Shown piece after piece: positions 1 to 64,000 of a stretch of 64,000 nt of DNA (positions within the stretch are counted from its first letter, which is position 1; every line of letters begins with the position of its first letter). The notes under the pieces were generated by a model. The model was given only the letters and a program-made list of their open reading frames with translations, was not told the DNA's origin and did not search any database. The stretch is taken from the NCBI GenBank assembly GCA_047495785.1, contig JBLDXI010000034.1, positions 434,001-498,000 of the forward strand, read 5' to 3'. A program made the translations under genes and the position numbers. Source of the stretch: Lepidodermella squamata (taxonomy: Eukaryota; Animalia; Gastrotricha).

Positions 1-1
1 T

Positions 2-1076
2 TTCTCCATTGATAAAAGTTCCGAAAAAAATCGAGATAAAATATCTGATTTACTAACAAAAACCAGCGAAATTTTACTCGAAAATACGCGAAAAATTGAA
101 AAAGGCCAGGAATATTTTGAAAAATTCATCGAAAATACAGTCGACTTGTGCCGTGATGAAATGTTGAAAATCGTCATCAAAAATGACCAAAGGGTGAAAG
201 TAGAATTTTATTGTGAATTTTTCAAATTTTTTGCAAAATTATCCGAAATTTTGTATCACCGTGAAAATTTTCACGTCGACTTGAAGAAGGCTAAAGCTTT
301 AATTGATGATTTTAATTCTAAAATTGCTAAATTCCCCGAAAAACTGACTTGGATGTCTGGTGAAGATCGCGAAGATTTTGCGGAAATTTTCAGATTTTTC
401 AAGAAATTTTCCGAAAATTCCCTCGATTTTCTATCGAGTTATCGCGACTACGGCGAGAGCGATGTTCTCGGTTCGAGAATTGCAATTTACGAACAGCTCA
501 AGACCCCAGGCAAGAAGGTTGTCTCGATTTTATTGAAGTGGAAATTGCGTGATAAAGCCAACGATTTGCGAACGAAATCGCCGCAGGAGAACGAGCAGAT
601 TCTGCGCTATTGTCTGTATCTAGGTCAAGAATTTTACGGCCTCGTTTTCGCTGGGTTGACGTCGCAAATTGACAGCAAATCACGGCCAGAGTTGGTTGAA
701 TGGCTGCTGGAGGCTAAAACGGCGACGGCTAAATTTTTGGCACTTCAACGCGAATCAGGCGGCGGTTTGACGGCGAGTGATCAGGAAATAGCGGCATTTC
801 AGGCCGAATTGGATGCGATTGTTGACTCGGTTTTAAATGTTGTGAATCATTTCGACATTGCTCAGCTCGCTTTCAAGCGTTTTATTGCATTTATTGTCGC
901 TTAAAATTGTTAAATTAACATAAAAATTAACAAAAGCATTTTAGGTGACCGAAAATCAAGATTACATTGAGGTTTTATCGACATTTCAGCACTTCGATCC
1001 TAATTTCAGTCGTAAATTATGGCAGCGAGTCCCAGAAGTTGCCCATCCAATTTTTTTAAACTGGCAAATTTTTTAA
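2..1076 (+). CDS. Unknown, predicted alpha-helical protein; 5' end lies outside the window
   Basis: The frame of ORF 146-904 is open from position 2. Probable intron 896-944 (gtcgct...ttttag) and last exon 945-1076 (VTENQDYIEVLSTFQHFDPNF...). A degraded duplicate lies at 7431-8030. Confidence 0.6.
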
Positions 1077-1208
1077 ATAAATTTATTTCATTTTAAATTA
1101 AACATTTTCTAAATAATTTACCGAGGAAAACCCGGAAATCCCGATGGTAACTGGTTCCGTAATTTTCGGTATTTTACCCGGTTGAACAGATTTTCTCCGG
1201 GATAATTG

Positions 1209-1493
1209 CGAATTGCGATTGCTAGTGAAGCGATGACGGTCAGCGAGCAAGCTGAGAAGGTTGGTGAGGTTCTAGGTGAGGAGATTGTGTACCAGCCTGT
1301 GCCAATCGCTGTTTTCCGGACCTTCCCGTTTCCTGGCGCGGGGTAATTGGCGAGCATGTTCCAGCTTTGCCAGGATTTCACAGAGAAATTGAATGCTAGC
1401 CGCGATTTCGAAGCTACAAAGAAGCTGAACCCGAAACTCATGAACTTTGATCAGTTTCTCGCGAAATACGGCTAGCTTATCAAAGCTCTTTAA
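1209..1493 (+). pseudogene. 3' fragment of an NmrA/HSCARG-like gene with in-frame stops
   Basis: RIAIASEAMTVSEQAEKVG...FPGAG*LASMFQ...AKYG*LIKAL matches the last exon of the intact copies. The 5' part is absent. Confidence 0.85.
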
Positions 1494-1741
1494 AGATCGC
1501 GGGAATAAATTGGAAAATTGACTTTTCTTTCGACACTACGGTTCGGATTTAGGGAAGCTCCTTGAATAACCTGGGAATATTTTGAGAAAAATGACTCCAT
1601 CGTAGACTTCATAATATTTGATGATTTCTAATGATATTTCTGAGTTCACGAATAGCTTGAAACAATTCTTTGCGATTTCGATAACCAAAGCCCTGAAATT
1701 ACTCATGCCTAGTGCACTTCACTCATAGAGATAGAAGATAA

Positions 1742-2338
1742 CGTCGTTGGTGCGGCTAAAACTCCTATGTCCATCAAAAATCGAAATCGGGCTTTTCCAG
1801 TTCCTGACTCAGTTTTTCACGCTGGTCAATAATATGAAAACCGCATTTCAAAATTCGCCAGGAATCAAAAGTCCTATCTACACATTCGTGGATTATTTTC
1901 CAGGTCATTCTTTTTCCATCTCCATAGCACGAGTTCGAATAGGGCACAAAAAGTGCTATGTGCATCACACAAATTATTCGATCACGACAAAAAATGGCGA
2001 TGACTCAGTGCGGCATTCGATGCCAAGTGAAAATAAGTTGGCAAAAATCGGCCAAAAATGAATGCTTTCGCAAGGACTCGAACCACAACCTTAAAAAAAC
2101 ACGAACAAAATATGAAAAAATCCACCAAAAAGTCCTATCTGCAGCGAATGTCCTTATTTTGCAATAACGTTGCATCACCGGTAAAAATGGCCGGCGCCAT
2201 TCGATCCGCCGGGTTTGATTACCCCTAATTTTGACATCATTGACATTTTTTACTGAAAATTTTGAAAATAAAGTTGTTTTTCGATTTATCTCAAAATAAA
2301 TTGTTTTGGAGATAGGATTTTTAGCCGCACCAACGACG
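1742..2338. mobile_element. Non-autonomous TIR element (MITE)
   Basis: TIR CGTCGTTGGTGCGGCTAAAA(C/A)TCCTAT at both ends. Absent at the paralogous site near 10125. Confidence 0.85.
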
Positions 2339-2523
2339 AATAAGTGCAAATGCTAATGCGTGTAAATTTCAACGCATTCGCCGCTTTCTTATCGCCGTAA
2401 CTAGGGAAAATTAAGTTTTTTTTTATAATGTCGCTCATTTGTTGAAGCTTTATTCATATTTCCTATTCCTATGTTGATAAGGCCTGCTTTTAACTCTGTC
2501 ATCATTTCTAACTTCGCATGAAT

Positions 2524-5346
2524 ATGGAACCAAGGACGCATCGATCCATGACGGAGTTCACTATTGTCAAAGCCTTGCGTTATGGCCGCCTACGACAATC
2601 GTATTTGTACAAACGTATCGGGAACTCTCAAGAGCAAGTGGTTATCAAAGAAACCAACTTGACAACCCTTCGCAAGACATTTGAGAAAGACTTTGCCAGA
2701 ATTGTTGAACTTCTCCACGAACGAGTGAGTTATTGTCAATAGATGCCTTATTGGGGGTGTTTTACGCCTTTTACACTTGAAATATCAATCAAACTCAAAG
2801 TACATAGTTTGAATAAGTTTACTACAAAGACAAATTAGGATTATCCTGAGAAGAGTCTGTACACCTCAAATCGCGCACATTTTCAATTTGCAGGATTTGT
2901 TAATGGTCGATATCAGCCATGCAAACATTGTCAAGGTGTTTGACGCTTCCGAACGTAACTTTCTACTTTCAACACTTTAACTGCCAAAAATCGACCGTGA
3001 GACCCAATATTTAGGTCTAATTCCTGGGTCTGTCAAAAAGTCGTGTTTTTCGGGTAAACGATGCGTCCTAGGGCAAAATGCCCGACGGCAAAATGTAGGC
3101 CATGAGCCCGCGGTTCTTTTGACACCGAACTCGGGGCCATAAGGTCTGAGCAGGTCTTTGAAAATGACAGTTGAAAAACGCCGAAATTTTGGATTAGAGC
3201 CAAAAATCAGACCCAAGAATTGGACCTAATTATTAGACCCAGATTATGGCGCAACAATCGAAATTTCATTGTTTTTCAACTGTCATTTTCAAAGACCTGC
3301 TCAGACCTTATGGCCCCGAGTTCGGTGTCAAAAGAACCGCGGGCTCATGGCCTACATTTTGCCCTAGGACGCATCGTTTACCCGAAAAACACGACTTTTT
3401 GACAGACCCAGGAATTAGACCTAAATATTGGGTCTCACGGTCGATTTTTGGCAGTTAAAGTGTTAATTCAGACATAGAAGTTCTTTTTAATAATATTCCA
3501 ACTATAGAGACATATTCCGGTGAAGACTTTTCTTCCCATAACTGCATGATGAGATATTTGGTTATGGAGGTTTGCGGGGGAGGGAGTTTCGAAAGCCTGA
3601 TCTCGACTGAGACTGGACCAATCCCGGAAATTATGCTTCAAATATGGTCGCGCCAACTTGTATCCGCTTTGGCTTATCTTCACGGCCGGAGGATTGTTCA
3701 TCGCAACATAACGACAAGCAATGTATTACTAACAGAAGACCGAGGCACATCGAAACTAGCTGATTTGGGAATCGTCGAGAGATTAGACACGTAAGATTGA
3801 AAAGAAGCATTAAATACTTGATGAATTCGATATTCAAAACAGTGGTTCGCAAATAACCGCTCTAGCTGCATGGTACCCTTCCGCTCCTGAGATTTTCAAA
3901 TCTCAAACGAAATCATCTCCAAGTGATGTTTGGTCGTTGGGATTCGCGCTCTTCAAATTAGCCAACTTTCAAGAACCAGTATGGGAATGACCTTGCGTGA
4001 TTACTTACTAAGTTATGATATAGTTTTACAGTTCATCTCGATGATGGATATTCTGAGGTAAATTGTTTAGTTGAATTAAGCTAAACTCAATAATACTTTA
4101 GTAATAACCTGAAACCATTTAACGAGTCCCGCGGCTATTCCGATGACTTCCGCGATTTTGTTATGTCAATGCTCGCCGTGAATCCTGATGATCGGCTGAC
4201 CTCGAGTCAGCTTAACGCCAGTAGTTTTCTGCTGAAATCAGCACCCATGCGTTATACAAAGGTATGATTGATTTTTCCATGTCGTTTGAATTGTTGCTTG
4301 AAGATTGATTTGTCGTACCTTTTATTCTTCAGCCAGACCAAACAGTTGTCGAACCCAACCAAGAGGCTGTTAAGGTAGCTCCAAACTATTTTACATCTGA
4401 TTCAGGGGTTGGTTATTCGAATTGCCAGGAGCTAGTTGACTGCATATGCCGGAGAAAAAACGTCTTGAAATTGGCGCAGCTACTGTCAAAAAGGGACCTC
4501 GGTCTGAGTCCAGACTGCAAAGACGACATGGGACGTCCTCTGTTGGATCTTGCGGCTGAGAGAGGCTACAACGACATAGTGGAAACTTTGGTCAGGCAAT
4601 TCGATGCAGACGTTGATGATCGTAATGCAAATGGCGTAAAGCCACTGTCGATCGCCGCCTTCAATCGCGATGTTGGGATGGTGAGGATGTTGGCTAGTGA
4701 TTTCAACGCCGATGTTAATTCTGCCACCAATGATGGCCGTACGCCGCTGTGGACCGCCGCCTTCAATGGCAACACCAAGGTGGTGAGGATGCTGGCTGGC
4801 GAGTTCAATGCCAACGTGAATAAAGCCAATAAGGATGGCTGTACGCCACTCTACGTCGCTGCCCGCAATGGTCACATCGAGGTGGTGAGAACGCTTGCTA
4901 GCGAATTCAACGCCAACGTGAATATGGCCACAAATGATGGCGCGACTCCACTGTTCGTCGCCGCCCAGAATGGCCACATCGAGGTGGTGAGGATGTTGGC
5001 TGAGGAGTTCAAATCTGATGTTAATTCTGTCAGAAAGAGCGGTGCGACACCAGTGTACGCCGCCGCCGAGAAGGGCCACCTCGAGGTGGTTGAGGCACTA
5101 GCTGGCCACTTTCACGCCAACGTGAATGCTGCATGTAATGATGGCATGACGCCGTTGATGGCAGCCGCATATAAGGGCCATCACGATGTTGCTAATATTC
5201 TCATCATGAAATTCCGAGCCAATATCGACGCCGTAGATCGCCATAACAGGACAGCCATAGATTGTGCCACGAACTGCCATGCAAGTGTTTCTGCTGATGA
5301 CAAGCGCAAGACTATCGCACTACTCGAACGGGATAAGTCAAAATAG
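2524..5346 (+). CDS. Pseudokinase-ankyrin repeat protein, copy 1 (about 608 aa, 7 ANK repeats + cap)
   Basis: Exons 2524-2724, 2894-2954, 3508-3790, 3843-3978, 4032-4057, 4102-4261, 4333-4374, 4429-5346 join in frame with GT-AG. Motifs: VVIKE, HANIV, YLVME, HRNITTSN, KLADLG, APE, SDVWSLG, then 34-aa ANK repeats. Confidence 0.85.
2973..3462. mobile_element. Palindromic piggyBac-like MITE in intron 2 of pseudokinase-ANK copy 1
   Basis: About 200-bp inverted arms beginning CACTTTAACTGCC. Flanked by tcaa/TTAA. The paralogous intron at 11134-11192 lacks it and has TTAA at that position. Confidence 0.85.
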
Positions 5347-5473
5347 CCTGCCGTTGAACAGAGATCTCATAGACAACTCTTTGTTTGGAATTTATGGTAA
5401 ATGAAACTTTTTCTCATAACAATTTTAGAAAATAATTAAACATCGGAAACATAACAATGGGCGGATAGGGCGA

Positions 5474-5860
5474 ATGAACCTATACGCGATGATTTGTTTT
5501 AACATTCCCAAGTTCATCTCAACGATGTTTAAGTTGAACTCATGATGTCAATGCTCGCCGTGAATCCCGATGACCTCGAGTCAGCATAACGCCAGTAGTT
5601 TTCTGCTGAAATCAGCACCCATGCGGTATACAAAGGTATGATTCGTTCCCATTTCATCTGAATGGTTGCTGCAAACTTGATGTATCGTTCCTTCTATTCA
5701 TTCCATTCTATCAGCCAGACCAATCATTCGTCGAATCCAACCAAGTGGCTGTTAAGTTAGCTGCGGATTATTTTACAATTGATTCGGGCTCTAGTCATTT
5801 AAATTGCCAGGAGCTATTTGACTGCGTAATTAAGCGAAAAACGTCTTGAAATTGGCGCAG
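5474..5860 (+). pseudogene. Degenerate duplicate of the kinase C-lobe, linker and start of the ANK exon
   Basis: MSMLAVNP...KSAPMRYTK|gtatg, PDQSFVE...VK, ELFDCVIKR...; contains deletions and is truncated before the ANK repeats. Confidence 0.75.
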
Positions 5861-6438
5861 GTTGTGGTAGTTTTTGGTAGATTTTGTGCAGAAAGACAAT
5901 TTCCCTCTGGAAGCGTCTCATTGCAAATGTTACCATACCTAAGGTTTTCAGACGCTCCGAGTATTCAGCACCTTCAGGTTCGACCTTCAGGTGAAACTAT
6001 ATAGAACTATAAAGTAGGTAGAACTATATAGAAACAACTCTTGCGCTGGTATATTGTTGTAGCCCAGCGCCAAACTCTATTCAAGAAAAATTTGACTGTA
6101 ATTTCCCTCAATAAAAACGAATATGGACGTATCATTTTCTTTCTCGTATTATCGAAGATGGTGAAATGAGTCGAAGCGTCTATCTCACTCATCATTGCAT
6201 TTTACTGCCGTTCTAGGGGGTCGGCCCAAGCCTGGTGCATTTTTTTAAAAGAATTCTTTCAAAATAGAGCCAAAAAGTAAATTAAGGGTTGGACATTTCG
6301 GGAGGTTGACTTCTAAGGGTCGCAGGGATGGACGGTGTAAAACATCATGTAAAAACGTGTTAAAACATGTAAAAAATCAAAATAAATTGGAAAATTTGAA
6401 TAAATCTGAAGCGCGGATTTGTCCAAAGCTACGTTATA

Positions 6439-6632
6439 TCGCGCCTTCCGCGCCAGAACAGTGTGCCGGAAATAGAAACAAATGGCGTAATGCATTTGAT
6501 GCGCAGAAAAAACTGGCGTTCAACTTTTTTTCCAGCGATCAGGCACGCGACTGACTTGGCGAAGATGCAAAAAGGTAGTTTTACGCCATTTGTTTCTATT
6601 TCCGGCACACTGTTCTGGCGCGGAAGGCGCGA
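6439..6632. mobile_element. Short foldback MITE with TATA target-site duplication
   Basis: About 50-bp perfect inverted arms TCGCGCCTTCCGCGCCAGAACAGTG... Filled site gt-tata-[element]-tata-gtag vs empty paralog gctacgttatagtagc near 15001. Confidence 0.9.
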
Positions 6633-6715
6633 TATAGTAGCGGCAATTAAGTGAGTCAGATGACCTACTTTAGGTAGACTGTTTTTGCCCAGCACTGTCC
6701 ACCAGATTTATTATG

Positions 6716-6852
6716 TATAAATATGGCCCTAGGGAAGGCTAGTTTCGAGGAAAAACTCACATATTAAGGCGAGGCGAAGCCGAGTCTTATTATGCGATTT
6801 TTCCGAAGAACTAGCCGTACCGTGGGCCTTATTAGACATATTGCTCAAGGCG
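6716..6852. repeat. Fragment of the dispersed element also found at 61546-62450
   Basis: GCCCTAGGG..GGC.AGTTTCGAGGAAAA...CTAGCCGTACCGTGGGC.TTATTAGACATA is shared between the two sites. Confidence 0.7.
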
Positions 6853-7430
6853 AAGCGTTCACCGTTCCCGATAAAACTGCAATTTAAATGGAAAAATTCT
6901 CCGATATCAGCAGCATTCAAAGCCGACATGAGACATGAACATTGTTTCTAAACACCTGAGGGCACCTGGTAGCTAACATGCCAAAACCTAGCTCCGTGGG
7001 GGGCATGAATAATCATCAAAAAAGGAAAAAATCAAAATCGCAAAACCCAGTCAAAACCCTATGCTAGGCCTATACTAGGCTCCTCATTTCTAGGCCTAGG
7101 CTGGGCTCGAATTCGGCCGCTTTTTTGGGCCCAGTCTAGGCTTTACTGGGCCTACAGTAGGCCTAGACCCAGAGGTATACGTAATAACAATTAAGACTGG
7201 CTACCCTCTGCTCCCTGAGCTGTCAGGTGCCTGTAACTATTGCATGTCGACTCGTAACGTTGTTTGGAAGAATCGAAAGACAAATCACTCGCTCGTGATT
7301 TGTGTCGGTGGTTGGAGTCGAGCGCGGGTCGCCTTACCAAAGAGGTGGACGCGCTACCACTAGACCAGCTGGTCCCACAGTAAGGGTTAATAGGGGTATA
7401 AAAGTTTCAAGCTGGGTTTTTCAATTTGCT

Positions 7431-8030
7431 GCGGACGAAATCGCCGCAGGAGAACGAGCAGATTGTGCGCTATTGTCTGCTATTGCCTCGACTGGCGAAG
7501 TTGAGAGAGAGAGAGGTGCCGGACCTCCGGTTCAGGCTGCGGCTCCGCCGCTAGGAGAACCCTATCGGATTGGTTCGCGCAATCATCTAGGTCAAGAATT
7601 TTACGGCCTCGTTTTCGCTGGGTTAACGTCGCAAATTGACAGCAAATCACGGCCGGAGTTGGTTGAATGGCTGCTGGAGGCTAAAACGGCGACGGCTAAA
7701 TTTTTGGCACTTCAACGCGAATCTGGCGGCGGTTTGACGGCGAGTGATAAGGAAATAGCGGCATTTCAGGCCGAATTGGATTCGATTGTTGACTCGTTTT
7801 TAAATGTTGTGAATCATTTCGACATTGCTCAGCTTGCTTTCAAGCGTTTTATTGCATTTATTGTCGCTTAAAATTGTTAATAAATAAATTAATAAAAATA
7901 TTTTAGGTGACCGAAAATGACGCCGAGATTTCATTAGGGTTTTATCGGCTATTCAGCACTTCGATCCTAATTTCTGAAATTTCAGTCGAAAATTATGGCA
8001 ACGTATTCCAAAAGCTGCGTAACCAATTCT
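7431..8030 (+). pseudogene. Truncated, interrupted copy of the helical gene at 2-1076
   Basis: Near-identical to 571-1040 but with a ~100-bp insertion at about 7480-7584, no 5' part, and indels in the last exon. ORF 7302-7871 is a chimera. Confidence 0.75.
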
Positions 8031-8656
8031 TCTATTTGGCAAAATTTTGTAGGAAATTCAACTATTTTTTTTAAATTAAACCTAATCTAAAAAATTTACC
8101 GGTGAATAACTAGAAATCACGATGGTAACTGGTTCGGTAATTTTCGGTATTTTACCCGGTTGGACAAATTTCTCCGGGAATTTTCATCCTATCAACAAGA
8201 GAGGCACAATTGTTATCTTTCCTCGGGAATTTTTGAATTTTTTCTATAATTTTTCTGGCCACGAGATGGGACGTTTTTTGGGACACGCTTCGGCCTACAG
8301 AGCCGATACCAAAAATCTCATATTCTCAAATTTCCACCGCTCCTATTCTTCTAAGGCACGGAGCGATTCCAAGAGCTTCGTCATGGTATAGTAGTGACAA
8401 TTAAAAGCCATTTTGACCGACTAGGCTGACTGTTTTTGTTCGGCAATTTTTTGCCATGATGAAGAATAAAGATGAAGCGTGTAAGCTTGTTATGGTCAAA
8501 CTTCTGAGTTCAAGTAAAACCGCAACACCACAAGTGGTTATTACGCTTTTTTAGTTTTGAAGTAGGTCAAATTTTATTGAACCTTGTAGGCATTTTATAT
8601 TGAAGTACGAGCTTACAGCTGCAGCAAAACAAATTGTAGATTTTTATAACCTCAAA

Positions 8657-9852
8657 ATGGCACCTGAAAAGAAAATCATTTCTGTTGTAGGAGCAACTGG
8701 ACAACAGGTAAAGCATCGAAATTCTTAGATTCTTCCTAAAGTTTGTTCAATTTCTGAAGGGCGGTTCTGTTGTTCGAGCGATTTTGGAGGATCCTGCCAC
8801 CGAATTCAAGGCTCGAGCTTTAACCCGCGATGTCAACTCGGCGAAAGCCAAGGCCCTGGCTGAGCAAGGTGTCGAAGTCGTTCAGGTCGATGCTAATGAT
8901 GAGGACGCGTTGGCCGAGGCTATCAAAGGCTCGTATGGATTGTTTTGCGTTTCGGTAATCGACTGGACCGATCCAGATAAAGAAATCGCACAGATCAAGT
9001 CGATGGCTAACGCGGCAAAGCAAGTTGAAAAATAATTTCCTACTTGTCCTAGGAATAATAATCCTCGCTCAAACGCTTTAATATTCTCATTCTAAAAAAA
9101 TCCTACAAAGAAATTAAAGATATTTTATTTGTCTGTATTTTAGGAAAGCTGGAATCAAACATGTTATTTGGTCTACCTTGGATGACCCTCGCAAATTTGG
9201 ACCGCTAAGCGACGATCATTATCCAACTTTGCACGGCAAGTACAAAGTAACGCATTGCGAGACGAAAGCTGGATCTGACAAATTCTTCGATGGCCAGCCT
9301 GTTACCTATCTGATAACCCCAGCATTTTGGGACAACTACTATACTGGCTTTTTCCCAATGCATCGCGGCCAGAATGGTAAATTGATTATCACAGTCCCAA
9401 TGGGGCATGTTAAAACGCCTGGCATGGCCGTAGACGATATTGGTCGTTGTGCTTACGGAATTTTCAAAGACCCAACTTGGATTGGCAAGCGAATTGCAAT
9501 TGCTAGTGAATCGATGACGGTCAGCGAGCAAGCGGAGAAAATTGGCAAAGTTCTAGGTGAGGAGGTTGTGTACCAGCCTGCGCCTTTCGAAGTTTTCCGG
9601 AACTTGCCGTTTCCTGGTGCTGGCGAATTGGCAAACATGTTTCAGTTTTGCCAGGATTTCTCCGAGAAATTGAATGCTAGCCGCGAAGCTACGAAGACGC
9701 TGAACCCGAAACTCATGAACTTTGATCAGTTTCTGGCGAAGTACCTACGGCAAACTTATCAAAGCTCCTTGAAGACCTTGGGAACATCGGGAAAATTGAC
9801 TCTTTCGACACTTCGGTTCGGATATAAGGGAAACTCCTTGAATAATCACTAA
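8657..9852 (+). CDS. NmrA/HSCARG-family (atypical SDR) protein, copy B, with frameshifted C-terminus
   Basis: Exons 8657-8707, 8760-9019, 9144-9852. GATGQQG Rossmann motif, ALTR, KHVIWSTL. A 4-nt insertion near 9745 replaces the GKLIKAP end with a longer tail. Confidence 0.85.
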
Positions 9853-10301
9853 TTTATAGAAAAATGACTCCATTCAAGACTGCATAATATTCGATGATTT
9901 CTAATTATATTTTTGAGTTCACGAATAACTTGAAACAATAAACTTCTGCGATTTCGATAACCAAAGCCCTGAAATTACTTATGTCTTGTGCCTCAAGGGC
10001 GAATTATCTTTGTGAGTGACTATCGAATTTCTTTTTTATTCTATCGAGGTGCAAGTTGAATAAGTCTTCGAACAAATAATGAGCCCAAGTCGCCGCTAAA
10101 ACCGGCACACTTCACTCATAGAGATAGGATAGTGCAAATAATAATGCGTGTAAATTTCATCGCATTCGCCGTTTTCTTATCGCCGTAACTAGGGAGAATG
10201 AAGCTTCTTATAATGTCGCTCATTTGTTGAAGCTTTATTACTATTTCCTGTTTGATAAGGCCTGCTTTTAACTCTGTCATCATTTTTAGCTTCGCTTGAA
10301 T

Positions 10302-13300
10302 ATGGAACCAATGAAATATCGATCTATGACATCGTTCTCTGTTGTTAAAGCCTTGCGTTATGGCCGCCTACGAAAATCTGTGTTGTGCGAACATAACGGG
10401 AGCCCTCAGGAACAAGTGGTTATCAAAGAAACCAACTTGACAACCCTTCGCAAGGAATTTGAGAAAGACTTTGGAAGAATTGCTGAACTTCTCTACGAAA
10501 GAGTGAGTTATCGTCAATATATGCCTTATTTTGGCATGAGACGTACTATAGGACGCCGCGGCTTGCAGAAAATCAGAAAAAGCGTGATATTTTTAATGAG
10601 GTCCAAAGTCCAACTCGCCCAATGAGTCATCTCATTACATTTTTGCAATCATCTTAAGCCTCTTTTTTTGCTTAAGATCAACGAGATTAACACATCTTTA
10701 CACAGCGTCACGCCGATCTTTTGCTGTAAAAGAATTCTCAGCAGTTTTTAATTATTGACATTTATTGACATAAAAAATTAAAATGTTATAAATTAAAAAA
10801 TTTTAAATTTCGAAATTACTGGACTAAAAATTAAATCGTATGCACGGAATATTTATGCACAGTGGGTCGCAGCCGCGGGGTCATGTAATGGGAGCTTCGA
10901 AGCCGCGGCGTCCTATAGTACGTCTCATGTATTTTGGGGGTGTTTTACGTCTTTTCCACTTGAGTTATCAATCAAACTCAAAGTAGTTTGAACAAGTTAA
11001 CTTCGAAGACAAATTAGGATTATCCTGGGAAGAGTCTGTACACCCCAAATCGCGCATATTTTAATATTTCAGGATTTGTTAATGGTCGATATCAGCCATG
11101 CAAACATTGTCAAGGCGTTTGACGCTTTTGAACGTAACTTTCTACTTTAAATTCAGACATAGAAGTTCCTAGTAATAATATTCCAACTATAGAGACATAT
11201 TCCGGAGAGGATTCTTCTTCTCTCAACTGCATGATGAGGTACTTGGTGATGGAGTTTTGCGGGGGAGGAAGTTTCGAAAGCCTGATCACGCCTGAGACTA
11301 GACCTATCCCGGAAATCATGCTTCAAATATGGTCGCGCCAACTTGTATCAGCTTTGGCTTACCTTAACGACCGAAAAATCGTTCATCGCAACATAACGAC
11401 AAGCAATGTACTGCTAACAGAAGACCGAGGCACAGCTAAACTGGCTGATTTGGGAATGGTCGAGAGATTAGACACGTAAGATTGAAAAGAAGCATTTAAT
11501 CCTTGATGAATTCGATATTCAAAACAGTGGTTCACAAATGACCGCTCTAGCTGCGTGGTACCCTTCCGCTCCTGAGGTTTTGAAATGTCAACCGAAATCA
11601 TCTGCAAGTGATGTTTGGTCGTTGGGATTCGCGCTTTTCAAATTAGCCAACTTTCAAGAACCAGTATGAGAATGAACCTATATACGCGATGATTTACTTT
11701 TGTTTTATCATTCCCCAGTTCATCTCAACGGCGGATATTTTAAGGTAAACTCATGAGTTGGATACAGAGGTCTCAAGCTTAAATCTATGATAATTTAGTA
11801 ATAAACTGAAACCATTCGACGAGTCACGTGGCTATTCCGTTGAATTCCGGGATTTTGTCATGTCAATGCTTGCCGTGAATCCTGATGATCGACCGGCCTC
11901 AACTCAGCTTATATCCAATAGTTTTCTGTTGAAATCAGCACCCATGCGTTATACAAAGGTATGATTGGTTCCCATGTCTTCTGAATTGTTGCTGCAAACT
12001 TGATTCATCTTTCCTTCTATACTTTAGCCAGACCAATCATTCGTCGAACCTAACCAAGTGGCTGTTAAGGTAGCTGCGGATTATTTTACAATTCATTCAG
12101 GCTTTAATTATTTATATTGCCAGGAGCTATTTGACTGCGTAATGAAGCGAAAAGATGTGTTGAAATTGGTGCAGCTACTCTCTAACAGTGATCTCGGTCT
12201 TAGCCCAGACTGCAAAGACGATGATGGATTGCCTCTGTTGTCGCTTGCAGCTGGGATTGGCTACAACGACATTGTGGAAACTCTGGTCAGGCAGTTTGAG
12301 GCAGACATTGGAGTTCGTACTGCTAGAGGTTCGACACCACTGTTGATTGCCGCCGGCAATGGCCATGCCGAGGTGGTGAGGATGTTGGCTGGCGAGTTCA
12401 ATGCCGATGTTAATTATACCAATATAGCTGGCGCGACGCCACTTGGGATCGCCGCCAACAATGGCCACACCGAGGTAGTGAGGATGTTGGCTGGCGAGTT
12501 CAATGCCGATGCTAATTCTGCCAATGAGGATGGATTGACGCCACTGTATGCCGCCGCCTTCAGTGGCCATACCGATGTGGTGAAGATGTTGGCTGGCGAG
12601 TTCAACGCCGACGTGAATACTGCCTCGAAAGATGGCTTTACGCCACTGTATGTCGCCGCCTCCAAAGGCCACAGCGAGGTGGTGAGGTTGTTAGCTGGCG
12701 AGTTCAAGGCGAACGTGGAATCGCCGAACAAAAATGGGGCCACGCCACTGTTTGTCGCCGCCCAGAATGGCCACATCGAGGTTGTGAAGATGTTGGCTGG
12801 CGAGTTCAAGGCGAACGTGAAATCGGCGCTCGAAGATGAGGCAACGCCACTGTTTGTCGCCGCCGAGAATGGCCACGGCGAGGTTGTGAAGATGTTGGCT
12901 GGCGAGTTCAAGGCCGACGTGGAATCGCCGAATAAAAATGGGGCAACGCCACTGTATGCCGCCGCCTTCAGTGGCCATACCGATGTGGTGAAGATGTTGG
13001 CTGGCGAGTTCAACGCCGACGTGGAATCGCCGAATAAAAATGAGGCAACGCCACTGTTTGTCGCCGCCGAGAATGGCCACGGCGAGGTTGTGAAGATGTT
13101 GGCTGGCGAGTTCAAGGCCGACGTGGAATCGCCGAATAAAAATGGGGCAACGCCACTGTATGTCGCCGCCCAGAATGGCCACATCGAGGTGATTGAGGCA
13201 CTAGCTGGCCAATTCAGCGCCAAAGTAAATGCTGCTCGTAATGATGGTATGACCCCGTTGATGGTCGCTGCATATTTTGGACATCACCATACTGCTGAAG

Positions 13301-13449
13301 TTCTCCTTACGAAATTCCAAGCAAACATCGACGCCGTAGATCGCCGTAATAAGACAGCCTTGCATTGGGCCACGAACTGCGATGAAAGTGTTTCTGCTGA
13401 TGACAAGCGCAAGACTATCGAAATACTCGAGCGGCCAAAATTAAACTAG
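10302..13449 (+). CDS. Pseudokinase-ankyrin repeat protein, copy 2 (about 744 aa, 11 ANK repeats + cap)
   Basis: Exons 10302-10502, 11073-11133, 11193-11475, 11528-11663, 11719-11744, 11799-11958, 12028-12069, 12124-13449. Same kinase exon sizes and motifs as copy 1. Confidence 0.88.
10535..10929. mobile_element. MITE with 30-bp perfect TIRs and 8-bp TSD (P-element-like)
   Basis: TIR CATGAGACGTACTATAGGACGCCGCGGCTT. TSD TATTTTGG at 10527-10534 and 10930-10937. Absent from intron 1 of copy 1. Confidence 0.9.
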
Positions 13450-14654
13450 CTCGCAGTCAAGCATTTACCTAGACACAATGACCCAATAATTTATCGATAA
13501 ACAAAGGTGAAACTATATAAAAACTCTTGCGCTGGTAAATTGTTGTAGCCCAGTGCCAAACTCTATTCAAGAATATTTTGACTAAAACGTCCCTCAATAA
13601 AAACGAAGATTGAAGTATCATTTTCTTTCGCGTATTATCGAATTATAGATAGAGAAGCGTCTATCTCACTCATCGCATTAGTAATTCATTTTATTAGCTG
13701 AAGCAAGAACATTATCCGAGTGCCGAACAACAATGGCAAACTCGTAGCCATCGAAGGCGACAAAGCAGCAAGTTACTGCGACGAAAGCGGCTGCAACTAA
13801 TTCAAGAACCACTACCGGACGGGTTGAATTACTTGGACAATTGGCTTGCAATTATGTGAATTAGGTGGCAATGGTTTGGCAGGAATAAAAACTGTGTACT
13901 AAAATGGGATAGTTTGCTAGTGTTTCACCTAGGGAATAACAGGTAAACAATCATTGTGGAACCACTCGAAAGTCAAATTTCATGAACACGCTGATTGGTC
14001 AGCCGATCTTTGCTATGACTCCCGGAGGAAGCTTTCAGTCGTGCGATCCATGAGATTTTTTGCAACACGTGATTTCAGCCACAGTAATTTACTACGATTT
14101 AAATGGAGTTTACGCTCGTAGTCAATAGAAACCGTGCAGATGGTGTGGCAAGATCATTTTTTACATAAAAATAAAATAATTTCATCCGCATGGCAGAAAT
14201 GTAGCCATAGCGAAATTGACAGGGCAGACTTGGAATTCCGCGGCCTATCCGATGGCACGAAAAAATCGAAAATAAGAATTGCGCAACTTGATCTAAAATC
14301 GGTTTGTCGAAAACTGGGTCAAATCGACTTACCCGGCCAACCAGGTGTGCTGGTACAGCGGGAGTTGAGTCAACATGCTCATCAAGACCCAGCGGATCGT
14401 CTCGTGCTAAAAAATGGGCGGAAAATCATCAACTTTGAAAGAAATCGGGAATAAGGTGTATGCCCAAGCCGGGTGCATTTTTTAAAAGAATTCTTTCAAA
14501 ATTGAAGCAACAGGTAAATTAAAGGTTGGAAATTTCGGGAGGTCGACTGCTAGGGATTTTCGAAGCAGGAATGGGCGGTGTAAAAACATCACGTAAAAAC
14601 GTGTTAATACATGTAAAATCTAGCAACAGCTGGAAGATGTAAAAACCTGTAAAG

Positions 14655-14982
14655 CAGGAGTACTCAAAGTCTGCCCCGCGGGTCACTCGTGACCCGTTGC
14701 AACTTCTCGCGGGTCACGGGTCACCAGTGACCCGCAGAGAGTTTCAAGGTAAAGACGCGAAAATCAGCATATTTTAGGCTATTTTCAGCCAAAATTAAGG
14801 TAAAATACCGTTAGCTAAAGCTCGCTTCGCTCGCAGATGAAACTAAGCTCACCCTTGCTGGGTCTAATGTTAATTGTTTGAGCGATTTTTCCTAATTATC
14901 GGCTGATGAGAAAATAAGAAAAACAACATGTTTACGTGAGTTGAAGTTGTGACCCGCTGGTGGAAAAGTTTGAGTACCGCTG
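14655..14982. mobile_element. hAT-like MITE
   Basis: Ends CAGGAGTACTCAAA / TTTGAGTACCGCTG. 8-bp TSD CTGTAAAG on both sides. Confidence 0.8.
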
Positions 14983-15402
14983 CTGTAAAGACCTGCAAAA
15001 GCTACGTTATAGTAGCGGCAATTAAGTGAGTCAGTTTGACCTACTACGTTGACAGTTTTTGCCCAGCACTGTCTACCGGATTTATTATGCATTATTTATG
15101 CGCGTGTAGCAATTTTTAAAAAAGCTTTTTCGTCGTAGCCGATATGTATAGTATAGCAATAACGTGTCATTTTGACCCACATGGGTGACTGTTTTTGCCC
15201 AGCACTGTCTACCATGTTGGCGAATGAAAATCACGCGCGGTTAACCTTGTTATTGACAAAGAATTCGAGCGAAAACCGCAACATCTCAAGGGATAAAACT
15301 ATTTTTAATTGAATAGGTCAAATTTCGTAGACAGTTGATAGGTATATAAGTACGGGTTCCCCGCTTGAAAGCAACATTGTGCTGAATTTATTTTTCATAA
15401 AA

Positions 15403-16515
15403 ATGGCGCCTGTAAAGAAGATCATCTCTGTTGTAGGAGCAACTGGTCAACAAGTAAATCATCGACATTTGGTAGATTATTTTTTTAATTTGTTTAATTT
15501 ATTAAGGGTGGATCTGTTGTTCGAGCGATTTTAGAGGATCCTAATACCGAATTCAAGGCTCGAGCTTTAACCCGAGATGCCAACTCGGCGAAAGCCAAGG
15601 CCCTGGCTGAGCAAGGTGTCGAAGTCATTCAGGTTGATGCTAATGATGAGGACGCGTTGGCTGCGGCTATCAAAGGCTCGTATGGCTTGTTTTGCGTCTC
15701 GGTTGTCGATTCAATTAATCCCGATAAGGAAATTACCCAGATCAAGTCCATGGCCAACGCCGCAAGGCAATAGTCTATACTTACCGTCCCAAAAAATTAA
15801 ATATTAATTAATGAGTATTAAAATTTTTATAAATTAAAATTAAAATTAAAGAAATATTGGATAATTTACTTCCCTGTATTTTAGGAAAGCTGGAATCAAA
15901 CATGTCATCTGGTCCACCTTGGATGACCCTCGCAAATATGGACCACTCAGCGACGATCGATTTCCAACTTTGCACGGCAAGTACAAACTGCCACACAACG
16001 AGACTAAAGCTGGGTCTGACAAATTCTTCGATGGCCAGCCTGTTACGTTCATGGTAACCACAGGATTTTGGGACAATTACTACACCGGCTTGTTTGCACT
16101 GCATCGTGGCCAGGATGGAAAATTGGCGATCACAGTGCCGATGGGGCATGTCAAAACGCCCGGAATAGCTGTTGACGATATCGGCCGCTGTGCTTGTGGA
16201 ATTTTCAAAGACCCAACTTGGATTGGTAAACGCATTGCGATTGCTAGTGAAACAATGACGATTGGAGAGCAAGCTGAGAAGGTTGGAAAGGTTCTGGGCG
16301 AGGAGGTTGTGTACCAGCCTACGCCTATCGCAGTTTTCAGGAACTTTCCGTTTCCTGGCGCGGCTGAATTGGCGAACATGTTCCAGTTTTGCCAGGATTT
16401 CTCCGACCAATTGAATGCTAGCCGAGACTTCGAAGCTACGAAAAAGCTGAACCCGAAACTCATGAACTTTGATCAGTTTCTGGCGAAGTACGGCAAACTT
16501 ATCAAAGCTCCATGA
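15403..16515 (+). CDS. NmrA/HSCARG-family protein, copy C (313 aa)
   Basis: Exons 15403-15453, 15507-15766, 15885-16515. Second intron is GC-AG. Intact frame. Confidence 0.9.
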
Positions 16516-16856
16516 AGATCATTGGAACATCAGGAAATTGACTTTTTCTTTTGAAATTTTGAGGCATCAAGGATCGTGGGAATATCAGAAAAATATGATA
16601 CCTTTTTCACGCTTTGAACAATTGAACGCTTTGAAAGGCAGATCATAACTACTTAGGTTAAACTCGCCCAATGTTACTGTTGGTGGAAAATCTCCTTGAA
16701 TCTGTACTAAACGATAGCTTGAAAAATAAAATGTCGTCTTTATTCTGTGCATGGCGAATAAGGTTTAGCGAAGTCGGCGAAAAGATGACGAGGCCAAGCT
16801 GCCTCTAACAACAGCTCACCATTTCACAAATCAGTTCACAAATCAAGCTTATTATT

Positions 16857-17183
16857 TTTATCTCAGTGACATTTCCGCAGTGACATTTCAGCAGGGACAT
16901 TTCATCTGGAGAATTTTAGCCATATTCAGCAGGGGGACTACGCGCTACATTGAAGTTGAGCTCAAAGAGTACAAGTTCAATGCCCAAGATTAATAAATAT
17001 GCAAAGTCCCTGCTCAATAGTCACCGATATTCTGTCTCTGCTGAAATGTCACTGCTGACTTGTCTTCAAGTATTATTTTAATTAATACGAACATTTGAAT
17101 TTTACGAATTTTTTACTGAAAAATTGTCACTGATGATTTGAGCCTCATTTGCTGAAATATCACTGCTGAAAAGTCTGACCACG
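16857..17183. mobile_element. Truncated, inverted copy of the element at 31048-31606
   Basis: CAGCAGTGACA/TGTCACTGCTG sub-repeats. Terminus GAAAAGTCTGACCACG is the reverse complement of the 31048 end. Confidence 0.75.
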
Positions 17184-17886
17184 TCGTAAATTATTACAGC
17201 GTGTCCCAGAAGTTGCGCAACTATTATTTAATTAGACAAAACTTTTAGGAATTTCTTTTTTAAATTAAACCTACCGAGAGAATATTCCATCTTTTCTCCG
17301 CAATTTTACCGAAGAAATAAAAAATTTACCGGAGAAAACCCAGAAAAGTGGTTACGTAATTTTCGGTTTTTTACCCGGTTTGACCAAATTTCTCCGGACC
17401 TATTAATCACATTGACAAATGACATACTTGATATCTTGATTTTTCAAATCGATTTCTGGCCATGAGACGTGACTCTGTCTCTCTCACTTGATAGAGTTTC
17501 TGAACCCTTTTCCGTGTACTTTCTTCGCTTGCGTTACCTATGGGACATGATGTAATTTCTAGTGAAATCGATACTAGAAATCGATATAATGTCTCAAGTT
17601 TCCAGCGCTAATTTGCTGTCCTATTTTTCTAGGGCACGGAGCGATTTCAAGAGCAATATGAAGTGTGGTGGCAATTGTAAGCCATTTTGACCGACAAGGC
17701 TGACGATTTTTGTTCAGCACTGTCTACCATTATGACGGATGAGGATAACGCGTGTTAGTTCGGTTAAATAGCTGGTTCAAGGCTCATTTTTCAGGTCAAC
17801 ATTTATTAAACCTTGTAGGCAGTTGACATACAAGTACGAGTTCCCCGCTGTAACAACACATTTTGTGGAATTATTTATTTTTCAAA

Positions 17887-20555
17887 ATGCTACCTGAAAA
17901 TAAAATCATTTCCGTTGTAGGAGCAACTGGACAGCAGGTACGATATCGAAATGTTGAGATTATTCCTGAAATTCTCTCAATTTTTGAAGGGCGGTTCTGT
18001 TGTTCGAGCAATTTTGGAGGATCCTGCAACCGAATTCAAGGCTCGAGCTTTAACCCGCGATGCCAACTCGGCGAAAGCCAAGGCCTTGGCTGAGCAAGGT
18101 GTCGAAGTCGTTCAGGTCGATGCTAATGATGAAGACGCGTTGGCTGCGGCTATCAAAGGCTCGTATGGCTTGTATTGCGTCTCGGTTATCGACTGGCATG
18201 ACCCAGAAAAAGAAATTACCCAGATCAGGTCCATGGCCAACGCGGCAAGGCAAGTTATGAAAACATACTTTCCTTCTTGTCCTAAAAAATGAGAATTTAA
18301 GCTCAAACGCTTTGTCCACGTAAAATGGAAACATCTCATGACCAGAAAAATTTTAGAAAAATAAACAAAATCACGAAAGTATTTCACTTTTTAATGGGGT
18401 GAAAAAAATCCGGAGAAATTTTGTCCAACCTGGTAAAATACCGAACATTACCAAACCAGTTACCATCCGGGTTTTCCGGGATTTCACTTGTACATTTTTA
18501 TTTCTTCGGTTAAATCGCGGAGTAAAGATGGAATACGTTCTCGGTATGTTGAAGCTTTTTTATAAAATTAGCTTTTATTCCGAATTCCGGGCCTTCCGAA
18601 TTGCACAATCAAAGGGTAAAAATGGACGAAATTTTTTAAAATTTCAGGGCCGCCCGCGCTAATGTCAAAAGGGTATACAGGGTGGCCAAAAAATTCCGCA
18701 GAGCGGGAATTCGCTTCGCAACAATTTAATGAGGAGTTTTAAGAAGTTGGAGAATTTCAAGCATTTTTGCCAATGGAACTCCTCAATTTCTTGAAACTCC
18801 TCATTAAATTGATGCGAAGCGAATTCCCGCTCTGCGGAATTTTTTGGCCACCCTGTAGTTGAATTTCCTTATTCAAAAATTTAAATTTGAAAAATAAATA
18901 AAAAAAACTAAACAATTGTTGCGCAACTTCTGAGACACACTGTAACCTCCCTAAAATGAATTATCATCAAATTTTTAGAAATTAAAAACATCCCCACCTA
19001 ATTAATTTGGTAAAAAATACAGCTTTTCTCAGGAAAAAATTCAAATGATTTATTATTTTCCCTCAATTACCGTAACGTGTGGTGATTGTGGACACGGTAA
19101 CTTTGGACACTTTCGGCTTTGCAGGTGTTTAGCTTTTCAGGGTTGAACGTTTAAATCATGGGGGGTTTTGCATAAAATTCTCCGTCTCCTCAGCTTTCGT
19201 TTGAAATAAAAATCAAGACAATTGGAGCTGAAATCGGATTTCAGAAAAAGTTGCAAGCAGTTAGACTTTGGGTGCCGTTTTGGGACCCCCCTTCTATCTT
19301 TCTAAACAGTTTCAATAAAAATCGAACAGTTTTCAATAAAAATTGGCATGAGCATTCTCCTATATTTACTCTCCCTATAATCGAAGAAAAAATGACAATC
19401 CGTCGACGCGTTTTAGCAGGACATTCACCTGAAAAACAGGTGAAAATTGGGGTAATTTTGGACACTTCTGGACGGGTTAAGTATGCTGCTGCGCAGAAAC
19501 GTATTTTTATTGAACTTCCGAGAAACAGATGATGCGCCATCTGTTCATAATTTTTTTCGAAATCTGACCCAAGATTAAATGAAAAACCATGAATAACAGA
19601 TAATTCACTATGAAATTGCAATGAAATTGCATATGCAAATGAGTGTCCAAAACTACCCTCTAATTGTCCAAAGTTACCGGAACACATATTAATTAGCCAA
19701 AGGTCAGGTAAAATTCCAAAAATTTCTAGAATTTGCAATAAATTCAAGAATCACCGTCCCCACCTTTGGTAAAAATTTCAGAAATTTAGGAGCAAAGGCT
19801 GATTTTTAAGTTTCGAAAAACACGTTTTGTCCAAAGTTACCACTCGTTACGGTATAATTTAAAATTTTCGAGTACAAAAAATGATAAATTAAAAAAGAAT
19901 TCGCGATATTTCCTTGCATTTCAGGAAAGCTGGGATCAAGCATGTAATTTGGTCTACTCTGGATGACCCTCACAAATTTGGAACATTGAACGACGATCGG
20001 ATCCCAACTTTGCACGGCAAGTACAAAGTAGCCCATTGCGAGACAAAAGCTGGCTCCGACAAATTCTTCGACGGCCAGCCTGTCACCTTTATGGTAACCC
20101 CGGGATTTTGGGACAACTACTACACCGGCTTGTTTCCAATGCATCGTGGCCAGGATGGTAAACTGACGATCACCGTGCCGGTTGGGAATGTCCAAATTCC
20201 TGGCATGGCTGTCGACGATATCGGCCGCTGTGCTTACGGAATTTTCAAAGACCCAACTTGGATTGGCAAGCGAATTGCGATTGCAAGTGAGAAGAATTCT
20301 ATTAGCGAGCACGCTGAAATAATTGGCAAGGTTCTAGGTGAGGAAGTTTTATACCAGCCTTGGCCAATGGACGTGTTCCGGAACTCACCTTTCCCTGGCG
20401 CGGCTGATTTGGCGAACTTTTTCCAGTTTTGCCAGGATTTCACCGAAGAATTCAATGGTAGTCGCGACTTTGAAGCTACGAAAAAGCTGAACCCGAAACT
20501 CATGACCTTTGATCAGTTTGCGGCGAAATACGGCAAACTTATCAAAGCTCCTTGA
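17887..20555 (+). CDS. NmrA/HSCARG-family protein, copy D (313 aa)
   Basis: Exons 17887-17937, 17990-18249, 19925-20555. GC-AG intron 2 is expanded to about 1.7 kb by MITEs. Confidence 0.88.
18678..18855. mobile_element. Tc1/mariner-type foldback MITE
   Basis: TA-CAGGGTGGCCAAAAAATTCCGCAG...CTGCGGAATTTTTTGGCCACCCTG-TA. Confidence 0.9.
19070..19852. mobile_element. TA-flanked MITE with CCGTA termini (Tc1/mariner-pogo type)
   Basis: TA-CCGTAACGTGTGGT...ACCACTCGTTACGG-TA. Related to 59235-60049 and a relic near 29500-29800. Confidence 0.8.
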
Positions 20556-21080
20556 AGACCGTTGGAACATCGGGAAATTGACTTTTTCTGTTGGAATTTT
20601 CGGATAATTAGTTAGATCTTGAATTCGTTTAAATGCGAAATGTTACTGTCGGCAAAAAATTTGCTGAATTCTGAATTTCAGGATAACTTCAAGAAATAAA
20701 CTAATTTTTTCCGATATCAGCAATATTCGATATTTTCGAAGCCTGGTAGCTATAATGTTTTGAAACATAGGTTCAGGGGGCTTCAATGTTCATCAAGAAA
20801 GGATAAGGGCAAAATCCTCAAAAAACCTGGAAACCTTTGTACTCGAACCTCAATATTCATCAGACAAAATCCTAGCGTTCTCATTGATCATTTCTCACAA
20901 AAAACGCGTGTTCATAACCTTGAGTTGTACACGTGCCACTATTACTATTTTTCAAACCTTAAGTTTTGAGATTTTTTTCAAGAATGTTTCAACGCAAGTG
21001 TACTTTATCCTTACTTTTTTGAATAGGTAACAAGCTGGGAGTTTTGAAAAGCCGAGCGGTTATATTATCGCATTTCAAAG

Positions 21081-23900
21081 ATGGGAACAGCTGTTCTTGC
21101 TGTTTTCAGCGGTGAGCCAAATTTTTAATTAAAATTTTTTTTAAATTTTCATTTTAATTTTCTAAAAATTATAATGAAATTTCGGTTCTACGACTAAACC
21201 GCAGCGTCAATACAGATAGCGACAACTCCGCACGGACAGCACCGCAAAATGAATTTAAAATTAATTAATTAATAATTTTGGCAACGACAACTCAGCAAAA
21301 GTCAAATTCAATCGAATTCAATATTTTTATTCAATTAATTGAAATAATTGCTATCACGTCAACTCCGCAAATGACCATTTCAGATAACGAAAACTCCGCA
21401 AAATTAATTATTTAATTATCGAAAAGGAACCATTTCTAACCGTAAACCTAATGCTAACTCTGACCACCATCTTACTCTTACTATGAATCGCTGTATATTC
21501 ATCCAATCCTAGTAGCCTGGTGCGGAGTCGAAAGATTTATTAAGCAAGCAAAAATAAATAATTTGCGGGCTTGTCGTTGTCTGAAATAGTCATTTGCGGA
21601 GTTGACGGGAAAAAAATTATTTCAATTAATTGAATAAAAAATTTAAAATTGAATAAATTAGACGTTTGCGGAGTTGCCGTTAACAAAATAAGTAATTAAT
21701 TAGTTTTTAATTAATTTTGCGGAGTTTTCTGTGCGGAGTTGTCGCGACTGGAGTGTCAAGGGCGGCTTAGTCATAAGGCGGAAATTTCACCCTGCTCACT
21801 AATCTATTTTTTTTTATTTTCCAGGCAAATAATATGCCTAAATTATGTCTAAAATTCCTAAAATTTCTAGGCATACCTGAAATTTGAAAATTTTAATAAG
21901 AAAATTCAGATAATTTCAATTTTAATTTCAAAATAAAATTACAACCTTTAGCATCAATTCTAAAATTACCTATAATTAACGAGAAATTTCAATATTTTTT
22001 TCCTCAATTTTTGAATTTTATAAATATTTTAACAATTTTTTTGAAATTTTAATAGAATTTCAAAAGTGTAATTTTTTATATTTTATTTTCTCAGCTTTAT
22101 CGTTTCTGTCGCTAACTACTGCTTCCGGTCCCGATGGCATGTACATCGGCGTTATTACCGAAATGCCGAACCGCAATAACCCATACGCCTTCCGCGGCTT
22201 TTACACAGTCGCCCTGCCCGATAGTGGGTCACCCGTTTTCGCGAACCCGTTCACAGGCGGCCTGACGTGTGACCTCAATTTCGACGCCGCCTACACGCGC
22301 CAACCCGAGCACGGCTACTACGTCCAAAGCCTGTCGACCGACAGCGTGGCGAGTCTCAACTACCAATGCATATCCCCTACCTACAACCCAGCACCCGGTG
22401 AGGGGGTGAAAAATTTCGGCGGGCTGTATATGCGACGGTTCAGGGTTAATGAGGCGAAAACTGAGCAGCAATTAACGGCGAGTCCATGGAATCGGTGCAA
22501 AACCGGGTACACCCAGGTGAATTTCGAACTCAGGGGCGGTGTTGATTCGTCCGATTTCTCACGTCGGGACGATCAAATTTGGCTGATTGCCTGTTACATT
22601 AAGGTGACAAATGGCCAAATCGGCGGGTTCTTCTTGACCTCGTACTGGGATGGTGCGAATAACCGGTTAACAAGGTTCAACCCGACAACGGAGGACACGT
22701 CTTGCGGGTCGGGCTATCGACAGGCCCTTTTAACGACTGGGTTATCGTTTTACACCGGCAGGCAGTGCGGCGGAGATTCGTGCCCGGTTGCGATTCATTA
22801 TTGCTACCTGACCGATGCGGCACCCCTGGGCGCCCCTGGGTCAAAGGGTGCTAAGGGTGACATGGGTCCAGCCGGTGGTCTTGGAGTTACTGGTCCAAAG
22901 GGTGATCGCGGTTTTATTGGTTCGAAGGGTGACATGGGTGCTCCGGGTGCCACGGGGCCCGCCGGAGCACCCCAGGGGTCAAAGGGTGCAAAGGGTGATA
23001 AAGGTGATTTTTCCTAATTTCAACTTGAAATTGGTCATAAAATTCTTATTTCAGGTGACCGGCCTCAGGACGGCATCCCTGGCACCAACGGAACCAATGG
23101 GAACCCCGGTAGTCCAGGTTTCAAAGGTGAGCCGGGTAATACGGGCGGCAAGGGCGAACTCGGCTTGCCCGGATCACCCGGTCCTAAGGGTGACGCAGGT
23201 CCTAGAGGATCACTTGGTTTCAAGGGTGAAAAGGGTGAGCGTGCGTTTCAAGGTTCAAAGGGTGCTAAGGGTGATTCGGGTGCCAAGGGCCTCGACGGGG
23301 TGAAGGGTGATCCTGGCTACGACGGAATCGATGGTCTCAATGGGCTCCCGGGTCTGCCGGGTGCTATTGGCCCTGCTGGCAGGGGCCACAAGGGAGATTG
23401 TGGTAGGGACGGTATCGGCCTGCCAGGGCCCCCTGGGTTACCTGGTCGGCACGGAAGACACGGCCTTAAAGGTCAGAAAGGTGAACGAAACGGACCTAAA
23501 GGTGACAAAGGTAAATTCCTAAATTTTCCTATTATTTCCAGTGAAAATCTGATTTTTCTCACGGCTCCTAGGTGATTGTATGCAGGGCAATCCAGGTGAA
23601 CCAGGTAAAATTTCAATTTAATTTCAAAATTCAACAAATAAATTTTTTAAATTATTTTTCTGATTTTTAGGAATGAGAGGAAGACGCGGCAAAAGAGGAA
23701 GGCGTGGTTTTAAAGGCGAACCCGGCTTGACGATAGTCGGGCCACCTGGGCCCACTGGGCACCCTGGCCCTCCGTGCAAGGTCTCCGAGGAAACGCTGCG
23801 ATCTATGGTCGTCAAAATTCTAGACGATCTACTCGTCGAAGCTTCGAGTGAAGAGCAGGAAACTGGAGCGGAACTAGAAGATGATAAACTGTTCGCCTGA
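21081..23900 (+). CDS. Secreted short-chain collagen (about 552 aa) with an N-terminal MPEG1 P2-like cysteine-containing domain
   Basis: Exons 21081-21111, 22095-23003, 23055-23510, 23572-23604, 23671-23900. Signal peptide MGTAVLAVFSALSFLSLTTA; ~225-aa globular domain; interrupted Gly-X-Y; short C-terminal helix. Confidence 0.85.
21175..21789. mobile_element. Degenerate foldback element in collagen intron 1
   Basis: Imperfect inverted arms (TGAAATTTC...GACTAA.CCGC) with mirrored ACTCCGCAAA/TTTGCGGAGT sub-repeats. Confidence 0.65.
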
Positions 23901-24274
23901 TCTAGATCAAATCAATTCTTTCATTTTATTCGCAAATAAATGTACTTTATTTTTGGGAAATCGAAGCTTAAAATCCGAAAAATTTATTTACAATATTTTA
24001 AGCTTCGAATTTTTCGCCGACTTGACATCTTGAAAAATATTAATTTTTGAAATAAAATTATATATAATTATATAATAGCTTTTTTTATTTCACACGTGTT
24101 TTGCCGCTGGTCATCAGTACAACGGTTCAAGTCTCCCACAGCATTAAATATACGCACCCACGTTATAAGGCTTTTGTTCACAGCAAAAATACTACGACCA
24201 CAGGTGAATACTAAACAATTTTTCACTACAATGATTTTTTTATAATAGAACTTCAAAGGTCAGCTGAGGCGAAA

Positions 24275-25452
24275 ATGTTTGTGCCTCGCCATTGGATTCG
24301 AGTCGCGATTTTGGCAGCTTTGGCTGGTCCTGTAATTGTCATTGAAGGTATAGAGACAATTAACAAAAAATGACCGCTTTGAACACAGTCCACAAATTTT
24401 GAATATTTTCGAACAAAATTATTTTTAAAATGTTCCTTAATTTTTTAATTTTTGAAAATTCGAAAATCTATTTGCTCAATATTTGGATTTTACATTGAAT
24501 TTTAAATTTTGAAATTTTAAACGAATTTTACTTGTCAATTTTTTGTTCAATTTGCCTATTTATGAATATTTCCTTTTTAATTTCAAATTTCAAGCGAATT
24601 TTACATTTCTTTTCGAAATTTGGTTCAATTTGTGTTTTTTTACGAATATTTCTTATTTTAGGACACGTTCCTGCGGATCAAGTCGCTCACAATTACCGAA
24701 ACTTAGCTCAGCTCTTACCTCAAATCGCCAAAGCTTTCCACGCTAAATTCATCGAAAAAGTCAACAATCGGGCATTGCTGAACCGAGACGAGCAAAACCT
24801 AGCCTCACTGCACTCAATCCTCCGTGACGAAATGCTAATCGCATCGGCCAGCCTCATTGAAGCGTTCAATTTTATTTACCGATCGAAATGCATCGACGCA
24901 AAGAGCGGCGAAATTTCACCCGATAGCATATGCGCGAATCGCGCCTACACCACGCTACAACAATTCGCGGCCGAATTGGTACTGGCCACCCTAGGCCAGC
25001 AGACAACGTCGAAAACTCCGATTGAAATCGAAATGCGGAAATTACGCGGAAAATATTTGGAAAAATTACTGATAGGGGTCGATAAATTTTTCAGCGCACT
25101 TTACGGCCCGGTTATACCTAGGAATTTACATGAACTCATCGATTTTTACAAGGATGACTACGTCGAGTTGTTCATGCGAGAAATTTGTTACAAACGCGAT
25201 TTAAGCGTCAGCGAATGGCCGGCGAATTTTCTGGAATTTTTACGCGTGAATCAGGTCAAGCATGACGAGACGCTGGTCGCCATGGTTCGGTCTGGAGCTT
25301 TGAATGAGGAAACTGCGAATATTTTCAGCTTTGGCTATCGAAGCGTCATCGATTTTATGGATAAATACGTCGTCTCAGATCGGCATTCCAAAATCAGCGA
25401 AAAATCTAGAAATTCGACTGTAATTTTGAAACGCAAAAAAACTGAATTTTAA
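24275..25452 (+). CDS. Unknown secreted, predicted alpha-helical protein
   Basis: Signal-peptide exon 24275-24347 (MFVPRHWIRVAILAALAGPVIVIE) splices in frame to 24662-25452. Confidence 0.7.
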
Positions 25453-25585
25453 AATATTCCACCTTAAAAAATATTTCGAAATGTTTTTATTATCAATAAA
25501 TCAAATCAAAAGCAACGTCAAAAGTGTCAAATATCATTCAAGATTGTGAATGAAAAATGTTGGTCAATAATTCAATATGAAATTC

Positions 25586-28500
25586 TCAGTGGCCATTTGC
25601 GTGGCCATTGGAGTAGCCATTCGAAGTATGGCCATTGCTGTGCCCGTTCGAATACCCATTCGACGTTTTGCCGTTAGATTGCGCTTGTTGCTGCTGGCGG
25701 TTGTAGCGTTTCCAGTACATGTCCAGCTCGAGGAAAACTAGCTTTTTAATCGGTTTAGGAAGAGCCGAATACAAGATAGGTGGTAGTGGGATTAGCGGGC
25801 TTGTCGAGGCCTTGTAACGCTTGTAGTCTGAAGAATCAGCGTAACGCTTGTCTGAACGAGCCTCAGCCAGAGGGATACCTAAAAATGAGAAAAAAATGAA
25901 TAAAAATCATAATAAAAACAATGAAATTTGAAAAAAATTTAAAATACAAATTTTCAAAAATTTCAGAAATTTCAGAAAAATATTGAAAAATTTGAAAAAA
26001 AATTCAAATTCACTTGGAATTTTTTTAAATTTTGTGTCTCAATATTTATATAATTTTATTAATGCGGAAAAAATAACTACGAGAAGACATAATTTTCCCC
26101 CGCGTCCTTAAAATTTCCAAACTCTCACTTTATCTTCATGAATCCAATTTTGTCGATTTGCGAAGCGCGTAAAAACCGCACATTTACTGTTGCGCGATGC
26201 TGAGTATCAATTGGACGAAAAACGTAAACGTAGCTACCTTGTTACTGACTGTAGAACTACCTACTCACTCTTATTCAACGACGCCGCTACCAAGCAAGCA
26301 ATCGCAGTAAATGAACAAGAACTCGTCAGAGAAAGACCGCTGAAAACCGTTCAGGCCACTTCATTGCTAGTTGACCCTGAACCTTTGATTGGTTCTTCCA
26401 ATCGCTTATTGGCTCAACAAGCTCCCAACCCAAGCCCTGTAGCTGAACCTGGCCCTTACAATCGCTCGATCGTCCCTGAACCGAGGCCTGGTCCTTCAAA
26501 TCGTTCATTGCCAATTATGACATTTTTTACTCAAAACTTCAACTTTGAACCTTCAAAATGTTGTCTCCCGACCATCCTTAAAAAACGGCTCTCAAATTTG
26601 TTTCTATTTTATAATCGATTCCAGGGGATGAAAATGAGCATAAAATCTCAAAATTATGAGATAAAAATGGGATTTCCGCTCAATTTCGCTGATAAAGCTT
26701 TCTGAATTTTTATGAATTAAAATTGGTTGAGGTGTGAAGGCCCTCTAGTCGCAGCCGACGTGCGCGTAATAATATAACCCGCGATTCGCCGCCGAAAAAG
26801 CGCGGACAGCCACCGAACCGCCTCGAAGTGCCAGTCGCCGTTAAATCACATTGTAATTTCATAGTAATTCCTTTTTTCATTTTGATGATCCACCTTAATT
26901 ACGACAGCGCCTCCGCCGCGTAAGCAGTTGCATACCGAGGAAGAGCCAGTGGCCAAACAGAAACGCGGCAGGCCTCCTAAGGTTAAAGATCTAGCATCAG
27001 CACCTAAAAAGCGCGGCCGGCTGCTGTCAGGTAAACGAACCTCGTCTCCTGTGTCAACTTCGTCATCGCCTGTTCCTGACTTGCCGATACTTGATTTCCC
27101 AGATATTGTTATTTCGCCCACATCGCCGAGAAGAAGGCGAGCAAAGAAGAGGATGATATGTTTCGATTTTTTACTTCGAAAATCAGTGAATCACAACCGT
27201 CATCTTGGAAAAATAGACAGCTTTTGGTCACGATTTTCGTACTAATAACGCCGTCGAAGGGTGGCAAAACAAAATCAATCGCCTCGTGCATAGCCTACAC
27301 CTTCTGTCTTTCTGAGTCTTCATCGAAATAATTCTGATGGACGAAGCAAGAAAGCCGATGCTCACGGTAAACTACTGTAGCGAATTTCAGGCGAAAAAGA
27401 CCTAGCCTGCCGTAAAAAGTATGAACTTCTGAGAACAACAACTTGACGAAAAATTAGCTACGAAATTGCTGGATAAGAAACTGAACGTGATCGACTACTA
27501 GCGCTGCCATTTATCTCGTATGGCGTCATTTGCGCAAACGTCAATTGCGCTAAAAACGACGCAATGAACTATAAAAATTACTTTCCCAACTAATTTTATA
27601 ATCAAAAGATTTTTTCATCTTAATCACACACCTATTTCTTTTGCTTTACCAGAAAAGCGAAGTAAATCATTTCAATATCTTTAAAAATAAATTAAATTTA
27701 AAAAATGTATGCACTATAAAAATCCGCATTTACGAAGGGAAAAGGAAAATATATGCCTTTTTTATTTTTTAGCAGTATAGCGTTATAAAAATGATTTCTA
27801 TTTTCCTCCAAATTACGAATTTTCTATCAATTTTCTCTCATTTTAGGCAATTTTTTGGCAATTTTTTTGAATAATTTCAGATTTGTTGAAAAAATGAAAA
27901 ATTTCAAAAATTTCAAAATTTTGATCTGTAATTTTGGTGTTAATTTTAAGGATTTCCAAAACTTGATCTGTAAATATGTATTAATTTCAAAAATAAATTA
28001 CAAATTTTTCAAAAATTATTTAAATTACCTGAGAGGAAGCACAGCAAAAAGAACGTGAGACCAGGTGAGGCGGCGCTGATTAAATAGCCCAGCGAAAATC
28101 TGTTCGCCGCATAAATCGAACACGAGCTCAGGTACAGGCCCAGCCACATGATAATCTCGCCGAAATAATTCGGATGCCGCGAGTAGTACCACAGGCCGGT
28201 ATCGGCGTCGAAATCGCTCGACTGTTTCGACGGGCTCGTCGCAATAGGCGTCCGAGCGTAACGCTGATGGTCGGAAACGGCCTCGAAAAAGAACCCAACG
28301 GCCCAAATCGCGAGACCGGCATAATCGAGGCGATTCAGTGGCACGTCGACTGAGGCTGAATTTGTGAGGGTGACAGGTAGCGACACGGTCCATACCCACA
28401 CCATTTGGATGACCCAAAAGCCGAGGAAACGCAGGAAATTTTCGCGAATTCCGTCGAATCGCGCGTCTTTATCGCGGCGTAGGACGCGATTGAGGAGGAA

Positions 28501-29060
28501 AAAACCGAGGCGAACCGCCCAGATTGTGACGCATAGGGTGTGGAGAGCTTGCCGGGTTGTATGAGTGCCTTTTAGCAGGAAAACCAGCCATGCGAGAAGG
28601 GCAAAATTCATCGACCCAGCAAAGTCGGTTACCTGAAAGAGAAATTTCAATAAATTTAAATTAAATTTAAAAATTAAAATAGATTTAAAATTTTGTAAAT
28701 TAAAAAAAAATGTTTGAAAAATTAAAAAATTCAGAAAAATTACTTAATTATTTCATTTAATTTTTCTCTCTTTTTTACTAACGATCATGAGTCCCACTTG
28801 ATGAATTGACCCGCAATTGTTGAAAGGTCATTGCGAGAATATCAGCCGGCGGAAAAAATCTATACAAGAATTTTCTGAAATTTTGGCTCAGGTCCAATAA
28901 TGTTTTTTTTAATTAACGAAAAATCAATTTTTGAGCTCACCTTATCGAATTTGAAGGTATTAGCAACGGCGAAGAATGACAGTTGGATGCAGACCGTAGC
29001 CAGGCCGGACAAGCCAAGGTAGTACGGCATGTCGTTGCTTATCACGGCGGTTGAAGCCAT
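25586..29060 (-). CDS. DUF1295 / steroid 5-alpha-reductase-like membrane protein
   Basis: Exons 29060-28941, 28632-28029, 25878-25586. Motifs DKVTDFAG, WAVRLG, DARFD, GLWYYSRHPNYFGE, SGIPLAE; SNGH-repeat tail. Confidence 0.9.
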
Positions 29061-31047
29061 TTTGCAGTGAAGTCAATAAAATAATTGCCAAAAAATTCCA
29101 CCTTAATTTCGGCGAATAATCTAGAACGCAAAAATTAAGTAATGAGGTTAAATAATTAGCTGCTCGCGTTGCACAGAGCGGCCGGTTGTCCACTATTTCG
29201 AGGTCTTGCAGCTAAATACAGCTGGCCCCTTGTTAACTAATCGCGTTATAGAGCTCAAGTAGAACGCAGTTCAAGTAGAAAAGTAAACACAGCCGTAAAT
29301 AAACGGCGAGACATGGGCGAGATAACGCGCACCTTCTAACACATAGGCATCAGTCTCAAGAAATTAGGTTTAATTTCCACAAAAACAAGCGAAAATAAAA
29401 GAAATCAGACAGGCCACTGATCTATTATTTAGGTCACGACGCACTTGGGTCGGGTCGGCAAAATGATGCAATAATAACAAGTAGGTCATGGAAAATTTGA
29501 AAACAAAACGGTAAAAATTGTCGTCAAACAGGGTACATTTACAACTAAGGCTTTGCAGGTTATCAACTTTTCAGGATATACGCCAATTTTCACATAAAAT
29601 TCTTTGTTTCATTAACTTTCATTTGAAATTAGACTCGCGGTGATTTGGAAAAATTTACAAAAAGCACGTGCCAAGAGGAATTATTTCATTTAAAAAAGAA
29701 GCTGTTTCACTATCTGTTCCTGATTATTTTGAAAAATCAGATGATAATTTCTACACTTGTAATAAATTCCAAATACACTACCCACCTTTGCTGTAAAATT
29801 TCAGAATTTCTTTGAGAATTTTAAAGAGCAAAAAACGAGTCGCTGAAACGAGTGTAAAAAGTCCCAGAAAATGAACTGTCTAAGCAGGTCAAAAAGACAC
29901 ATCTAATCGGGCTGTTTTATCGGCTGGTTAACGCAATAATCGTAACTGGGCCGAAGAAAAACAAAGATAGCAGCCCTACAGAGGATAATTTTAGCTTGAA
30001 ACAATAAAAATAACAATTAAAATTAGAAAACCGCAGACCAAATTATGGAAAAAGCTTATGTATGTCTCTCTTTAGGTCAACATAGGCATAAAGCCTGAAT
30101 ACCAGTGTGAATTTTGTCTCGTTTGTAAATTCAGAAATTCCCAATTCCTAATACACGTCGGAAAAAATAATAGAAATTCTACAAGTGAAGATAAGAGAAA
30201 TGAAGGGGAATTTTCGGGAAGTTATTCGAGGAAATAATGGTAGATTACAACAGCCATTTTTTTACTATATAACGCCAATGCGTAATGCTTATACGAAGAA
30301 TTATCGTCATTATTATACGTTCCATAGTACACACCGCCGCTAGTACTACGATTATTATTATACGCGTGTGCTCTGGTTCATTTCTTGTAGTCCACGAGTG
30401 CGATGCGTCATGAATGGCCTCGAAAAAATGTACAAATATTGCTTGCGCGCGTGCTTCGTATCGTAATTTTATTACTACGACGTTGAAATAAAAGACGAAT
30501 AACAGTGTCCCAAACCAGGATCTTAGATGAGATACCGCTAGTCCGTGCTTCGGAAGCTTTGTATTTCATTCAGAATTTTCTAGAAAACATTGAAATTCCA
30601 TAGCACAAAAGCTTTTTCTACATGCTATTATAGTCTTGAAGAATCGGGAAGAAATTATTCTGGAATTTTTTTGGAAATTGTTCCATATCTCTCCTCATTT
30701 TATTGGGAATTTAACGAGTAAAAAAACTATCAAATAGAAAAAAAACAGAAAAAATATTGTGAACATTTCGAAAATTCACAAAAATCAATGGAAGGGTTGC
30801 CACCCGTGAAATTTATATCAGCTTTTAGAGGAGAGATCCTGCTATACGTAGCGAAAATATCAGCCAAATCGGAGTGAGGCTATTTGAGATTTTTCATTTT
30901 CATAATAGGCACCCATATTTTATTGATCACTGCGCACTTTTTGCGCTCATTTTATTACCACGCATTATTACTGTAATCAAGTGATTTCTACCGTCAAGCA
31001 AAAACTGCAAAAATCACGATGAATTATCTCGGCACACTTAAAATATC

Positions 31048-31606
31048 CGTGGTCAGACTTTTCAGCAGTGACACTTCAGCAAATGAGGGTCAAATCAGCA
31101 GTGACATTTCATCAGTGACACATTGTCAGTAAAAAATCCATAAAAATCAATTTTTTGAATCAATTTTAATAATTTATGTAGACAAGTGAGCAGGGACATT
31201 TCAGCAGCGACAAAATAGCAGTGACTATTGAGCAGTGACTTGTCATCAGTGACAAATGAGCAAGTGACACTTCATCAATTTTTATTAATTTATCTCGGGC
31301 ATTGAACTTGCAATTTTTGAGCTCAACTTCAATGCAGCGCATAGTCCCCCTGCTGAGTACGGCTGAAATTCAATTGATGAAATGTCTCCGCTGAAATGTC
31401 ACTGCGCAAATGTCACCGAGATGAAGATAATAAATTTGCAAAAATTTGGGATTAATTATCAAAAATCACTGCTGACTTGTCACTGATCATTTGTCACTGC
31501 GCAAATGTCGCAGCTCAAATGTCACTGCTCATTAGTCACTGATGAAAAGTCACTGCTCATTTGACCCTCATTTGCTGAAATGTCACTGCTGAAAAGTCGT
31601 ACAACC
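31048..31606. mobile_element. TIR element with 8-bp TSD and many CAGCAGTGAC sub-repeats
   Basis: TSD AAAATATC at 31040-31047 and 31607-31614. Imperfect TIRs ...GACTTTTCAGCAGTGACA. Superfamily uncertain. Confidence 0.8.
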
Positions 31607-31865
31607 AAAATATCACGTACTAGTGTGTCACTGCTGTACACATTTTATGTCGGAGGTTGAGGCTGAGTGGTCAAGGAATGAAGAAATCAAAAATTAAAAA
31701 TTAAAAGGGAAACATATTTTGCTGTGGGAGCTGGTGACTAATTTTTTTATGGTTCGCCATGCATTAGCCTTCCTTAAAATTTGAAAGGGCTGCACACGCT
31801 CAGTCGCGAGAAAGAGAAAAGAAATTAAAAAAATTAAAAAAAAAAATTAAATCGAAAAAAGATTT

Positions 31866-31947
31866 CGACGCAGAAGGGATTCGAACCCTCGCGGGCAGAG
31901 CCCAATGGATTAGCAGTCCATCGCCTTAACCACTCGGCCACCGCGTC
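31866..31947 (-). tRNA. tRNA-Ser (anticodon GCT)
   Basis: GACGCGGTGGCCGAGTGGTTAAGGCGATGGACTGCTAATCCATTGGGCTCTGCCCGCGAGGGTTCGAATCCCTTCTGCGTCG: 82 nt, long variable arm, no encoded CCA, followed by a T-run terminator. Confidence 0.97.
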
Positions 31948-32317
31948 TTCATATTCGCGTTATGATGATAACCGCTTTTATATAATTATTCATCACACGC
32001 AGTGAAAATATTAAGCCAGCGTCGTACAACGTGGTTATATTATGGATCGATTGCGTCAACCATGCTAGCTACTACATACGTGCCGAGTATTATAACGTGT
32101 TATGACCACACATAATAATACAACGAAATAACGCCAGCTGTAATCACACCTTAATTATCGAAGAAAATCGGTATTAATTACATGCAGGAGCATTGATTCT
32201 TGCTCTTGCACCAACCTTAGCGCCAGGGTGATGTAGAAAATCTTTAATTATTAAACATTTCGTAAAAAAAATGCAACCATAAAATTGTGTAATTCGTAAA
32301 AAACAAATTGTCTGAAA

Positions 32318-35300
32318 ATGCCAGAATTTAAACGCGAAAAATCGAGAATTTTCGCGACTCAACTTGGCGCTCAAAGAAATGACGCTACTACCGAGCTTCT
32401 CGATTACCTAACCAGCAATAGCGACGGCTCTTTTCATCTAATTCTGGACAATCCTGAGAACAACGAGCCTATCGAGATTAATACGGTTCGCTATTCAAAG
32501 ATGAATCAATTTATTTGATTTTTTCCAATTTTTAAGGTGGACCTTTTCTTACTATTTATTGCGAAAGATTATAATGCGGCTGGAGATGTTAGAAAAGCCG
32601 ATCAAGCCGATAGAGGTCAAGTACCGCTGATGACCATTTACCTGAACGAGCTCAGACCAAACCCATCCGGACTTCTCGGCACCATAATTTCAAACTGTAT
32701 CGACTGTCTAAATTACTTCGAAAATGCTAATGTCGAACATTTGGGCAAGGAATTTCTCGCGAAAATTCAGCAAATTTTATCCGCGACAAAGTTGCGAACT
32801 TTCAGTTTCCCGGCTAATTTAGCTGGCAAATTTTTCCCACGGTCGAATGAGGTCACGAAATCATTGCGCAGCGCATTTCGTGACGCGTTGCAGGGTGACC
32901 GCAATAAGCTGCTGGTAATTGCGGGTCCGGAGGGTGTCGGCAAAACCACCTTAATCGCTAATTTCCTACGCAACCCTGCTAATCACGGCGATATGAAGCG
33001 CGCTGTTTGGATTAGCGGCTATAAGTGGCACGCAAATGCCGTGTTTACGAGTGACGCAATCAGTGAGGCGCGACGGATTATTAAGGCGGATGTTACGCGA
33101 GATTTGCGCCACCTGCCCGCTGATACGCGACCGGATGTGATGATTTTCGACGATATCAGCCACTTTTCTATCGTTGATAGCCTTCACGCAATCTACTCGG
33201 GCGATAACACGCTGGTTGTAGTACTGACTAATGACCGGCATCTGACTTCAATGAAGTTAGACACCAGATGGCACGCGATCACGCAAAATGTTGTAGAACT
33301 ACCGCCGTTTACTGACCACGAAATTATTTCATTCGCGAAAATCTACTCGCCAGGGCTGGAGAAGAAACTAAGCCAGGCTCAACTGAGAGAATTAGCCCAG
33401 AGAAGTTACGGAATCGCGAGAAATGTCGTCCAATTCTGCGAAAGTTTCCGCTGCATTGCGAAAACCGGAAGTCACAGCGACTTCGAAAAGCTGGTAGGCA
33501 ATGCGTTGCGGAGCCTTGCCCCACCTGTTAACTACCATGGCCTGGACAAAAAGGGGCCTTTCACGAGCCCGAGGGTTGAAACAAGTCGAGGTAGGTCTCA
33601 AACAATGCTTCAGATCTCAGAATCCGGGCAAAATCTCTACCCGCCACCAGCGTAAGTCGAAACCGCTCTCCCTAGCAACGGTTGCCAAGGACTTTGTTTT
33701 TACCTAGATATTACGATGTTCCACGTTTTCAGCCCTATCTCAACCGGAAGGAGGAAGAAATGCGGGTTTTATCTGGAATTAAAGCCCTGGCAACATCTGA
33801 CGACCCATCAATCGGCTTCTTCCTGATTTTAGGCAGACCCGGTATCGGGAAAACAACCCTGGTATCAGCTGCTCTTCACGAACCGGCTTATCACGACTTT
33901 GTGTCTAACATTTGCAATATTCAAATCGTGTTCTATCTAAGCAATCCTTGCCGTTTCAAGTCTGAGAAGCAATTTGTCGATGTTTTGTTGGAACTGGGTG
34001 CCAAAGAGGCGCCTGATTACGCCAATGAAGCCACACCTTGGTTGAATCTATCTGAAATGGTCACATACTTCGAACGGGTCAGGAAACAGCGAATTCTCTT
34101 CGTGTTCGACGATGTTTTTGATCAGTTATTGCTGATTGATTTCCGGAAAAATTGCCCAACTGGACTCTGCGTTGTCATAACGAATCAAGAATTTGAAATT
34201 TTCGATCAAATCACGAAATCTGGCACTTATACTGTTCCACCTCTAACCGACTCTCAAACCCTCGAATTATTTCAAAATCAGCTGAATTTGCGGAATCGGC
34301 TTGGAATGCATCATATGACCTTGTTATCGCAGCGATTTTGCAATGGCTCGTCGTTGATCGCCGCTCAAATAGCCGGTCAGTTCGCCCGATCTCGTCGAAT
34401 TGTGAAAAAATTCGAAGAAATCACATCTAAATTCGCTCCATGTCGTTTTGAGATCGATTTATCCCACGAAATGGCGAAAACAGCTTTCCAGTATCTCGAT
34501 GAAGATTCAAAGCTATGTTTCCTCACTTTCCTAATCTTCGACCCTGATGAGCCGATTTGTCTACATGATCTAGCCGTTATGCTGGCGAGAGAGGAGAAGG
34601 ACGCGAGTCAAATTTTGGAGACACTTCAAGATTTCTCGTTAATTCGACGATCTGAGCTGAAAACGGCGACCAATTACCACATGCATCGCCTGTGCCATGA
34701 AACCGGTCTATTGATCGCGACTGAAATGTTTCGAGTTTCAAATCTGCCGAGCCTAAGATTGAAAATTGTGAGAAAATTGGAGGCGAGCCAAAATTTGATT
34801 GATTTCGCACATCGTTTGATCGAAGGCGATTGTTACGTAAGACTTTGCGATATTTTCTCGAAAATTCTTAAGGCGGATTATGGAAGTTACTCAAAAGATT
34901 GCAAGACCCCAACGAAGTTGCAGGATTCCCTGGGCCGAACTGCTTTAATGGCAGCTGCTCGATGCGAAAATCTCCCGATGCTCCGACAACTCTACAAATC
35001 ATGTAAAGACGCCGTCTCACTTCAGGACAATCAAGGCCGGACTGCTTTTATTTGGTCGTTTTTGAAGGCGAATAACCTGGAGGTCACGAAGTTTTTGTAC
35101 GAAGCTTGGCCTATGGCGATCGATAAGAAGGACGCGAGTGGGAAGTCAGTCTTCACTTTGGCTGTCGAGGCTTGTCACGATGTTGCGATTCTAGAGTTCC
35201 TATTAGATAACGATCCTCGATTTCTGAAGGACCAAAACGAAACAACTGGAGGCACGACCCTCATGCATGCGGCTCGTTGCGGGAATTTGACAGCGGTTGA

Positions 35301-35700
35301 GTTGGTTTTCAGAAAATGGCCAGATTCAGTCGCAATCTTAGACAAACGCGGCCGATCAGCGTTGATGTGGGCGTGCGAACGCGGCCATTTCGCCGTAGCA
35401 CGTTTCCTCTTTGAATCTTGGCCTGAAGCTGTTCAGTTGAAGGAAGTAGACACAGGCGAGACTTGCCTCATGCTGGCATTGCAATCTGGGAGTTTAGAAC
35501 TGGTTAAATTCATCTATGAAGCTTGGACTGACGGCCTGGAGGTTGAGTCTATGACTAAGAAAACTGCTATGTCGCTGGCGATCGAATTGGGCCAGATGGA
35601 GCTCCTTAGATATCTTCATGACGTGTGGGCTGCTCGAATGACTTTCGTCGCTGCGATCAAAGCTGATCCTGCTGAAGATGCGGATGATGAAAAAGAATGA
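32318..35700 (+). CDS. NLR-like protein (about 1091 aa): TIR-like domain + two tandem STAND (NB-ARC-like) NTPases + ankyrin repeats
   Basis: Exons 32318-32485, 32537-33651, 33708-35700 join in frame. Walker A GPEGVGKT and GRPGIGKT; Walker B VMIFDD and ILFVFDD; winged-helix MHRL; about 7 ANK repeats. Confidence 0.85.
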
Positions 35701-36101
35701 AACGATTTTTCCAAAGACTTTTATTTCTCTTAGCTCATATAACTCTCATTTCTTTGTCTGAATTCAGGTCATTTTTTTATAAGAACCCCTCTTCGTTACC
35801 TTTTATTCCTACAACCCGGTGTTTCGCGTTTCAGGAGTCGCTTCACAGGATTTGTCGCAAATCAGTCCTAACATCCTTCTATTACAACATTGATCCCCGC
35901 TGTGAAAAAATAAACTTGATAATTAAGCTGGATTTTTAAATTTCGTCGCGCAATTTGAGAATCCGGAAAAAATTGTTTAGCATGCACGCTAGTTTCCTGT
36001 CACGGAGACTGACCAAAATCAACAACGCACCGGCTCATCGGTCGACATTTAGTCAGTCATTCAGTGAAAAATCCAGTTGTAAACTTGTATTTAACCAGTT
36101 C

Positions 36102-37596
36102 ATGATGAATCAACGCATGAGCATGCAACGAGCTATGGCTAGAGAAAGAAGCGAAGAAGCGTACCTGTACGAGGAGGAGGAAGAAGAAGAGGATGAGCTG
36201 TACGATTACGTAGTGATCGTCCTCCTATTCTTCATCTTATTCTTTTTCTGCGTCTTCGGAGGCGCTTTGGTCTATTGGACGGAGTTCGAAACAGTTCGAG
36301 GGCTGAATGGCGCTGCTCTTGCTGCAGATACGAATTACACTCAGGACGCTACAAATGTCACCATCGAATTGGCAGACTACTTTGGTAACAAGATTCAAAT
36401 GGATAACTCCAGCCAGAATCAACTGTTTTTCAGATAAAGTAACCATTAAAGCTGCTCTCAAGGAAAAAGAGGGATTCCAGACTAAGCTAACCAAATTGTT
36501 TCAACTGATAATGGACCAAACAAGTGAAGGAAAGGATACGAATCGAGTAAGGATTGTCCTGCTGAACGAAACGCATGCGAGTCTCATTGTGAAGCCCGAA
36601 CTGCCAAAATACGTTTTCGGTTAGTAAAGAAGCTTGACGAGTCAAAATAACTTGAGATTTTCTATTGAACTCAGATATCTACGGCTCGTTTTTCTTCACA
36701 TTCGATATCGTCACTACGATCGGTTTTGGCCAGAGAAATCCGCTGACAGATGCTGGGAAAAATCTGGCTACAGCTATCGCTTTGATAGGCTGCCCTATTC
36801 TGGTCTTATTTTGCGATCGATTGGCCGAAAAATTCAACCTGTAATCATTCTATCCCTATTGTGAACCTTTTGATCTTGCGATAATTTAGAACTGGACTGA
36901 GAATTAGGAGAGGAATTTGCGGGATAAGGATTTACAACAAGAAAGGACGGCAAAACAACTCCATCAATGGGTCAAGGTCGATCTGGTGCCGTTGGTTTTC
37001 AACTCTGACCTTGGAATCAATAGGGTTGGCTTTCTTCATCTTCCTACCAGCGATATCCTTCCTGTTTTTGGAATACAATTGGACGGTTTGTATTTTTGAA
37101 AGTCAGCCTTAACATGTTCTATAGATCAAGTCTCATCCAATCCATAGTATGTCGATGCAGTTTATTACGCTGTAAACGCCCTGAGCACAACTGGATGTGG
37201 CGATTTCCTTGCTGGTTAGATTTCAATTTAATTTCAAAGTTCATATCTAACATGAATTTATATTTTTCATTATTTTATATGATTTATGATTTTTTGTCTA
37301 AGATTCCCTTTATTCTTATTTTGAAATGAAATTCAAGCCTTTCAATTTCATTTTATTCTTCAGCCGAAGATTATCGCATCCCGTTGCTTAATTTGTACCG
37401 TGTTTTCTACGTAATGTGGCTGCTAATCGGAATGACGTGGTGGGATGCATATTGCGACAACGGCGCCGAACGGTTGCAACACATCTGCGATTTGACCATC
37501 AAGCCTCTGTTGGACAAATGCCGCGGGAAGCGACCTCGACCACCGCAAGCTATAGCAAGCCGCATGCAACAACCCTTAATGCTGAGAAACTTCTGA
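36102..37596 (+). CDS. Divergent two-pore-domain (K2P) potassium channel, copy 1
   Basis: Exons 36102-36384, 36434-36619, 36675-36840, 36890-37085, 37148-37214, 37364-37596. P1 TTIGFG...P.TDAGK; P2 YYAVNALSTTGCGD; four TM segments. Confidence 0.88.
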
Positions 37597-37954
37597 AAAA
37601 AATGAAAGAAAATGTCCCTCTTGTTCACTAAAGTTGTAGTATTAGAGTAAAAATCATGAGTTAAGGGATTTAGTAGTAAAAAGTAAACGGGTGATGTTAT
37701 AACTCATTTGAATTTACAATTTCGCCTCCCTTGAAGAATATATCTTGACCCATTATAATGCGACCTAATAGCTCGCATCCACAGACGAAAAGGGTCAAAA
37801 AGACATTCATGCTTCATTTCGAGTGAATAATAAGGGCTATCTCATCTTCACCCAAGCATGAATTCAAGGACAGAATCGATTGCTGCACATCCGTCTGCCG
37901 TGTCTGTCGTGTGCGAAAATGAGCAATTCTTGTGCGTAATCGTAAAATATCAAA

Positions 37955-39180
37955 ATGATCGCAAGGATCTACGTTATTTTTGCGATTGTCAAAGCCTGCT
38001 TTGCTTCGAATGAGTTGGCAATCGCAGCGTTGAAGCAAAAGGTGATGACAAGCTGTCCATTTCTAACTTCGGCTGATCTGCTATTCGAGAATAAGCTAGC
38101 AACTGGCAGTCCGATTACAGTTTTCACTTGGGTTAATATGACTCGTTTCATTGAAATCAACGATTTAGACCAAAGGTAAAGAAACCCTATCTAAACGCAA
38201 TGTCAATCCTTGAATCTATCAACAGGCTCTCAATTTACGCGACAATGATGCTGTATTGGAAACTCCCTTGCAATGTCTCCTACTCAGAATTGAACTCTAC
38301 AAAGAGTAAGATGGACAAGCTACTTCAACACGGAGCTCTCGAATTCGGAATGGCTGGTCAGTCCAACTGGGAGCCTAATGTTATCCATTACAACTCAGTC
38401 GGCAAATCAAACGTGAAAGACAGGTATATTTTCCATAGACCTCACCTAACCCTTGAAAATGTGGGTTTAAGCTGGTCTGGCTCAACGAAGGTCGAGGTTA
38501 ATCCTCAATCTGGATCGGTTATCGGAAGTTGGGAAGGTTTGGGCCGCTTCGACTCAGCATGCGGTGGTTTCTCATTCGAAAAATTCCCATTTGACAAGCT
38601 ATCTTGCGCCATTGTACTACGAGCTGAATCCTCGAGAAAATACCTCACCTACAACATATCATATTTCGGCATAGATGCTAGCAAAATGGACGATTTTATT
38701 GACGATAGCGATTTGTGGACGTACGAAGGAAGTGGGGCTGAAAAACTTGTCGATCAAAGCTGCGATCTTCTCATGCTAACCACGCGTTTCCAGCGCCGCC
38801 ATTTGTATTATATCTGCAATCTATTCGTGCCTATTATCGGCCTTTTCCTGCTGCAAATGGGTAGCTTGATGATGCCGCCGAGTGTCCCTGATCGGCCAAC
38901 ATTCAGCATGACTGTTGTACTGGCTTACGTTTTCCTCTTAACATCGATCTTCGAAAGCATCCCTCGAACTTCAGATGCAGTCTATCTCGTCCTTCTTGTG
39001 GCGTTCAAATTTTTCTGTGGAATATTTCTGACAATGTACAACCTAGCTGCATGCGCTTTTGCTGGGAAAAGGTTCAAGGACCCTCATACCTTGAGATACT
39101 TTGATTTAGCTGTGTTTTTATTGCTGACTCTAATTACGTTTGCTGTCGATTTTGCTTTCATGGTTCTAATGTTAACATGA
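37955..39180 (+). CDS. Divergent Cys-loop ligand-gated ion channel subunit
   Basis: Exons 37955-38175 and 38226-39180. Signal peptide, WEPNV, C..FPFD..C loop, pre-M1 R, four TM helices. Confidence 0.9.
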
Positions 39181-39372
39181 TGAGCTTTGAAATATGAGCA
39201 AATGCGAGGAATCCTTTATAGGTTAAGCCAGGAATAGCTTGCAATCGCACGGGAAATTCTAAAAGCGGACGCTTTTATCACTCCCCACCCACTGGTGATT
39301 TCCCTAATGGGTCTAGAACCCGAGCCAAAAGATGCAGTACATGGCAAAATTAAACCTTCAAAATCACGAATA

Positions 39373-41556
39373 ATGCTGTTTGTTTTAGCAATCTTCCTCA
39401 GGTTTGAAACAGCCGTAATCGCGGCTAAAAATGCTGGAATTCAAATATTAGCCCTTCTCCCCATGGGTAGCAATGACCCACTAAGCGGTCAGGCTTGTGC
39501 AGCAGCAACGCAAGTCGCGATTGATGGCTTCAATCAAAGATCAGACCTGCTTCCTGGCATCACAGTTCAGGCTGTTTTCAAAGACGAAGGCACAGCTGCT
39601 TCGAAAGCTCCTGTTCAATTCATGGATTTTGTTAACAAAGCTACGACAAGTATAGCCCCGGTTGTAGTCGGAACTTACGGAGTGTGTGAGAACATTTCCC
39701 CACTAGCTCGACAATTCAATATGATCCATGTTTCTTCGAATTGCGGCGGAATCGCTTATACGAACAACCGGAAAAATTTCCCTAATTTATACAGAATTCG
39801 AGTACCAAACGTTTTCGGCCTCTCCGCCGCAATTTTCGCGTTGAAGGCAGGAAAATGGCGTGAAGTCGGCATCATTTTCTCTGGTGATTTCGCTACGTCC
39901 CAATCCTTGTATCAGGCCGCAATTTCGGCTGGTCTCAAGGTTCCACTGTACTCTGGAAGTCCGGATTATGATGAAGGAATTTTCCAAAGTATTCTCGATA
40001 GTAAAGTCCGAGTTCTTATTTCGACCTATGCCGAACCTAGGGCTGTTCAGTTTCTATGTGGGGCTTACAGTATCGGAATACGAGCCCCTCAATTCACCTT
40101 CATCTTCAATGCGAATTCTTATTTCAACCCGTTTTTGAAGGGCTATAAACTCCCTGGGGGTTGCCATATCACTGCAATCGAACAGCAAATCAAGGGCACG
40201 TTTTGGGGTGGATCTTTCGGTTACGCAGTCCTAAACTACGGGAATACATCTCTTGGTTACGATTTGCCTGAATTTGAGGAGAGAGTTGATCGAATTTTGG
40301 CTAGATTCGGCTTAAGTAGACCTCCCGATGACCAAAAACGGCACCAATGCCACGATGCTATGCTTCATGCCCTGATGACAATGGACAAAGCCCAGAAGAC
40401 ACTTACAGCTCAAAACCTATCAATTCTCGATTTCAGTCTTAATCCTTCGAAAATCATGGCTGTTGTTAACGAAAGTGCGAGAAAGATCGATTTCGTAGGG
40501 GTGAGAATAGGGCGGATAACGTATTCTAGCAGGGTTGAATTGGACTCAGAATCTCAACTTGTCGGCCAAATTGTGGATAGACAGCTTCGAATCGTCTACA
40601 GAATTTCGATGTCTGGAAATGCGACTGATCCTAGTGATTACAGGTCCTATAGGGTGGCACAGTCACAAGACCTAGTCTGGGCGACGAAATCTGGAAATCC
40701 GCCGAAAGATTTGAGCGATGTAACTCATCTTGAAGTGAGTATCCCCGAAAGCTACATGATTGCCTCAGCGATCATCGCAACCTTGTCTGTTAGCTTTCTC
40801 GGTATTTTGCTAGCATTGATCCTTAAGAAAAGCTCGGGAGGACTATCGACCAATAAATTCACATACATATTCACAGTTTTAACTGTAATAGCTTCCTTCC
40901 TATTCAGTTTCGAAGGAAATGTCGAGATATTTATGGCTAGAATCGTTCTGGCAGCAATTGGTGTTACCGGAACGAACGCCATGGTTTTGTCTAGCTTAAC
41001 CTTGATCTTCCGAAGCCACAGAAAATACCTTCGAGAAACAGAAAAGAAATCTCAGGTGATCGATTTCATGCTAGAAATCTATAATAATCTGCTGCCTATG
41101 AGATTTACGGCTCTCGCAGCTGTAACTTCAGTTGCTATTGTTGGACTCATCCTCATTTTATGGCTGATAGTTTTGGACACGCCGTTTCTCCTAATCGAGA
41201 CAACCCCAATAGAGTTCAACGAAGTTATGGATTTTTACTTCGATACGTCTTCAACGAAATTCTCATGCAACTATCAGACAGTATGGGTCATCGCAATTAG
41301 CGGCGTGAATGGCTTGATCCTAATAACGGCATTATTACTGGCCTACGAATTGCGACACGCCAAACTTCACCCGATTTTAGCAGTAGAGAATCAAGCCCTC
41401 AAATACGCGACCATAAATTCTATAGGATGTATGATCGTGATATTGCTGAATGTGCTGGTCTTGGATAACTACGTCACGCAACTCGGTGTTTGGACATTCG
41501 GACTGAATCTGTACAGCGTGATGACTTGTCTCATTTTGTTTGTGCCGGGTATTTAG
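39373..41556 (+). CDS. Intronless class C GPCR (GABA-B-like architecture: Venus flytrap + 7TM)
   Basis: Likely start MLFVLAIF (signal peptide). ANF-receptor-type motifs (N.RSDLLPG, FPNLYR), no Cys-rich domain, seven hydrophobic segments ending LFVP. Confidence 0.85.
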   Translation: MLFVLAIFLRFETAVIAAKNAGIQILALLPMGSNDPLSGQACAAATQVAIDGFNQRSDLLPGITVQAVFKDEGTAASKAPVQFMDFVNKATTSIAPVVVGTYGVCENISPLARQFNMIHVSSNCGGIAYTNNRKNFPNLYRIRVPNVFGLSAAIFALKAGKWREVGIIFSGDFATSQSLYQAAISAGLKVPLYSGSPDYDEGIFQSILDSKVRVLISTYAEPRAVQFLCGAYSIGIRAPQFTFIFNANSYFNPFLKGYKLPGGCHITAIEQQIKGTFWGGSFGYAVLNYGNTSLGYDLPEFEERVDRILARFGLSRPPDDQKRHQCHDAMLHALMTMDKAQKTLTAQNLSILDFSLNPSKIMAVVNESARKIDFVGVRIGRITYSSRVELDSESQLVGQIVDRQLRIVYRISMSGNATDPSDYRSYRVAQSQDLVWATKSGNPPKDLSDVTHLEVSIPESYMIASAIIATLSVSFLGILLALILKKSSGGLSTNKFTYIFTVLTVIASFLFSFEGNVEIFMARIVLAAIGVTGTNAMVLSSLTLIFRSHRKYLRETEKKSQVIDFMLEIYNNLLPMRFTALAAVTSVAIVGLILILWLIVLDTPFLLIETTPIEFNEVMDFYFDTSSTKFSCNYQTVWVIAISGVNGLILITALLLAYELRHAKLHPILAVENQALKYATINSIGCMIVILLNVLVLDNYVTQLGVWTFGLNLYSVMTCLILFVPGI

Positions 41557-42321
41557 AAGCTTTTGAACGTTAGTGTTGCGACTGAAACCCGGCTATCTAT
41601 TGTTTCAAATTACAACAGGCCAAGTAGGTCGCGATTGCTTCAACATTAGCAATATTTTTTTAATCATAAAATATGTATTAGCGATTTTTCACTATTCCGG
41701 CTAAGCCGAAATAAAGAGCCGTTATATTCTCTATGAAAACCTGTCTCTATATTATGTGAATATGAATATACAGCTTATTTGCATAAGACCTTAGACCATT
41801 GGCCCCTAACTTAAACGGTCTGTTTTAGGATATGGGTAATTGAAATCCAGAATCGCAGAACGTTTCACTGGTGTGAAGCACGTGAAGGAGCATCCAGGTA
41901 AGGTTGCCGGGTTATCGGGACACGAGTCTCGAAACCTCTGGTGCAGCCTGTTACAACCAAGTTTCTGACTTTCTCAACATATCGACCAATATTTTTCAAA
42001 AAAGTCTGAAATCACAAATTGAACCTTGAAATCCTAAATTAACACCGTGAAAAGCCGAACCCCTTTCATAGCAGGTCGCAGAGGGTTGATTTCTGACGAT
42101 ACATTCTCAACAAAATCTCCTCCAAGTTTCAAGATTGAGACCTCGTTTTGCTGGTTCGTTTTATTTTTCTCAAACTGATAACCTATAAAGCTTATCTCAT
42201 GTAGTTTTAGCAGTTTTAGGCTGAGAACGAAACAGATTTTTCCCAAGGTCAGTCACTACTTAATGCCATCAAAGATATACTATTTCAGTCATAGTTTACA
42301 TTTTCAACCCGAGCAGAATAT

Positions 42322-42564
42322 ATGAGAATGAATTACTCTTTTGTCGCCTTAATGCTGGCTGCAGTCTTCTTATTTGCAGCATTCTTGAATTACGCATCGG
42401 CCCAGGGTGATTGCCTGCCAACTGGCTATGTTTGCCAAAACACGGATGAGTCATGCTGCTCTGGCTCGTAAGTCTTCTATTTTCACCACATTGGTTTACT
42501 CTAAATCGTTCGATGATCAAGGTGCGAATACGTTCACAGCGCTAATTTGGATCTATGCGTTTAG
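42322..42564 (+). CDS. Secreted inhibitor-cystine-knot (knottin) peptide, 62-aa precursor
   Basis: Exons 42322-42467 and 42522-42564 (54-nt gtaagt...ag intron) give MRMNYSFVALMLAAVFLFAAFLNYASA-QGDCLPTGYVCQNTDESCCSGSCEYVHSANLDLCV. AATAAA near 42650. Confidence 0.85.
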
Positions 42565-43009
42565 GGAAGCTGAACCTGAAACAACGAAAATGAGTAATAT
42601 AAGCCCAACTCTACATGACATATTCCTTATGAATCATAATCTTTATCGAAAATAAATGAGTTTTTAGGTAATATACCCATTAAATAGTGGAACGACATGT
42701 GTTATGCACAGCACATACCTATATATTATCAAAATTAAAAGCGACATATGCAATAAAATGTTTATCTCCCCGTTTCGTTATCTCTGATAATGTGTACTTT
42801 GATTCTCACGGGCGATTCTGAATGGCTACTCGTGCCTTTTGAGTGGCAAAGCATCAATAATTTTTTGACTAGCCACGTGCCAATAATTCATCCAACTTTG
42901 TCCATTTCGAGTGTTTCGTGACGTTGCCTAAGAAGCGGTTTCAATAAAGCCGCTTAATTACTTTATCCAAAACATCATCATTGGATAAAAATTCAGAAAA
43001 AATCTCCGA

Positions 43010-44408
43010 ATGGATCACCAACAAGAAATTACCTTCGCCCCAGCTTCAAAGGCCGGTAATCACGAAAAACAGGAAAAGCGACACAATGAGACAGACGAGC
43101 TTTATGACTACATCCTTCTTACCATTTTATTCGTATTCCTTGTTGCATTTTGCGCCTTTTCTGGCATTGCGATATACTACATGGAGTTGGACACGATCCG
43201 CGGGGTGAGAGGAGCTGCGATTGCTAGAGACCCTAACGATTTATCCGACGCTCAAATCTCCTACCTCGAAATTTCTCAGTTTTTTGGTAATTTTTATTAA
43301 ATTTGATATGATTCCATCTTAAAATCGAACTTAAGAACCTGATGTCGTCAGAATGGCTTCAAAAGACGAAGATTCCCTCAATCTATTCCAAGACTCGATA
43401 CAGAGGCTTTTGAAATCTTTCACGGCTCAATCGGCCGGCGACGCTCAGAATAATCGTTGGCGAATAGAAAGCATGAATGAAACCCACTTGAAGCTGATAG
43501 TTAAACCCGAACTTCCAGAATACGTGTTTGGTAAGGTGGTTTCCTTTTACTCAATCAATCTTATAAAATATTGTGCTTCAGATATCTACGGTTCGTTTTT
43601 CTTCTCCTTTGATATTATTACTACGATTGGGTTTGGGAATCGAAATCCGTTGAGCGATGCCGGGAAAAATCTCGCGACTTTCATAGCTATGGTTGGCTGT
43701 CCCTTGCTCGTGCTTTTCTGCGACAAATTGGCGGAAAAATACAACTTGTACCTATTTGTAAACATCTTTTCTCAATATTTTCAAAACTTCTATATTCCAG
43801 GGGCGGCTTACGATTTAGGAGGCGAGTGTTTGGTATCAAAAGCCGGAAATTTCAAAGAATTATCCATGAAGAGAATGCTGCTGCTGCTGGAACAAAGTTC
43901 TGTCGATATTTTTCTACATTTTTCCTCGAAGCTCTAGCCATCACGCTGTTCATCTTACTGCCAGCAATCACCTTCCTTTTCACTGAAAAATGGAATGTAA
44001 TTTTTTATGGTTTTACTCGTTGCAAGATCTTACAGTGATTTTACAGTATCTTGATTCGGTTTACTACGCTGTGAATGCTCTTAGTACTACGGGGTGCGGA
44101 GATTTTCTAGCAGGTAAATCCTTGAAGAAAATCCGTAATTATCCTAACCTCTTTTTTTAGCTGAGAATGAGAATTTACCGTGGCTTACGCTCTATCGAGC
44201 TATTTACATGTTATGGCTTCTTTTTGGTAAAGTTCCTGATGTCCCTAATCATTCCCAAATCTATTGATATTGCTTAGGAATGACTTGGTGGAACGCTTAC
44301 ATTGACAATGGAGCTGATCGGCTAGCTAGGCTATGCGAATGGGCCTTGAAGCCAACAATCGAAAAGCTCAGGAATCGAAACCATCAACCAATGCACCCGA
44401 TAAAATAA
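43010..44408 (+). CDS. Divergent K2P potassium channel, copy 2
   Basis: Exons 43010-43286, 43336-43530, 43582-43747, 43801-43996, 44047-44113, 44161-44226, 44278-44408. P1 TTIGFG, P2 STTGCGD. Confidence 0.88.
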
Positions 44409-44467
44409 CAACAAACTGACCAAAGTTTTATTTCAAGACTTGTTAAGGAATTAAAAAAGAACAAAGG

Positions 44468-45615
44468 TTAAGATCTTTGGGCGGTTTTGGTTTCCCAAAT
44501 AACGTCATCAAGGCTGTCGTAGATAGCAAAATTACAGTCATCACGCATAACAGCTCGATACGGCCCGCGACCTTTGCCGCCCGAGCCAGATGACCAAATG
44601 AGATTCCTATCCAGCGGGTTGTCATACGCGTCCAGAGAACCGTCCTGGTTCAAATAAAGAGCAGCATCGTTGATATGCTTGAACTTCATCGAAGCCCAAA
44701 CAGGTTTGTACTTTTGGTCGTAGATGACGAAGTTGCCGTCGTCTTGCAGCGCCATGAAGCAGTTGCCGTTGTCTGAAACCATGAAGGTAGGGCAGCGACC
44801 CGGGTGGCAAGTATGGGTAGGTTCAATGTAGCTGTGTTCAGATCTGGCGCCAACCTCCCACACCGGCTTATCTTCCCCGTCGTAGATTATCAAGTTACAC
44901 GGAACGGAGCTTCACCACGACCGCCTGATTGTGATATCCAAACTATCCTCTTGTTCGTCAGACCTTCGTAAATTGCGAGAACTCCGAACGGTTCCAGTGT
45001 CATGTACAGGTAAGGCCGGCGTTGGTTCGAAGCGGATTTCGATTCCCAGATGATTGAGTTGTTCTTCGTGAAGGTCATTACGAGATTGCTGTCGATGCCT
45101 AACTTCAGACGGCACTCACCGTTTTCGGAGGTCCAGACCTTTGGGCATACACCAATGCACTCCCAGCTCTCCTCTAAAGTTGATAAAATTAAAATTAAAA
45201 TTAATAAAAAATTAAAACTAATTAATATTAATTAATTAATTAACATTTTTCAATTAAAAAATTAAAAATTTCAATAAAATTTAGAAATTTAGAAAATAAG
45301 TTATTACGTCACCTGGGTCGCAGAACGTGTCGATATCTGGATACCACTTGCCGTTGTCTTGACATGTTGCTGCGGCTTGCAGACCACGGCAGTTCAGCAT
45401 GATTTCAGCCCATATGGCATAGTGGTGCTTCGAGGCGCCGTAAATTTAACCGCGCTAGAAATTCGAGTTGAAACGCTGCCATTCGGAATCTCTGGAACGC
45501 GGCAACGGATGTCCTATTAAAATAAAGTTAATTAAATTCAGAAATTTCAATCGATTCTCACCTCATCCTGAGCAGCTACAAAACAAATCAGAGAAAATAG
45601 GACTAATGGATTCAT
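44468..45615 (-). pseudogene. Secreted sushi/CCP-like + two bulb-type (B) lectin domains, frame-disrupted
   Basis: Signal exon 45615-45562; CCP-like exon (CRVPEIPNG...TCQDNGKW...C); B-lectin motif LQDDGNFVIY. Frameshifting deletion near 44900 (APFR/CNLIIYD vs GPYRAVMRDDCNFAIYD in repeat 2); second break or 47-nt intron near 45410-45475. Confidence 0.75.
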
Positions 45616-46209
45616 TGTTATTATTTCGTAAAATTAGTGAGTGACATACAGTTAAATGAGATTACCACTCTTACACCAGCTTTGCAAGGTGTTGTACCTT
45701 AAATTGCGTCATATTTTCAAACTTCGCGTGTCTCGGCATGTAATGCTAATCCCAAGCTGATGAAGGCACGGATAATTTGTGTTCAGTCATCCGTTAGACG
45801 AAAAAGGACTGTGGTGAGTCTTGTGACATTCATTAATTGGATAGCGAGTTCAACGACCTTCATGACATTCAGCATTTGCTTCGAGTAGTCTCGCCATGAT
45901 TAGCAGTTAAATCGATTACGGAAATCAGAACCTGATAATTAAATGTTTGCGAGCGATTCAGTAATATGATTCAGTAAAACGCTAAGCCAAATAGCTGAGC
46001 TAATAGGAAACCGGAATTGCCGTCAAATTGAATCAAGTTCAAAGCTTTATCTCATATTATAGAAAATTGCCGCGTAAAAGCTGACAACAGTCCGTGACGG
46101 CGGGATGTTTTTCTGCTGAATCTGTCATGAGTTAATTGTAACGCAACGGTCGGTATTTAAACGATTGAACTTTGGCATCGGTGTTTCATTGAATAGCCAC
46201 TTAACTAGA

Positions 46210-46563
46210 ATGGCGAACCTTTTCAAGTTCTGGAACATCGTTTTACTTATTCACATAATCCAATGCGTAGCAGCAAATCAGCATCGATCATTCAAAGGTA
46301 AAACAAGATCGAAATTGTAATTGTTTTTCGCTCATTTTTTGTATTCCTCAGCTGCAAGGAAAGACTTCACTCTTGTAGCTCCATGGGCGAATCGAATAGC
46401 GACCGTAACGAACTACAAATTCAAGCTTGCGGTGAAACGGTGCATTCATAGGCACGGCGGCAAACATTTGAACTCTGAAATGATTGCGATTCACAAACTC
46501 TGCAATCGAGCTGCCGAGAACGAGATAAGGCAACAAGCCTTGAACCGGAGAACGACATTTTAG
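46210..46563 (+). CDS. Small secreted cationic peptide precursor, copy 1 (99 aa)
   Basis: Exons 46210-46297 and 46352-46563. Signal peptide, two Cys, K/R-rich. Paralog at 47341 with the same intron. Confidence 0.8.
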
Positions 46564-47340
46564 GCTGAGGTTTTAGGCTGTAATGTGACTCACGTGATTC
46601 GTGTTTTGTATGCTTTTCTAATCAATAAACGATGAGAATAAAACTCAATTTCTGCGAACACACGAAAGACGCCGGTAGACTAATGAAGTGAGCCTTCTCC
46701 AGCTAAATTTACCAACTGGATAGTTGAGGTACAAGACTTTGGACTGAGGCAGCCGATAGCACTGGTTTCTCATTATTCCAATGGTGCACAGGCCAACACT
46801 TCGGCCTGTCCGTGTGCAGTGAAGCGAATTCATTGAGTTTGAATTTACCGTGGATATGGGAAAGTTACCGGACCGCATTCGGGCCGAAATCGGACTTGGG
46901 CCCCATCATAGGAATATACATCTTCAATCGTCAAAATTCGCCTGTTTGTTGCAGTTGGACAGATGATGTTAGTTCTAGTCATCCGTTTGACAGAAAAGGA
47001 CTACGATGAAACTCGTGACAGGTGGCTTGGTAGTGAAATGACGGTAGCTTTGAAAAGGCTAACTTGATTACTGAAATTAGAACCTTTTTAGCAAATTGAG
47101 TTTGTAAGTTTCATTTCAACGCGCAATGCAGTAAAAAGAAGAGCCAAGTTGCGAAGCTAATAGATGGCTTACATTGACGTCATATTAAATCAGATTCAAG
47201 CGTTTCATCGCATATTAACAGACAACACTGCATGTTTTTCGGTTGAATTTTTCTTAAGAAAATCAATATTGAAACGCTCCATTCTCGGTGTCGCGAAGAT
47301 AAAACTGCCATCAAATACATCGGTGTCAAAATCATTTCCT

Positions 47341-47701
47341 ATGGCGACGCTTTTCAAGATCTGGAACATTGTTGTACTTATCAACATTATACAATGTATA
47401 TTAGCAGCTAACCAAGATATTTTATTCAAAGGTAATTGAAGATCAGAATCTTAACTATTCTAAGCTCATTTTATATATTTTTTCAGCTTCGCGGAAAGAT
47501 TTCACTCTAGTAGCTCCAAGGGCGAATCGAATAGCGACCGTAACGAACTACAGATTCAAGGTTGCAGTGAAACGTTGCATCCATAAATACGGCGGCAAGC
47601 AGGGCAATGCCAATACGATAGTGATTTACAAAATCTGCAATCGAGCCGCCGAGAACGAGTTAAGACATCAAGCCTCGATGAACCGGAAAAAGACCAATTA
47701 G
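47341..47701 (+). CDS. Small secreted cationic peptide precursor, copy 2 (101 aa)
   Basis: Exons 47341-47431 and 47487-47701. Frame and both Cys are conserved with copy 1. Confidence 0.8.
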
Positions 47702-48344
47702 AACTTTGCGTCTTTAAGCCGATTTTCTGTTTTGAATGCTTTTGTACTTAATAAACTAAGAGGACAGGGGATTTAATAATGCTACCTCCTGTAATTGAAG
47801 GACTGACGAAAATTAATTTGTCAATGACTTCGGATATTTGGGACATATGGTGGCAAGTGCCTTGATTTCGAGGGCAAAAATAAGATTATTATGAAAAACA
47901 CCCATTTTCTGTTTGAACAAGAGCCGGATTCAGACACTATGTCTCGTGTTCACATTGAGAGAAGTTCCACGTGATTTTCGAAGTGCACTGCGCATCCCTT
48001 TTCGAATCTGTCTAGACTATCCCATCCATCTCTTATTAAAGCGTACCTTTTTGGGACAGCCCTTTTGAACTCATCATCACATTTCTTTCACATGACGTAT
48101 GCTATTTCGAATAATAGAAGTAACCGGAATTTTGCTAGGACATTCCTGGTCTGTGAAATTAATTGAATCAAAACAGGCCCGTGGTGAGATAAAAAAACAG
48201 GTGACAAAAAACTTTACACCCTTAAACTTGTCACATTTCTAAGAATTGCTAACACATCAATCAAGCCGTGTTGATGAATGGAAAAAATGACCTTTGGACC
48301 CTCAACCAATGACGAGACAACTCTTTATTAATTGAAACATACTA

Positions 48345-49779
48345 CTAGCTAGGATGTGACCTATGTGTCAAGCCAAGCGCAGCTATGAAAGCATATAAAG
48401 AACAACCGCCAAAGAGAATAAAACTCCAGGTATAGCAATCAAGTCCGTAGCAAAACTGTTCATTCGGCTGGTAGATCGCCGCCTCGTAAATCGCCGAGAA
48501 ACCGAGTGAAAACGGGAAGCTCATCAGCCCGGAGACTAGCAGAGAGCAGCCGTAGTTCGACGCGAAATACTTCGACCCGAAGCGTTCGTTCAACCAAACC
48601 GGGGTCTGGCAAAACGTGATGCCGAACGAAATGCCAACGAAAATGCACGTCACAAGAAGGACATCGAAGCGATCGCCATAGGCCGCGCAGATGAAAAACA
48701 TGAGTGATTGCAAGAGATACGGGGCTAGAAATACTGAGGCCCTAGGTAGCCAAGGAAAGGATCTTGCTAACAGATCGCAAACAACCCCAGCTGCCAACTT
48801 CGAAATAGCTTGAAGGCAAGCATTCAGAACAGTGAAAAGCATGTAGTACCCCTCCATATCGAATGATAGCAAATACGAGGAAATGTTACTTTGAAACGTC
48901 AGTTGGCACCCACTTGCCAAACTAAATTGCAGAAGTAGTAGGTAGAATTCCGGCTGGAAAATCAGTTGCTTTATCGAATAATTGGTCGCGTCATCGACTT
49001 TAAGAGTTTTTTCATCCTCTACATAGCTCGATTTAGCCGTAAAACTTGTTTCGACCAAAGCTTCTGTCTCTTCGGAGTTTTCCTCAGGATTTTCTATATT
49101 CCCAGCGAAGAGGAATTGACAGAACCCAGTTAGCATAGTAAGGACTATTACAGTGTTGTAGAAACCGCCGATATTTTGCTTCCATTGATCGCCTTCCTCC
49201 GAGTAACCGTTCGCGAATAATTGAAAGTAGATTACCGAGAAAATCGCTGGGGCAGCGCTGCAGCACCCGTCGAGGTACCCAATCACCTTGCCCCTTTCAT
49301 CCGGGCCGAAATTGTGGACATTCGGCATGAGGGAGGACATGTAGATCAAGATGCAGCCGAAACCGTTGACGAACCAGATGAGATCAACAAGCCAATGGGT
49401 TGTCGTGGAGTGTCTGGTAATACCCGGATAGTTCGTACCATTTCGTCGCTAGGCTGAGGAGTAAGTAACTAACAGCTGATAGGATGCAGCCGATAAGTGA
49501 CGTGGCCTGACTCCCGAATCGTTCGTACAACATCCCGGCTGGGAATGCGATAGAGAATCCTAACGTCCCCATTATGTACATCATATTTGACTCAGTCTCG
49601 CTCTGCTCCAGCATAGTTCTTATCGCATTTTGCCAAATTGGGAAGGTTGAGGCCGACATTGCCATGCCGAGTGTGCTGATGATAAGGGAGATCCATCGGC
49701 GTTGGCGGTGGCTCAGGACCGATTTTCCGAGCGGCAAGTGATCGCGGGTTAGTCGGCGTAAAAATCCGACGCTAGGCAT
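48345..49779 (-). pseudogene. MFS transporter (nodulin-like/Mch1 type) split by a 1-nt frameshift; pseudogene or assembly error
   Basis: ORFs 49384-49779 and 48345-49349 join if one T is removed at ccaTtgg near 49395 (HDNP-WLVDLIWFVNGFG). Motifs GMLYERFG, RGKVIG, ERFGSKYFASNYG. Confidence 0.8.
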
Positions 49780-50633
49780 GGTTGTTTTGATAGGGCATTT
49801 GGGAGATTAATTAGCCCTGGCGGTGTTTTTCGCGACGTTTTGCGAGACATGTTTATCTGCCTTATCTCTGTTTGTTATAGCGTACTATGGGTTGATAAAT
49901 GTGGGTGCAACAGCCGATGTTGTTTACACTGTCTGGCTATTACTGGAAAAACCTTGAAACAAATGAATCATCCCGTAATGTCTGTGGTCAGTTCAAATTT
50001 CGCATCATCGATTTGATTTTCCAGAAATTTAGCCACACAAAAACCGGAATTCCAGCTTAAGATTTCGAAATTTCGATTCCCCAGACTTGAGCTGAGAAAA
50101 TCCCAGCGTTTGGACACATTTGGCCACCCTCCGGTATGAGGAATAATTTTCGATGACGGCTGCTGATATCGAAAAAATCACTGATTTGTAAAATCAATAC
50201 TTGAAATCGATATCTGTTCCTCACGCTTCAATTTATAGCGCAAAATGTAGGAAAGCAAGATTCAATTGAAAAGTTGAAACAATTCTAGAGTCACATTGAA
50301 TTTTAAAATTTTTAAAATTTTTAAAATTTTAAATTTTAATTTAAAAAAATTGAAAAAACGGAAAATAAATGAGATTTTATTTAATTTTTGAAATAATGAT
50401 TCAAAATTCGCTAATTTTTCGAGAAATCTTGCTTTTGATTCTATTTTTACCTGAAACAAAGATAATCGTGTTATCGATTCTCTATTCCATAATTTAAAGA
50501 TTTCACTGTTGCAAAGTTTTATTACAATTCGAGAGGTAACTAAGAAATTAAGGAGGCACTAACAAATCAAATTCAAACAGGCAAAATCAAAGTATTGAGA
50601 TTATTTTCGCATCCCGCATCAAATCGAAAAGTC

Positions 50634-52384
50634 TCAGTTGTGAATGTAATTGTCTAGCAATTCGAAAATTCCGAAGGCGCCATTCATAATTCGAGGCTCG
50701 GGGGTTGGCATGATGGGGCCCGGTCCACGGCCTGGGGCAATAGCGGAGCAAGGGCGGCGATCTTCCATAAGAGCTGAAGAGGTATCACGACCGCTGTCAA
50801 CCGACTAAAATTGAAAATTAAAAAATTTGAAAAGTCAACGAAAATTGAAATTTCAATTTTTTCAATTTTTTAATTAATTTAAAAATTTTACCTGCTCGTT
50901 GAAATTACTCGTCACCGATTGACTTCGTCGTTCGGCGAGTTTTTCGCGAGGTAAGCGAGAAAATTTGACCTTCCAGCTAATTTTGAGAGGGCGATCAGGT
51001 CGGCCAGTTTGACGAGCGACAACGCGACCCTTTTCATCAATGTCCACGTACTTGATCGAAGTTTGCTTCTTGAATGTTTTACGAATTTTTGCGATTTCTG
51101 TGAAAAATTCGAACAAATAATTAAACTCGCTAATATTTTATTATTGGAAAATTTGGTTACCAGTAAAATAATTTGTGAATTTTTCAAAATTTATGAAATT
51201 TAGCCCGGTAATTTAATAATATCTCTCCTTTGAGCACTTTTGCTCAATTGCACAACTTGTGCTCAAAATGCTCAATGATTGCTCAATGGGTGCTCAATTT
51301 GTGCGCAATTTATGCTCAACGTCAGCCGGAACATATCGAAAGTGCTCAACTTGTGCGCAACAGGATAACAGGCTATCATTGAGCACTCCAAAGATGACAA
51401 AATTGAGTGTGAGGGCAGTGATCACTGGTTCGATTCCCGCCCCTGACTGGTTGTTTTTTTTAATATTTTTTCATTTGCAAATGGCTCGGTTGCAATTACA
51501 AAAAACTGCCAAAGTTGCAAAATTGTTAACAAATGGAACTATTGATGAGTCGATTTTGATAGTATCCATTTATGAGGAGCCAGTGGCGCAATGGATTTGA
51601 TTGCGGGCTTGAGAGCAGTGATCACTGGTTCAATTCCTGCCCGCGACTGATTTTTTTTAATTCATTGACGACTGGTGCTGAATCTGGCGCTGAACGCGAT
51701 GCTCAAGAGCCGCACAACGAGTGCTCGAAGGCTGCTCAAAGAAGCACAACGTGCCTGAAGAAATGTCTCATTTTGTGCTCAATGTGCACAACGCTGCTCA
51801 ACGGAGTGCTCAACAGTGCTTAACGGAATGCTCAAAGATGCTCAACGAAATTTAGCACCGGGTCGGGGTGGCGCACAACGAATGCTCAAAGGAGAGATAA
51901 TGATATTGATTTGAGCAAAAAATTCAAATTTTAATTACTTTTAAAAAAATTCAATTTTCCAGTTTTCATTTTTTTGAAAGTTATCGTCGGCAAAAATCAT
52001 GGAATAAAAAATGGTTGATAAATTAATCATAATTTTAGTCTAAATTCAGGGTTTTTCCCATTCATTTGAAAACTGAGTTTTTTGAAAAAATTAGTGAATA
52101 ATTCGAGACTCACTTCTCGGTGTCATCAGCAAAACTGGTACGATTGCTTTTTCGTGGAAGAGGCGATGATCGAAGGCAAGACGCTCAGCCACCACTTGAC
52201 AATCCATGTCTACTTCCGAATCGCTATCTAAAAATGCATACAAAATTCAGAATAAATTCGCTGAATCCGAAAATCCACCGATAAGATGTTTGTTCAACAA
52301 AGTGCGAAAATAATCACGTAACATGCGAAATGTGTTACCTGGAATGACAACAACAGGGCCTGGTCGATGAGCGGAGTGCAGCAT
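50634..52384 (-). CDS. Unknown protein, about 178 aa
   Basis: Exons 52384-52339, 52227-52114, 51097-50892, 50804-50634 have canonical GT-AG sites, compatible phases and no stops. Confidence 0.7.
51222..51897. mobile_element. Intronic TIR element containing two tRNA-like segments
   Basis: TA-TCTCTCCTTTGAGCA...TGCTCAAAGGAGAGA-TA. TGCTCAA sub-repeats; B-box-like GGTTCRATTCC near 51427 and 51627. Confidence 0.8.
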
Positions 52385-53565
52385 GTTGTGCTCTAAGCAG
52401 AAATGAATCGGACAAAGTCAGCAGCTGCCGTTTTTGCCCACTAAGATTAGTACTGGTAAAGGCTTGTTGCAATAACAACGCTTGCAATAGGTAATTATTT
52501 CGCTGACCCAGCAGCAATATGCGTGCGTTGTGCCAATTTTTATTGCGCCCTGTCTGGGTCATGTCGGCGAGGTGCAATTATCGTCCTCTAAATCCGTGCT
52601 ATGCGCCCCAATTAATTCGCTAATTTTCCTATTAAATTATTAAAATACTTGAAAAAATATTGGCGGTAATGGAGGAATTCGAAGAAATCGTAATTTTCAA
52701 GCAGAAAAAAATGCAGAAATTAAATAATAAAAATAAAATTAATAATTTTAATTTTAAAAATTTCAAACGTTTTTTATTTGAAGAAATAAATAATTTTGTC
52801 AAATCAGGGCACAATTCTCAATTTGTGTAGAGGACCGCGTCATTTTTCAAGTAGATGAAACGGAAAGTCGAAAATTACGGAAAATTTTTTAAATTGTTAT
52901 TCTCAAAATTATTTGTTAATTGATGCGTTCTAGCGATATATTCATTCAAAATTATTTATTTGCGATATTTTTTTCGAGATGAAGGTTATGCATCTCTCAA
53001 ATCTGCTCACTTCGCCAATAGCCTGGAGAGCCGATATCGATTTGCAGTATTTTACAAAAATCAGTGATTTGGACACTTTTCGAATGGTTAATCTGCAGTT
53101 GCAAGGTTGCTAAAATAAACAAAACAAATTCAAGACAAGGAAAAATCGGCGGAATAAATAGGAATAATTAAACTTGAAAAACCGAAAAATCTGTAAGTTC
53201 AAATGTATAATGGCGAAAAAAAAATATTTTCCATTTTCTATTTTTCTCATTTTTCTCCAAAATAAATGCAAAATATATTTAAAATTGAAATTATTTAAAA
53301 CTCCGGAAGAGATAGAATTACGATACAAATGCGACTAGTAGGGGAGATAACTCACCTCTTATCTTGAATTATCTTGAATCAACACGTCCTTCTTATCGCG
53401 GAAGGGCAGATAGTTTCGCTATCTTTCACGATTTTATCAAGCTTAGGACTACCGGCTTCAAGTAAAATGGCTGCCGAGCACTATAACTCAACTCAGATAA
53501 TATAGCAAGGTTACTACACCAATTCCTTCATTAGAATTAACGCTTTTGAATAATCATTTTCAAAA

Positions 53566-53963
53566 ATGAGTGATCATCATCACTACGACAGCCAGTAAAT
53601 TTAATTTAAATGTTAACAAAAATTGATAAAATTGAGATTTTATTTTAATTTATTTCAAGCTTTGACAGTTATTCAAGCAATCACCATCATTACATAGAAC
53701 CGAGTGGCCATCATCACCATGAAGATCACCACCATCATCATCATCACAGCCATCATTTGGACGGCGATCGTCATGGCATTAATGACAGCATTCACGTGAT
53801 TTCGACGCTGTCAGACGGCTATCCGAACAGCCAGGGTGCTTACGTGCTCATGGAGACGGACAACAGGCGCCATATGCGGTATGCCGCCATCGGCTGCTTA
53901 GCTATGACTGTTTTTATCGTAGTCACTACTGTTGTAGTTCTTGCTGCGCTGGGCGAAATATAA
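53566..53963 (+). CDS. Small histidine-rich protein with a C-terminal transmembrane helix (110 aa)
   Basis: Exons 53566-53594 and 53660-53963: MSDHHHYDSHFDSYSSNHHHYIEPSGHHHHEDHHHHHHHSHH...AAIGCLAMTVFIVVTTVVVLAALGEI. AATAAA near 53997. Confidence 0.8.
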
Positions 53964-54315
53964 GTTGGAAATTCAAAAAATCAAGCGCTTTTTTTCAATA
54001 AAATTTCAATAATTTTGCTTTATATTTTATGAGTAGGTCCAAATATTTGCACCACTAAAACTGCGGGGCACTAAATTTTTGATGTTCTTTGAGTTCGAGG
54101 TGTTTTCGTTGTTGACCGTTTTTGCCATAGGATGTTTTATTTCAGCTACCTGGCGCCCTCAATGTATTGGCTTCCTCGACGGCTGATATTGAAAAAATCA
54201 CTGATTTTTTGTAAAATCGATACTTGGATCGATCGACATCGGGTCTGCAGGCGTAGAACTCATTAACAATCAACAGATCGGCATATTTCAACATGGATAA
54301 CTGATTTCATCAAAT

Positions 54316-54610
54316 GGTTCAGAAAATTGCCGGCGCCTTTGGGGACATCTCGGGTCATCTTGGTGAACTCACTCGATCTCTAACTGTAGCACCTGGAAGC
54401 TATTGATTTTCAAATTCCCCTTACTCGTTTGGTAATGAAATGGTAATTTAGAGAGTTCATCTTGCCCATGATCTCTCTTAAAGATCATTTCTTTACTAAA
54501 TCAAATACGGGGAATTCGAACGTCTGCAGTTAGAGATCGAGAGAGTTCACCAAGATGACCCGAGAAGTCCGCAAAGGCGCCGGTGGGGCAAAAAGGCGAT
54601 TTTTCTGACC
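54316..54610. mobile_element. Foldback element
   Basis: About 55-bp near-perfect inverted arms CCGGCGCCTTTG...GATCTCTAACTG / CAGTTAGAGATC...CAAAGGCGCCGG. Confidence 0.7.
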
Positions 54611-55341
54611 TTTCATTTGGCGGATAGGGCGTTAGGTGGCATAAAAAAGTGGTCGCATGCCGCAGCATTTGCAAATTCGGCTCAAATATGTAAATTCACA
54701 ACGGGGAGATTGTTAGTTTCCTATCTGTTACAGTGTTGTCTATATGTATCCAACCCCACAAAGGAATTCAAAGGTAACTGACTCAGGGTATTCCGGACAT
54801 AACAGCTCAGTGTGAATATTCTCATGCGAATTGAGGTCAAAGTTCACATTGAAGCGAGATGATGATTTAAAGAAAAAGAAAAAGAAAATAAATGAAATTT
54901 TACAATAAATAGTTTGTTAAATTCCCAGTGGTAGAGTTTGATAAATTAGAATTTTTTTCTGTAATTACCGATTACTGAATTTGCTCATCCGGATACGATT
55001 AGACAAGAGCTGATATCTTTATCCTTCGAAGAATTATTTATCTTCCATTTTCCATTCAGCACTGAAAAGCAAAATGTAGCAAATGTTTCGCTTTTTCTCA
55101 GGAATTGCAAAATAGATAGACTACAACCAAAGATAAAACCTGAGCAAAACGGTTCTACCGGCACACGGCACACTTTAGAAATATACAAGCACGGCATACT
55201 GGCTGGTATGTTATATGATAAGACGAGCTCCTAATCGCCGCAAAACGACAGAAATTGCACTTATGTCAAGCTTTCATCATGTTCTCTATTTCTTAAGGCC
55301 TATTTTTTGTCTCAGCCATCAAATTCAACCAAGAATTGAAT

Positions 55342-58300
55342 ATGGATCCAAGGAGGCATCCATCTATGTCGGGGTTCACCTTTGTTAAAAACTTGGGTGA
55401 TGGCCGCCTACGAAAATCTGTGTTGTACAAACATAGCGGGCGTAAACAAGAGCGAGTGGTTTTCAAAGAAACCAACTTGACTATCCTTCGAAACGAATTT
55501 CGAAACGACTTCGATAGAATTGCTGAACTTCTGAACGAAAGAGTGAGTTTTAAGTTCTACGAATTGTAGATTTTCGATTCAAAATCATCATGAGGGTAGT
55601 GAGAGGTTACTTCAATGAGGGATTAACCTGGTGAAACGGCCGGCTAACTCCTATAATTTATGTAGTAACAAGTATGTTTCAAAATCGCAGGATTCGTTAA
55701 TGGCCAGTATCAGCCATGCAAACATAGCCAAGATTTACAACGCTTTCGAAGGTTTGCAATCCAGTTTTTCGAATTATCCTAAAAATTTTGACATAGAGGA
55801 ACTCCAAGGTTCTCGCATGAGATACTTGGTGATGGAGTTTTGCGATGGTGGAAGCTTCGAACGCCTGATCTTGACTGAGACTGCACCCATCCCTGAAATC
55901 ATGCTTCAAATATGGTCGCGTCAACTCGTATCAGCTTTGGTTTATCTTCACGGCCGAAGAATCGTTCATCGCAACATAACGACAAGCAATGTACTTCTAA
56001 CAAAAGACCGCGGCACAGCGAAACTAGCTGATTTAGGAATCATTGAGAAATTAGACATGTAAGATTGCAAAGTAGCGTTCACTCGGTGTCAAGCTTGATT
56101 GTCTAATCAGTTGTTCGAAAATGACTGCTCTAGCGAAGTGGAGGACTTCCCCTCCGGAGGTATGGAACGGTCAACCGAAATCATCTGCAAGTGATGTCTG
56201 GTCGCTGGGATTTGCGCTCTTCAAATTAGCCAACTTCAAAGAACCAGTATGAGAAATAACCTAAGTGATTAGTTTTTTTTTGAAACTCAAATAATTTCCC
56301 AGATCGACTCGACAGGTGATATCATGAGGTAAAGCTGGGGAGTTGAATTCAGTGTTCAGTGGTCGCAAGCTACATTTTTTTATATTTATTTTGATATAGT
56401 AAAAACCCTTTGAAACCATTTGAGTCCTCTCCTGGCTATTCCTATGAATTCCGCGGTTTTGTTATGATAATGCTCGCTAGGAATCCAGGTGATCGGCCGA
56501 ACTCAAGTCAGCTTCAAGCCAGTATATTTCTGCGGAAATCAGCGCCCATGCAGTATACAAAGGTTTCATTACTTTCTAAATAATCTGAATTCTCGCTTGA
56601 ACCCTAATGCATCGTTGCTTTTATTCTCCAGTCAGTCGGTCAACCCAGCCTAGGGGATGTTGAGGTAGCTACAGATTTGTCCACTGTTGATTCAGGCTTT
56701 TGAGCTTTGCCAGGAGCTGTTTAAATGTGTACGGCAGAAAGACGTGTTGAAATTGGTGCAACTGCTGTTGAACAGGGACCTAGGTCTTAGCCCTGATTGC
56801 AAAGACACCATGGGGCGTCCTCTGTTGTATCTTGCTGCTGAGACAGGCTACAGCGACATTGTGGAAACTCTGGTCAGGCAATTCAAGGCAGATGTTGAAG
56901 TTAGAAACAAAAATGGCGCGACTCCACTGTGGGCCGCCGCCAAGAATGGCCACGTCGAGGTGGTGAAGATGTTGGCTGGCGAGTTCAAGGCCGAAGTTAA
57001 TTATGCCAACAGTGCCCTTGAGACGCCACTGTATGTCGCAGCCAAGAATAACAAACTCGAGGTGGTGACGATGTTGGTTGGCACGTTCAAGGCCGTCGTG
57101 AATAAGGCCGCAAATGATGGTCGTACGCCACTTTTTATAGCCGCCCAGGAGGGCCACGTCAAGGTGGTAGAAGCACTTGCTGGCCACATAGCCGCCCAGC
57201 AGGGCCACGTCAAGGTGGAAGAGGCACTTGCCTCGGTTAATGATGCAAAGAAAGCATTGACTGAGGCCGCTGATAAGAAACATTTCGATGTTGTCGATAT
57301 CTTGTTCACGAAATTCGGAGACAAAATCGACGCCGCTGTCAGACACGATGCAATCGAAAAATCTATGCTCGCAGAGCATCCTGGGATTCGACCGACGTCT
57401 AGTCAGCTTCGATTCAGTTATTTTTTTCTGAATTCGGCACCTATGCGGTATACAAAGGTATGATCAATTTCCCCCACCTGAAATCTGTTGCAATCATGCA
57501 TTGTTCCTTTCCTTCTTCAGCCGGACCATTCATCCGCCGAACCCAAGCAAGAGATTGTTAAGGTAGCTCCGAATTATTTTACACTTGATTCAGTTGTTAG
57601 TAATTGAAATTTCCAGGAGTTATTTGACTGTGTACGGGGGAAGAAAGATGTTTTAAAATTGGTGCAGCTACTGTCGAACACAAACCTCGGTCTTACCCCT
57701 GATTGCAAAGACGAAAAGGGCTTCCCGCTTTTATACCAGGCTGCTCGAAACGGCTACAGCGACGTTGTGGAAACTCTTGTCAGGCGATTCAAGGCAGACG
57801 TTGAAGTTCGTACTGCATATGGCGCGACACCACTGTTTGCAGCCGCCTTCAATGGCTACGTCGAGGTGGTCCGGATGTTTGCTGGCGAGTTCAATGCCGA
57901 CGTGAATTCTACCACTACTGATGGTCGTACGCCACTGTACATCGCCGCCCAGAATGGCCACACCGAGGTGGTCCGGATGATGGCGAACGAGTTCAAGGTC
58001 GATGTTAATTTTGCCACCAATGATGGCCGTACGCCACTGTTCACCGCTGCCTTCAATGGCCACATCGAGGTGGTGAGGCTGTTGGCTGGCGAGTTCAATG
58101 CTGATGTTAATTCGGCCGATAAGGGTGGCTATACGCCAGTGTACGTCGCCGCCTTCAATGGCCACGCTGACATTGTGAGGCTTTTGGCTGGCGAGTTCAA
58201 GGCCGACGTGAATAGGGCCGAAAAAGATGGACTTACACCACTGTACGCCGCCGCCTTCAATGGCCATACCGACATTGTGCGGATTTTAGCTGGCGAGTTC

Positions 58301-58840
58301 AAGGCCGATGTTAATTCGGCCAACTATCATGGCTTTACGCCACTCTTCGTCGCCGCCGAGAAGGGTCATGCCGAGGTGGTGAGGATGTTGGCTGGCGAGT
58401 TCAAAGCCGATATTAATTTTGCCGCGAAAGATGGCTGTACACCTCTGTACTTCGCCGCCCAGAAGGGCCACGCCGACATTGTGAGGATGTTGGCTGACGA
58501 GTTCAACGCTGACGTTGATTCCGCCAGCAATGATGGCGTGACGCCATTGTACATGGCTGCCCAGAACGGCCACGTCGAGGTGGTTGAGGCGTTAGCTGGC
58601 CTATTTAAAGCCAACGTGAATGCTGCATGTAATGACGGCATGACACCGTTGATGGCAGCCGCATATAAGGGCCATCACGATGTTGCTGAAGTCCTCCTCA
58701 CGAAATTCGGAGCCAATATCGACGCCGTAGATCGCAGAAATAAGACAGCCATAGATTGGGCCCATAACTGCGATGAAGGTGTTTCCGCTGATGCCAAGAA
58801 CGAGACTATCGTAATATTCGAGCGGACTAAGTCAAAATAG
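55342..58840 (+). CDS. Pseudokinase-ankyrin protein, copy 3 (about 963 aa) with two tandem ANK cassettes
   Basis: Exons 55342-55542, 55691-55751, 55797-56058, 56111-56246, 56303-56328, 56400-56562, 56632-56664, 56714-57457, 57521-57562, 57617-58840, all in frame. Confidence 0.82.
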
Positions 58841-59234
58841 CCTACCGTCGAACATCAATCTAGTCTCTAGTCAGATTCACTCTAAACTTATCTGGAAACC
58901 AGGATAAAAAGTCACGAGCATCATTTTTGCAATGATTGAAACGCTCGCGTTGGTGAAGAGAAAATTTGGCCTAACCCCAAGCCATTGCACGTCAAACACG
59001 AAGCTGAACTATAGTCATGTTCCTGCAACGATTTTAGTTTTATTATATTGCAGCATGGCAGGTGAAAACTTAAAGCATAAAAATGACTAAATAAAGCAAG
59101 TAATAGAGCATCTGATATCAACACAACAATCAACAATTCACATGTGTCGAGTTCACATCTGGAGCCATGAGAGAAGCAATGAATAATGAATCAGAAGGTT
59201 TTTTATAGCTGCCACATTCCTTACAAAATGCATA

Positions 59235-60049
59235 CCGTAAGGCGGTCTTACTTCGGACAGGGTAACTTCGGACACTTTTGACTTTGAACTGGAGTTTCTT
59301 CTCAACCCCGGTGAATATGGAAGCCATTCAAATTGCAAAAGATAGCCCTGAGTCATGGCTTTCAAATTACACCAGCAACATTGAAAACAGATAAGTATGC
59401 GAAGAATAGTCCAACTTCTTGGCAGTCATGTCCCGCGACCCAAAATTGCTAACTTTTCACCAGGTAGGTATTTTTTGCTGGAGAGAAGCGGAAAAGATAG
59501 AGCACCATCGATTTAGTAATGCTGTCATGTTCAAACCAATTTTTAACGAAAATTTTGATCAGGAAATACTTTAGAAAACAAATGTAGTCCCGGGTAAGTT
59601 CGGACAGCTTCAAACTACGGCAAATTCAAAAAGATGTCAATTGACCTTGACATTTTTTAAACTCCATATTTTATTGAGAACAGCACTAAGCTGCGTTGGG
59701 AGCACAATTCAATATTGAGGGTTCAAATCCCTCATCATGCATTTTGGTTTTTTTTCAAGTTTTTTTTTCTTAAATCTGCTCACAAATTTTATCTCGCTTT
59801 AATGTGAACTTTGACCCCAATCTAATCACATTGAGCTGTCCGAAATTACCCCAGTTGTGTCCGAAGTTAGCCGGGCCAGTTTTCCTTTAATACCTGTACG
59901 GGAAAAAAAAGAAATTTTCCGGAGTTGATACTAGAATATGCAGTTTTTCAAGGCGCATCTTTTGACATAAAGCCCCTCAAAAAATTCGTTCACCTCGAAA
60001 AACTAAGCCCCAAAAACACGTTTTTGTCCGAAGTAAGACCGCCTTACGG
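59235..60049. mobile_element. TA-flanked MITE with CCGTA termini
   Basis: Perfect TIR CCGTAAGGCGGTCTTACTTCGGACA. Confidence 0.88.
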
Positions 60050-60053
60050 TATA

Positions 60054-60508
60054 CCGTAAACTACAGTATAAAGGCCGCATCCTGAATAAAGGCCGCACCC
60101 GAATAATCGCCGCAAAAACACCCCATTTTCAACAATTTGGCAATAATAAAGGCCGCGCGCGAATAATCGCCGCACTTAACAGCGATTAGCAGTCACCCTC
60201 AATGAAACACTTGGGGTGACTCCGAGTAGACGGATTATCCGCACTTCTTAGCGAATATGTAAACTCATAGCGCTAGCTGCAGATCTTGATTACAGTGAGA
60301 TCCGGCCTCTGGCGCACCTGTTACACCCGTTAGTAGTGAATAAACTGCTAGTTCAGCGTGACGGCTGAAAATTCAAGAAAATAAAGGCCGCACTCGAATA
60401 ATCGCCGCACCTTAATAATCGCCGCACCTTAATAATCGCCGCATTTTTCACCCCTTTCTGAAAAATCAGGAAAATTAATCGCCGCGGCCTCTATACTGTA
60501 GTTTACGG
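60054..60508. mobile_element. Second CCGTA-type MITE, directly abutting the previous one
   Basis: TIR CCGTAAACTACAGTATA.AGGCCGC; AATAATCGCCGCA sub-repeats; TA flanks. Confidence 0.88.
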
Positions 60509-61216
60509 TACCTTAACCATCAAACATCGCCGGATCATGACACCAGAAAAAGACCATGGGCTCCTGGGGTCTGACCGGGCCCAGCGGGGCCCTTGATGGT
60601 AAGGGACCCCGTTTAGCTTTCCATTTTAGTTGCAAACATGCAATGAGAGGATGCTGACAGAGATCCGACAAGGTCCAGCTCTGAGGGGGGTAAATCGAGC
60701 ATTTAAACCCAAAATTCGCAAATCAACAGGGGGGACCCTTACGTTTTTCTGAAATTTTCGAAGGCCAGGGGGTTTGTTTAACCCCCTTACTCTCGGATCA
60801 CTGCTGGAAATTTGAAAAAAGTGAGACTTTAGATCATTATTTGATGACAAATTTTGAAATTTAGAGTTATAGACGCTTAATCTTTATCTTTCAAAACATT
60901 ATTCATCTTCCATTCAAATCCAAATTTTCGCTTTTCTCTAGAACTGCAAGATAAATTAACTTCAAACAAATCGCTTAAGGATAACATGCGACCTATAACC
61001 AAGACTGCTCTACCGGCACACGTTACACAGAGATAGAAACATATCAGATACCAGCGAATTTTGGCTGGTATTTGATATGATAAAGCAAGTTTCTTATCGC
61101 CAGAACTTGAGAGCAATTGCTTGTTCATATCGTCGCCTATTTCTTGCTTTTATCCTGTTTCCCATTCGCTAAGGCTTATTTTTCTTGTCAGCCATCAAAT
61201 TCAGCTCGGATTGAAT

Positions 61217-61408
61217 ATGGATTCAAGAACGTATCGATCAATGTCACAGTTTACTGTTATTGGGGAGCCCTGGCGTCGTGCCACCTTACGAACATCTATG
61301 TTGTGCGGACGTAATGGGAGTCCTGAAGAACGCGTGGTTATGAAAGAAACCAACTTGACAAACCTTGAAAAGGTCTTCACCGGAATTGGTGAAATTCTCC
61401 GTGAGAGA
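61217..61408 (+). CDS. Exon 1 of pseudokinase-ankyrin copy 4; remainder outside the window or lost
   Basis: MDSRTYRSMSQFTV...VVMKETNLT...ILRER|gtgagt. The upstream 350 bp resemble 54990-55340. Intron 1 is filled with insertions. Confidence 0.7.
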
Positions 61409-61554
61409 GTGAGTTTCAAATGCTGAATTCGAATTCCGATCCGAAATTACAATGAGTTTATATGAGTTGAAAGGGTTAGGTTACTTCAAGGAAAAAGGTG
61501 GGATTACCCTGGGGGAATTTACCTGCTAACTCTCAGAATTTATGTATAAATAAA

Positions 61555-62450
61555 GCCCTAGGGGAGGCCAGTTTCGAGGAAAACTCACATAATCAGACGA
61601 GGCGATTTTTCCGAGAAACTAGCCGTACCGTGGGCTTTATTAGACATAGTGCCCGTGGGGAAGCTATCAACCAAACTGGTAAAACCGGGTTAAAACTGGT
61701 AAAATTGTCACATAGTAAGTGACCAAAAACGAAAAAATTTGAAGAATAAAAAATGCCTTTAATAAACGTTTAAATTTGTTTCTATTCTTATCCTTATTCT
61801 CTATCCTTTCTTGCTTTCACAACGACGTAGCAAGCTCCTTTTAAATCTCACGCAAGCAATCTACGGCCAATGATGGTCTTTCAAAGAACCAGTACGTATT
61901 TGCTAGGATGCTAGGAAATATCCCTGCTTTAACCGTCCCGGGAACGTCGCTATCCCTGACTGAATAACCCAAGTTTTCTCCTTAACTGGGTGAACACTGA
62001 ACCATTTTGAGCCTGATTTTCGTAAAATTACTTCAAGTATTTATGTGGAAGTATTTATATGAATAAATTCCTTTTATTATTGAGACGTCCCATTCGTTGA
62101 ATGGATGGGCCGAAGCCGTGGGTCCCGAATGAGCGCTTTATATGAATAAATGAAGTAGTTTCGATAGTATCTTCATGAGCATTTTGTTGAGTCCTCGCTG
62201 CGCTCGGGAACACAGGAAATTCGCTTCGCTCAATCAATAATGATATGGAATACTCGCTACGCTCGAAGGGACTCGCTATGCTCGTATAGCCTCGCTTTGC
62301 TCGGCCAAAAACCTTGCCCCGTGATGCTCGCTGCGCTCGCGTTTCACGGCGGGGCAAGGTTTTCGGCGCCCTAATTTCAAAAATTAAAAAATGCACTTTA
62401 AATTTTCGAATTATGTGAATTATGTGAATTATGCTAGCTTCCCCTAGGGC
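61555..62450. mobile_element. Dispersed element with inverted ends GCCCTAGGGGA...TCCCCTAGGGC
   Basis: Terminal inverted motif, internal CTCGCT.CGCTCG repeats, partial copy at 6716-6852. Confidence 0.65.
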
Positions 62451-62454
62451 TCTA

Positions 62455-64000
62455 CAGGGTGTTTCATAAAAAACCGAACTCCTATAAAAATGTACTGCTG
62501 CTGCGCGTTATCGATTATTTTCGCGAGCGCATTTTATTCTCCAAAAATGCACCAAAACCGCACGGTCACCGCAAATTATACGCATTTCTCCGAGAGAAAG
62601 CCATGCGGTAGCAGCAACAAAATTCGCGGTGTTTCAGGCACATTTTCAGTTACAGTATGAGTTTTACACGGTGAAAACAAAATTCCTCCGGTGAATTCGC
62701 ATATTTTATTACGATCTACATTTTCACCTAAAGTTTATACGAAAATTCGTTAGTGACAAGTTGTTTGCGGCTTCTCTATTACCAAAAATTCTATTTTTGC
62801 ATCAAAATCAGCAAATAAACCGCCATTTTTATTGAACGGATGGCCCCTTTCAAACGCAGCGCGACGAAGTCCTGACCGTTCGCGCTCCGGTATCGAGCCC
62901 GACTGGGAAGCGGGTCTGCCCGGATCCCAGATTTTGCTTAATGGAATGAATTCAAACAAATACCGCAATAGTGGACAGAGGGGACACAGGCAAGGGCATA
63001 TGTCAATCCGAGTGCGGCGGAGTGAACAATAGGTAGGTAAAAGTGTATTTATGTGCACTTCTAGCTCCGCCGAGCTCGGGCATCGGCATGATACTCAAGC
63101 GAAAAGAGCGATGATCAGTTCCACACTATGGCCAGATTCGGGGGTTCCACACTAGGACAGCCCAAGTACGGCGAGAACCCAACGTTTTCCGCCGCACTCG
63201 AGCCGACACCTCGGCTGGCACGTGGGCAGTCTAACGAGAATTGGTAAAATTCGTTGAATTTACAGTGTCGCATACAGGCATGTTCTAGGGAAACCCGAGC
63301 GCGGAGTGGCAAAGCGCCGTTATCCAACCGCACACAGGCCGGCTAAAACGCGAACTGGCCGAAATCGGGCTTTGGATAGGGCCCCAACACCAAACAGCGC
63401 TAAGAGCTTTTCCATCACAGAAAATTGAAGTTGTTCCAATCCAATCCATTCTTTTGGACGGACAAGCCGCCATTCATGTATAACATGCTGGGAGTGGAAG
63501 CTATGACGCGATTGTTATCCGACGACGCTGAATCTAAGATATTATATTTCGAAACTAGGGATTATCAGAAGTATTAACCACCAATGTAGTGCTAAAACAT
63601 GCCAACCAAAGACCAAACAATATGAGGCATAAGGCATATTTGGTTATAAAACAATGGTCAGAGTTTTTGTCGGAACGGTTCGGTCAGAACGCGCACGAGT
63701 CTACTGTGAGAAATGCGGACGCGCACTTCTTATGCATGAAAAGCAATGGGCGAATGCACCAAAGCAATTTATTTCGTTGAGAAAAAGACGAAAGAGCATT
63801 TTCTTTAAGCATAAGCACAATAGCAGCACATCGCGTTGTTGTCGGTCAGTAGTAACAAATTTTCGGCCGATCACTCGTGTCTCAGCGGCGAATTATTACG
63901 CCGCATATGCCCAGTGCACGCGAATCCGCATGGATCCACATTGCTCTCTTTGTGGTATACGATATAGTTTTGGCAGATGTCCGTACTCACGATGTAAAAT
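62455..64000 (-). mobile_element. Probable decayed Tc1/mariner-family transposon
   Basis: TA-CAGGGTG terminus at 62453. Minus-strand fragments in the expected order: GRKFVTTDRQQR, IFCDGK..VWCWG, LDNGALPLRAR, SPYL..., in broken frames. Confidence 0.45.

Follow-up and report, generated by a model that had tools for sequence, protein, structure and literature searches.

The 64,000-nucleotide stretch of Lepidodermella squamata DNA analysed here (the window, to which all positions refer) carries a tandem, fast-turning-over cluster of genes in which a kinase domain that looks catalytically dead is followed by ankyrin repeats in variable number. Two intact genes, one rearranged and broken gene, one relic and one lone exon were found. 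We consider this, with good probability, to be a tandem birth-and-death family of soluble pseudokinase-ankyrin proteins. In the predicted protein, a short flexible linker connects a disabled kinase at the N-terminus to a solenoid of ankyrin repeats, of 34 residues each, at the C-terminus. Copies are born when a block of about 7 kb is duplicated, and they die by deletion, frameshift and nonsense mutation. The ankyrin array is presumably the variable protein-binding part and the dead kinase a constant docking or conformational module, which may still bind nucleotide; such a combination would make these proteins scaffolds or adaptors rather than enzymes.

The three genes lie on the same strand and follow one plan, in which six kinase exons precede a single ankyrin exon. 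Start codons were placed at 2524 (copy 1), 10302 (copy 2), 55342 (copy 3) and 61217 (copy 4). The features of the cluster are the following.

1209..1553, + strand: remnant of an NmrA gene, truncated and interrupted by in-frame stops, upstream of copy 1 (tblastn, blastn)
2524..5346, + strand: copy 1, intact by conceptual splicing (626 aa), GT-AG model with open frame, Pfam Pkinase and Ank
2524-2724, 2894-2954, 3508-3790, 3843-3978, 4032-4057, 4102-4261, + strand: kinase exons of copy 1 (GT-AG model)
2971..3464, no strand: foldback MITE in intron 2 of copy 1, with 110-nt arms that are 100% complementary
4333-5346, + strand: exon 7 of copy 1, linker, 7 ankyrin repeats and stop
5472..5860, + strand: relic, consisting of intron 4, exon 5, the start of intron 5, a deletion, the exon 6 tail, intron 6 and the ankyrin start
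9178..9852, + strand: NmrA-like gene (Pfam NmrA, E 9e-17), 450 nt upstream of copy 2 and co-duplicated
10302..13449, + strand: copy 2, intact by conceptual splicing (762 aa), Pfam
10302-10502, 11073-11133, 11193-11475, 11528-11663, 11719-11744, 11799-11958, + strand: kinase exons of copy 2 (gene model)
10535..10929, no strand: another MITE, unlike the first, in intron 1 of copy 2, with 30-nt perfect terminal inverted repeats
12028-13449, + strand: ankyrin exon of copy 2, 11 repeats
55342..56562, + strand: kinase of copy 3, six exons, open frame, 283 aa, aligning end to end with canonical kinases
55342-55542, 55691-55751, 55797-56058, 56111-56246, 56303-56328, 56400-56562, + strand: kinase exons of copy 3
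56632..56703, + strand: start of exon 7 of copy 3, conserved acceptor, 5-nt deletion leading to a frameshift and a TGA at 56701-56703
56675..57457, + strand: decayed ankyrin array 3a of about 4-5 repeats, which has internal deletions and is open in a different frame
57521..58840, + strand: cassette 3b, linker and 10 ankyrin repeats, nonsense TGA at 57605-57607
61217..61408, + strand: copy 4, consisting of exon 1 alone, in which 4 codons are deleted and the Gly loop is altered; a GTGAGT donor comes next

Conceptual splicing yielded intact products for copies 1 and 2 only, and all splice sites in these two gene models are GT-AG. The intron 2 acceptor of both was inferred; several AGs would keep the frame, of which one was chosen, and with the nearest AG the intron would be 23 nt long. 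The MITE in copy 1 has ends that are unique to that site within the window and has no counterpart in copy 2, and the MITE stretch of copy 2 has none in copy 1. The link between kinase and ankyrin repeats was lost from copy 3 because of the 5-nt deletion in exon 7. An X1 contig spans the region of this deletion (56227-56792), and one spans that of the 3b TGA (57436-57793), with zero differences in either; other copies have TCG or TTA at the site of this TGA. Array 3a may use a cryptic acceptor at 56675. At about 57362 it runs, without a change of frame, into the final 32 codons of exon 6 from the kinase of another copy, and the fusion ends at a GT donor. That copy 3 is a working double array, or offers a choice between cassettes, was considered and rejected in view of the frameshift and the nonsense codon. 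For copy 4, tblastn detected no further exons in the 2.6 kb up to the window end at 64000. The exon 6 tail of the relic runs from ..SMLA and has an 8-nt deletion, its ankyrin part corresponds to the first ~200 nt of the ankyrin exon, and positions 5545-5860 matched 11860-12174 at 84.6% (blastn).

These models agree with a preliminary description of the same DNA in having an intron-rich kinase, a single ankyrin exon, and arrays of 7, 11 and about 4-5 plus 10 repeats. The relic that it had placed near 5474 was recovered by alignment and tblastn, with a start at about 5472. Its count of three complete copies holds for copies 1 and 2, which are open, but not for copy 3 with its 5-nt deletion and nonsense TGA. 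Birth and death fits two intact and three broken or fragmentary loci better than an expanding family does.

A blastn block map identified the duplicated unit as a block of ~7 kb that includes the NmrA-like gene. Elsewhere in the window, about 20 kb off, lies an NB-ARC/ankyrin STAND gene (32537-35700), which is separate from copies 1-3. Also noted were a DUF1295 gene with its best matches in fungi and plants at about 54% identity, a class C receptor-like ORF that had no match at 1e-10, and an ORF of a divergent nicotinic-type channel, the last of which points to an animal.

Single exon pieces reached 59.1 and 65.3 bits with Pfam Pkinase (PF00069), for which the curated cut-off is 31.7. Residues 9-275 of spliced copy 3 aligned with canonical kinases, so that the alignment takes in the whole bilobal domain, with the Gly loop at one side and the end of the C-lobe at the other; for exon 1 by itself no Pfam or PDB similarity was detected. 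A motif search of the 64-kb window for HRN[IVL] in a kinase context returned exactly three sites on the + strand, at 3699, 11384 and 55967. All three read HRNITTSN, each with DLG downstream, and DVWSLG follows at 3925, 11610 and 56193 in copies 1, 2 and 3, so that the motif set first described for three loci was found at each. Since HRNITTSN replaces HRD-x-K, every copy that has this region lacks both the catalytic Asp and its Lys neighbour, and no basic residue in the I-T-T-S stretch substitutes for them. Copies 1 and 2 have RYGRLR as their Gly loop and copy 3 has GDGRLR, both degenerate forms being read as reported, and the P+1 'GT' is replaced. The other kinase motifs of the three copies are VVIK/VVFK, SAPE/SPPE and DLG. 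The β3 Lys, αC Glu, catalytic-loop Asn and DLG Asp are kept; the first two, whose retention had been claimed, were placed by the end-to-end alignment of the spliced copy 3 kinase with canonical kinases. By its sequence definition a pseudokinase has lost at least one of the VAIK Lys, the HRD Asp and the DFG Asp; here the HRD Asp is Asn in three of three copies, with the VAIK Lys and DLG Asp present. Each gene has one kinase domain by tblastn, where a tandem kinase-pseudokinase would have two. HRN domains of HER3, JAK2 JH2 and PSKH2 are inactive or have very low-level activity according to published papers. From these motifs we infer that the kinase domain is catalytically inactive.

The best PDB matches of the kinase pieces were STE20-type kinases (SLK, STK10, STK3/4, STK24, TAO2), with NEK1, PLK4 and GCN2 at similar E-values. 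The N-lobe pattern KETNLTTL is Nek-like, and the nearest database proteins carry mixed names. RIPK was absent from the best 60 PDB matches for the core piece, from the best 60 for the exon-4 piece and from the 15 for the exon-6 piece. No close relatives were present in 1.8 billion representative proteins, all matches in a JGI metagenome scan had at most 39% identity and were thus generic kinases, and a query of the linker and ankyrin N-cap found nothing related among 5.8 billion proteins. Without close relatives in such large protein and metagenome collections, the family looks lineage-specific, as had been proposed. An exhaustive HMMER search with the kinase core returned 33,207 kinases with multi-domain proteins as top scores, and the only recognisable relative among them was P0035/L001, from a Logan contig. 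This relative has the fully active motifs GEGGFG, HRDIKPHN and DFG. It has family-specific motifs and the length of the β4-β5 insert in common with the window family, and an intron identical in position and phase to intron 3 of the window genes. Because the only recognisable relative has fully active motifs, the HRN state is, on this sequence comparison, derived.

The ankyrin repeats have 34 residues, are encoded in one exon and follow the consensus G-x-TPL-x-x-AA. Array length is 7 repeats in copy 1, 11 in copy 2, about 4-5 in 3a and 10 in 3b; the differences are multiples of 102 nt, which keeps the reading frame. Repeats 7 and 9 of copy 2 have the same nucleotide sequence. At DARPin-face positions, which were set a priori, pN/pS was 1.47 versus 0.46 in the framework, the face value resting on about 76 changes and being not significantly above 1. 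Positive selection on the predicted face is therefore suggested, at a level that is not significant. The arrays vary in repeat number, as first described, and their predicted binding face changes much faster than the framework. An AF2 model of the copy 1 ankyrin exon, made without alignment, had a mean pLDDT of 59.8; because of this low confidence it was read only for helix-pair periodicity and for its disordered first 29 residues. The single-exon arrays let one see, in a natural setting, how the binding face of repeat proteins comes to vary.

A variable binding face and shuffled repeats, rapid turnover of copies and the STAND gene in the same window would all suit intracellular immune sensors, whose arrays recognise pathogen or danger molecules and whose pseudokinase acts as a switch or decoy towards active kinase paralogues or NLR-like proteins. 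No TIR, NB-ARC, NACHT, death or CARD domain was found in the scanned pieces of copies 1-3 (exon-3 core, exon 1, exons 4 and 6, and ankyrin exons). The co-duplicated gene is an NmrA-like, redox-type gene and not an immune one, the positive selection fell short of significance, and the Giardia parallel discussed below is tied to subcellular localisation and not to immunity. A receptor or immune-sensor role, as first proposed, is a guess, and we regard this explanation as unlikely. It is decidedly unlikely that the family forms one branch of a so far undescribed system for intracellular recognition in a small animal, with shuffled ankyrin specificity, a nucleotide-binding dead kinase as switch or decoy, and readout by active kinase paralogues or STAND proteins; if true, this would parallel plant tandem-kinase and decoy immunity.

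The kinase dN/dS of copies 1 and 2 was 0.30, an estimate that gene conversion and recombination between copies blur; divergence between the two is a mosaic, 4-7% in introns 2-3 and 22-43% in introns 4-6. From the hinge to DLG, pN/pS was 0.19-0.32, versus 0.64-1.06 for residues 1-45 (Fisher p = 0.005, copies 1-3). Gap columns numbered 0 in 867 nt of kinase coding sequence versus 14 in 291 nt of intron (p = 3e-9). Purifying selection acts on the dead catalytic core, and the Gly-loop end is near-neutral. A kinase module that is constant, as previously described, is hence seen in the constrained core but not in the first 45 residues, and the module is not uniformly constant. With its core constrained and its ATP-lid end drifting, the family is a natural case in which to test why a pseudokinase is conserved.

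It is quite improbable that all loci are decaying pseudogenes of a once-active kinase-ankyrin family, with the frames of copies 1 and 2 merely left over. Three of five loci are visibly broken, MITEs lie within introns of both 'intact' copies, and ankyrin-coding DNA is open in several frames from composition alone. Moreover, a search for RNA evidence found only DNA-type contigs, and those aligned to 55320-61319 had no GT-AG joints and only paralogue-derived joins. Decay is, however, at odds with a pN/pS of about 0.2 in the kinase core, with coding sequence free of the indels that are many in introns, with GT-AG at every splice site of copies 1 and 2, and with a frame preserved through changes in array length. 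That the domain still works as a kinase by a non-canonical mechanism, like the HRN-bearing HER3 and JAK2 JH2 at low level, is highly improbable: the four retained residues, the strong constraint on the catalytic-loop region and the published weak activity of HRN domains speak for it, but the catalytic base and neighbouring Lys are gone with no basic substitute in I-T-T-S, the R-Y-G-R-L-R Gly loop is near-neutral and the P+1 'GT' is replaced.

We compared the favoured pseudokinase-ankyrin scaffolds or adaptors with known systems. HER3, JAK2 JH2 and primate PSKH2 likewise have Asp-to-Asn in HRD with the ATP-positioning residues otherwise retained, but they belong to unrelated families, and the window genes also lose the neighbouring Lys and the Gly loop and carry an ankyrin fusion. 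ILK and RNase L combine a pseudokinase with ankyrin repeats as scaffold or sensor; unlike in the window genes, their ankyrin part is N-terminal, they are single-copy and their repeat number is fixed. RIPK4 and ANKK1 (and DAPK1) are soluble proteins with the kinase-then-ankyrin order of the window family, but are single-copy, active HRD kinases where the window genes have HRN. Fungal STAND/NLR-like hypervariable arrays and designed DARPins resemble the window arrays in their near-consensus framework, face-focused variation and repeat shuffling in one exon; the window unit differs in having 34 and not 33 residues and no attached NTPase domain. In contrast to NLR/STAND receptors, the scanned pieces of copies 1-3 contained no central NB-ARC or NACHT.

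The closest parallel described so far is the expansion of Nek-ankyrin proteins in Giardia lamblia, in which an N-terminal kinase is followed by an ankyrin array of 1-26 repeats (Manning et al., 2011; PMC3218828). Catalytic residues are missing from most of its members, genes duplicate and disappear rapidly, and relatives differ through gain and loss of repeats (PMC3218828). The window family has the same N-terminal kinase and variable C-terminal ankyrin array, but in another organism and by independent origin; Giardia repeats are of the TALM class, and the TALM motif is absent from the ankyrin repeats here. The window copies all share one specific HRN lesion, and an assignment of their kinase to Nek would be tentative. 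If expressed, the window family would be a second, independent large pseudokinase-ankyrin expansion, in an animal.

Scanning all six reading frames of the window for motifs located exactly three sites, all on the + strand, where HRN in a kinase setting precedes an aliphatic residue. All three read IVHRNITTSNVLLT..DRGT.KLADLG, and SDVWSLGFALFKLAN is found about 75 codons downstream of every site. The motif-bearing exon pieces scored 59 and 65 bits against Pfam Pkinase (cut-off 31.7), and Pfam identified the long ORFs downstream of the kinase exons as ankyrin arrays. A tblastn search of the whole window with the copy 2 kinase recovered three full kinase exon sets (copies 1, 2 and 3, starting at 2524, 10302 and 55342) plus three smaller pieces, and nothing further from the kinase: a fragment (5536-5635), a tail of 32 codons (57362-57457) and a lone first exon. 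The lone exon (copy 4, 61217-61408) carries a 4-codon deletion, and the same search detected no additional exon in the remaining 2.6 kb of the window. The preliminary description of four kinase-ankyrin copies and a relic was largely right; the family that it called expanding is better described as undergoing birth and death.

Gene models of copies 1 and 2 and their intronic elements
2524-2724, 2894-2954, 3508-3790, 3843-3978, 4032-4057, 4102-4261, 4333-5346, + strand: exons of copy 1, 626 aa
10302 to 13449, + strand: exons of copy 2, matching those of copy 1, 762 aa
2971-3464: foldback MITE in a copy 1 intron, 494 nt, 110-nt perfect arms
10535-10929: MITE in a copy 2 intron, 395 nt, 30-nt perfect ends

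Every intron of copies 1 and 2 has GT-AG ends and most are 44-71 nt long. Exon 5, at 26 nt, had been overlooked previously. The intron 2 acceptor in these models, CTATAG, was our choice. The nearest AG would give a 23-nt intron; CTATAG results in a 59-nt intron 2 in copy 2 and a beta4-beta5 insert exactly equal in length to that of P0035, the single recognizable relative from outside the window. The two intronic MITEs are different elements, and the copies that carry them both look intact.

Copies 1 and 2 lie in a tandem segmental duplication (blocks 618-6374 and 7585-14618, 82-90% identity), in which the kinase-ankyrin gene shares its block, in both cases, with an NmrA-like gene and the tail of a gene without a name. 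An NmrA-like gene adjoining the kinase-ankyrin gene is borne out in the window, the one in the first block being a remnant.

1209-1553: NmrA-like remnant of the first block, cut down and containing stops

NmrA-like paralogues at 15919-16515 and 19914-20555, whose proteins are 79-83% identical to that of the NmrA-like gene at 9178-9852, are not followed by a kinase-ankyrin gene, and thus the pairing with the pseudokinase is not constant. An ORF without a Pfam match at 146-904 is partly duplicated at 7302-7871 in the same ~7-kb block, with the last 95 residues 96% identical. In X1, a run of DNA-type contigs, contig depth over the catalytic-loop exon is about 15 times the single-copy level, a depth that is not a copy number but fits many paralogues.

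Several other features were observed in the window, including a collagen-repeat ORF. This ORF, the nicotinic-type ORF below and the short GT-AG introns (about 50 nt) are indicative of a small animal.

28009-28650, - strand: DUF1295/steroid-reductase-like ORF
31866-31947, - strand: tRNA gene (Rfam, 63 bits), directly upstream of the TIR/STAND-ankyrin gene region
38200-39180: divergent nicotinic-type ligand-gated channel ORF (PDB E 9e-9)
39295-41556: 753-aa single-exon ANF-receptor ORF, adjoining the nicotinic-type ORF

The best matches of the reductase-like ORF are from Rozella, Basidiobolus, plants and oomycetes (41-56% identity) and not from animals, with one 54% match filed under an oribatid mite; it may have been acquired horizontally, or may be a gene mostly lost from animals. 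In its C-terminal half, the ANF-receptor ORF has a hydrophobic look resembling a membrane domain; of the 8000 best candidates by shared words, none matched this ORF at 1e-10.

Copy 3 had been counted as complete, a status that does not survive its lesions. Its six kinase exons are open (55342-56562, 283 aa), but exon 7, when read from the acceptor at 56632 that is conserved in all copies, contains a 5-nt deletion, and the frame ends at a stop at 56701-56703. In principle, the frame could be rescued by splicing to a candidate cryptic acceptor at 56675. The ankyrin sequence that follows (the first array, 3a) is open in a different frame, has internal deletions and about 4-5 recognizable repeats, and is joined in frame at ~57362 to the end of a kinase exon 6 (32 codons) that belongs to a different copy and retains its GT donor and intron. 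The second cassette (3b, 57521-58840), a linker plus 10 ankyrin repeats, has a TGA at 57605-57607 where other copies have TCG or TTA. Both lesions are spanned by X1 contigs with zero differences, although X1 may be the source sample of the assembly itself. The relic (5472-5860) preserves intron 4 and exon 5 with the beginning of intron 5; past a deletion, it resumes in the tail of exon 6 and retains intron 6 and the initial ~200 nt of an ankyrin exon. At the relic's breakpoint (5536-5560) as well as at the copy 3 fusion (57353-57365), homology picks up a few bases from one and the same set of ..SMLA codons in exon 6; possible explanations are an ancestral cassette common to both, a hot spot of recombination, or coincidence. 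The segment 59100-60900, located between copies 3 and 4, is repeated at high copy number and probably represents a transposable element: X1 contigs summed over it reach 40-200 times single-copy depth, with many variants among them.

Residues 9-275 of the spliced copy 3 domain align with canonical kinases, pairing LGDGRLRKS with the GxGxxG loop, VVFK with VAIK, and the Glu of ..LNE|RD with the alphaC Glu. By this pairing the ATP-positioning Lys, the Glu, the catalytic-loop Asn and the DLG Asp are retained. Neither the catalytic Asp nor the Lys two positions further on is kept; I-T-T-S takes their place, and the Gly loop of copies 1 and 2 is degraded to R-Y-G-R-L-R. Exon 1 by itself gave no matches in Pfam or PDB. 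HRN is also the published state in HER3, JAK2 JH2 and primate PSKH2, and reports of activity in HER3 and JAK2 JH2 describe no more than a very low level. The earlier assignment of these genes as putative pseudokinases is well supported by their sequences.

The linker and N-cap had no relatives among 5.8 billion proteins. When the kinase core was searched exhaustively against 1.84 billion representatives, 33,207 kinases were returned; the highest-scoring matches examined were proteins, multi-domain or repetitive, in which separate matched stretches added up, 10 matches checked by name came from mixed families and organisms, and one of the 150 best of the 33,207 had ankyrin repeats. No match above 39% identity was present in the JGI metagenomes. 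P0035 is encoded on a 1.2-kb genomic Logan contig from another organism (L001, 1-1205, SRR21279729), which ends ahead of any region where an ankyrin part could appear. It is ~39% identical to copy 2 along the aligned exon-3 stretch. With the kinases of the window it has KQVNLTRL, WSSQLVSA and the length of the insert in common, and its intron after DFG+8 coincides in site and phase with their intron 3; its exons 1-3 are fused. Its motifs look active (GEGGFG, HRDIKPHN, DFG), and judging from these the HRN state, common to all copies in the window, is derived.

Copies 1 and 2 diverge in a mosaic fashion (4-7% in introns 2-3, 22-43% in introns 4-6), a pattern that suggests gene conversion between them, and the selection ratios therefore need caution. 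With this proviso, kinase dN/dS was 0.30 for copies 1 versus 2 and 0.45-0.52 versus copy 3. Constraint along the kinase is very uneven: pN/pS was 0.19-0.32 from the hinge to DLG, dead catalytic loop included, versus 0.64-1.06 for residues 1-45 (Gly loop to beta3; Fisher p = 0.005, copies 1 and 3). Between copies 1 and 2, gap columns numbered 0 in 867 nt of kinase coding sequence versus 14 in 291 nt of introns 2-6 (p = 3e-9).

The ankyrin repeat unit is 34 residues, one more than the DARPin consensus, with the extra residue placed after helix 2. The arrays have 7, 11, ~4-5 (3a) and 10 (3b) repeats, with length differences that are whole multiples of 102 nt, and in copy 2 repeats 7 and 9 have the same DNA sequence. 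A single-sequence AF2 model of the copy 1 ankyrin exon was weak (mean pLDDT 59.8), with helix pairs at the expected period and the first 29 residues unstructured. Entropy peaks at repeat positions 2, 6, 7, 10, 14, 30 and 32-34. For face positions set in advance from DARPin design (2, 10, 11, 31, 33 and 34 in 34-residue numbering), pN/pS between nearest-neighbor repeat pairs was 1.47 versus 0.46 for the framework, which excludes uniform purifying selection across the array. The face value, from ~76 changes, is not significantly above 1 and at most suggests diversifying selection on the face.

PDB matches of the three C-terminal kinase pieces favor STE20-type kinases (SLK, STK10, STK3/4, STK24 and TAO2); NEK1, PLK4 and GCN2 scored similarly, and the kinase was assigned to no family, Nek included. 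The sensor or immune role proposed for the family is guesswork. Among described systems, the Nek-ankyrin expansion of Giardia (Manning et al., 2011; PMC3218828) comes closest; it resembles the family described here in its kinase-ankyrin architecture, the prevalence of dead kinases and rapid turnover, but differs from it in the class of ankyrin repeat.

Follow-up and report, generated by a model that had tools for sequence, protein, structure and literature searches.

A 64-kb window of the Lepidodermella squamata genome (the whole 64,000-nucleotide stretch of DNA analysed here) contains a gene, gene B, that probably pairs a pseudokinase with a recombining ankyrin binding domain encoded in a single exon, and whose repeat units have undergone recent exchange. 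Gene B (10303..13449, plus strand) is one member of a tandemly duplicated, expanded pseudokinase-ankyrin family, and its array would serve as the C-terminal protein-binding domain, with a partner presumably held on the concave face. Two long exact tracts lie within this array, and one unit is composed without mismatch of pieces of others.

Gene B and its kinase domain

The exons of gene B were read in frame between GT..AG borders, and the model is inferred. On the plus strand, exons 1-4 lie at 10303-10503, 11073-11133, 11193-11475, and 11528-11663, and exons 5-8 at 11719-11744, 11799-11958, 12028-12069, and 12124-13449; most introns are 52-69 nt long. Two contigs of run X2 join across the intron at 11664-11718 with GT..AG ends, and the contig coverage of this run is limited to the transcribed span of gene B. 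Together, the spliced joint and the coverage suggest that gene B, or a close copy, is expressed. The acceptor (...CCAG) at 12124 is conserved, is common to all four paralogous arrays of the window, and fits the start of an exon. The last exon (12124..13449, plus strand), identified from its open reading frame, Pfam matches, AlphaFold2 model, and conserved acceptor, is free of introns and remains open throughout. It encodes a short N-terminal helical lead-in and 12 ankyrin units, B0-B11, followed by a stop codon. A protein word search with the array returned no orthologue, the matches being generic ankyrin proteins at no more than 48% identity.

The upstream exons encode a protein-kinase fold, with a Pkinase Pfam match at 11231-11476 (E 5e-15), and the exons read for gene B contain no NTPase (NACHT/NB-ARC) domain. 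Elsewhere in the 64-kb window there is an NB-ARC/ankyrin STAND gene. Read directly from the sequence, the catalytic loop of gene B is HRNITTSN (11384..11407, plus strand), with Asn in place of the catalytic Asp of HRD and Thr in place of the Lys of HRDLKPxN. Gene A has the identical motif at 3699 and gene C/D at 55967, and HRN and ITTSN are thereby present in 3 of 3 kinase domains of the window. The Gly-rich loop is degenerate; the Lys of VAIK (as VVIKE) and the Asp of DFG (as DLG) are kept. By the definition quoted in PMC3218828, a pseudokinase lacks one or more of the catalytic residues K72, D166, and D184, and gene B and the other two copies all have Asn at the D166 equivalent. The HRN and Thr substitutions predict that the gene B kinase is catalytically dead. 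Its exon evolves under purifying selection among the paralogues (pN/pS ~0.25-0.35), with a pS of 0.22-0.30 between copies. For kinase family comparison, a 90-aa catalytic-core fragment rather than the full spliced domain was used; it matches TYK2 JH2, GCN2, SLK/STK10, NEK1, and PLK4 similarly (E 1e-14 to 1e-11), and NEK1 is no closer to this fragment than STE20-type, PLK4, and pseudokinase domains.

The ankyrin array and its probable unit exchange

An earlier, sequence-only reading described 34-aa (102-bp) repeats on a near-invariant scaffold, and both features are borne out. Array B consists of 12 units of exactly 102 bp (34 aa), with exact 102-bp spacing over nine successive copies. Across 21 internal units drawn from all four arrays, 16-21 carry each of the scaffold residues G2, T4-P5-L6, A9-A10, G13-H14, V17-V18, M20-L21-A22-G23-E24-F25, A27, and V29. 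Positions with an entropy of at least 2 bits are 1, 3, 7, 8, 11, 15, 31, 33, and 34. This places variation, as that reading had it, in the two residues after TPL, the first residue after AA, and the hairpin; the second residue after AA, position 12, is only mildly variable (N16 K3 S2), and the strongly variable position 15, directly after GH, was absent from its description. Variation at positions 7 (Y/F/W) and 8 (V/A/I/T) stays within a chemical class, and about four positions (3, 11, 15, and 33) alone vary freely.

By sequence match and predicted structure, the last exon of gene B is an ankyrin repeat solenoid (Pfam CL0465). It matches Ank_2 (E 1e-83) and Ank (E 1.3e-80) in Pfam, and the array matches NOMPC, ankyrin-1, and DARPins among PDB sequences (E 1e-140 to 1e-100). 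An AlphaFold2 model built on a 68-row alignment (pLDDT 96.8, pTM 0.92) features helix pairs every 34 residues, helix 1 spanning repeat positions 5-11 and helix 2 positions 15-24, and Foldseek aligns it with the 12-repeat DARPin 6mol_A and AnkB R13-24 (5y4f) at TM 0.81-0.83. It supersedes a single-sequence model of the exon, which was all-beta at a pLDDT of 56 and meaningless.

Both DNA recurrences noted in the sequence-only reading are real and slightly longer than claimed. The identity of 12541-12615 with 12949-13023 (75/75) extends to 12538-12615 and 12946-13023 (78 bp, offset 408), and that of 12837-12955 with 13041-13159 (119/119) extends to 12836-12958 and 13040-13162 (123 bp, offset 204). 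No other exact direct repeat in the window is as long as either of these. Other unit identity is 70-87%, and simple arithmetic (0.8^78) puts the chance of a 78-bp run at ~3e-8. Both tracts involve the internal units B1-B8 (8 x 102 bp; 12325..13140, plus strand). The shorter joins a donor-like helix cassette in B3, codons 4-29 (12538..12615, plus strand), to the middle of unit B7 (12946..13023, plus strand), which is a copy of it (78/78). The longer starts at the second base of B6, runs 22 bases into B7 (12836..12958, plus strand), and recurs over B8 and 22 bases into B9 (13040..13162, plus strand; 123/123). Unit B7 is accordingly a three-way chimera with 0 mismatches, its head matching B9, its middle B3, and its tail B6/B8; the next-best matches to these three parts have 2, 9, and 3 differences, respectively. 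B6 and B8 themselves differ solely at the first base (GAT Asp versus AAT Asn), a nonsynonymous change at variable position 1. Within array B, all exact matches of at least 26 bp are offset by multiples of 102, and the tract ends are located in the invariant ACGCCACTG (TPL) and GCCGACGTG (ADV) blocks. The simplest origin of this pattern, given the B7 chimera and the register of the offsets, is the one suggested earlier: in-register exchange within an intron-free exon by unequal crossover and/or conversion. Since B6 and B8 carry no synonymous difference and the kinase copies have diverged to a pS of 0.22-0.30, the exchange postdates the gene duplications by a wide margin.

The paralogous arrays delimit this activity. 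Array A (4465..5346, plus strand) has 8 units, array D (57659..58840, plus strand) has 11, and array C (56687..57463, plus strand) is degenerate and truncated, running in frame into a remnant of a kinase last exon (~57363-57458). None of the three contains an internal exact match of at least 26 bp, and recent shuffling, previously attributed to the arrays in the plural, thus holds for array B and not for A, C, or D. The terminal units, on the other hand, are position-specific across paralogues, as had been proposed. B0 (12223..12324, plus strand) is an N-cap-like first unit of the form GxPLL..LAA..GY.DIVETLVRQF that is 75-76% identical to A0 and D0 and at most 53% identical to any unit of array B. 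At the other end, B9, B10, and the C-cap B11 (13141..13449, plus strand, then the stop codon) find their nearest relatives in A5/D8 (78-80%), D9/A6 (79-81%), and A7/D10 (79-82%). Identities between arrays reach 83% for A0-C0, 91% for A6-D9, and 82% for A7-B11, versus 30-50% within the own array, and the unit tree contains well-supported position clades, including one of first units. Internal units form an unresolved star in which B5-B6-B8 is the sole well-supported clade. They do not cluster by array (17 label changes on the unit tree versus 18.4 when shuffled), and the best match of array A and D units often sits in another array.

We propose the following history. The equal 102-bp units, their confinement to one exon, and the invariant DNA of the TPL and MLAGEF..A.V codons would allow out-of-register pairing by whole units, so that germ-line homologous recombination can misalign them; unequal crossover and exchange are known for such repeats in fungal NLRs (PMC4986451; PMC12222747). 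Gene B would have seen no fewer than two recent exchanges. One, a step of two units (offset 204), may have made B8 as a copy of B6 and supplied B7 with the head of B9; patch exchange may then have brought the B3 helix cassette (offset 408) into B7, along with a hairpin tail of the B6/B8 type. A single offset-2 crossover was considered and rejected; it predicts a B5-type tail in B7 and is contradicted by the B6/B8 tail, which calls for a minimum of two and probably three exchanges. Their order appears not to be uniquely reconstructable, a crossover with conversions and two crossovers both being candidates, and a donor beyond the window is possible. The outcome would be a longer solenoid, with 12 units versus 8 in array A and 11 in array D, that newly combines pre-existing surface cassettes. 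We infer the recombination mechanism, the binding of a partner by the concave face, and any alteration of that binding.

Alternative origins and the question of selection

Identical tracts of this kind also invite an explanation by assembly error, in which they lead an assembler to thread units of another family member, or a collapsed cycle, into gene B and the true gene is shorter (e.g., B0-B6 followed by B9-B11). The 123-bp exact repeat has two entries (G or A at the first base) and two exits, between which short-read assemblers choose arbitrarily. Highly internally conserved (HIC) repeats have been mis-assembled from 125-150-bp reads, for which short-read assemblies are unreliable (PMC12222747), and the genome holds many other family members with near-consensus units. 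Among the Logan contigs from two studies (~100-300 bp), none is shown bridging the identical tracts. Yet 150-bp reads or read pairs are long enough to cross the tracts, as long reads do trivially; the 64-kb window is free of N, with all four paralogous arrays unbroken; the product is in frame and all junctions are in register; and contigs from two independent studies cover all array bins at no less than 90% identity, a coverage to which paralogues may add. We consider an artefact improbable. Another reading, that units rearrange somatically within an individual as in lamprey VLR assembly and that one somatic variant was assembled, draws on the existence of exchangeable cassettes and nothing more. 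The listed contig joints include none at multiples of 102, contigs being blind to rare variants, and flanking cassette arrays and recombination signals were not seen; we regard somatic rearrangement as extremely unlikely. The joints listed within the array, which skip 334 bp or 314 bp (the latter with extra letters), have short anchors and are probably paralogue artefacts.

The remaining alternative accepts germ-line exchange and adds adaptation: a diversifying intracellular recognition system, in which shuffling is coupled to positive selection on the concave face as in fungal HIC-repeat NLRs. One argument for it is that variable sites are enriched on the predicted binding face, a claim that withstood examination. 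At face positions fixed beforehand from designed ankyrin libraries, mean entropy is 2.0 bits versus 0.87 (Mann-Whitney p = 0.0012). The DARPin library of Binz et al. 2003 is said to comprise positions 2, 3, 5, 13, 14, and 33. Their equivalents here are 34, 1, 3, 11, 12, and 32, of which 34, 1, 3, and 11 are highly and 12 and 32 moderately variable; framework positions 7, 8, 15, 31, and 33 vary too. The ANK-N5C library uses positions 2, 3, 5, 10, and 13 (here 34, 1, 3, 8, and 11), and such positions were chosen as the most variable of natural ankyrin repeats (PMC4308713); the match to DARPins is therefore generic to the fold. To call the array a natural DARPin-type library, as the sequence-only reading did, is overstated for this reason, and the residues after TPL include the DARPin framework His position. 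The adaptive reading can further point to the B5-B8 patch, which alone reaches the HIC threshold (a minimum of 85% internal conservation across 100 aa or more), to the unequal unit number of the paralogues (8, 12, and 11), to the tandem expansion of the family, to the STAND gene within the same window, and to the lone, nonsynonymous B6-B8 difference at variable position 1. Similarity to the consensus is 0.875 over the 136 aa of B5-B8, 0.847 over B4-B8, and 0.776 over B1-B8, compared with 0.743 for array A and 0.752 for array D.

Against adaptation, variable sites have a pN of 0.46-0.58, much the same as the pS of 0.44-0.50, a result in line with neutral saturation. A ratio of variable-site dN to whole-unit dS of 1.5-2.2 was rejected as evidence of selection because the sites were picked post hoc. 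No test for positive selection was significant, pairwise pN/pS among young units being 0.6-1.5 (Fisher p of at least 0.3). Three of the four arrays are without recent exchange and below the HIC threshold, internal units are not homogenised within arrays, and gene B has no NOD domain. Adaptive diversification is an unlikely account of these data, and the creation of new binding specificities by unit exchange is a candidate idea; at present the more parsimonious account is a neutral or nearly neutral turnover of repeats, on a binding surface of a kind generic to ankyrins.

Overall, gene B in its present state mainly illustrates the ordinary unequal-recombination dynamics of a tandem-repeat protein, and its DARPin-like variability is by itself no evidence of diversifying selection. 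If the array is real and polymorphic, it would offer a compact and tractable case (1.3 kb, one exon, three identifiable donors) and would show unit gain and surface-cassette recombination of repeat proteins in an animal germ line. In that case the family, with its dead kinase, variable ankyrin array, and many tandem copies, would become a candidate fast-evolving recognition or scaffolding system beyond the usual NLR and LRR families.

Comparison with known repeat-protein systems

The HIC ANK, TPR, and WD repeats of fungal NLRs (Paoletti 2007, Chevanne 2010, Dyrka 2014; PMC4986451, PMC2873952, PMC12222747) are among the closest known parallels. Like gene B, they feature 33-34-aa repeats in one exon, in-register unit exchange and shuffling, variable inner-helix and hairpin residues on a fixed framework, and array lengths that differ among members. 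However, the fungal partner domain is a NOD/STAND NTPase, whereas that of gene B is a dead kinase, and the host is an animal with an intron-containing genome rather than a fungus. Conservation of at least 85% is found in B5-B8 alone, the whole array standing at 0.78 and the paralogues at 0.74-0.75. Concerted evolution across the array, a defining trait of the fungal repeats, is not seen in internal units here; repeat-number polymorphism and positive selection also define the fungal system, whereas here there is one genome and no significant selection test. It is doubtful that the pseudokinase-ankyrin family is an animal counterpart of these receptors. Such a family would diversify in the germ line for intracellular recognition, exchange of whole units and cassettes within its single-exon arrays giving rise to ever new binding surfaces; signalling or scaffolding would fall to the dead kinase, and the present gene B would date from shortly after one such exchange.

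A further parallel is the Nek/Protein 21.1 family of Giardia (Manning 2011, PMC3218828), likewise a greatly expanded family with a mostly dead N-terminal kinase followed by an ankyrin array. The Giardia Nek arrays comprise 1-26 repeats that have been gained, lost, and resized between relatives, and a targeting or scaffolding function is presumed (PMC3218828). Their repeats are divergent and carry a TALM motif, in contrast to the near-consensus TPL(Y/F) units of gene B with their MLAGEF insertion. The parallel implies no homology between the two expansions, and the comparison of the 90-aa kinase fragment does not establish gene B as a NEK.

DARPins and ANK-N5C (PMC4308713, PMC8229355) share with gene B a consensus-like framework, caps, and peak variability at equivalent positions, and the predicted model of gene B superposes on a 12-repeat DARPin at TM 0.81. 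They differ in unit length (33 aa versus 34 aa, the extra residue ending helix 2), in the framework His of TPLH, where gene B has Y/F/W, and in the variable set, since positions 7, 15, 31, and 33 of gene B vary too and 12 and 32 vary little. The likeness is a resemblance and not a relationship. Finally, the ank genes of Wolbachia (PMC3287509) are bacterial and effector-like, with polymorphism shown between strains, whereas gene B is known from one genome; common to both is the gain and loss of whole units through recombination between tandem units.

Gene B and its surroundings

Gene B (10303..13449, +) ends in a single exon, 12124-13449 (+), whose reading frame is unbroken up to the stop codon. 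Its ...CCAG acceptor, an upstream 42-nt micro-exon, and the GT donor of the latter are conserved before all four paralogous arrays in the window. The exon matches ankyrin profiles (E 1e-83 and 1e-80) and, among PDB sequences, NOMPC, ankyrin-1, and long DARPins (E 1e-140 to 1e-100). AlphaFold2, supplied with a 68-row alignment, models it as a very confident solenoid (pLDDT 96.8, pTM 0.92) that superimposes at TM 0.81-0.83 on two known structures, the 12-repeat DARPin 6mol_A and repeats 13-24 of ankyrin-B (5y4f). Units of this array (array B, units B0-B11) are exactly 102 bp or 34 aa long; helix 1 of the model spans repeat positions 5-11 and helix 2 positions 15-24. HMMER alignments put the residue beyond the canonical 33 where helix 2 ends (MLAGEF versus LL.xG). 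Just before B0, at 12220, one contig from the public run X2 lacks 6 bases in a GAC GAT GAT GGA run, an in-frame two-codon change that is either allelic or paralogous. Antisense ORFs cross array B (12414-13223, -, 269 aa; 12691-13182, -, 163 aa) and likewise the other arrays; these arise from the periodicity and GC-richness of the codons and do not point to genes.

The upstream exons (10303-11958) encode a protein-kinase fold; in the exon model, borders are GT..AG and most introns measure 52-69 nt. The catalytic loop HRNITTSN, in which the catalytic Asp is replaced by Asn and the loop Lys by Thr, is found in each of the window's three kinase domains; the Gly-rich loop is degenerate, and the VAIK Lys and DFG Asp (as DLG) are kept. 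By the usual K72/D166/D184 criterion (PMC3218828), the domain is predicted to be a pseudokinase. Paralogous kinase domains differ at pS 0.22-0.30 and pN 0.05-0.09, indicating purifying selection. A 90-aa catalytic-core fragment matches TYK2 JH2, GCN2, SLK/STK10, NEK1, and PLK4 comparably well (E 1e-14 to 1e-11) and points to no single kinase family. Two X2 contigs skip intron 11664-11718 at a GT..AG joint, and X2 coverage is mostly limited to the transcribed span, which suggests that X2 is RNA and that gene B, or a very close copy, is expressed. Within the first intron, contig depth in a second run, X1, reaches the thousands at 10570-10970 versus ~70-100 in unique flanks, presumably marking a high-copy repeat or transposon fragment.

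A block consisting of an unknown helical protein (146-904; 7302-7871), a pseudokinase-ankyrin gene (2600-5346; 10303-13449), and an NmrA-like gene (9178-9852; 15919-16515) occurs twice with its order kept, and a 68-bp exact match (689/7656) is common to both. The family therefore seems to expand through segmental duplications that carry several genes at once. Three intron-poor NmrA/HSCARG-like ORFs are present (9178-9852, 15919-16515, and 19914-20555, +), and the best database matches of 19914-20552, at ~50% identity, are named by source as bacterial (Calditrichia, Niastella, Acidobacteriota) or metagenomic. An old horizontal acquisition with later tandem expansion would fit this pattern of matches. 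Farther along, two neighboring STAND-type NTPase ORFs (32537-35700, +) share no sequence relationship with the 34-aa units analyzed here; the second matches NB-ARC (E 2e-11) and continues into ankyrin repeats of a different, divergent type.

Probable unit and cassette exchange in array B

The sequence-only reading described two essentially identical recurrences within array B. Both are exact and longer than first reported: at offset 408 the match extends to 78 bp (12538-12615 = 12946-13023), and at offset 204 to 123 bp (12836-12958 = 13040-13162). No exact direct repeat in the 64-kb window, which contains no N, is longer than these two. Every internal exact match of at least 26 bp lies at a multiple of 102, and exact tracts end within the TPL and ADV codons, which are invariant; thus, exchange moves either repeat positions 7-26, a "helix cassette", or positions 30-34 together with 1-3, a "hairpin cassette". 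Unit B8 as a whole differs from B6 only at its first base (Asp/Asn). Unit B7 is chimeric: its head (nt 1-21) is identical to B9, its middle (nt 22-78) to B3, with 9 differences from the next-best unit in the window, and its tail (nt 79-102) to B6/B8.

B8 and the head of B7 are explained by one unequal crossover at offset 2, in which the heads of B9 and B5, similar to each other, recombined. As the whole history it fails, since it predicts a B5-type remainder of B7 and none is present; at least one more patch exchange, and probably two, or an unseen donor, is required. The rest of B7 may have been copied by conversion from B3 and B6/B8, or may come from such a donor. Because B6 and B8 show zero synonymous differences versus a pS of ~0.25 between paralogous genes, the exchanges are much younger than the gene duplications.

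The same structure could arise as an assembly artefact. The 123-bp exact repeat has two entries and two exits that 150-bp reads resolve only marginally, repeats of this kind are documented as unreliable in short-read assemblies (PMC12222747), and the contigs covering array B, from two studies, are short, with none of those shown bridging the tracts. However, all junctions are in frame and in register, the identical tracts are short, and the window has no gaps across four paralogous arrays, and we consider misassembly improbable. Unless the assembly is wrong, array B, attached to a conserved pseudokinase, is a real and tidy case in which both units and cassettes were exchanged. The exchange is ordinary in mechanism and unproven in adaptive meaning.

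Variable positions and selection

The scaffold residues named from sequence alone each occur in 16-21 of the 21 internal units. Entropy reaches at least 2 bits at positions 1, 3, 7, 8, 11, 15, 31, 33, and 34; the variable sites proposed after TPL, after AA, and in the hairpin generally hold, but position 12 is just mildly variable and position 15, previously unlisted, is among the most variable. Variation at positions 7 (Y/F/W) and 8 (V/A/I/T) is confined to one chemical class each.

Likeness to a DARPin-type library was examined at binding-face positions fixed beforehand from designed libraries (DARPin and ANK-N5C; here 34, 1, 3, 8, 11, 12, and 32). The DARPin position numbers reportedly come from Binz et al. 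2003. Mean entropy is 2.0 bits at the preset positions versus 0.87 elsewhere (p = 0.0012), so the lack of enrichment on the predicted face that would have refuted the sequence-only reading is not observed. The ANK-N5C positions (2, 3, 5, 10, 13, and 33), however, were picked for highest entropy among natural ankyrin repeats (PMC4308713), and the agreement is therefore expected from any ankyrin array.

At variable sites, pN (0.46-0.58) is close to pS (0.44-0.50). Dividing variable-site dN by whole-unit dS gives 1.5-2.2, a ratio inflated by the post hoc choice of sites, and pairwise pN/pS among B3-B8 (0.6-1.5) shows no significant excess (Fisher p at least 0.3). These selection tests add no support; comparisons of units within the same protein are anyway a weak proxy for diversifying selection.

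Extent of the exchange and known systems

Repeat exchange had been proposed for the arrays in the plural. It stands for array B, but arrays A (4465..5346, 8 units), C (56687..57463, truncated), and D (57659..58840, 11 units), all on the forward strand, contain no internal exact match of at least 26 bp, and their units resemble those of other arrays as much as their own. In the tree, the internal units radiate as a star without resolved branching, with B5-B6-B8 as the sole supported group and no clustering by array beyond chance (17 changes versus 18.4 shuffled). First and cap units are indeed position-specific, being orthologous by position across arrays in both identity and a maximum-likelihood tree whose position clades are well supported; antepenultimate and penultimate units behave likewise in identity and tree. 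Recent exchange is not very general within the window.

Genes C and D look fused (55336-58840, +; junction ~57363-57458). Array C retains four recognizable units and a local out-of-register duplication of IAAQxGHVKVxEALA. Its reading frame continues into 32 aa left over from a kinase last exon, which share 63% identity with gene B exon 6 (E 2e-11); the usual donor, the micro-exon, and array D at full length come next. One such gene with two ankyrin arrays would result if a deletion joined two tandem members of the family.

For the highly internally conserved (HIC) repeats of fungal NLRs, the threshold is 85% or more across a minimum of 100 aa (PMC4986451). Only B5-B8 reach this level, with a similarity to consensus of 0.875 against 0.776 for the whole of array B; arrays A and D score 0.743 and 0.752. 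Array B resembles the fungal repeats in the in-register shuffling of near-identical units and in its variable inner-helix and hairpin residues. The fungal system differs in its NOD domain, of which the exons read for gene B show no trace, and in array-wide concerted evolution, whereas internal units here do not cluster by array; its defining features also include repeat-number polymorphism and positive selection, and for the latter array B gives no significant excess of replacement changes. The Giardia Nek/Protein 21.1 expansion (PMC3218828) is alike in combining a dead kinase with a variable-length ankyrin array in a large family, although its TALM motif is absent here and no homology is implied. 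Since HIC repeats make up 0.8% of metazoan ANK/TPR/WD repeats (Dyrka et al., PMC4986451), arrays of this type are rare in animals, yet known.

Follow-up and report, generated by a model that had tools for sequence, protein, structure and literature searches.

A perforin-2 P2-like domain joined to a predicted secreted collagen in Lepidodermella squamata

Gene structure and collagen rod

The window, i.e. the whole stretch of 64,000 nucleotides of Lepidodermella squamata DNA that was analysed, contains a five-exon gene at positions 21081-23900 of the + strand, which encodes about 552 residues. All coordinates given below refer to the window, and all features lie on the + strand unless otherwise indicated. 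The four introns are all of the GT...AG type and in phase 1, with junction codons GCT, GGT, GGT and GGA; at the collagen junctions (introns 2-4) the interrupted codon is always one for Gly. Exon 1 (21081-21111) carries the ATG, 10 codons and the opening base of an Ala codon that intron 1 splits; this codon reads GCT after joining to exon 2, and a GT donor follows at 21112. The exon codes for the N-terminal half of a putative signal peptide, the remainder of which is found at the start of exon 2 (22095-22129) as a hydrophobic run ending in ...TTASG. Together they form a signal-peptide-like hydrophobic N-terminus (MGTAVLAVFS-A-LSFLSLTTASG), whose cleavage site was read by eye rather than by a predictor. 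A short first exon of this kind, or an acceptor located within the signal peptide, is also seen in two paralogs, and in one of them (C10-a) the short first exon is likewise in phase 1. Intron 1 (21112-22094) reaches a length of 983 bp because it harbours a MITE-like insertion of about 610 bp (21175-21789, no strand assigned), which is no part of the protein. The inverted arms of this insertion (184 nt each, 21219-21402 and 21562-21745) are 83% complementary, and copies up to 97% identical are present on at least 8 other contigs.

Exon 2 (22095-23003, AG acceptor at 22093-22094) has an open frame unbroken from 22097 to 23003. It contains a 221-residue domain of the P2 (MABP) type (22157-22819), supported by profile, hhalign, AlphaFold and VIA-align and hereafter called the head, followed in the same frame by the first 61 residues of the collagen region (22820-23003). 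It had been asked whether the domain and the collagen belong to one mRNA; as both are present in this single unbroken exon, their fusion is independent of splicing. The exons were translated, searched and counted one by one. The original prediction also held that the protein is devoid of a MACPF domain, and Pfam indeed gives no MACPF match in any exon. The genome has at least 23 MACPF matches; none of those listed is on the contig (C34) which carries the gene, and the best 10 of them are associated with other C-terminal domains and not with P2.

The Gly-X-Y character of the downstream region is confirmed by the Pfam collagen family PF01391, which matches exon 2 (33.7 bits, E 3.1e-8) and exon 3 (73.1 bits, E 1.6e-20) above the family cut-off of 27.2 bits, and exon 5 (E 5e-4) under it. 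In exon 2 the collagen region opens with APL, after which 15 Gly-X-Y triplets run without a break; one extra residue then precedes 4 further triplets. Exon 3 (23055-23510) adds 152 residues of collagen, among them one Cys; its Gly-X-Y pattern is broken several times, and the frame is maintained via split Gly codons. Exon 4 (23572-23604) is a collagen micro-exon of 33 nt (GDCMQGNPGEP), bounded by AG and GT sites and in phase 1 at either end, so that its omission in splicing would leave the frame intact. Exon 5 (23671-23900) encodes the end of the collagen (23671-23777), in which a basic cluster (RGRRGKRGRRG, 23673-23717) and, within GPPC, the last Cys are found, and then a C-terminal tail of 40 residues (23778-23900, stop at 23898-23900). 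An AATAAA polyadenylation-type signal was read from the sequence 35 nt past the stop (23935-23940). In total the collagen part amounts to about 260 residues of interrupted Gly-X-Y, which would span about 75 nm if fully helical. A comparable basic cluster (RGRRGRKG) is found in a metagenomic relative; of the four genes read to their 3' ends, two have such a cluster.

The tail is acidic (pI 4.05) and has the pattern of an amphipathic helix, with hydrophobic residues at i, i+3, i+4, i+7, i+8, i+11 and i+12, in agreement with the C-terminal helix originally proposed. It has no Pfam domain above threshold. The same helix pattern occurs right after the last Gly-X-Y in the paralogs C10-a and C10-b and in L005, and is thus common to four genes in two organisms. 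A genome search with a 45-residue C-terminal tail matched only itself: the likeness among paralogs is a common pattern and not a detectable homology.

Relationship of the head to the P2 domain of perforin-2

The three pseudo-repeats of the head were found exactly as quoted in the original prediction (repeat 1, 22181-22375; repeat 2, 22406-22600; repeat 3, 22610-22810). An alignment of 12 sequences, built without vertebrate or other MPEG1 sequences, shows six invariant Cys, two in each repeat, from which we infer one disulfide per repeat. Repeat 3 contains an extra Cys pair besides the conserved one. HMMs made from single repeats pick up other repeats of the family with scores as high as 34 bits (E 1.6e-9), against a top score of about 11 bits among 1,080 shuffled decoys. 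Within the protein itself, the mutual matches of repeats 1 and 3 score 13.6-15.2 bits, and the degenerate repeat 2 reaches 4.5 bits.

The kinship of this domain with the P2 (MABP-type) domain of perforin-2/MPEG1 was recovered by sequence profile, by profile-profile comparison and by predicted fold. A profile of six collagen-linked heads searched against the PDB has MPEG1 as its sole match (E 4e-4), as has a nine-sequence profile (E 9e-6). The six-head profile, from which MACPF-linked copies were left out, recovers a MACPF-linked P2 copy of the same genome (E 2e-5). When compared by hhalign with four MACPF-linked P2 regions of this genome, the head matches with 97.5% probability (E 5.6e-12) over 159 columns, colinearly through all three repeats. 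The head alone gave no match by direct Pfam scan or by direct phmmer against the PDB, and no usable match in the ESM Atlas; no Pfam model matches the P2 part, even in the MACPF+P2 proteins of the same genome. Word-indexed protein searches with the six-head profile, with a membrane P2 protein and with the P2 part of a MACPF+P2 protein gave only P0002 or no match. Exhaustive phmmer against 1.84 billion cluster representatives retrieved only two relatives, both metagenomic and about 30% identical.

As to the fold, AlphaFold gave an unusable model from the single sequence (pLDDT 29) and, with 12 sequences, a model of the head with pLDDT 85.4 and pTM 0.86. Comparison of an AlphaFold model by Foldseek had been proposed as a check, and the P2 domain of perforin-2 proved to be the only strong match: perforin-2/MPEG1 occupies 14 of the 15 top matches listed (ranks 1-17), with a best probability of 0.96-0.99 and a global TM-score of 0.25. 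By VIA-align, perforin-2 P2 is matched at Z 7.8-9.0, with an rmsd of 2.1-2.8 A over 105-112 of the 221 residues and 21% identity, the next family being at Z 4.3. In an unfiltered VIA-align search of 48,161 chains P2 again ranks first (Z 7.5), and only 12 chains are at Z >= 2; for the two comparisons together the rmsd is 2.1-2.9 A. The match of the predicted model is limited to the core, about half of its length. In the VIA-align alignment (chain range 376-515) repeats 2-3 fall on MPEG1 repeats 1-2, and phmmer of a MACPF+P2 protein of the same genome places its repeats likewise; the register of the repeats relative to vertebrate P2 is therefore ambiguous. Taken with the profile results, the modelled fold supports the N-terminal domain as a true relative of perforin-2 P2.

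The layout, with Gly-X-Y exons coming after a P2 head, is not restricted to this gene: we observed it in three paralogs (two on C10, one on C73) and in two genes of a metagenomic relative. The length of the collagen part differs greatly among paralogs. In all paralog pairs pN is lower than pS, which is only a weak sign of constraint since dS is saturated (1.7-3.0). The same genome uses P2 as an extracellular module in a receptor kinase, in a single-pass membrane protein and in a Sushi-containing protein.

Possible functions of the protein

The gene is intact. On balance we consider it probable that it specifies a secreted P2-headed collagen which acts as a trimeric, multivalent extracellular binding protein. 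After removal of the signal peptide, each chain would present one P2 domain with a three-repeat beta-rich fold at its N-terminus. Three chains may register through the C-terminal helix and the preceding Cys, the collagen would then zip into a triple helix, and three P2 heads would cluster at the far, N-terminal end. The result would be a multivalent binding protein resembling a collectin, a ficolin or C1q turned end for end, whose heads could bind a protein, a glycan or another surface. This trimeric, collectin-like picture, drawn from the collagen and from the conserved C-terminal helix pattern, is plausible. Through its Arg/Lys-rich stretch close to the C-terminus the rod could be held on polyanions; alternatively this stretch may be a convertase site, the helix being cut off after assembly.

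The principal alternative is that of a structural matrix collagen, where the P2 head would be a non-collagenous domain for matrix assembly or spacing, with no role in recognition or defence. N-terminal globular domains are common in purely structural collagens, and parallels exist in the FACIT collagens and in the N-propeptides of collagens V/XI. The great variation in collagen length among paralogs, the Cys at the collagen ends together with the putative C-terminal registration helix, and a head without lipid-binding hairpin (see below) are all consistent with such a role, and nothing ties the gene to infection. However, the only P2 carriers of known function are immune pore-formers, and in the same genome P2 makes up the ectodomains of a receptor kinase and of small membrane proteins, which points to a module for ligand binding. 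The rod is moreover short and much interrupted, and the family is small and lineage-restricted. We regard a purely structural role as possible but rather unlikely.

More tentatively, and with some doubt on our part, the binding reading can be extended to defence. In this lineage P2, once freed from the pore-former, would then serve generally for extracellular recognition; the P2-collagens would form a novel class of soluble trimeric pattern-recognition "defence collagens" with N-terminal heads, and they might make up one system with the P2-ectodomain receptor kinases and the P2 membrane proteins.

The original prediction envisaged a membrane-recognition protein, and this part of it was not supported. 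The P2 domain of perforin-2 binds phosphatidylserine, cardiolipin, E. coli lipids and LPS (PMC6989145, PMC6753088). Given the solid homology of the head with P2 and the strongly basic collagen stretch close to the C-terminus, binding of negatively charged membranes in the manner of perforin-2 could be envisaged here also. In perforin-2, however, lipid binding requires a long basic hairpin inserted in one of the repeats, and its deletion abolishes binding (PMC6989145). We searched the head for an extended basic beta-hairpin of this kind, with a hydrophobic tip, and found no insertion in any repeat: 31-32 residues separate the paired Cys in all three, the hairpin repeat of human MPEG1 being clearly longer (roughly 55 residues, as estimated from a printed alignment). 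The charge also differs. The head has a pI of 6.1 and the collagen-linked heads span 4.7-6.3, i.e. they are acidic to neutral, whereas perforin-2 P2 is basic. With the hairpin missing and the head acidic, the tested lipid-binding function of P2 is not transferable to this protein, and the ligand is probably not an anionic membrane lipid bound in the style of perforin-2. A membrane-recognition collagen is accordingly an improbable reading.

That the locus is non-functional or mis-modelled, being a decaying paralog or having its P2 and collagen exons in separate transcripts, is highly improbable: no transcript-derived copy of the protein was found by exhaustive search of the 1.84 billion cluster representatives, but P2 and 61 collagen-region residues lie within one open exon, the five open exons have canonical sites and matching phases and are followed by a poly(A) signal, the layout recurs in five other genes from two organisms, the position of the signal-peptide intron is conserved, and pN is lower than pS.

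Comparison with known systems

The P2-collagen architecture was not found in the literature or in family libraries, and no paper describing it was retrieved, in accordance with the original remark that it was not recognised from described proteins. To our knowledge, P2 has been described only as a membrane-targeting accessory domain of perforin-2, and we know of no recognition of it as a known fold before the structures of 2019-2020. Its presence at the head of a conserved small collagen family shows that P2 is an independent, portable extracellular module, which occurs here without MACPF and without the lipid-binding hairpin. Should the heads prove to recognise microbial or cellular ligands, the protein would represent a defence collagen of a new type and would give a hint to a role of the P2 core, distinct from that of the hairpin, in perforin-2. 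If the protein is only structural, it would still enlarge the collagen repertoire by a new non-collagenous domain.

Among other folds, the MABP domain of MVB12B (3TOW) and the beta-prism or APC-beta accessory domains of other MACPF proteins (2QP2, 5OUO, 7PLN), all of them threefold beta-rich accessory modules, show a weak likeness to the head (Z 3.2-4.0). None of the four has sequence similarity to it, and their Z scores are far under that of perforin-2 P2.

The other P2 proteins of the genome are distributed as follows: MACPF+P2 proteins on C14 and C30, the receptor kinase and the single-pass membrane protein on C29/C46, and the Sushi-containing protein on C46. They have the same three-repeat domain, which aligns colinearly with the collagen-linked head, but they are membrane-anchored, linked to a pore-former or multidomain, and collagen is absent from all of them. 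Of the MACPF-linked P2 copies, the three in tandem on C14 have, within repeat 2, a Cys-rich insertion that is missing from the collagen heads, and, unlike these heads, they are basic (pI 8.1-8.4, computed for L035 and L036); the MACPF-linked copy of C30 (L021) has a pI of 5.9.

With perforin-2 P2 itself (e.g. PDB 6SB1, 6SB4 and 6U2K) the head shares the organization in three pseudo-repeats and, in each repeat, an FGG-aromatic start, an NPxT...C-x-GY turn, a closing hydrophobic-x-Cys and one conserved Cys pair. It differs from perforin-2 P2 by the extra Cys pair in repeat 3 and by having no attached MACPF, EGF-like linker, C-terminal tail or transmembrane helix; the hairpin that it lacks is, in perforin-2, hyper-extended and disulfide-braced.

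The overall organization has features in common with that of the defence collagens (collectins, ficolins and C1q). These are secreted, as the present protein is predicted to be, and here too a collagen stalk of moderate, interrupted length would gather three globular heads, of a type tied to innate immunity. The heads of defence collagens are C-type lectin, fibrinogen-like or gC1q domains and are C-terminal, whereas in the present protein the sole globular domain is P2 and is N-terminal, and the putative trimerising helix, after which no further element follows, forms the very C-terminus.

Gene structure and repeats of the head

The gene at 21081-23900 of the window (plus strand) lies in eukaryotic DNA, with short GT-AG introns and neighbours of animal type (NB-ARC/ankyrin, ANF-receptor and Cys-loop channel genes). 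Five plus-strand exons were read from the sequence: 21081-21111, 22095-23003, 23055-23510, 23572-23604 and 23671-23900. All introns are GT...AG and of phase 1, and an AATAAA is found 35 nt downstream of the stop. The codons split at the junctions are GCT, GGT, GGT and GGA, so that the three junctions of the collagen part each divide a Gly codon. Intron 1 owes its length (983 bp) solely to an inserted element (21175-21789), MITE-like and about 610 bp in size, whose 184-nt inverted arms are 83% complementary. Copies of this element are present on at least 8 other contigs; the closest (C32:2122978-2123577) is 97% identical, so that the element must have been mobile in the recent past.

The exons were translated, searched and counted one by one, searches and fold prediction being applied to separate exons or to the head; counted in this way the product has about 552 residues. 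It is composed of a signal-peptide-like N-terminus, a Cys-containing domain of 221 residues (the head; 22157-22819, plus strand), a collagen rod of about 260 residues of Gly-X-Y with interruptions, and an acidic tail of 40 residues (pI 4.05) with an amphipathic helix. Pfam Collagen was confirmed in exons 2 and 3; the Gly-X-Y region and short C-terminal helix originally described are both present. The head and the first 61 residues of the collagen region are encoded by a single uninterrupted exon; the predicted fusion of a P2-like domain to a collagen therefore stands independently of splice prediction. As originally noted, the gene has no MACPF match, and among the genome's listed MACPF matches none falls on the contig of the window.

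The three pseudo-repeats originally described are present in the sequence exactly as quoted. In a 12-sequence alignment six Cys are invariant, two per repeat. HMMs of single repeats detect the other repeats with up to 34 bits (E 1.6e-9); among 1,080 shuffled decoys the top score is about 11 bits. In the protein of the window gene, a score of 13.6-15.2 bits links repeats 1 and 3 in either direction, and repeat 2 has a degenerate sequence.

Homology of the head to the P2 domain of perforin-2

Used alone, the head has no match in Pfam, PDB or ESM Atlas. An exhaustive phmmer search of 1.84 billion representatives retrieved only two relatives, about 30% identical and both on metagenome contigs, and no transcript-derived copy. 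Three paralogs are present in the same genome, two in tandem on contig C10 and one on C73. Searched against the PDB, the profile of these six heads matches MPEG1 chains and nothing else (E 4e-4), as it does after addition of three further copies from the same genome (E 9e-6); the nine-sequence profile marks the FGG...NPxTxxxSCPxGY units in all three MPEG1 repeats, the third at an insignificant score only. The six-head profile also detects a MACPF-linked copy of the same genome (E 2e-5), which was not included in its construction. With hhalign, the six collagen-linked heads align to the domains that follow MACPF in four perforin-like genes with 97.5% probability (E 5.6e-12), over 159 colinear columns spanning all three repeats.

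Predicted structure points in the same direction. From the 12-sequence alignment, without templates, AlphaFold gave a model of the head with a mean pLDDT of 85.4 and a pTM of 0.86; a single-sequence run gave no usable model. Provided that the AlphaFold2 weights are older than the MPEG1 structures, which became available in 2019-2020, the model does not merely reproduce these. Of the 15 top rows that Foldseek listed for the PDB (ranks 1-17), 14 are perforin-2/MPEG1, the best match having E 3e-4 and probability 0.96-0.99, with a TM of only 0.25. On this list VIA-align gives Z 7.8-9.0 for P2 (rmsd 2.1-2.8 A, 105-112 residues, 21% identity), the runner-up family being the PCSK9 C-terminal domain (Z 4.3). 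When 48,161 representative chains were scanned independently, the crystal structure of mouse P2 came out on top (Z 7.5). No more than 12 chains have a Z of 2 or above, and most of the weaker matches (Z 3.2-4.0) are either MVB12B MABP or accessory domains from other MACPF proteins. The predicted likeness to MPEG1 P2 is therefore upheld by profiles and structure comparison alike, and we conclude from sequence and modelling that the head truly belongs to the P2 (MABP-type) domain, as a divergent member.

The superposition covers only about half of the head model, and the VIA chain range (376-515) corresponds to MPEG1 repeats 1-2 only. With phmmer, repeats 2-3 of a MACPF+P2 protein of the same genome, with a Cys-rich insertion in repeat 2, align to MPEG1 repeats 1-2 with the hairpin. 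Since both methods reach only MPEG1 repeats 1-2, the repeat register is ambiguous: the head could be colinear with vertebrate P2 or, the fold being pseudo-symmetric, displaced by a single repeat.

P2-collagens and other P2 proteins

In all three paralogs, and in the two metagenomic genes, the P2 head runs on into Gly-X-Y exons. These two genes share one of their source samples, and thus probably belong to a single other organism. The window gene and the C10 paralogs have in common a short first exon of phase 1 or, failing that, an acceptor within the signal peptide. In all paralog pairs pN is lower than pS, dS being saturated. An amphipathic helix directly follows the last triplet, with a Cys nearby, in the four genes out of four whose 3' ends were read; they share the hydrophobic pattern i, i+3, i+4, i+7, i+8, i+11, i+12, and homology of the tails is not detectable by search. 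A similar helix directly follows the last Gly-X-Y of a small collagen neighbouring the metagenomic gene (L005 13270-13683), so that collagens of these animals may use such a helix generally for registration. A furin-type proprotein convertase gene (Peptidase_S8 and P_proprotein; L005 4062-6062, L041 4091-6061) is located upstream of the metagenomic P2-collagen gene, at a distance of about 4 kb. Both metagenomic relatives have an R-x-R-R site just ahead of the head (RARRH, RNRRH), which the window protein does not have.

P2 was also found at other sites of the genome, in addition to the four P2-collagens. Four MACPF genes carry it: three in tandem (L035, L036 and L037; G000:C14:334-346 kb), with a long Cys-rich insertion in P2 repeat 2, and one perforin-like gene, MACPF followed by P2, on the minus strand of C30 (L021; G000:C30:653504-656881). 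The latter has an in-frame TGA between the frames L021 2401-3258 and 1450-2397, and may be a pseudogene, contain an unrecognised intron or be read through. Two more proteins are each encoded by a pair of near-identical loci, one on C29 and one on C46. L033/L034 (C46:446686-450249, C29:3813956-3817486) are open frames of 692 residues with P2 ectodomain, transmembrane helix and tyrosine-kinase-like domain, and L019/L020 (C29, C46) encode a single-pass protein of about 326 residues with signal peptide, P2 and transmembrane helix. A 917-residue open frame (L022; G000:C46:1797904-1801047) represents a further architecture, with a DUF7587-like region, a Sushi repeat and a C-terminal two-repeat P2-like domain. 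Several MACPF genes on C7 (L006, L010, L012) end instead in three copies of a non-P2 Cys-rich repeat of about 60 residues (CRPGYSLLFCG...CYASCGKF). None of the Pfam models matched the P2 part, MACPF+P2 proteins included, and a literature search yielded no relevant paper that brings together MPEG1, MABP and collagen. We rate the finding as a known domain on a known scaffold, in a conserved combination so far undescribed.

Lipid-binding hairpin and proposed working

Perforin-2 binds negatively charged lipids via a basic hairpin, hyper-extended and braced by a disulfide, which forms an insertion in one repeat and whose deletion abolishes binding (PMC6989145; PMC6753088; review PMC7593815). The window head does not have it: in each repeat 31-32 residues separate the paired Cys, with no additional Cys there. 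The long Cys-rich insertion of the three tandem MACPF-linked copies is absent from the collagen heads; their pI is 4.7-6.3, compared to 8.1-8.4 for these three copies and 5.9 for the fourth (C30). With phmmer the insertion aligns to that part of human MPEG1 repeat 1 which holds the lipid-binding hairpin; either lineages may thus differ in which repeat bears the hairpin, or the register is displaced by one repeat. Given these differences, the sole experimentally known function of P2 is not transferable to the collagen heads. Judged from sequence, the lost hairpin and acidic charge argue against lipid binding in the manner of perforin-2, and the membrane recognition originally proposed from MPEG1 is not supported.

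Chief among the alternatives is a collagen of purely structural role whose non-collagenous end is of P2 type, in keeping with a head that has no hairpin; the presence of P2 on receptor kinase and membrane proteins argues for the head as a ligand-binding module, and we consider the structural explanation rather unlikely. In a ligand-binding P2-collagen, we infer that the C-terminal helices and Cys would bring three chains into register, the collagen would then zip up, and three P2 heads would be displayed together at the N-terminal end. The RGRRGKRGRRG stretch (23673-23717), which has a counterpart in one relative and none in the C10 paralogs, is a candidate polyanion-binding site within the collagen helix or, alternatively, a candidate convertase site shedding the C-terminal helix. 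Such a trimer would share the principle of collectins, ficolins and C1q, but with reversed polarity.

Follow-up and report, generated by a model that had tools for sequence, protein, structure and literature searches.

A predicted NLR-like receptor gene with an additional NTPase module before its NB-ARC and ankyrin domains in the gastrotrich Lepidodermella squamata

NLRs normally carry one NTPase, as the initial annotation of the locus described here had stated, although plant NLRs with NB-ARC domains in tandem have been described. Among animal proteins, ANKRD50, TANC1 and TANC2 combine a P-loop STAND module with ankyrin repeats that follow it; these proteins, conserved throughout the animals, have a single NTPase, which belongs to the NPHP3_N/NACHT type and carries a winged helix of the TANC type. 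The plant tandem NB-ARC NLRs include WTN1 and Sr62-NLR of wheat, which serve as helpers and are activated by kinase-pseudokinase proteins whose genes lie 114 kb and 20 kb from them (bioRxiv 10.1101/2024.08.30.610185, 10.1101/2024.08.30.610287), and rice Pib, which has two NB-ARC domains (PMC4917536). The plant proteins have a coiled-coil N-domain and LRRs.

We analysed a window of 64,000 nucleotides (contig JBLDXI010000034.1, positions 434,001 to 498,000), in which three ORF pieces are present on the forward strand at 32318-32485, 32537-33651 and 33708-35700. Joined, they form a CDS of 3276 nt that encodes 1091 aa with no internal stops, which agrees, at the sequence level, with the earlier claim that three pieces splice into a protein of about 1091 aa; both introns are bounded by GT..AG and preserve the frame. 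If the splice model is right, the domain order is an N-terminal domain, an AAA+/STAND-like NTPase, a disordered linker of about 70 aa, an NB-ARC module and seven ankyrin repeats. The domains, their intact motifs and splice sites compatible with the frame were all observed. The gene is real and intact, and its product is a switch protein resembling immune receptors; the TIR domain is putative, and the splicing into a single protein is predicted. We favour, with a probability of roughly 0.55, one compact three-exon gene whose product, composed of these five parts over 1091 aa, would be a cytosolic NLR-like (STAND) switch.

Like WTN1, Sr62-NLR and Pib, such a chain would place two nucleotide-binding modules before a repeat sensor, and dead-kinase-ankyrin genes lie about 19 kb off on both sides, a likeness to WTN1 and Sr62-NLR in position only. 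However, a possibly TIR-like N-domain and ankyrin repeats are found here instead of the coiled coil and LRRs, the first module is far more divergent (Orc1/Cdc6-like and devoid of a winged helix), and the sequence relationship with these plant proteins is limited to the NB-ARC class. With plant TNLs and NRC1, the locus shares, in its predicted single chain, the succession of effector domain, NB-ARC and repeats, and also an NB-ARC module that aligns with that of NRC1, and the histidine of the MHD motif; it differs by its ankyrin repeats in place of LRRs, its extra NTPase, the apparent lack of the catalytic Glu in the putative TIR, if present, and the sequences ITNQ, NGSS and MHR where plant proteins have TTR, GLPL and MHD. 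The NTPase that precedes the ankyrin repeats is of the NB-ARC type, unlike that of ANKRD50 and TANC1/2. Finally, the front half resembles bacterial proteins of about 384-690 aa, in which a TIR_2 or SEFIR domain is followed by an AAA module (AAA_22/AAA_35, nSTAND), that is, a TIR followed by a P-loop NTPase with a lid, of the same size; this resemblance is at the level of features, with no demonstrable homology (HMMER E ≤ 1e-3, PADLOC).

Exon 1 (32318-32485, + strand; aa 1-56) contains the start codon and the first third of an N-terminal domain of alternating strands and helices, with the motifs RIFATQ, ELLDYL and HLILD. The only GT of the exon 1 ORF, at 32486, is the donor of intron 1 (32486-32536, +; 51 nt, GTTCGC...TTTTTAAG), which is AT-rich and in frame but contains a TGA. 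A tRNA gene is located 370 nt upstream of exon 1, and a further upstream exon is therefore unlikely. Intron 2 (33652-33707, +; 56 nt, GTAAGT...TTTGTTTTTACCTAG) has a perfect GTAAGT donor, which overlaps the stop codon of the second ORF (TAA at 33653-33655), and a T-rich acceptor ending in CCTAG; this pair was the top-scoring one among in-frame combinations in donor/acceptor scoring. Unlike intron 1 and the intron of the DUF1295 gene, intron 2 is not AT-rich. After its last domain, the second ORF continues for about 80 codons up to the donor, and no canonical poly(A) hexamer was found in the 105-nt gap between its stop and the ATG at 33760. The third exon ends with an acidic C-terminal tail and a TGA stop (35650-35700, +, stop at 35698-35700), as translated from the joined CDS, and the sole canonical poly(A) hexamer 3' of the gene, AATAAA (35909-35914, +), lies 209 nt past this stop.

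Read evidence came from one possibly-RNA run, assembled as short contigs that covered 33400-35750 only. These contigs flanked junction 2 on both sides, from about 33400 to the 3' end of the gene, and the bin holding intron 2 was among the three with the lowest depth from 33420 on. No joint skipping the intron was present among the joints listed for 33400-35750, where joints between opposite strands were seen. A scan of the whole window for 35-120-nt GT..AG introns that bridge open frames was uninformative, as these were no commoner than the TG..GA control. The intron proposed at 33652-33707 was thus upheld in the quality of its sites and in its frame, but not by an RNA joint among those listed. 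Splicing into one 1091-aa chain is favoured by the good splice sites, by the preserved frame and by a gap devoid of poly(A) signals.

The remainder of the N-terminal domain (aa 57-154; 32537-32830, +) contains DLFLLFIAKDY, GDVRKAD and VPLMTIYL, followed by two helices. The initial annotation had described this N-terminus as being of the TIR_2 type. Neither exon 1 nor the initial 103 aa of exon 2 matched the TIR, TIR_2 or SEFIR profiles of Pfam at E ≤ 10, in searches run on separate exon pieces, which lowers sensitivity; likewise, no TIR was returned by PADLOC, NCBIfam, PDB sequences (phmmer) or tblastn against plasmids when the gene pieces were used as queries. Conversely, the language-model neighbours of aa 57-154 alone all belonged to TIR_2, TIR or SEFIR clusters (best score 0.85), and those of the front half were bacterial proteins of the TIR_2/SEFIR+AAA_22 type, about 384 aa long, which scored 0.93-0.94 and had 176-187 features in common with it. 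When exon 2 was folded without exon 1, aa 1-99 of this piece had an AlphaFold pLDDT below 50. The claim of a TIR_2-type domain was therefore not substantiated by any TIR-clan profile match in Pfam, PADLOC or PDB, and it is the language-model neighbours and the pattern seen by eye that make the domain probably TIR- or flavodoxin-like. By eye, in a register set without a TIR-profile alignment, AGDVRKAD occupies the position of the S-x-W-x-x-x-E motif, with Ala or Asp at the Glu site; if the domain is a TIR, it would thus seem to lack the catalytic glutamate.

Two complete P-loops had been claimed, and both were confirmed by the presence of Walker A and Walker B motifs in each module. In the first NTPase module (aa ~155-384; 32831-33520, +), Walker A reads GPEGVGKT (aa 186; 32924-32947) and Walker B VMIFDD (aa 257; 33137-33154), accompanied by R-x-x-E, the sensor-1 LTND, PPFTD and a helical lid with YGIAR; its ORF is uninterrupted over 372 codons. 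The GxP position is occupied by YGIA(R), next to which a P/S-rich linker stands in place of a winged helix. All Pfam matches were sub-threshold: AAA_16 (2e-6, 28.7 bits versus a cut-off of 32.6), nSTAND3 (3e-4, 21.1 versus 27.2) and NB-ARC (2e-3, 17.8 versus 23.5). The nearest relatives were archaeal Orc1/Cdc6 AAA+ proteins, with marginal E-values of 3e-6 to 7e-4 (HMMER, tblastn). Module 1 shares with them R-x-x-E, Walker A, Walker B, the sensor-1 Asn and the lid G-x-A-R, the sensor-1 Asn and the lid Arg being aligned; however, the position of the SR arginine finger reads AI, and the C-terminal DNA-binding winged helix is missing. AlphaFold, given a shallow Cdc6-type alignment, modelled exon 2 with an overall pLDDT of 48, the usable part being the P-loop core of module 1 only, where a five-strand core and a lid were obtained (pLDDT 55-78). 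Foldseek matched this model to AAA+ proteins with ORC/Cdc6 at the top, in a ranking biased by the Cdc6-rich alignment.

The two modules aligned with each other in hhalign over 160 columns, from R-x-x-E to PPxTD (probability 88%, E 2.9e-6, 21% identity); with the P-loop masked, the z-score was 2.9, and the score was reached in 6 of 300 shuffles. Residue spacings in modules 1 and 2 were 29 and 27 between Walker B and sensor-1, 26 and 20 between sensor-1 and PPxTD, and 35 in both between PPxTD and the G-motif. By these alignments, module 1 is only distantly related to module 2, and the shared family-specific motifs and collinear spacing suggest that an ancient duplication or fusion inside one family gave rise to it. 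Module 1 can be described from its sequence as an AAA+/STAND-like core with a lid and no winged helix, the resemblance to Orc1/Cdc6 being at least as strong as that to STAND proteins and STAND identity not being demonstrable. Of the two STAND NTPases that had been claimed, two P-loop modules before the ankyrin array were thus retrieved, but the first, closest to the Orc1/Cdc6 type, is not demonstrably STAND.

The linker between the modules is P/S/R/G-rich and probably disordered in its first part (aa ~385-427; 33521-33651, +), which had a pLDDT of 26-39 and no family match; in its second part (aa 428-444; 33708-33756, +), a PPAY (PPxY) motif is created across the splice junction at aa 426-429. 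The second NTPase module (aa ~445-775; 33757-34749, +) contains R-x-x-E (NRKEEE), Walker A GRPGIGKT (aa 470; 33832-33855), Walker B LFVFDD (aa 558; 34096-34113) and PPLTD. It matched Pfam NB-ARC (PF00931) over model positions 10-233 of 248, with an E-value of 2.1e-11 and 44 bits versus a cut-off of 23.5; NB-ARC was preferred over NACHT (5e-4) and NPHP3_N (0.075). Moreover, it aligned with the NB-ARC of tomato NRC1 over 240 residues, from the P-loop to RNBS-D (E 2e-3), the RNBS-D-like CFLTFLIFDPDE facing the CFLYF motif of NRC1. RNBS-B TTR and GLPL are absent, ITNQ (aa 585) and CNGSSLIA (aa 640) being found there in the NRC1 alignment, and MHR (aa 753; 34681-34689) retains the His of MHD, with Asp replaced by Arg. 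The earlier observations that both modules lack the GxP proline (YGIA and NGSS) and that only the second has a winged helix were corroborated, the latter at the motif level by the NRC1 alignment through the RNBS-D-like motif and by MHR. On its motifs and alignments, module 2 is a genuine NB-ARC, for which a winged-helix fold is predicted from motifs; the AlphaFold model of this piece, from a single sequence, had a pLDDT of 36. The seven ankyrin repeats (aa ~826-1075; 34900-35649, +; Ank_2, 6.7e-29) form an unusual variant, in which W-P follows the second helix, and the array matched PDB ankyrin sequences with E-values down to 4e-23.

We infer an immune role, with a TIR fold at the N-terminus, in which the ankyrin array would bind a ligand or partner and thereby keep the NB-ARC module ADP-bound and off. 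Release would lead to nucleotide exchange and oligomerisation, which would cluster the N-terminal domain together with the first NTPase as the output or as an adaptor platform. Because it has no winged-helix clamp, the first NTPase would be unable to auto-inhibit alone, and it would most likely provide a second oligomerisation or nucleotide-sensing interface. The NLR-like double-NTPase sensor initially put forward is upheld in part, by the two P-loop NTPase modules that precede an ankyrin array in the predicted chain.

The locus could instead hold two adjacent genes, one for a 428-aa protein with the N-domain and the AAA+ module, ending at TAA 33653-33655, and one for a 646-aa NB-ARC-ankyrin protein starting at ATG 33760; they might be co-transcribed, with spliced-leader trans-splicing at the TTTTCAG acceptor ending at 33732. 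The second ORF indeed closes at a real stop, and the third has an in-frame ATG 20 codons before the P-loop, with this good acceptor-like sequence 27 nt 5' of it; in addition, the front half is self-contained and of a bacterial type in architecture and size (TIR-AAA proteins of about 384 aa), and the possibly-RNA run gave no splice joint among those listed. We nevertheless regard two genes as unlikely, given a perfect GTAAGT donor exactly at the stop and, 56 nt further, an acceptor that keeps the frame, a gap of just 105 nt that is devoid of a poly(A) hexamer and spanned by contig coverage in that run, and some 80 stop-free codons past the last domain of the second ORF. Similarly, we doubt that, within one protein, module 1 is a decaying remnant left after two paralogous receptor genes fused, with the winged helix and repeats lost from the upstream copy and the N-domain from the downstream one; module 1 would then lack a nucleotide-dependent function and act as a spacer or docking surface only. 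Such an origin would fit a module that lacks a winged helix, falls below every family threshold and is just 21% identical to module 2, as well as the intron and disordered linker lying exactly between the two halves and the putative TIR without its catalytic Glu (by eye); yet Walker A, Walker B, the sensor-1 Asn, the R-x-x-E before the P-loop and the lid Arg are all intact, which is unexpected in a decaying domain, and the ORF is open over 372 codons.

A function outside immunity, as a STAND scaffold of the ANKRD50/TANC/NPHP3 type (P-loop and ankyrin) in trafficking or signalling assemblies, appears quite improbable. The language-model neighbours of the NB-ARC-ankyrin piece were ANKRD50, TANC2 and NPHP3_N-ankyrin clusters (0.90-0.93), but Pfam favours NB-ARC (2e-11) over NACHT (5e-4) and NPHP3_N (0.075), the RNBS-D and MHD-like motifs are those of an NB-ARC, and no orthologues were found in word-index and HMMER searches, which fits a fast-evolving, lineage-specific family and not a conserved scaffold. 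Least credible, and in our view highly improbable, is that the front 428 aa are a TIR-AAA defence cassette of bacterial type that was fused to an NB-ARC-ankyrin receptor, which might then be a helper of the neighbouring dead-kinase-ankyrin family. Were the cassette fusion true, the protein would be a "two-engine" NLR of an animal, with sensing by the NB-ARC and execution by the first NTPase/TIR-like unit; with the helper role, it would independently parallel, in an animal, the plant WTK3-WTN1 and Sr62TK-Sr62NLR sensor-helper pairs. No bacterial TIR-AAA protein was found at E ≤ 1e-3 in an exhaustive HMMER search of exon 2, nor in PADLOC.

Under the favoured reading of a single three-exon gene, the locus would be a divergent member of a known receptor class and not a new kind of system, the extra ATPase module before NB-ARC and ankyrin being unusual. 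The architecture did not turn out to be that of a known conserved orthogroup: at E ≤ 1e-3, HMMER retrieved only 7 weak matches to the front half (exon 2) among 1.84 billion representative proteins. The top match, an Antedon NACHT-LRR protein, was rejected as a repeat-driven chance similarity, as it was the sum of 14 weak matches between LRR units and one stretch of 42 aa. Word-index protein searches with the NB-ARC part and exon 2 gave no matches, self included, and the 646-aa ORF was not on record by exact look-up. With the neighbouring DUF1295 gene as query, the best matches had no more than 56% identity and came from scattered taxa (Rozella, a mite, fungi and plants), and were therefore not taxonomically diagnostic. 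In a full-text literature search, we found no description of NB-ARC receptors with TIR-like heads and non-LRR sensors in rotifers; such receptors are scarcely studied in animals. The gene raises the question of whether a second intact P-loop without an auto-inhibitory winged helix alters STAND oligomerisation or signalling, and the plant tandem NB-ARC NLRs that are helpers of kinase-pseudokinase sensors make this question of a second nucleotide engine timely. If this genome holds several double-module genes, they would form a family in which NLR modularity could be studied as a tractable natural experiment.

Within the 64-kb window, no paralogue of the NTPase modules was detected, the matches being to ankyrin only; the ORFs at 38200-41556, considered as a candidate paralogue, were rejected as a channel and a receptor gene. 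Loose co-location is all that speaks for the partnership with nearby pseudokinase-ankyrin proteins that had been proposed. Of the kinase-ankyrin genes, the nearest end at 13449 on one side and start near 55336 on the other, at least 19 kb from the gene, and the unrelated genes in between comprise NmrA-like, tRNA, DUF1295, ion-channel, receptor and transporter genes.

The three open pieces of the receptor gene (32318-32518, 32537-33655 and 33682-35700, + strand; ORF scan) can be joined without breaking the reading frame. Conceptual splicing of 32318-32485, 32537-33651 and 33708-35700 gave a 3276-nt frame encoding 1091 amino acids, with no internal stops. Intron 1 (32486-32536, + strand; 51 nt), which is AT-rich and has the 3' end TTTTTAAG, uses the sole GT of the exon-1 ORF as its donor. 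Intron 2 (33652-33707, + strand; 56 nt, 3' end TTTGTTTTTACCTAG) starts with a perfect GTAAGT donor, which shares bases with the second piece's stop codon. When every GT..AG pair preserving the open frame was enumerated, only this pair gave a short intron with both a consensus donor and a pyrimidine-rich acceptor. A tRNA gene (31866-31947, - strand; 82 nt, Rfam 63 bits) lies 370 nt upstream of the receptor ATG and a potassium-channel gene begins about 250 nt downstream of its stop; the receptor gene is therefore compact, with no room for further exons. A PPAY motif (PPxY, WW-domain-binding type; residues 426-429, window positions 33642-33714) was present only in the spliced product, its prolines being encoded by exon 2, its alanine by a codon split by intron 2, and its tyrosine by exon 3; this motif could have arisen by chance.

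The NTPase module of the third piece (module 2) is, judging from its sequence, a genuine NB-ARC: its Pfam score of 44 bits (E = 2e-11) exceeds the cut-off of 23.5, the match covers positions 10-233 of the 248-position model, and its best solved relative was the NB-ARC of tomato NRC1, with 240 residues aligned from the P-loop to the RNBS-D-like CFLTFLIFDPDE. Both of its Walker motifs are intact (A, GRPGIGKT; B, LFVFDD), with deviations elsewhere: ITNQ for TTR, NGSS for GLPL, and MHR for MHD, where the histidine is kept. The NB-ARC is followed by seven ankyrin repeats (34900-35649; Ank_2, 7e-29, with matches to PDB ankyrins) of an atypical variant, in which the second helix is followed by a conserved W-P (EAWPMAI, RKWPDSV, ESWPEAV, EAWTDGL). 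The NB-ARC-ankyrin half had been described correctly in the initial annotation.

The P-loop module of the second piece (module 1) also has both Walker motifs intact (A, GPEGVGKT; B, VMIFDD), together with a helical lid and an LTND resembling sensor 1, so that the proposal of two P-loop engines is borne out; alignments and motifs likewise agree with a winged helix in module 2 only. The label "STAND NTPase" goes beyond the evidence for module 1, which fell below every curated Pfam threshold (AAA_16, 2e-6; nSTAND3, 3e-4; NB-ARC, 2e-3). When 1.84 billion representative proteins were searched exhaustively by HMMER with the second piece, only seven matches reached E ≤ 1e-3 (best, 5e-7), five of them Orc1/Cdc6-type AAA+ proteins of 320-360 aa, a family also recovered by tblastn of plasmids. 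The sixth match, P0003 (889 aa), contains repeated novel-STAND-type P-loop modules. The top match, a crinoid NACHT-LRR protein, was rejected as a relative, its score being a summed repeat artefact. In alignment, module 1 shares with the Orc1/Cdc6 proteins an R-x-x-E, both Walker motifs, the sensor-1 asparagine and the lid G-x-A-R, but lacks their arginine finger and winged helix. A profile of the module 1 alignment matched module 2 collinearly (hhalign probability 88%, E = 3e-6, 160 columns), and the unusual motifs hhhTN(D/Q) and PP(F/L)TD are common to both modules at nearly equal spacing; with the P-loop masked, modest similarity was observed (z = 2.9). The AlphaFold model of the second piece (pLDDT 48 overall, 55-78 in the core) has a P-loop core of five strands and a lid; a P/S-rich stretch of low confidence comes next. 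In Foldseek the model retrieved AAA+ proteins, ORC/Cdc6 first, a ranking biased by the input alignment. Module 1 is an AAA+/STAND-like module, anciently related to module 2.

The N-terminal domain, formed by exon 1 and the start of exon 2, had been read as a TIR. Profile searches did not bear this out: with exon 1 or the first 103 residues of exon 2 as query, Pfam gave no TIR-clan match at E ≤ 10, and no TIR match came from PADLOC (despite its many TIR models), NCBIfam, PDB sequences or plasmid tblastn; the domain was searched as two separate pieces, which lowers sensitivity. Among the searches, only language-model neighbours spoke for the earlier reading. Those of the second piece were bacterial TIR_2/SEFIR+AAA_22 proteins of about 384 aa (score 0.93-0.94; 176-187 shared features), and its first 98 residues alone retrieved ten TIR-clan clusters (score ≤ 0.85). 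Together with the alternating strand/helix pattern seen by eye, these neighbours lean somewhat towards a TIR-like fold, from which the catalytic glutamate is missing if the by-eye register holds.

We consider that the receptor is encoded as a single chain, with a probability of about 0.7. A single transcript is favoured on indirect grounds: the frame is open up to the donor, the gap contains no poly(A) hexamer and contig coverage continues over the junction. The second piece remains open for about 80 codons past its last recognisable domain and ends exactly at the intron 2 donor; no poly(A) hexamer occurs in the 105 nt from its stop to the next in-frame ATG (33760), and an AATAAA was found 209 nt downstream of the final receptor stop. 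Contig coverage of X1, the only one of two sequencing runs that may be RNA (the other is the probable source assembly), continues over the intron 2 junction, and the intron 2 bin ranked among the three shallowest X1 bins from 33420 on. That the second and third pieces are separate genes is unlikely, even though intron 2 is not AT-rich, in contrast to intron 1 and the intron of the DUF1295 gene, and a TTTTCAG located 27 nt before ATG 33760 is a possible trans-splice acceptor; read by eye, the same TTTTCAG would be out of frame as a cis acceptor for the GTAAGT donor. As to the claim that the pieces splice into a protein of about 1091 aa, the frame-compatible join holds, whereas none of the listed joints of the short X1 contigs covering about 33400-35750 skipped an intron. 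These contigs were 60-180 nt long at the receptor, with many folding back on the opposite strand at a distance of about 75-115 nt, a pattern that points to an artefact of assembly or library and not to a biological feature. X1 covered only the 3'-most 2.3 kb of the gene, a profile like that of a 3'-biased RNA library.

Overall, the single chain reads as an NB-ARC-ankyrin receptor of NLR-like type that carries an additional NTPase devoid of a winged helix and, probably, a degenerate TIR. Protein word searches found no close relatives of either half, and with the exhaustive HMMER search nearly blank as well, the receptor does not correspond to a known conserved orthogroup; correspondence to one would have refuted the original proposal. 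Full-text literature searches found no description of a TIR-NB-ARC-ankyrin or tandem NB-ARC plus ankyrin family in rotifers. In such a receptor, the ankyrin array would bind a ligand or partner and hold the NB-ARC closed and ADP-bound, and release would permit nucleotide exchange and oligomerisation. The clustered N-terminal domain and module 1 would then form the output platform, as a flexible 70-aa linker would permit. Module 1, with intact catalytic motifs and no auto-inhibitory clamp, would most plausibly provide a second nucleotide-dependent assembly interface.

The partnership suggested with the kinase-ankyrin genes (about 2-5.3, 10-13.4 and 55.3-58.8 kb) amounts to loose co-location: these genes lie at least 19 kb away on both sides, separated from the receptor gene by NmrA-like, tRNA, DUF1295, ion-channel, receptor and transporter genes. 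Their ankyrin arrays are only about 23% identical to that of the receptor. The kinase domain at 55631-56062 (+ strand) has HRN for HRD and DLG for DFG; this copy is therefore predicted to lack catalytic activity, and the label "pseudokinase" is fair for it. Wheat has NLR helpers with tandem NB-ARC domains that are activated by kinase-pseudokinase sensors, the helper and sensor genes lying 114 kb and 20 kb apart in the two cases (bioRxiv 10.1101/2024.08.30.610185; 10.1101/2024.08.30.610287). The double-NTPase layout thus has a parallel, and these pairs are a real precedent, not cited in the initial annotation, for a kinase/receptor partnership.

Among the other genes, the DUF1295 (steroid-reductase-like) gene (27900-29060, - strand) may have been horizontally acquired; its closest relatives were no more than 56% identical and belonged to Rozella, zygomycete fungi, a mite record and plants, and no close animal orthologue was found. 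The gene has an intron of about 300 nt with a very high AT content and the ends GTGAGC...TTTCAG. Three NmrA-like paralogues (9178-9852, 15919-16515 and 19914-20555, + strand) were observed in a row within 11 kb.
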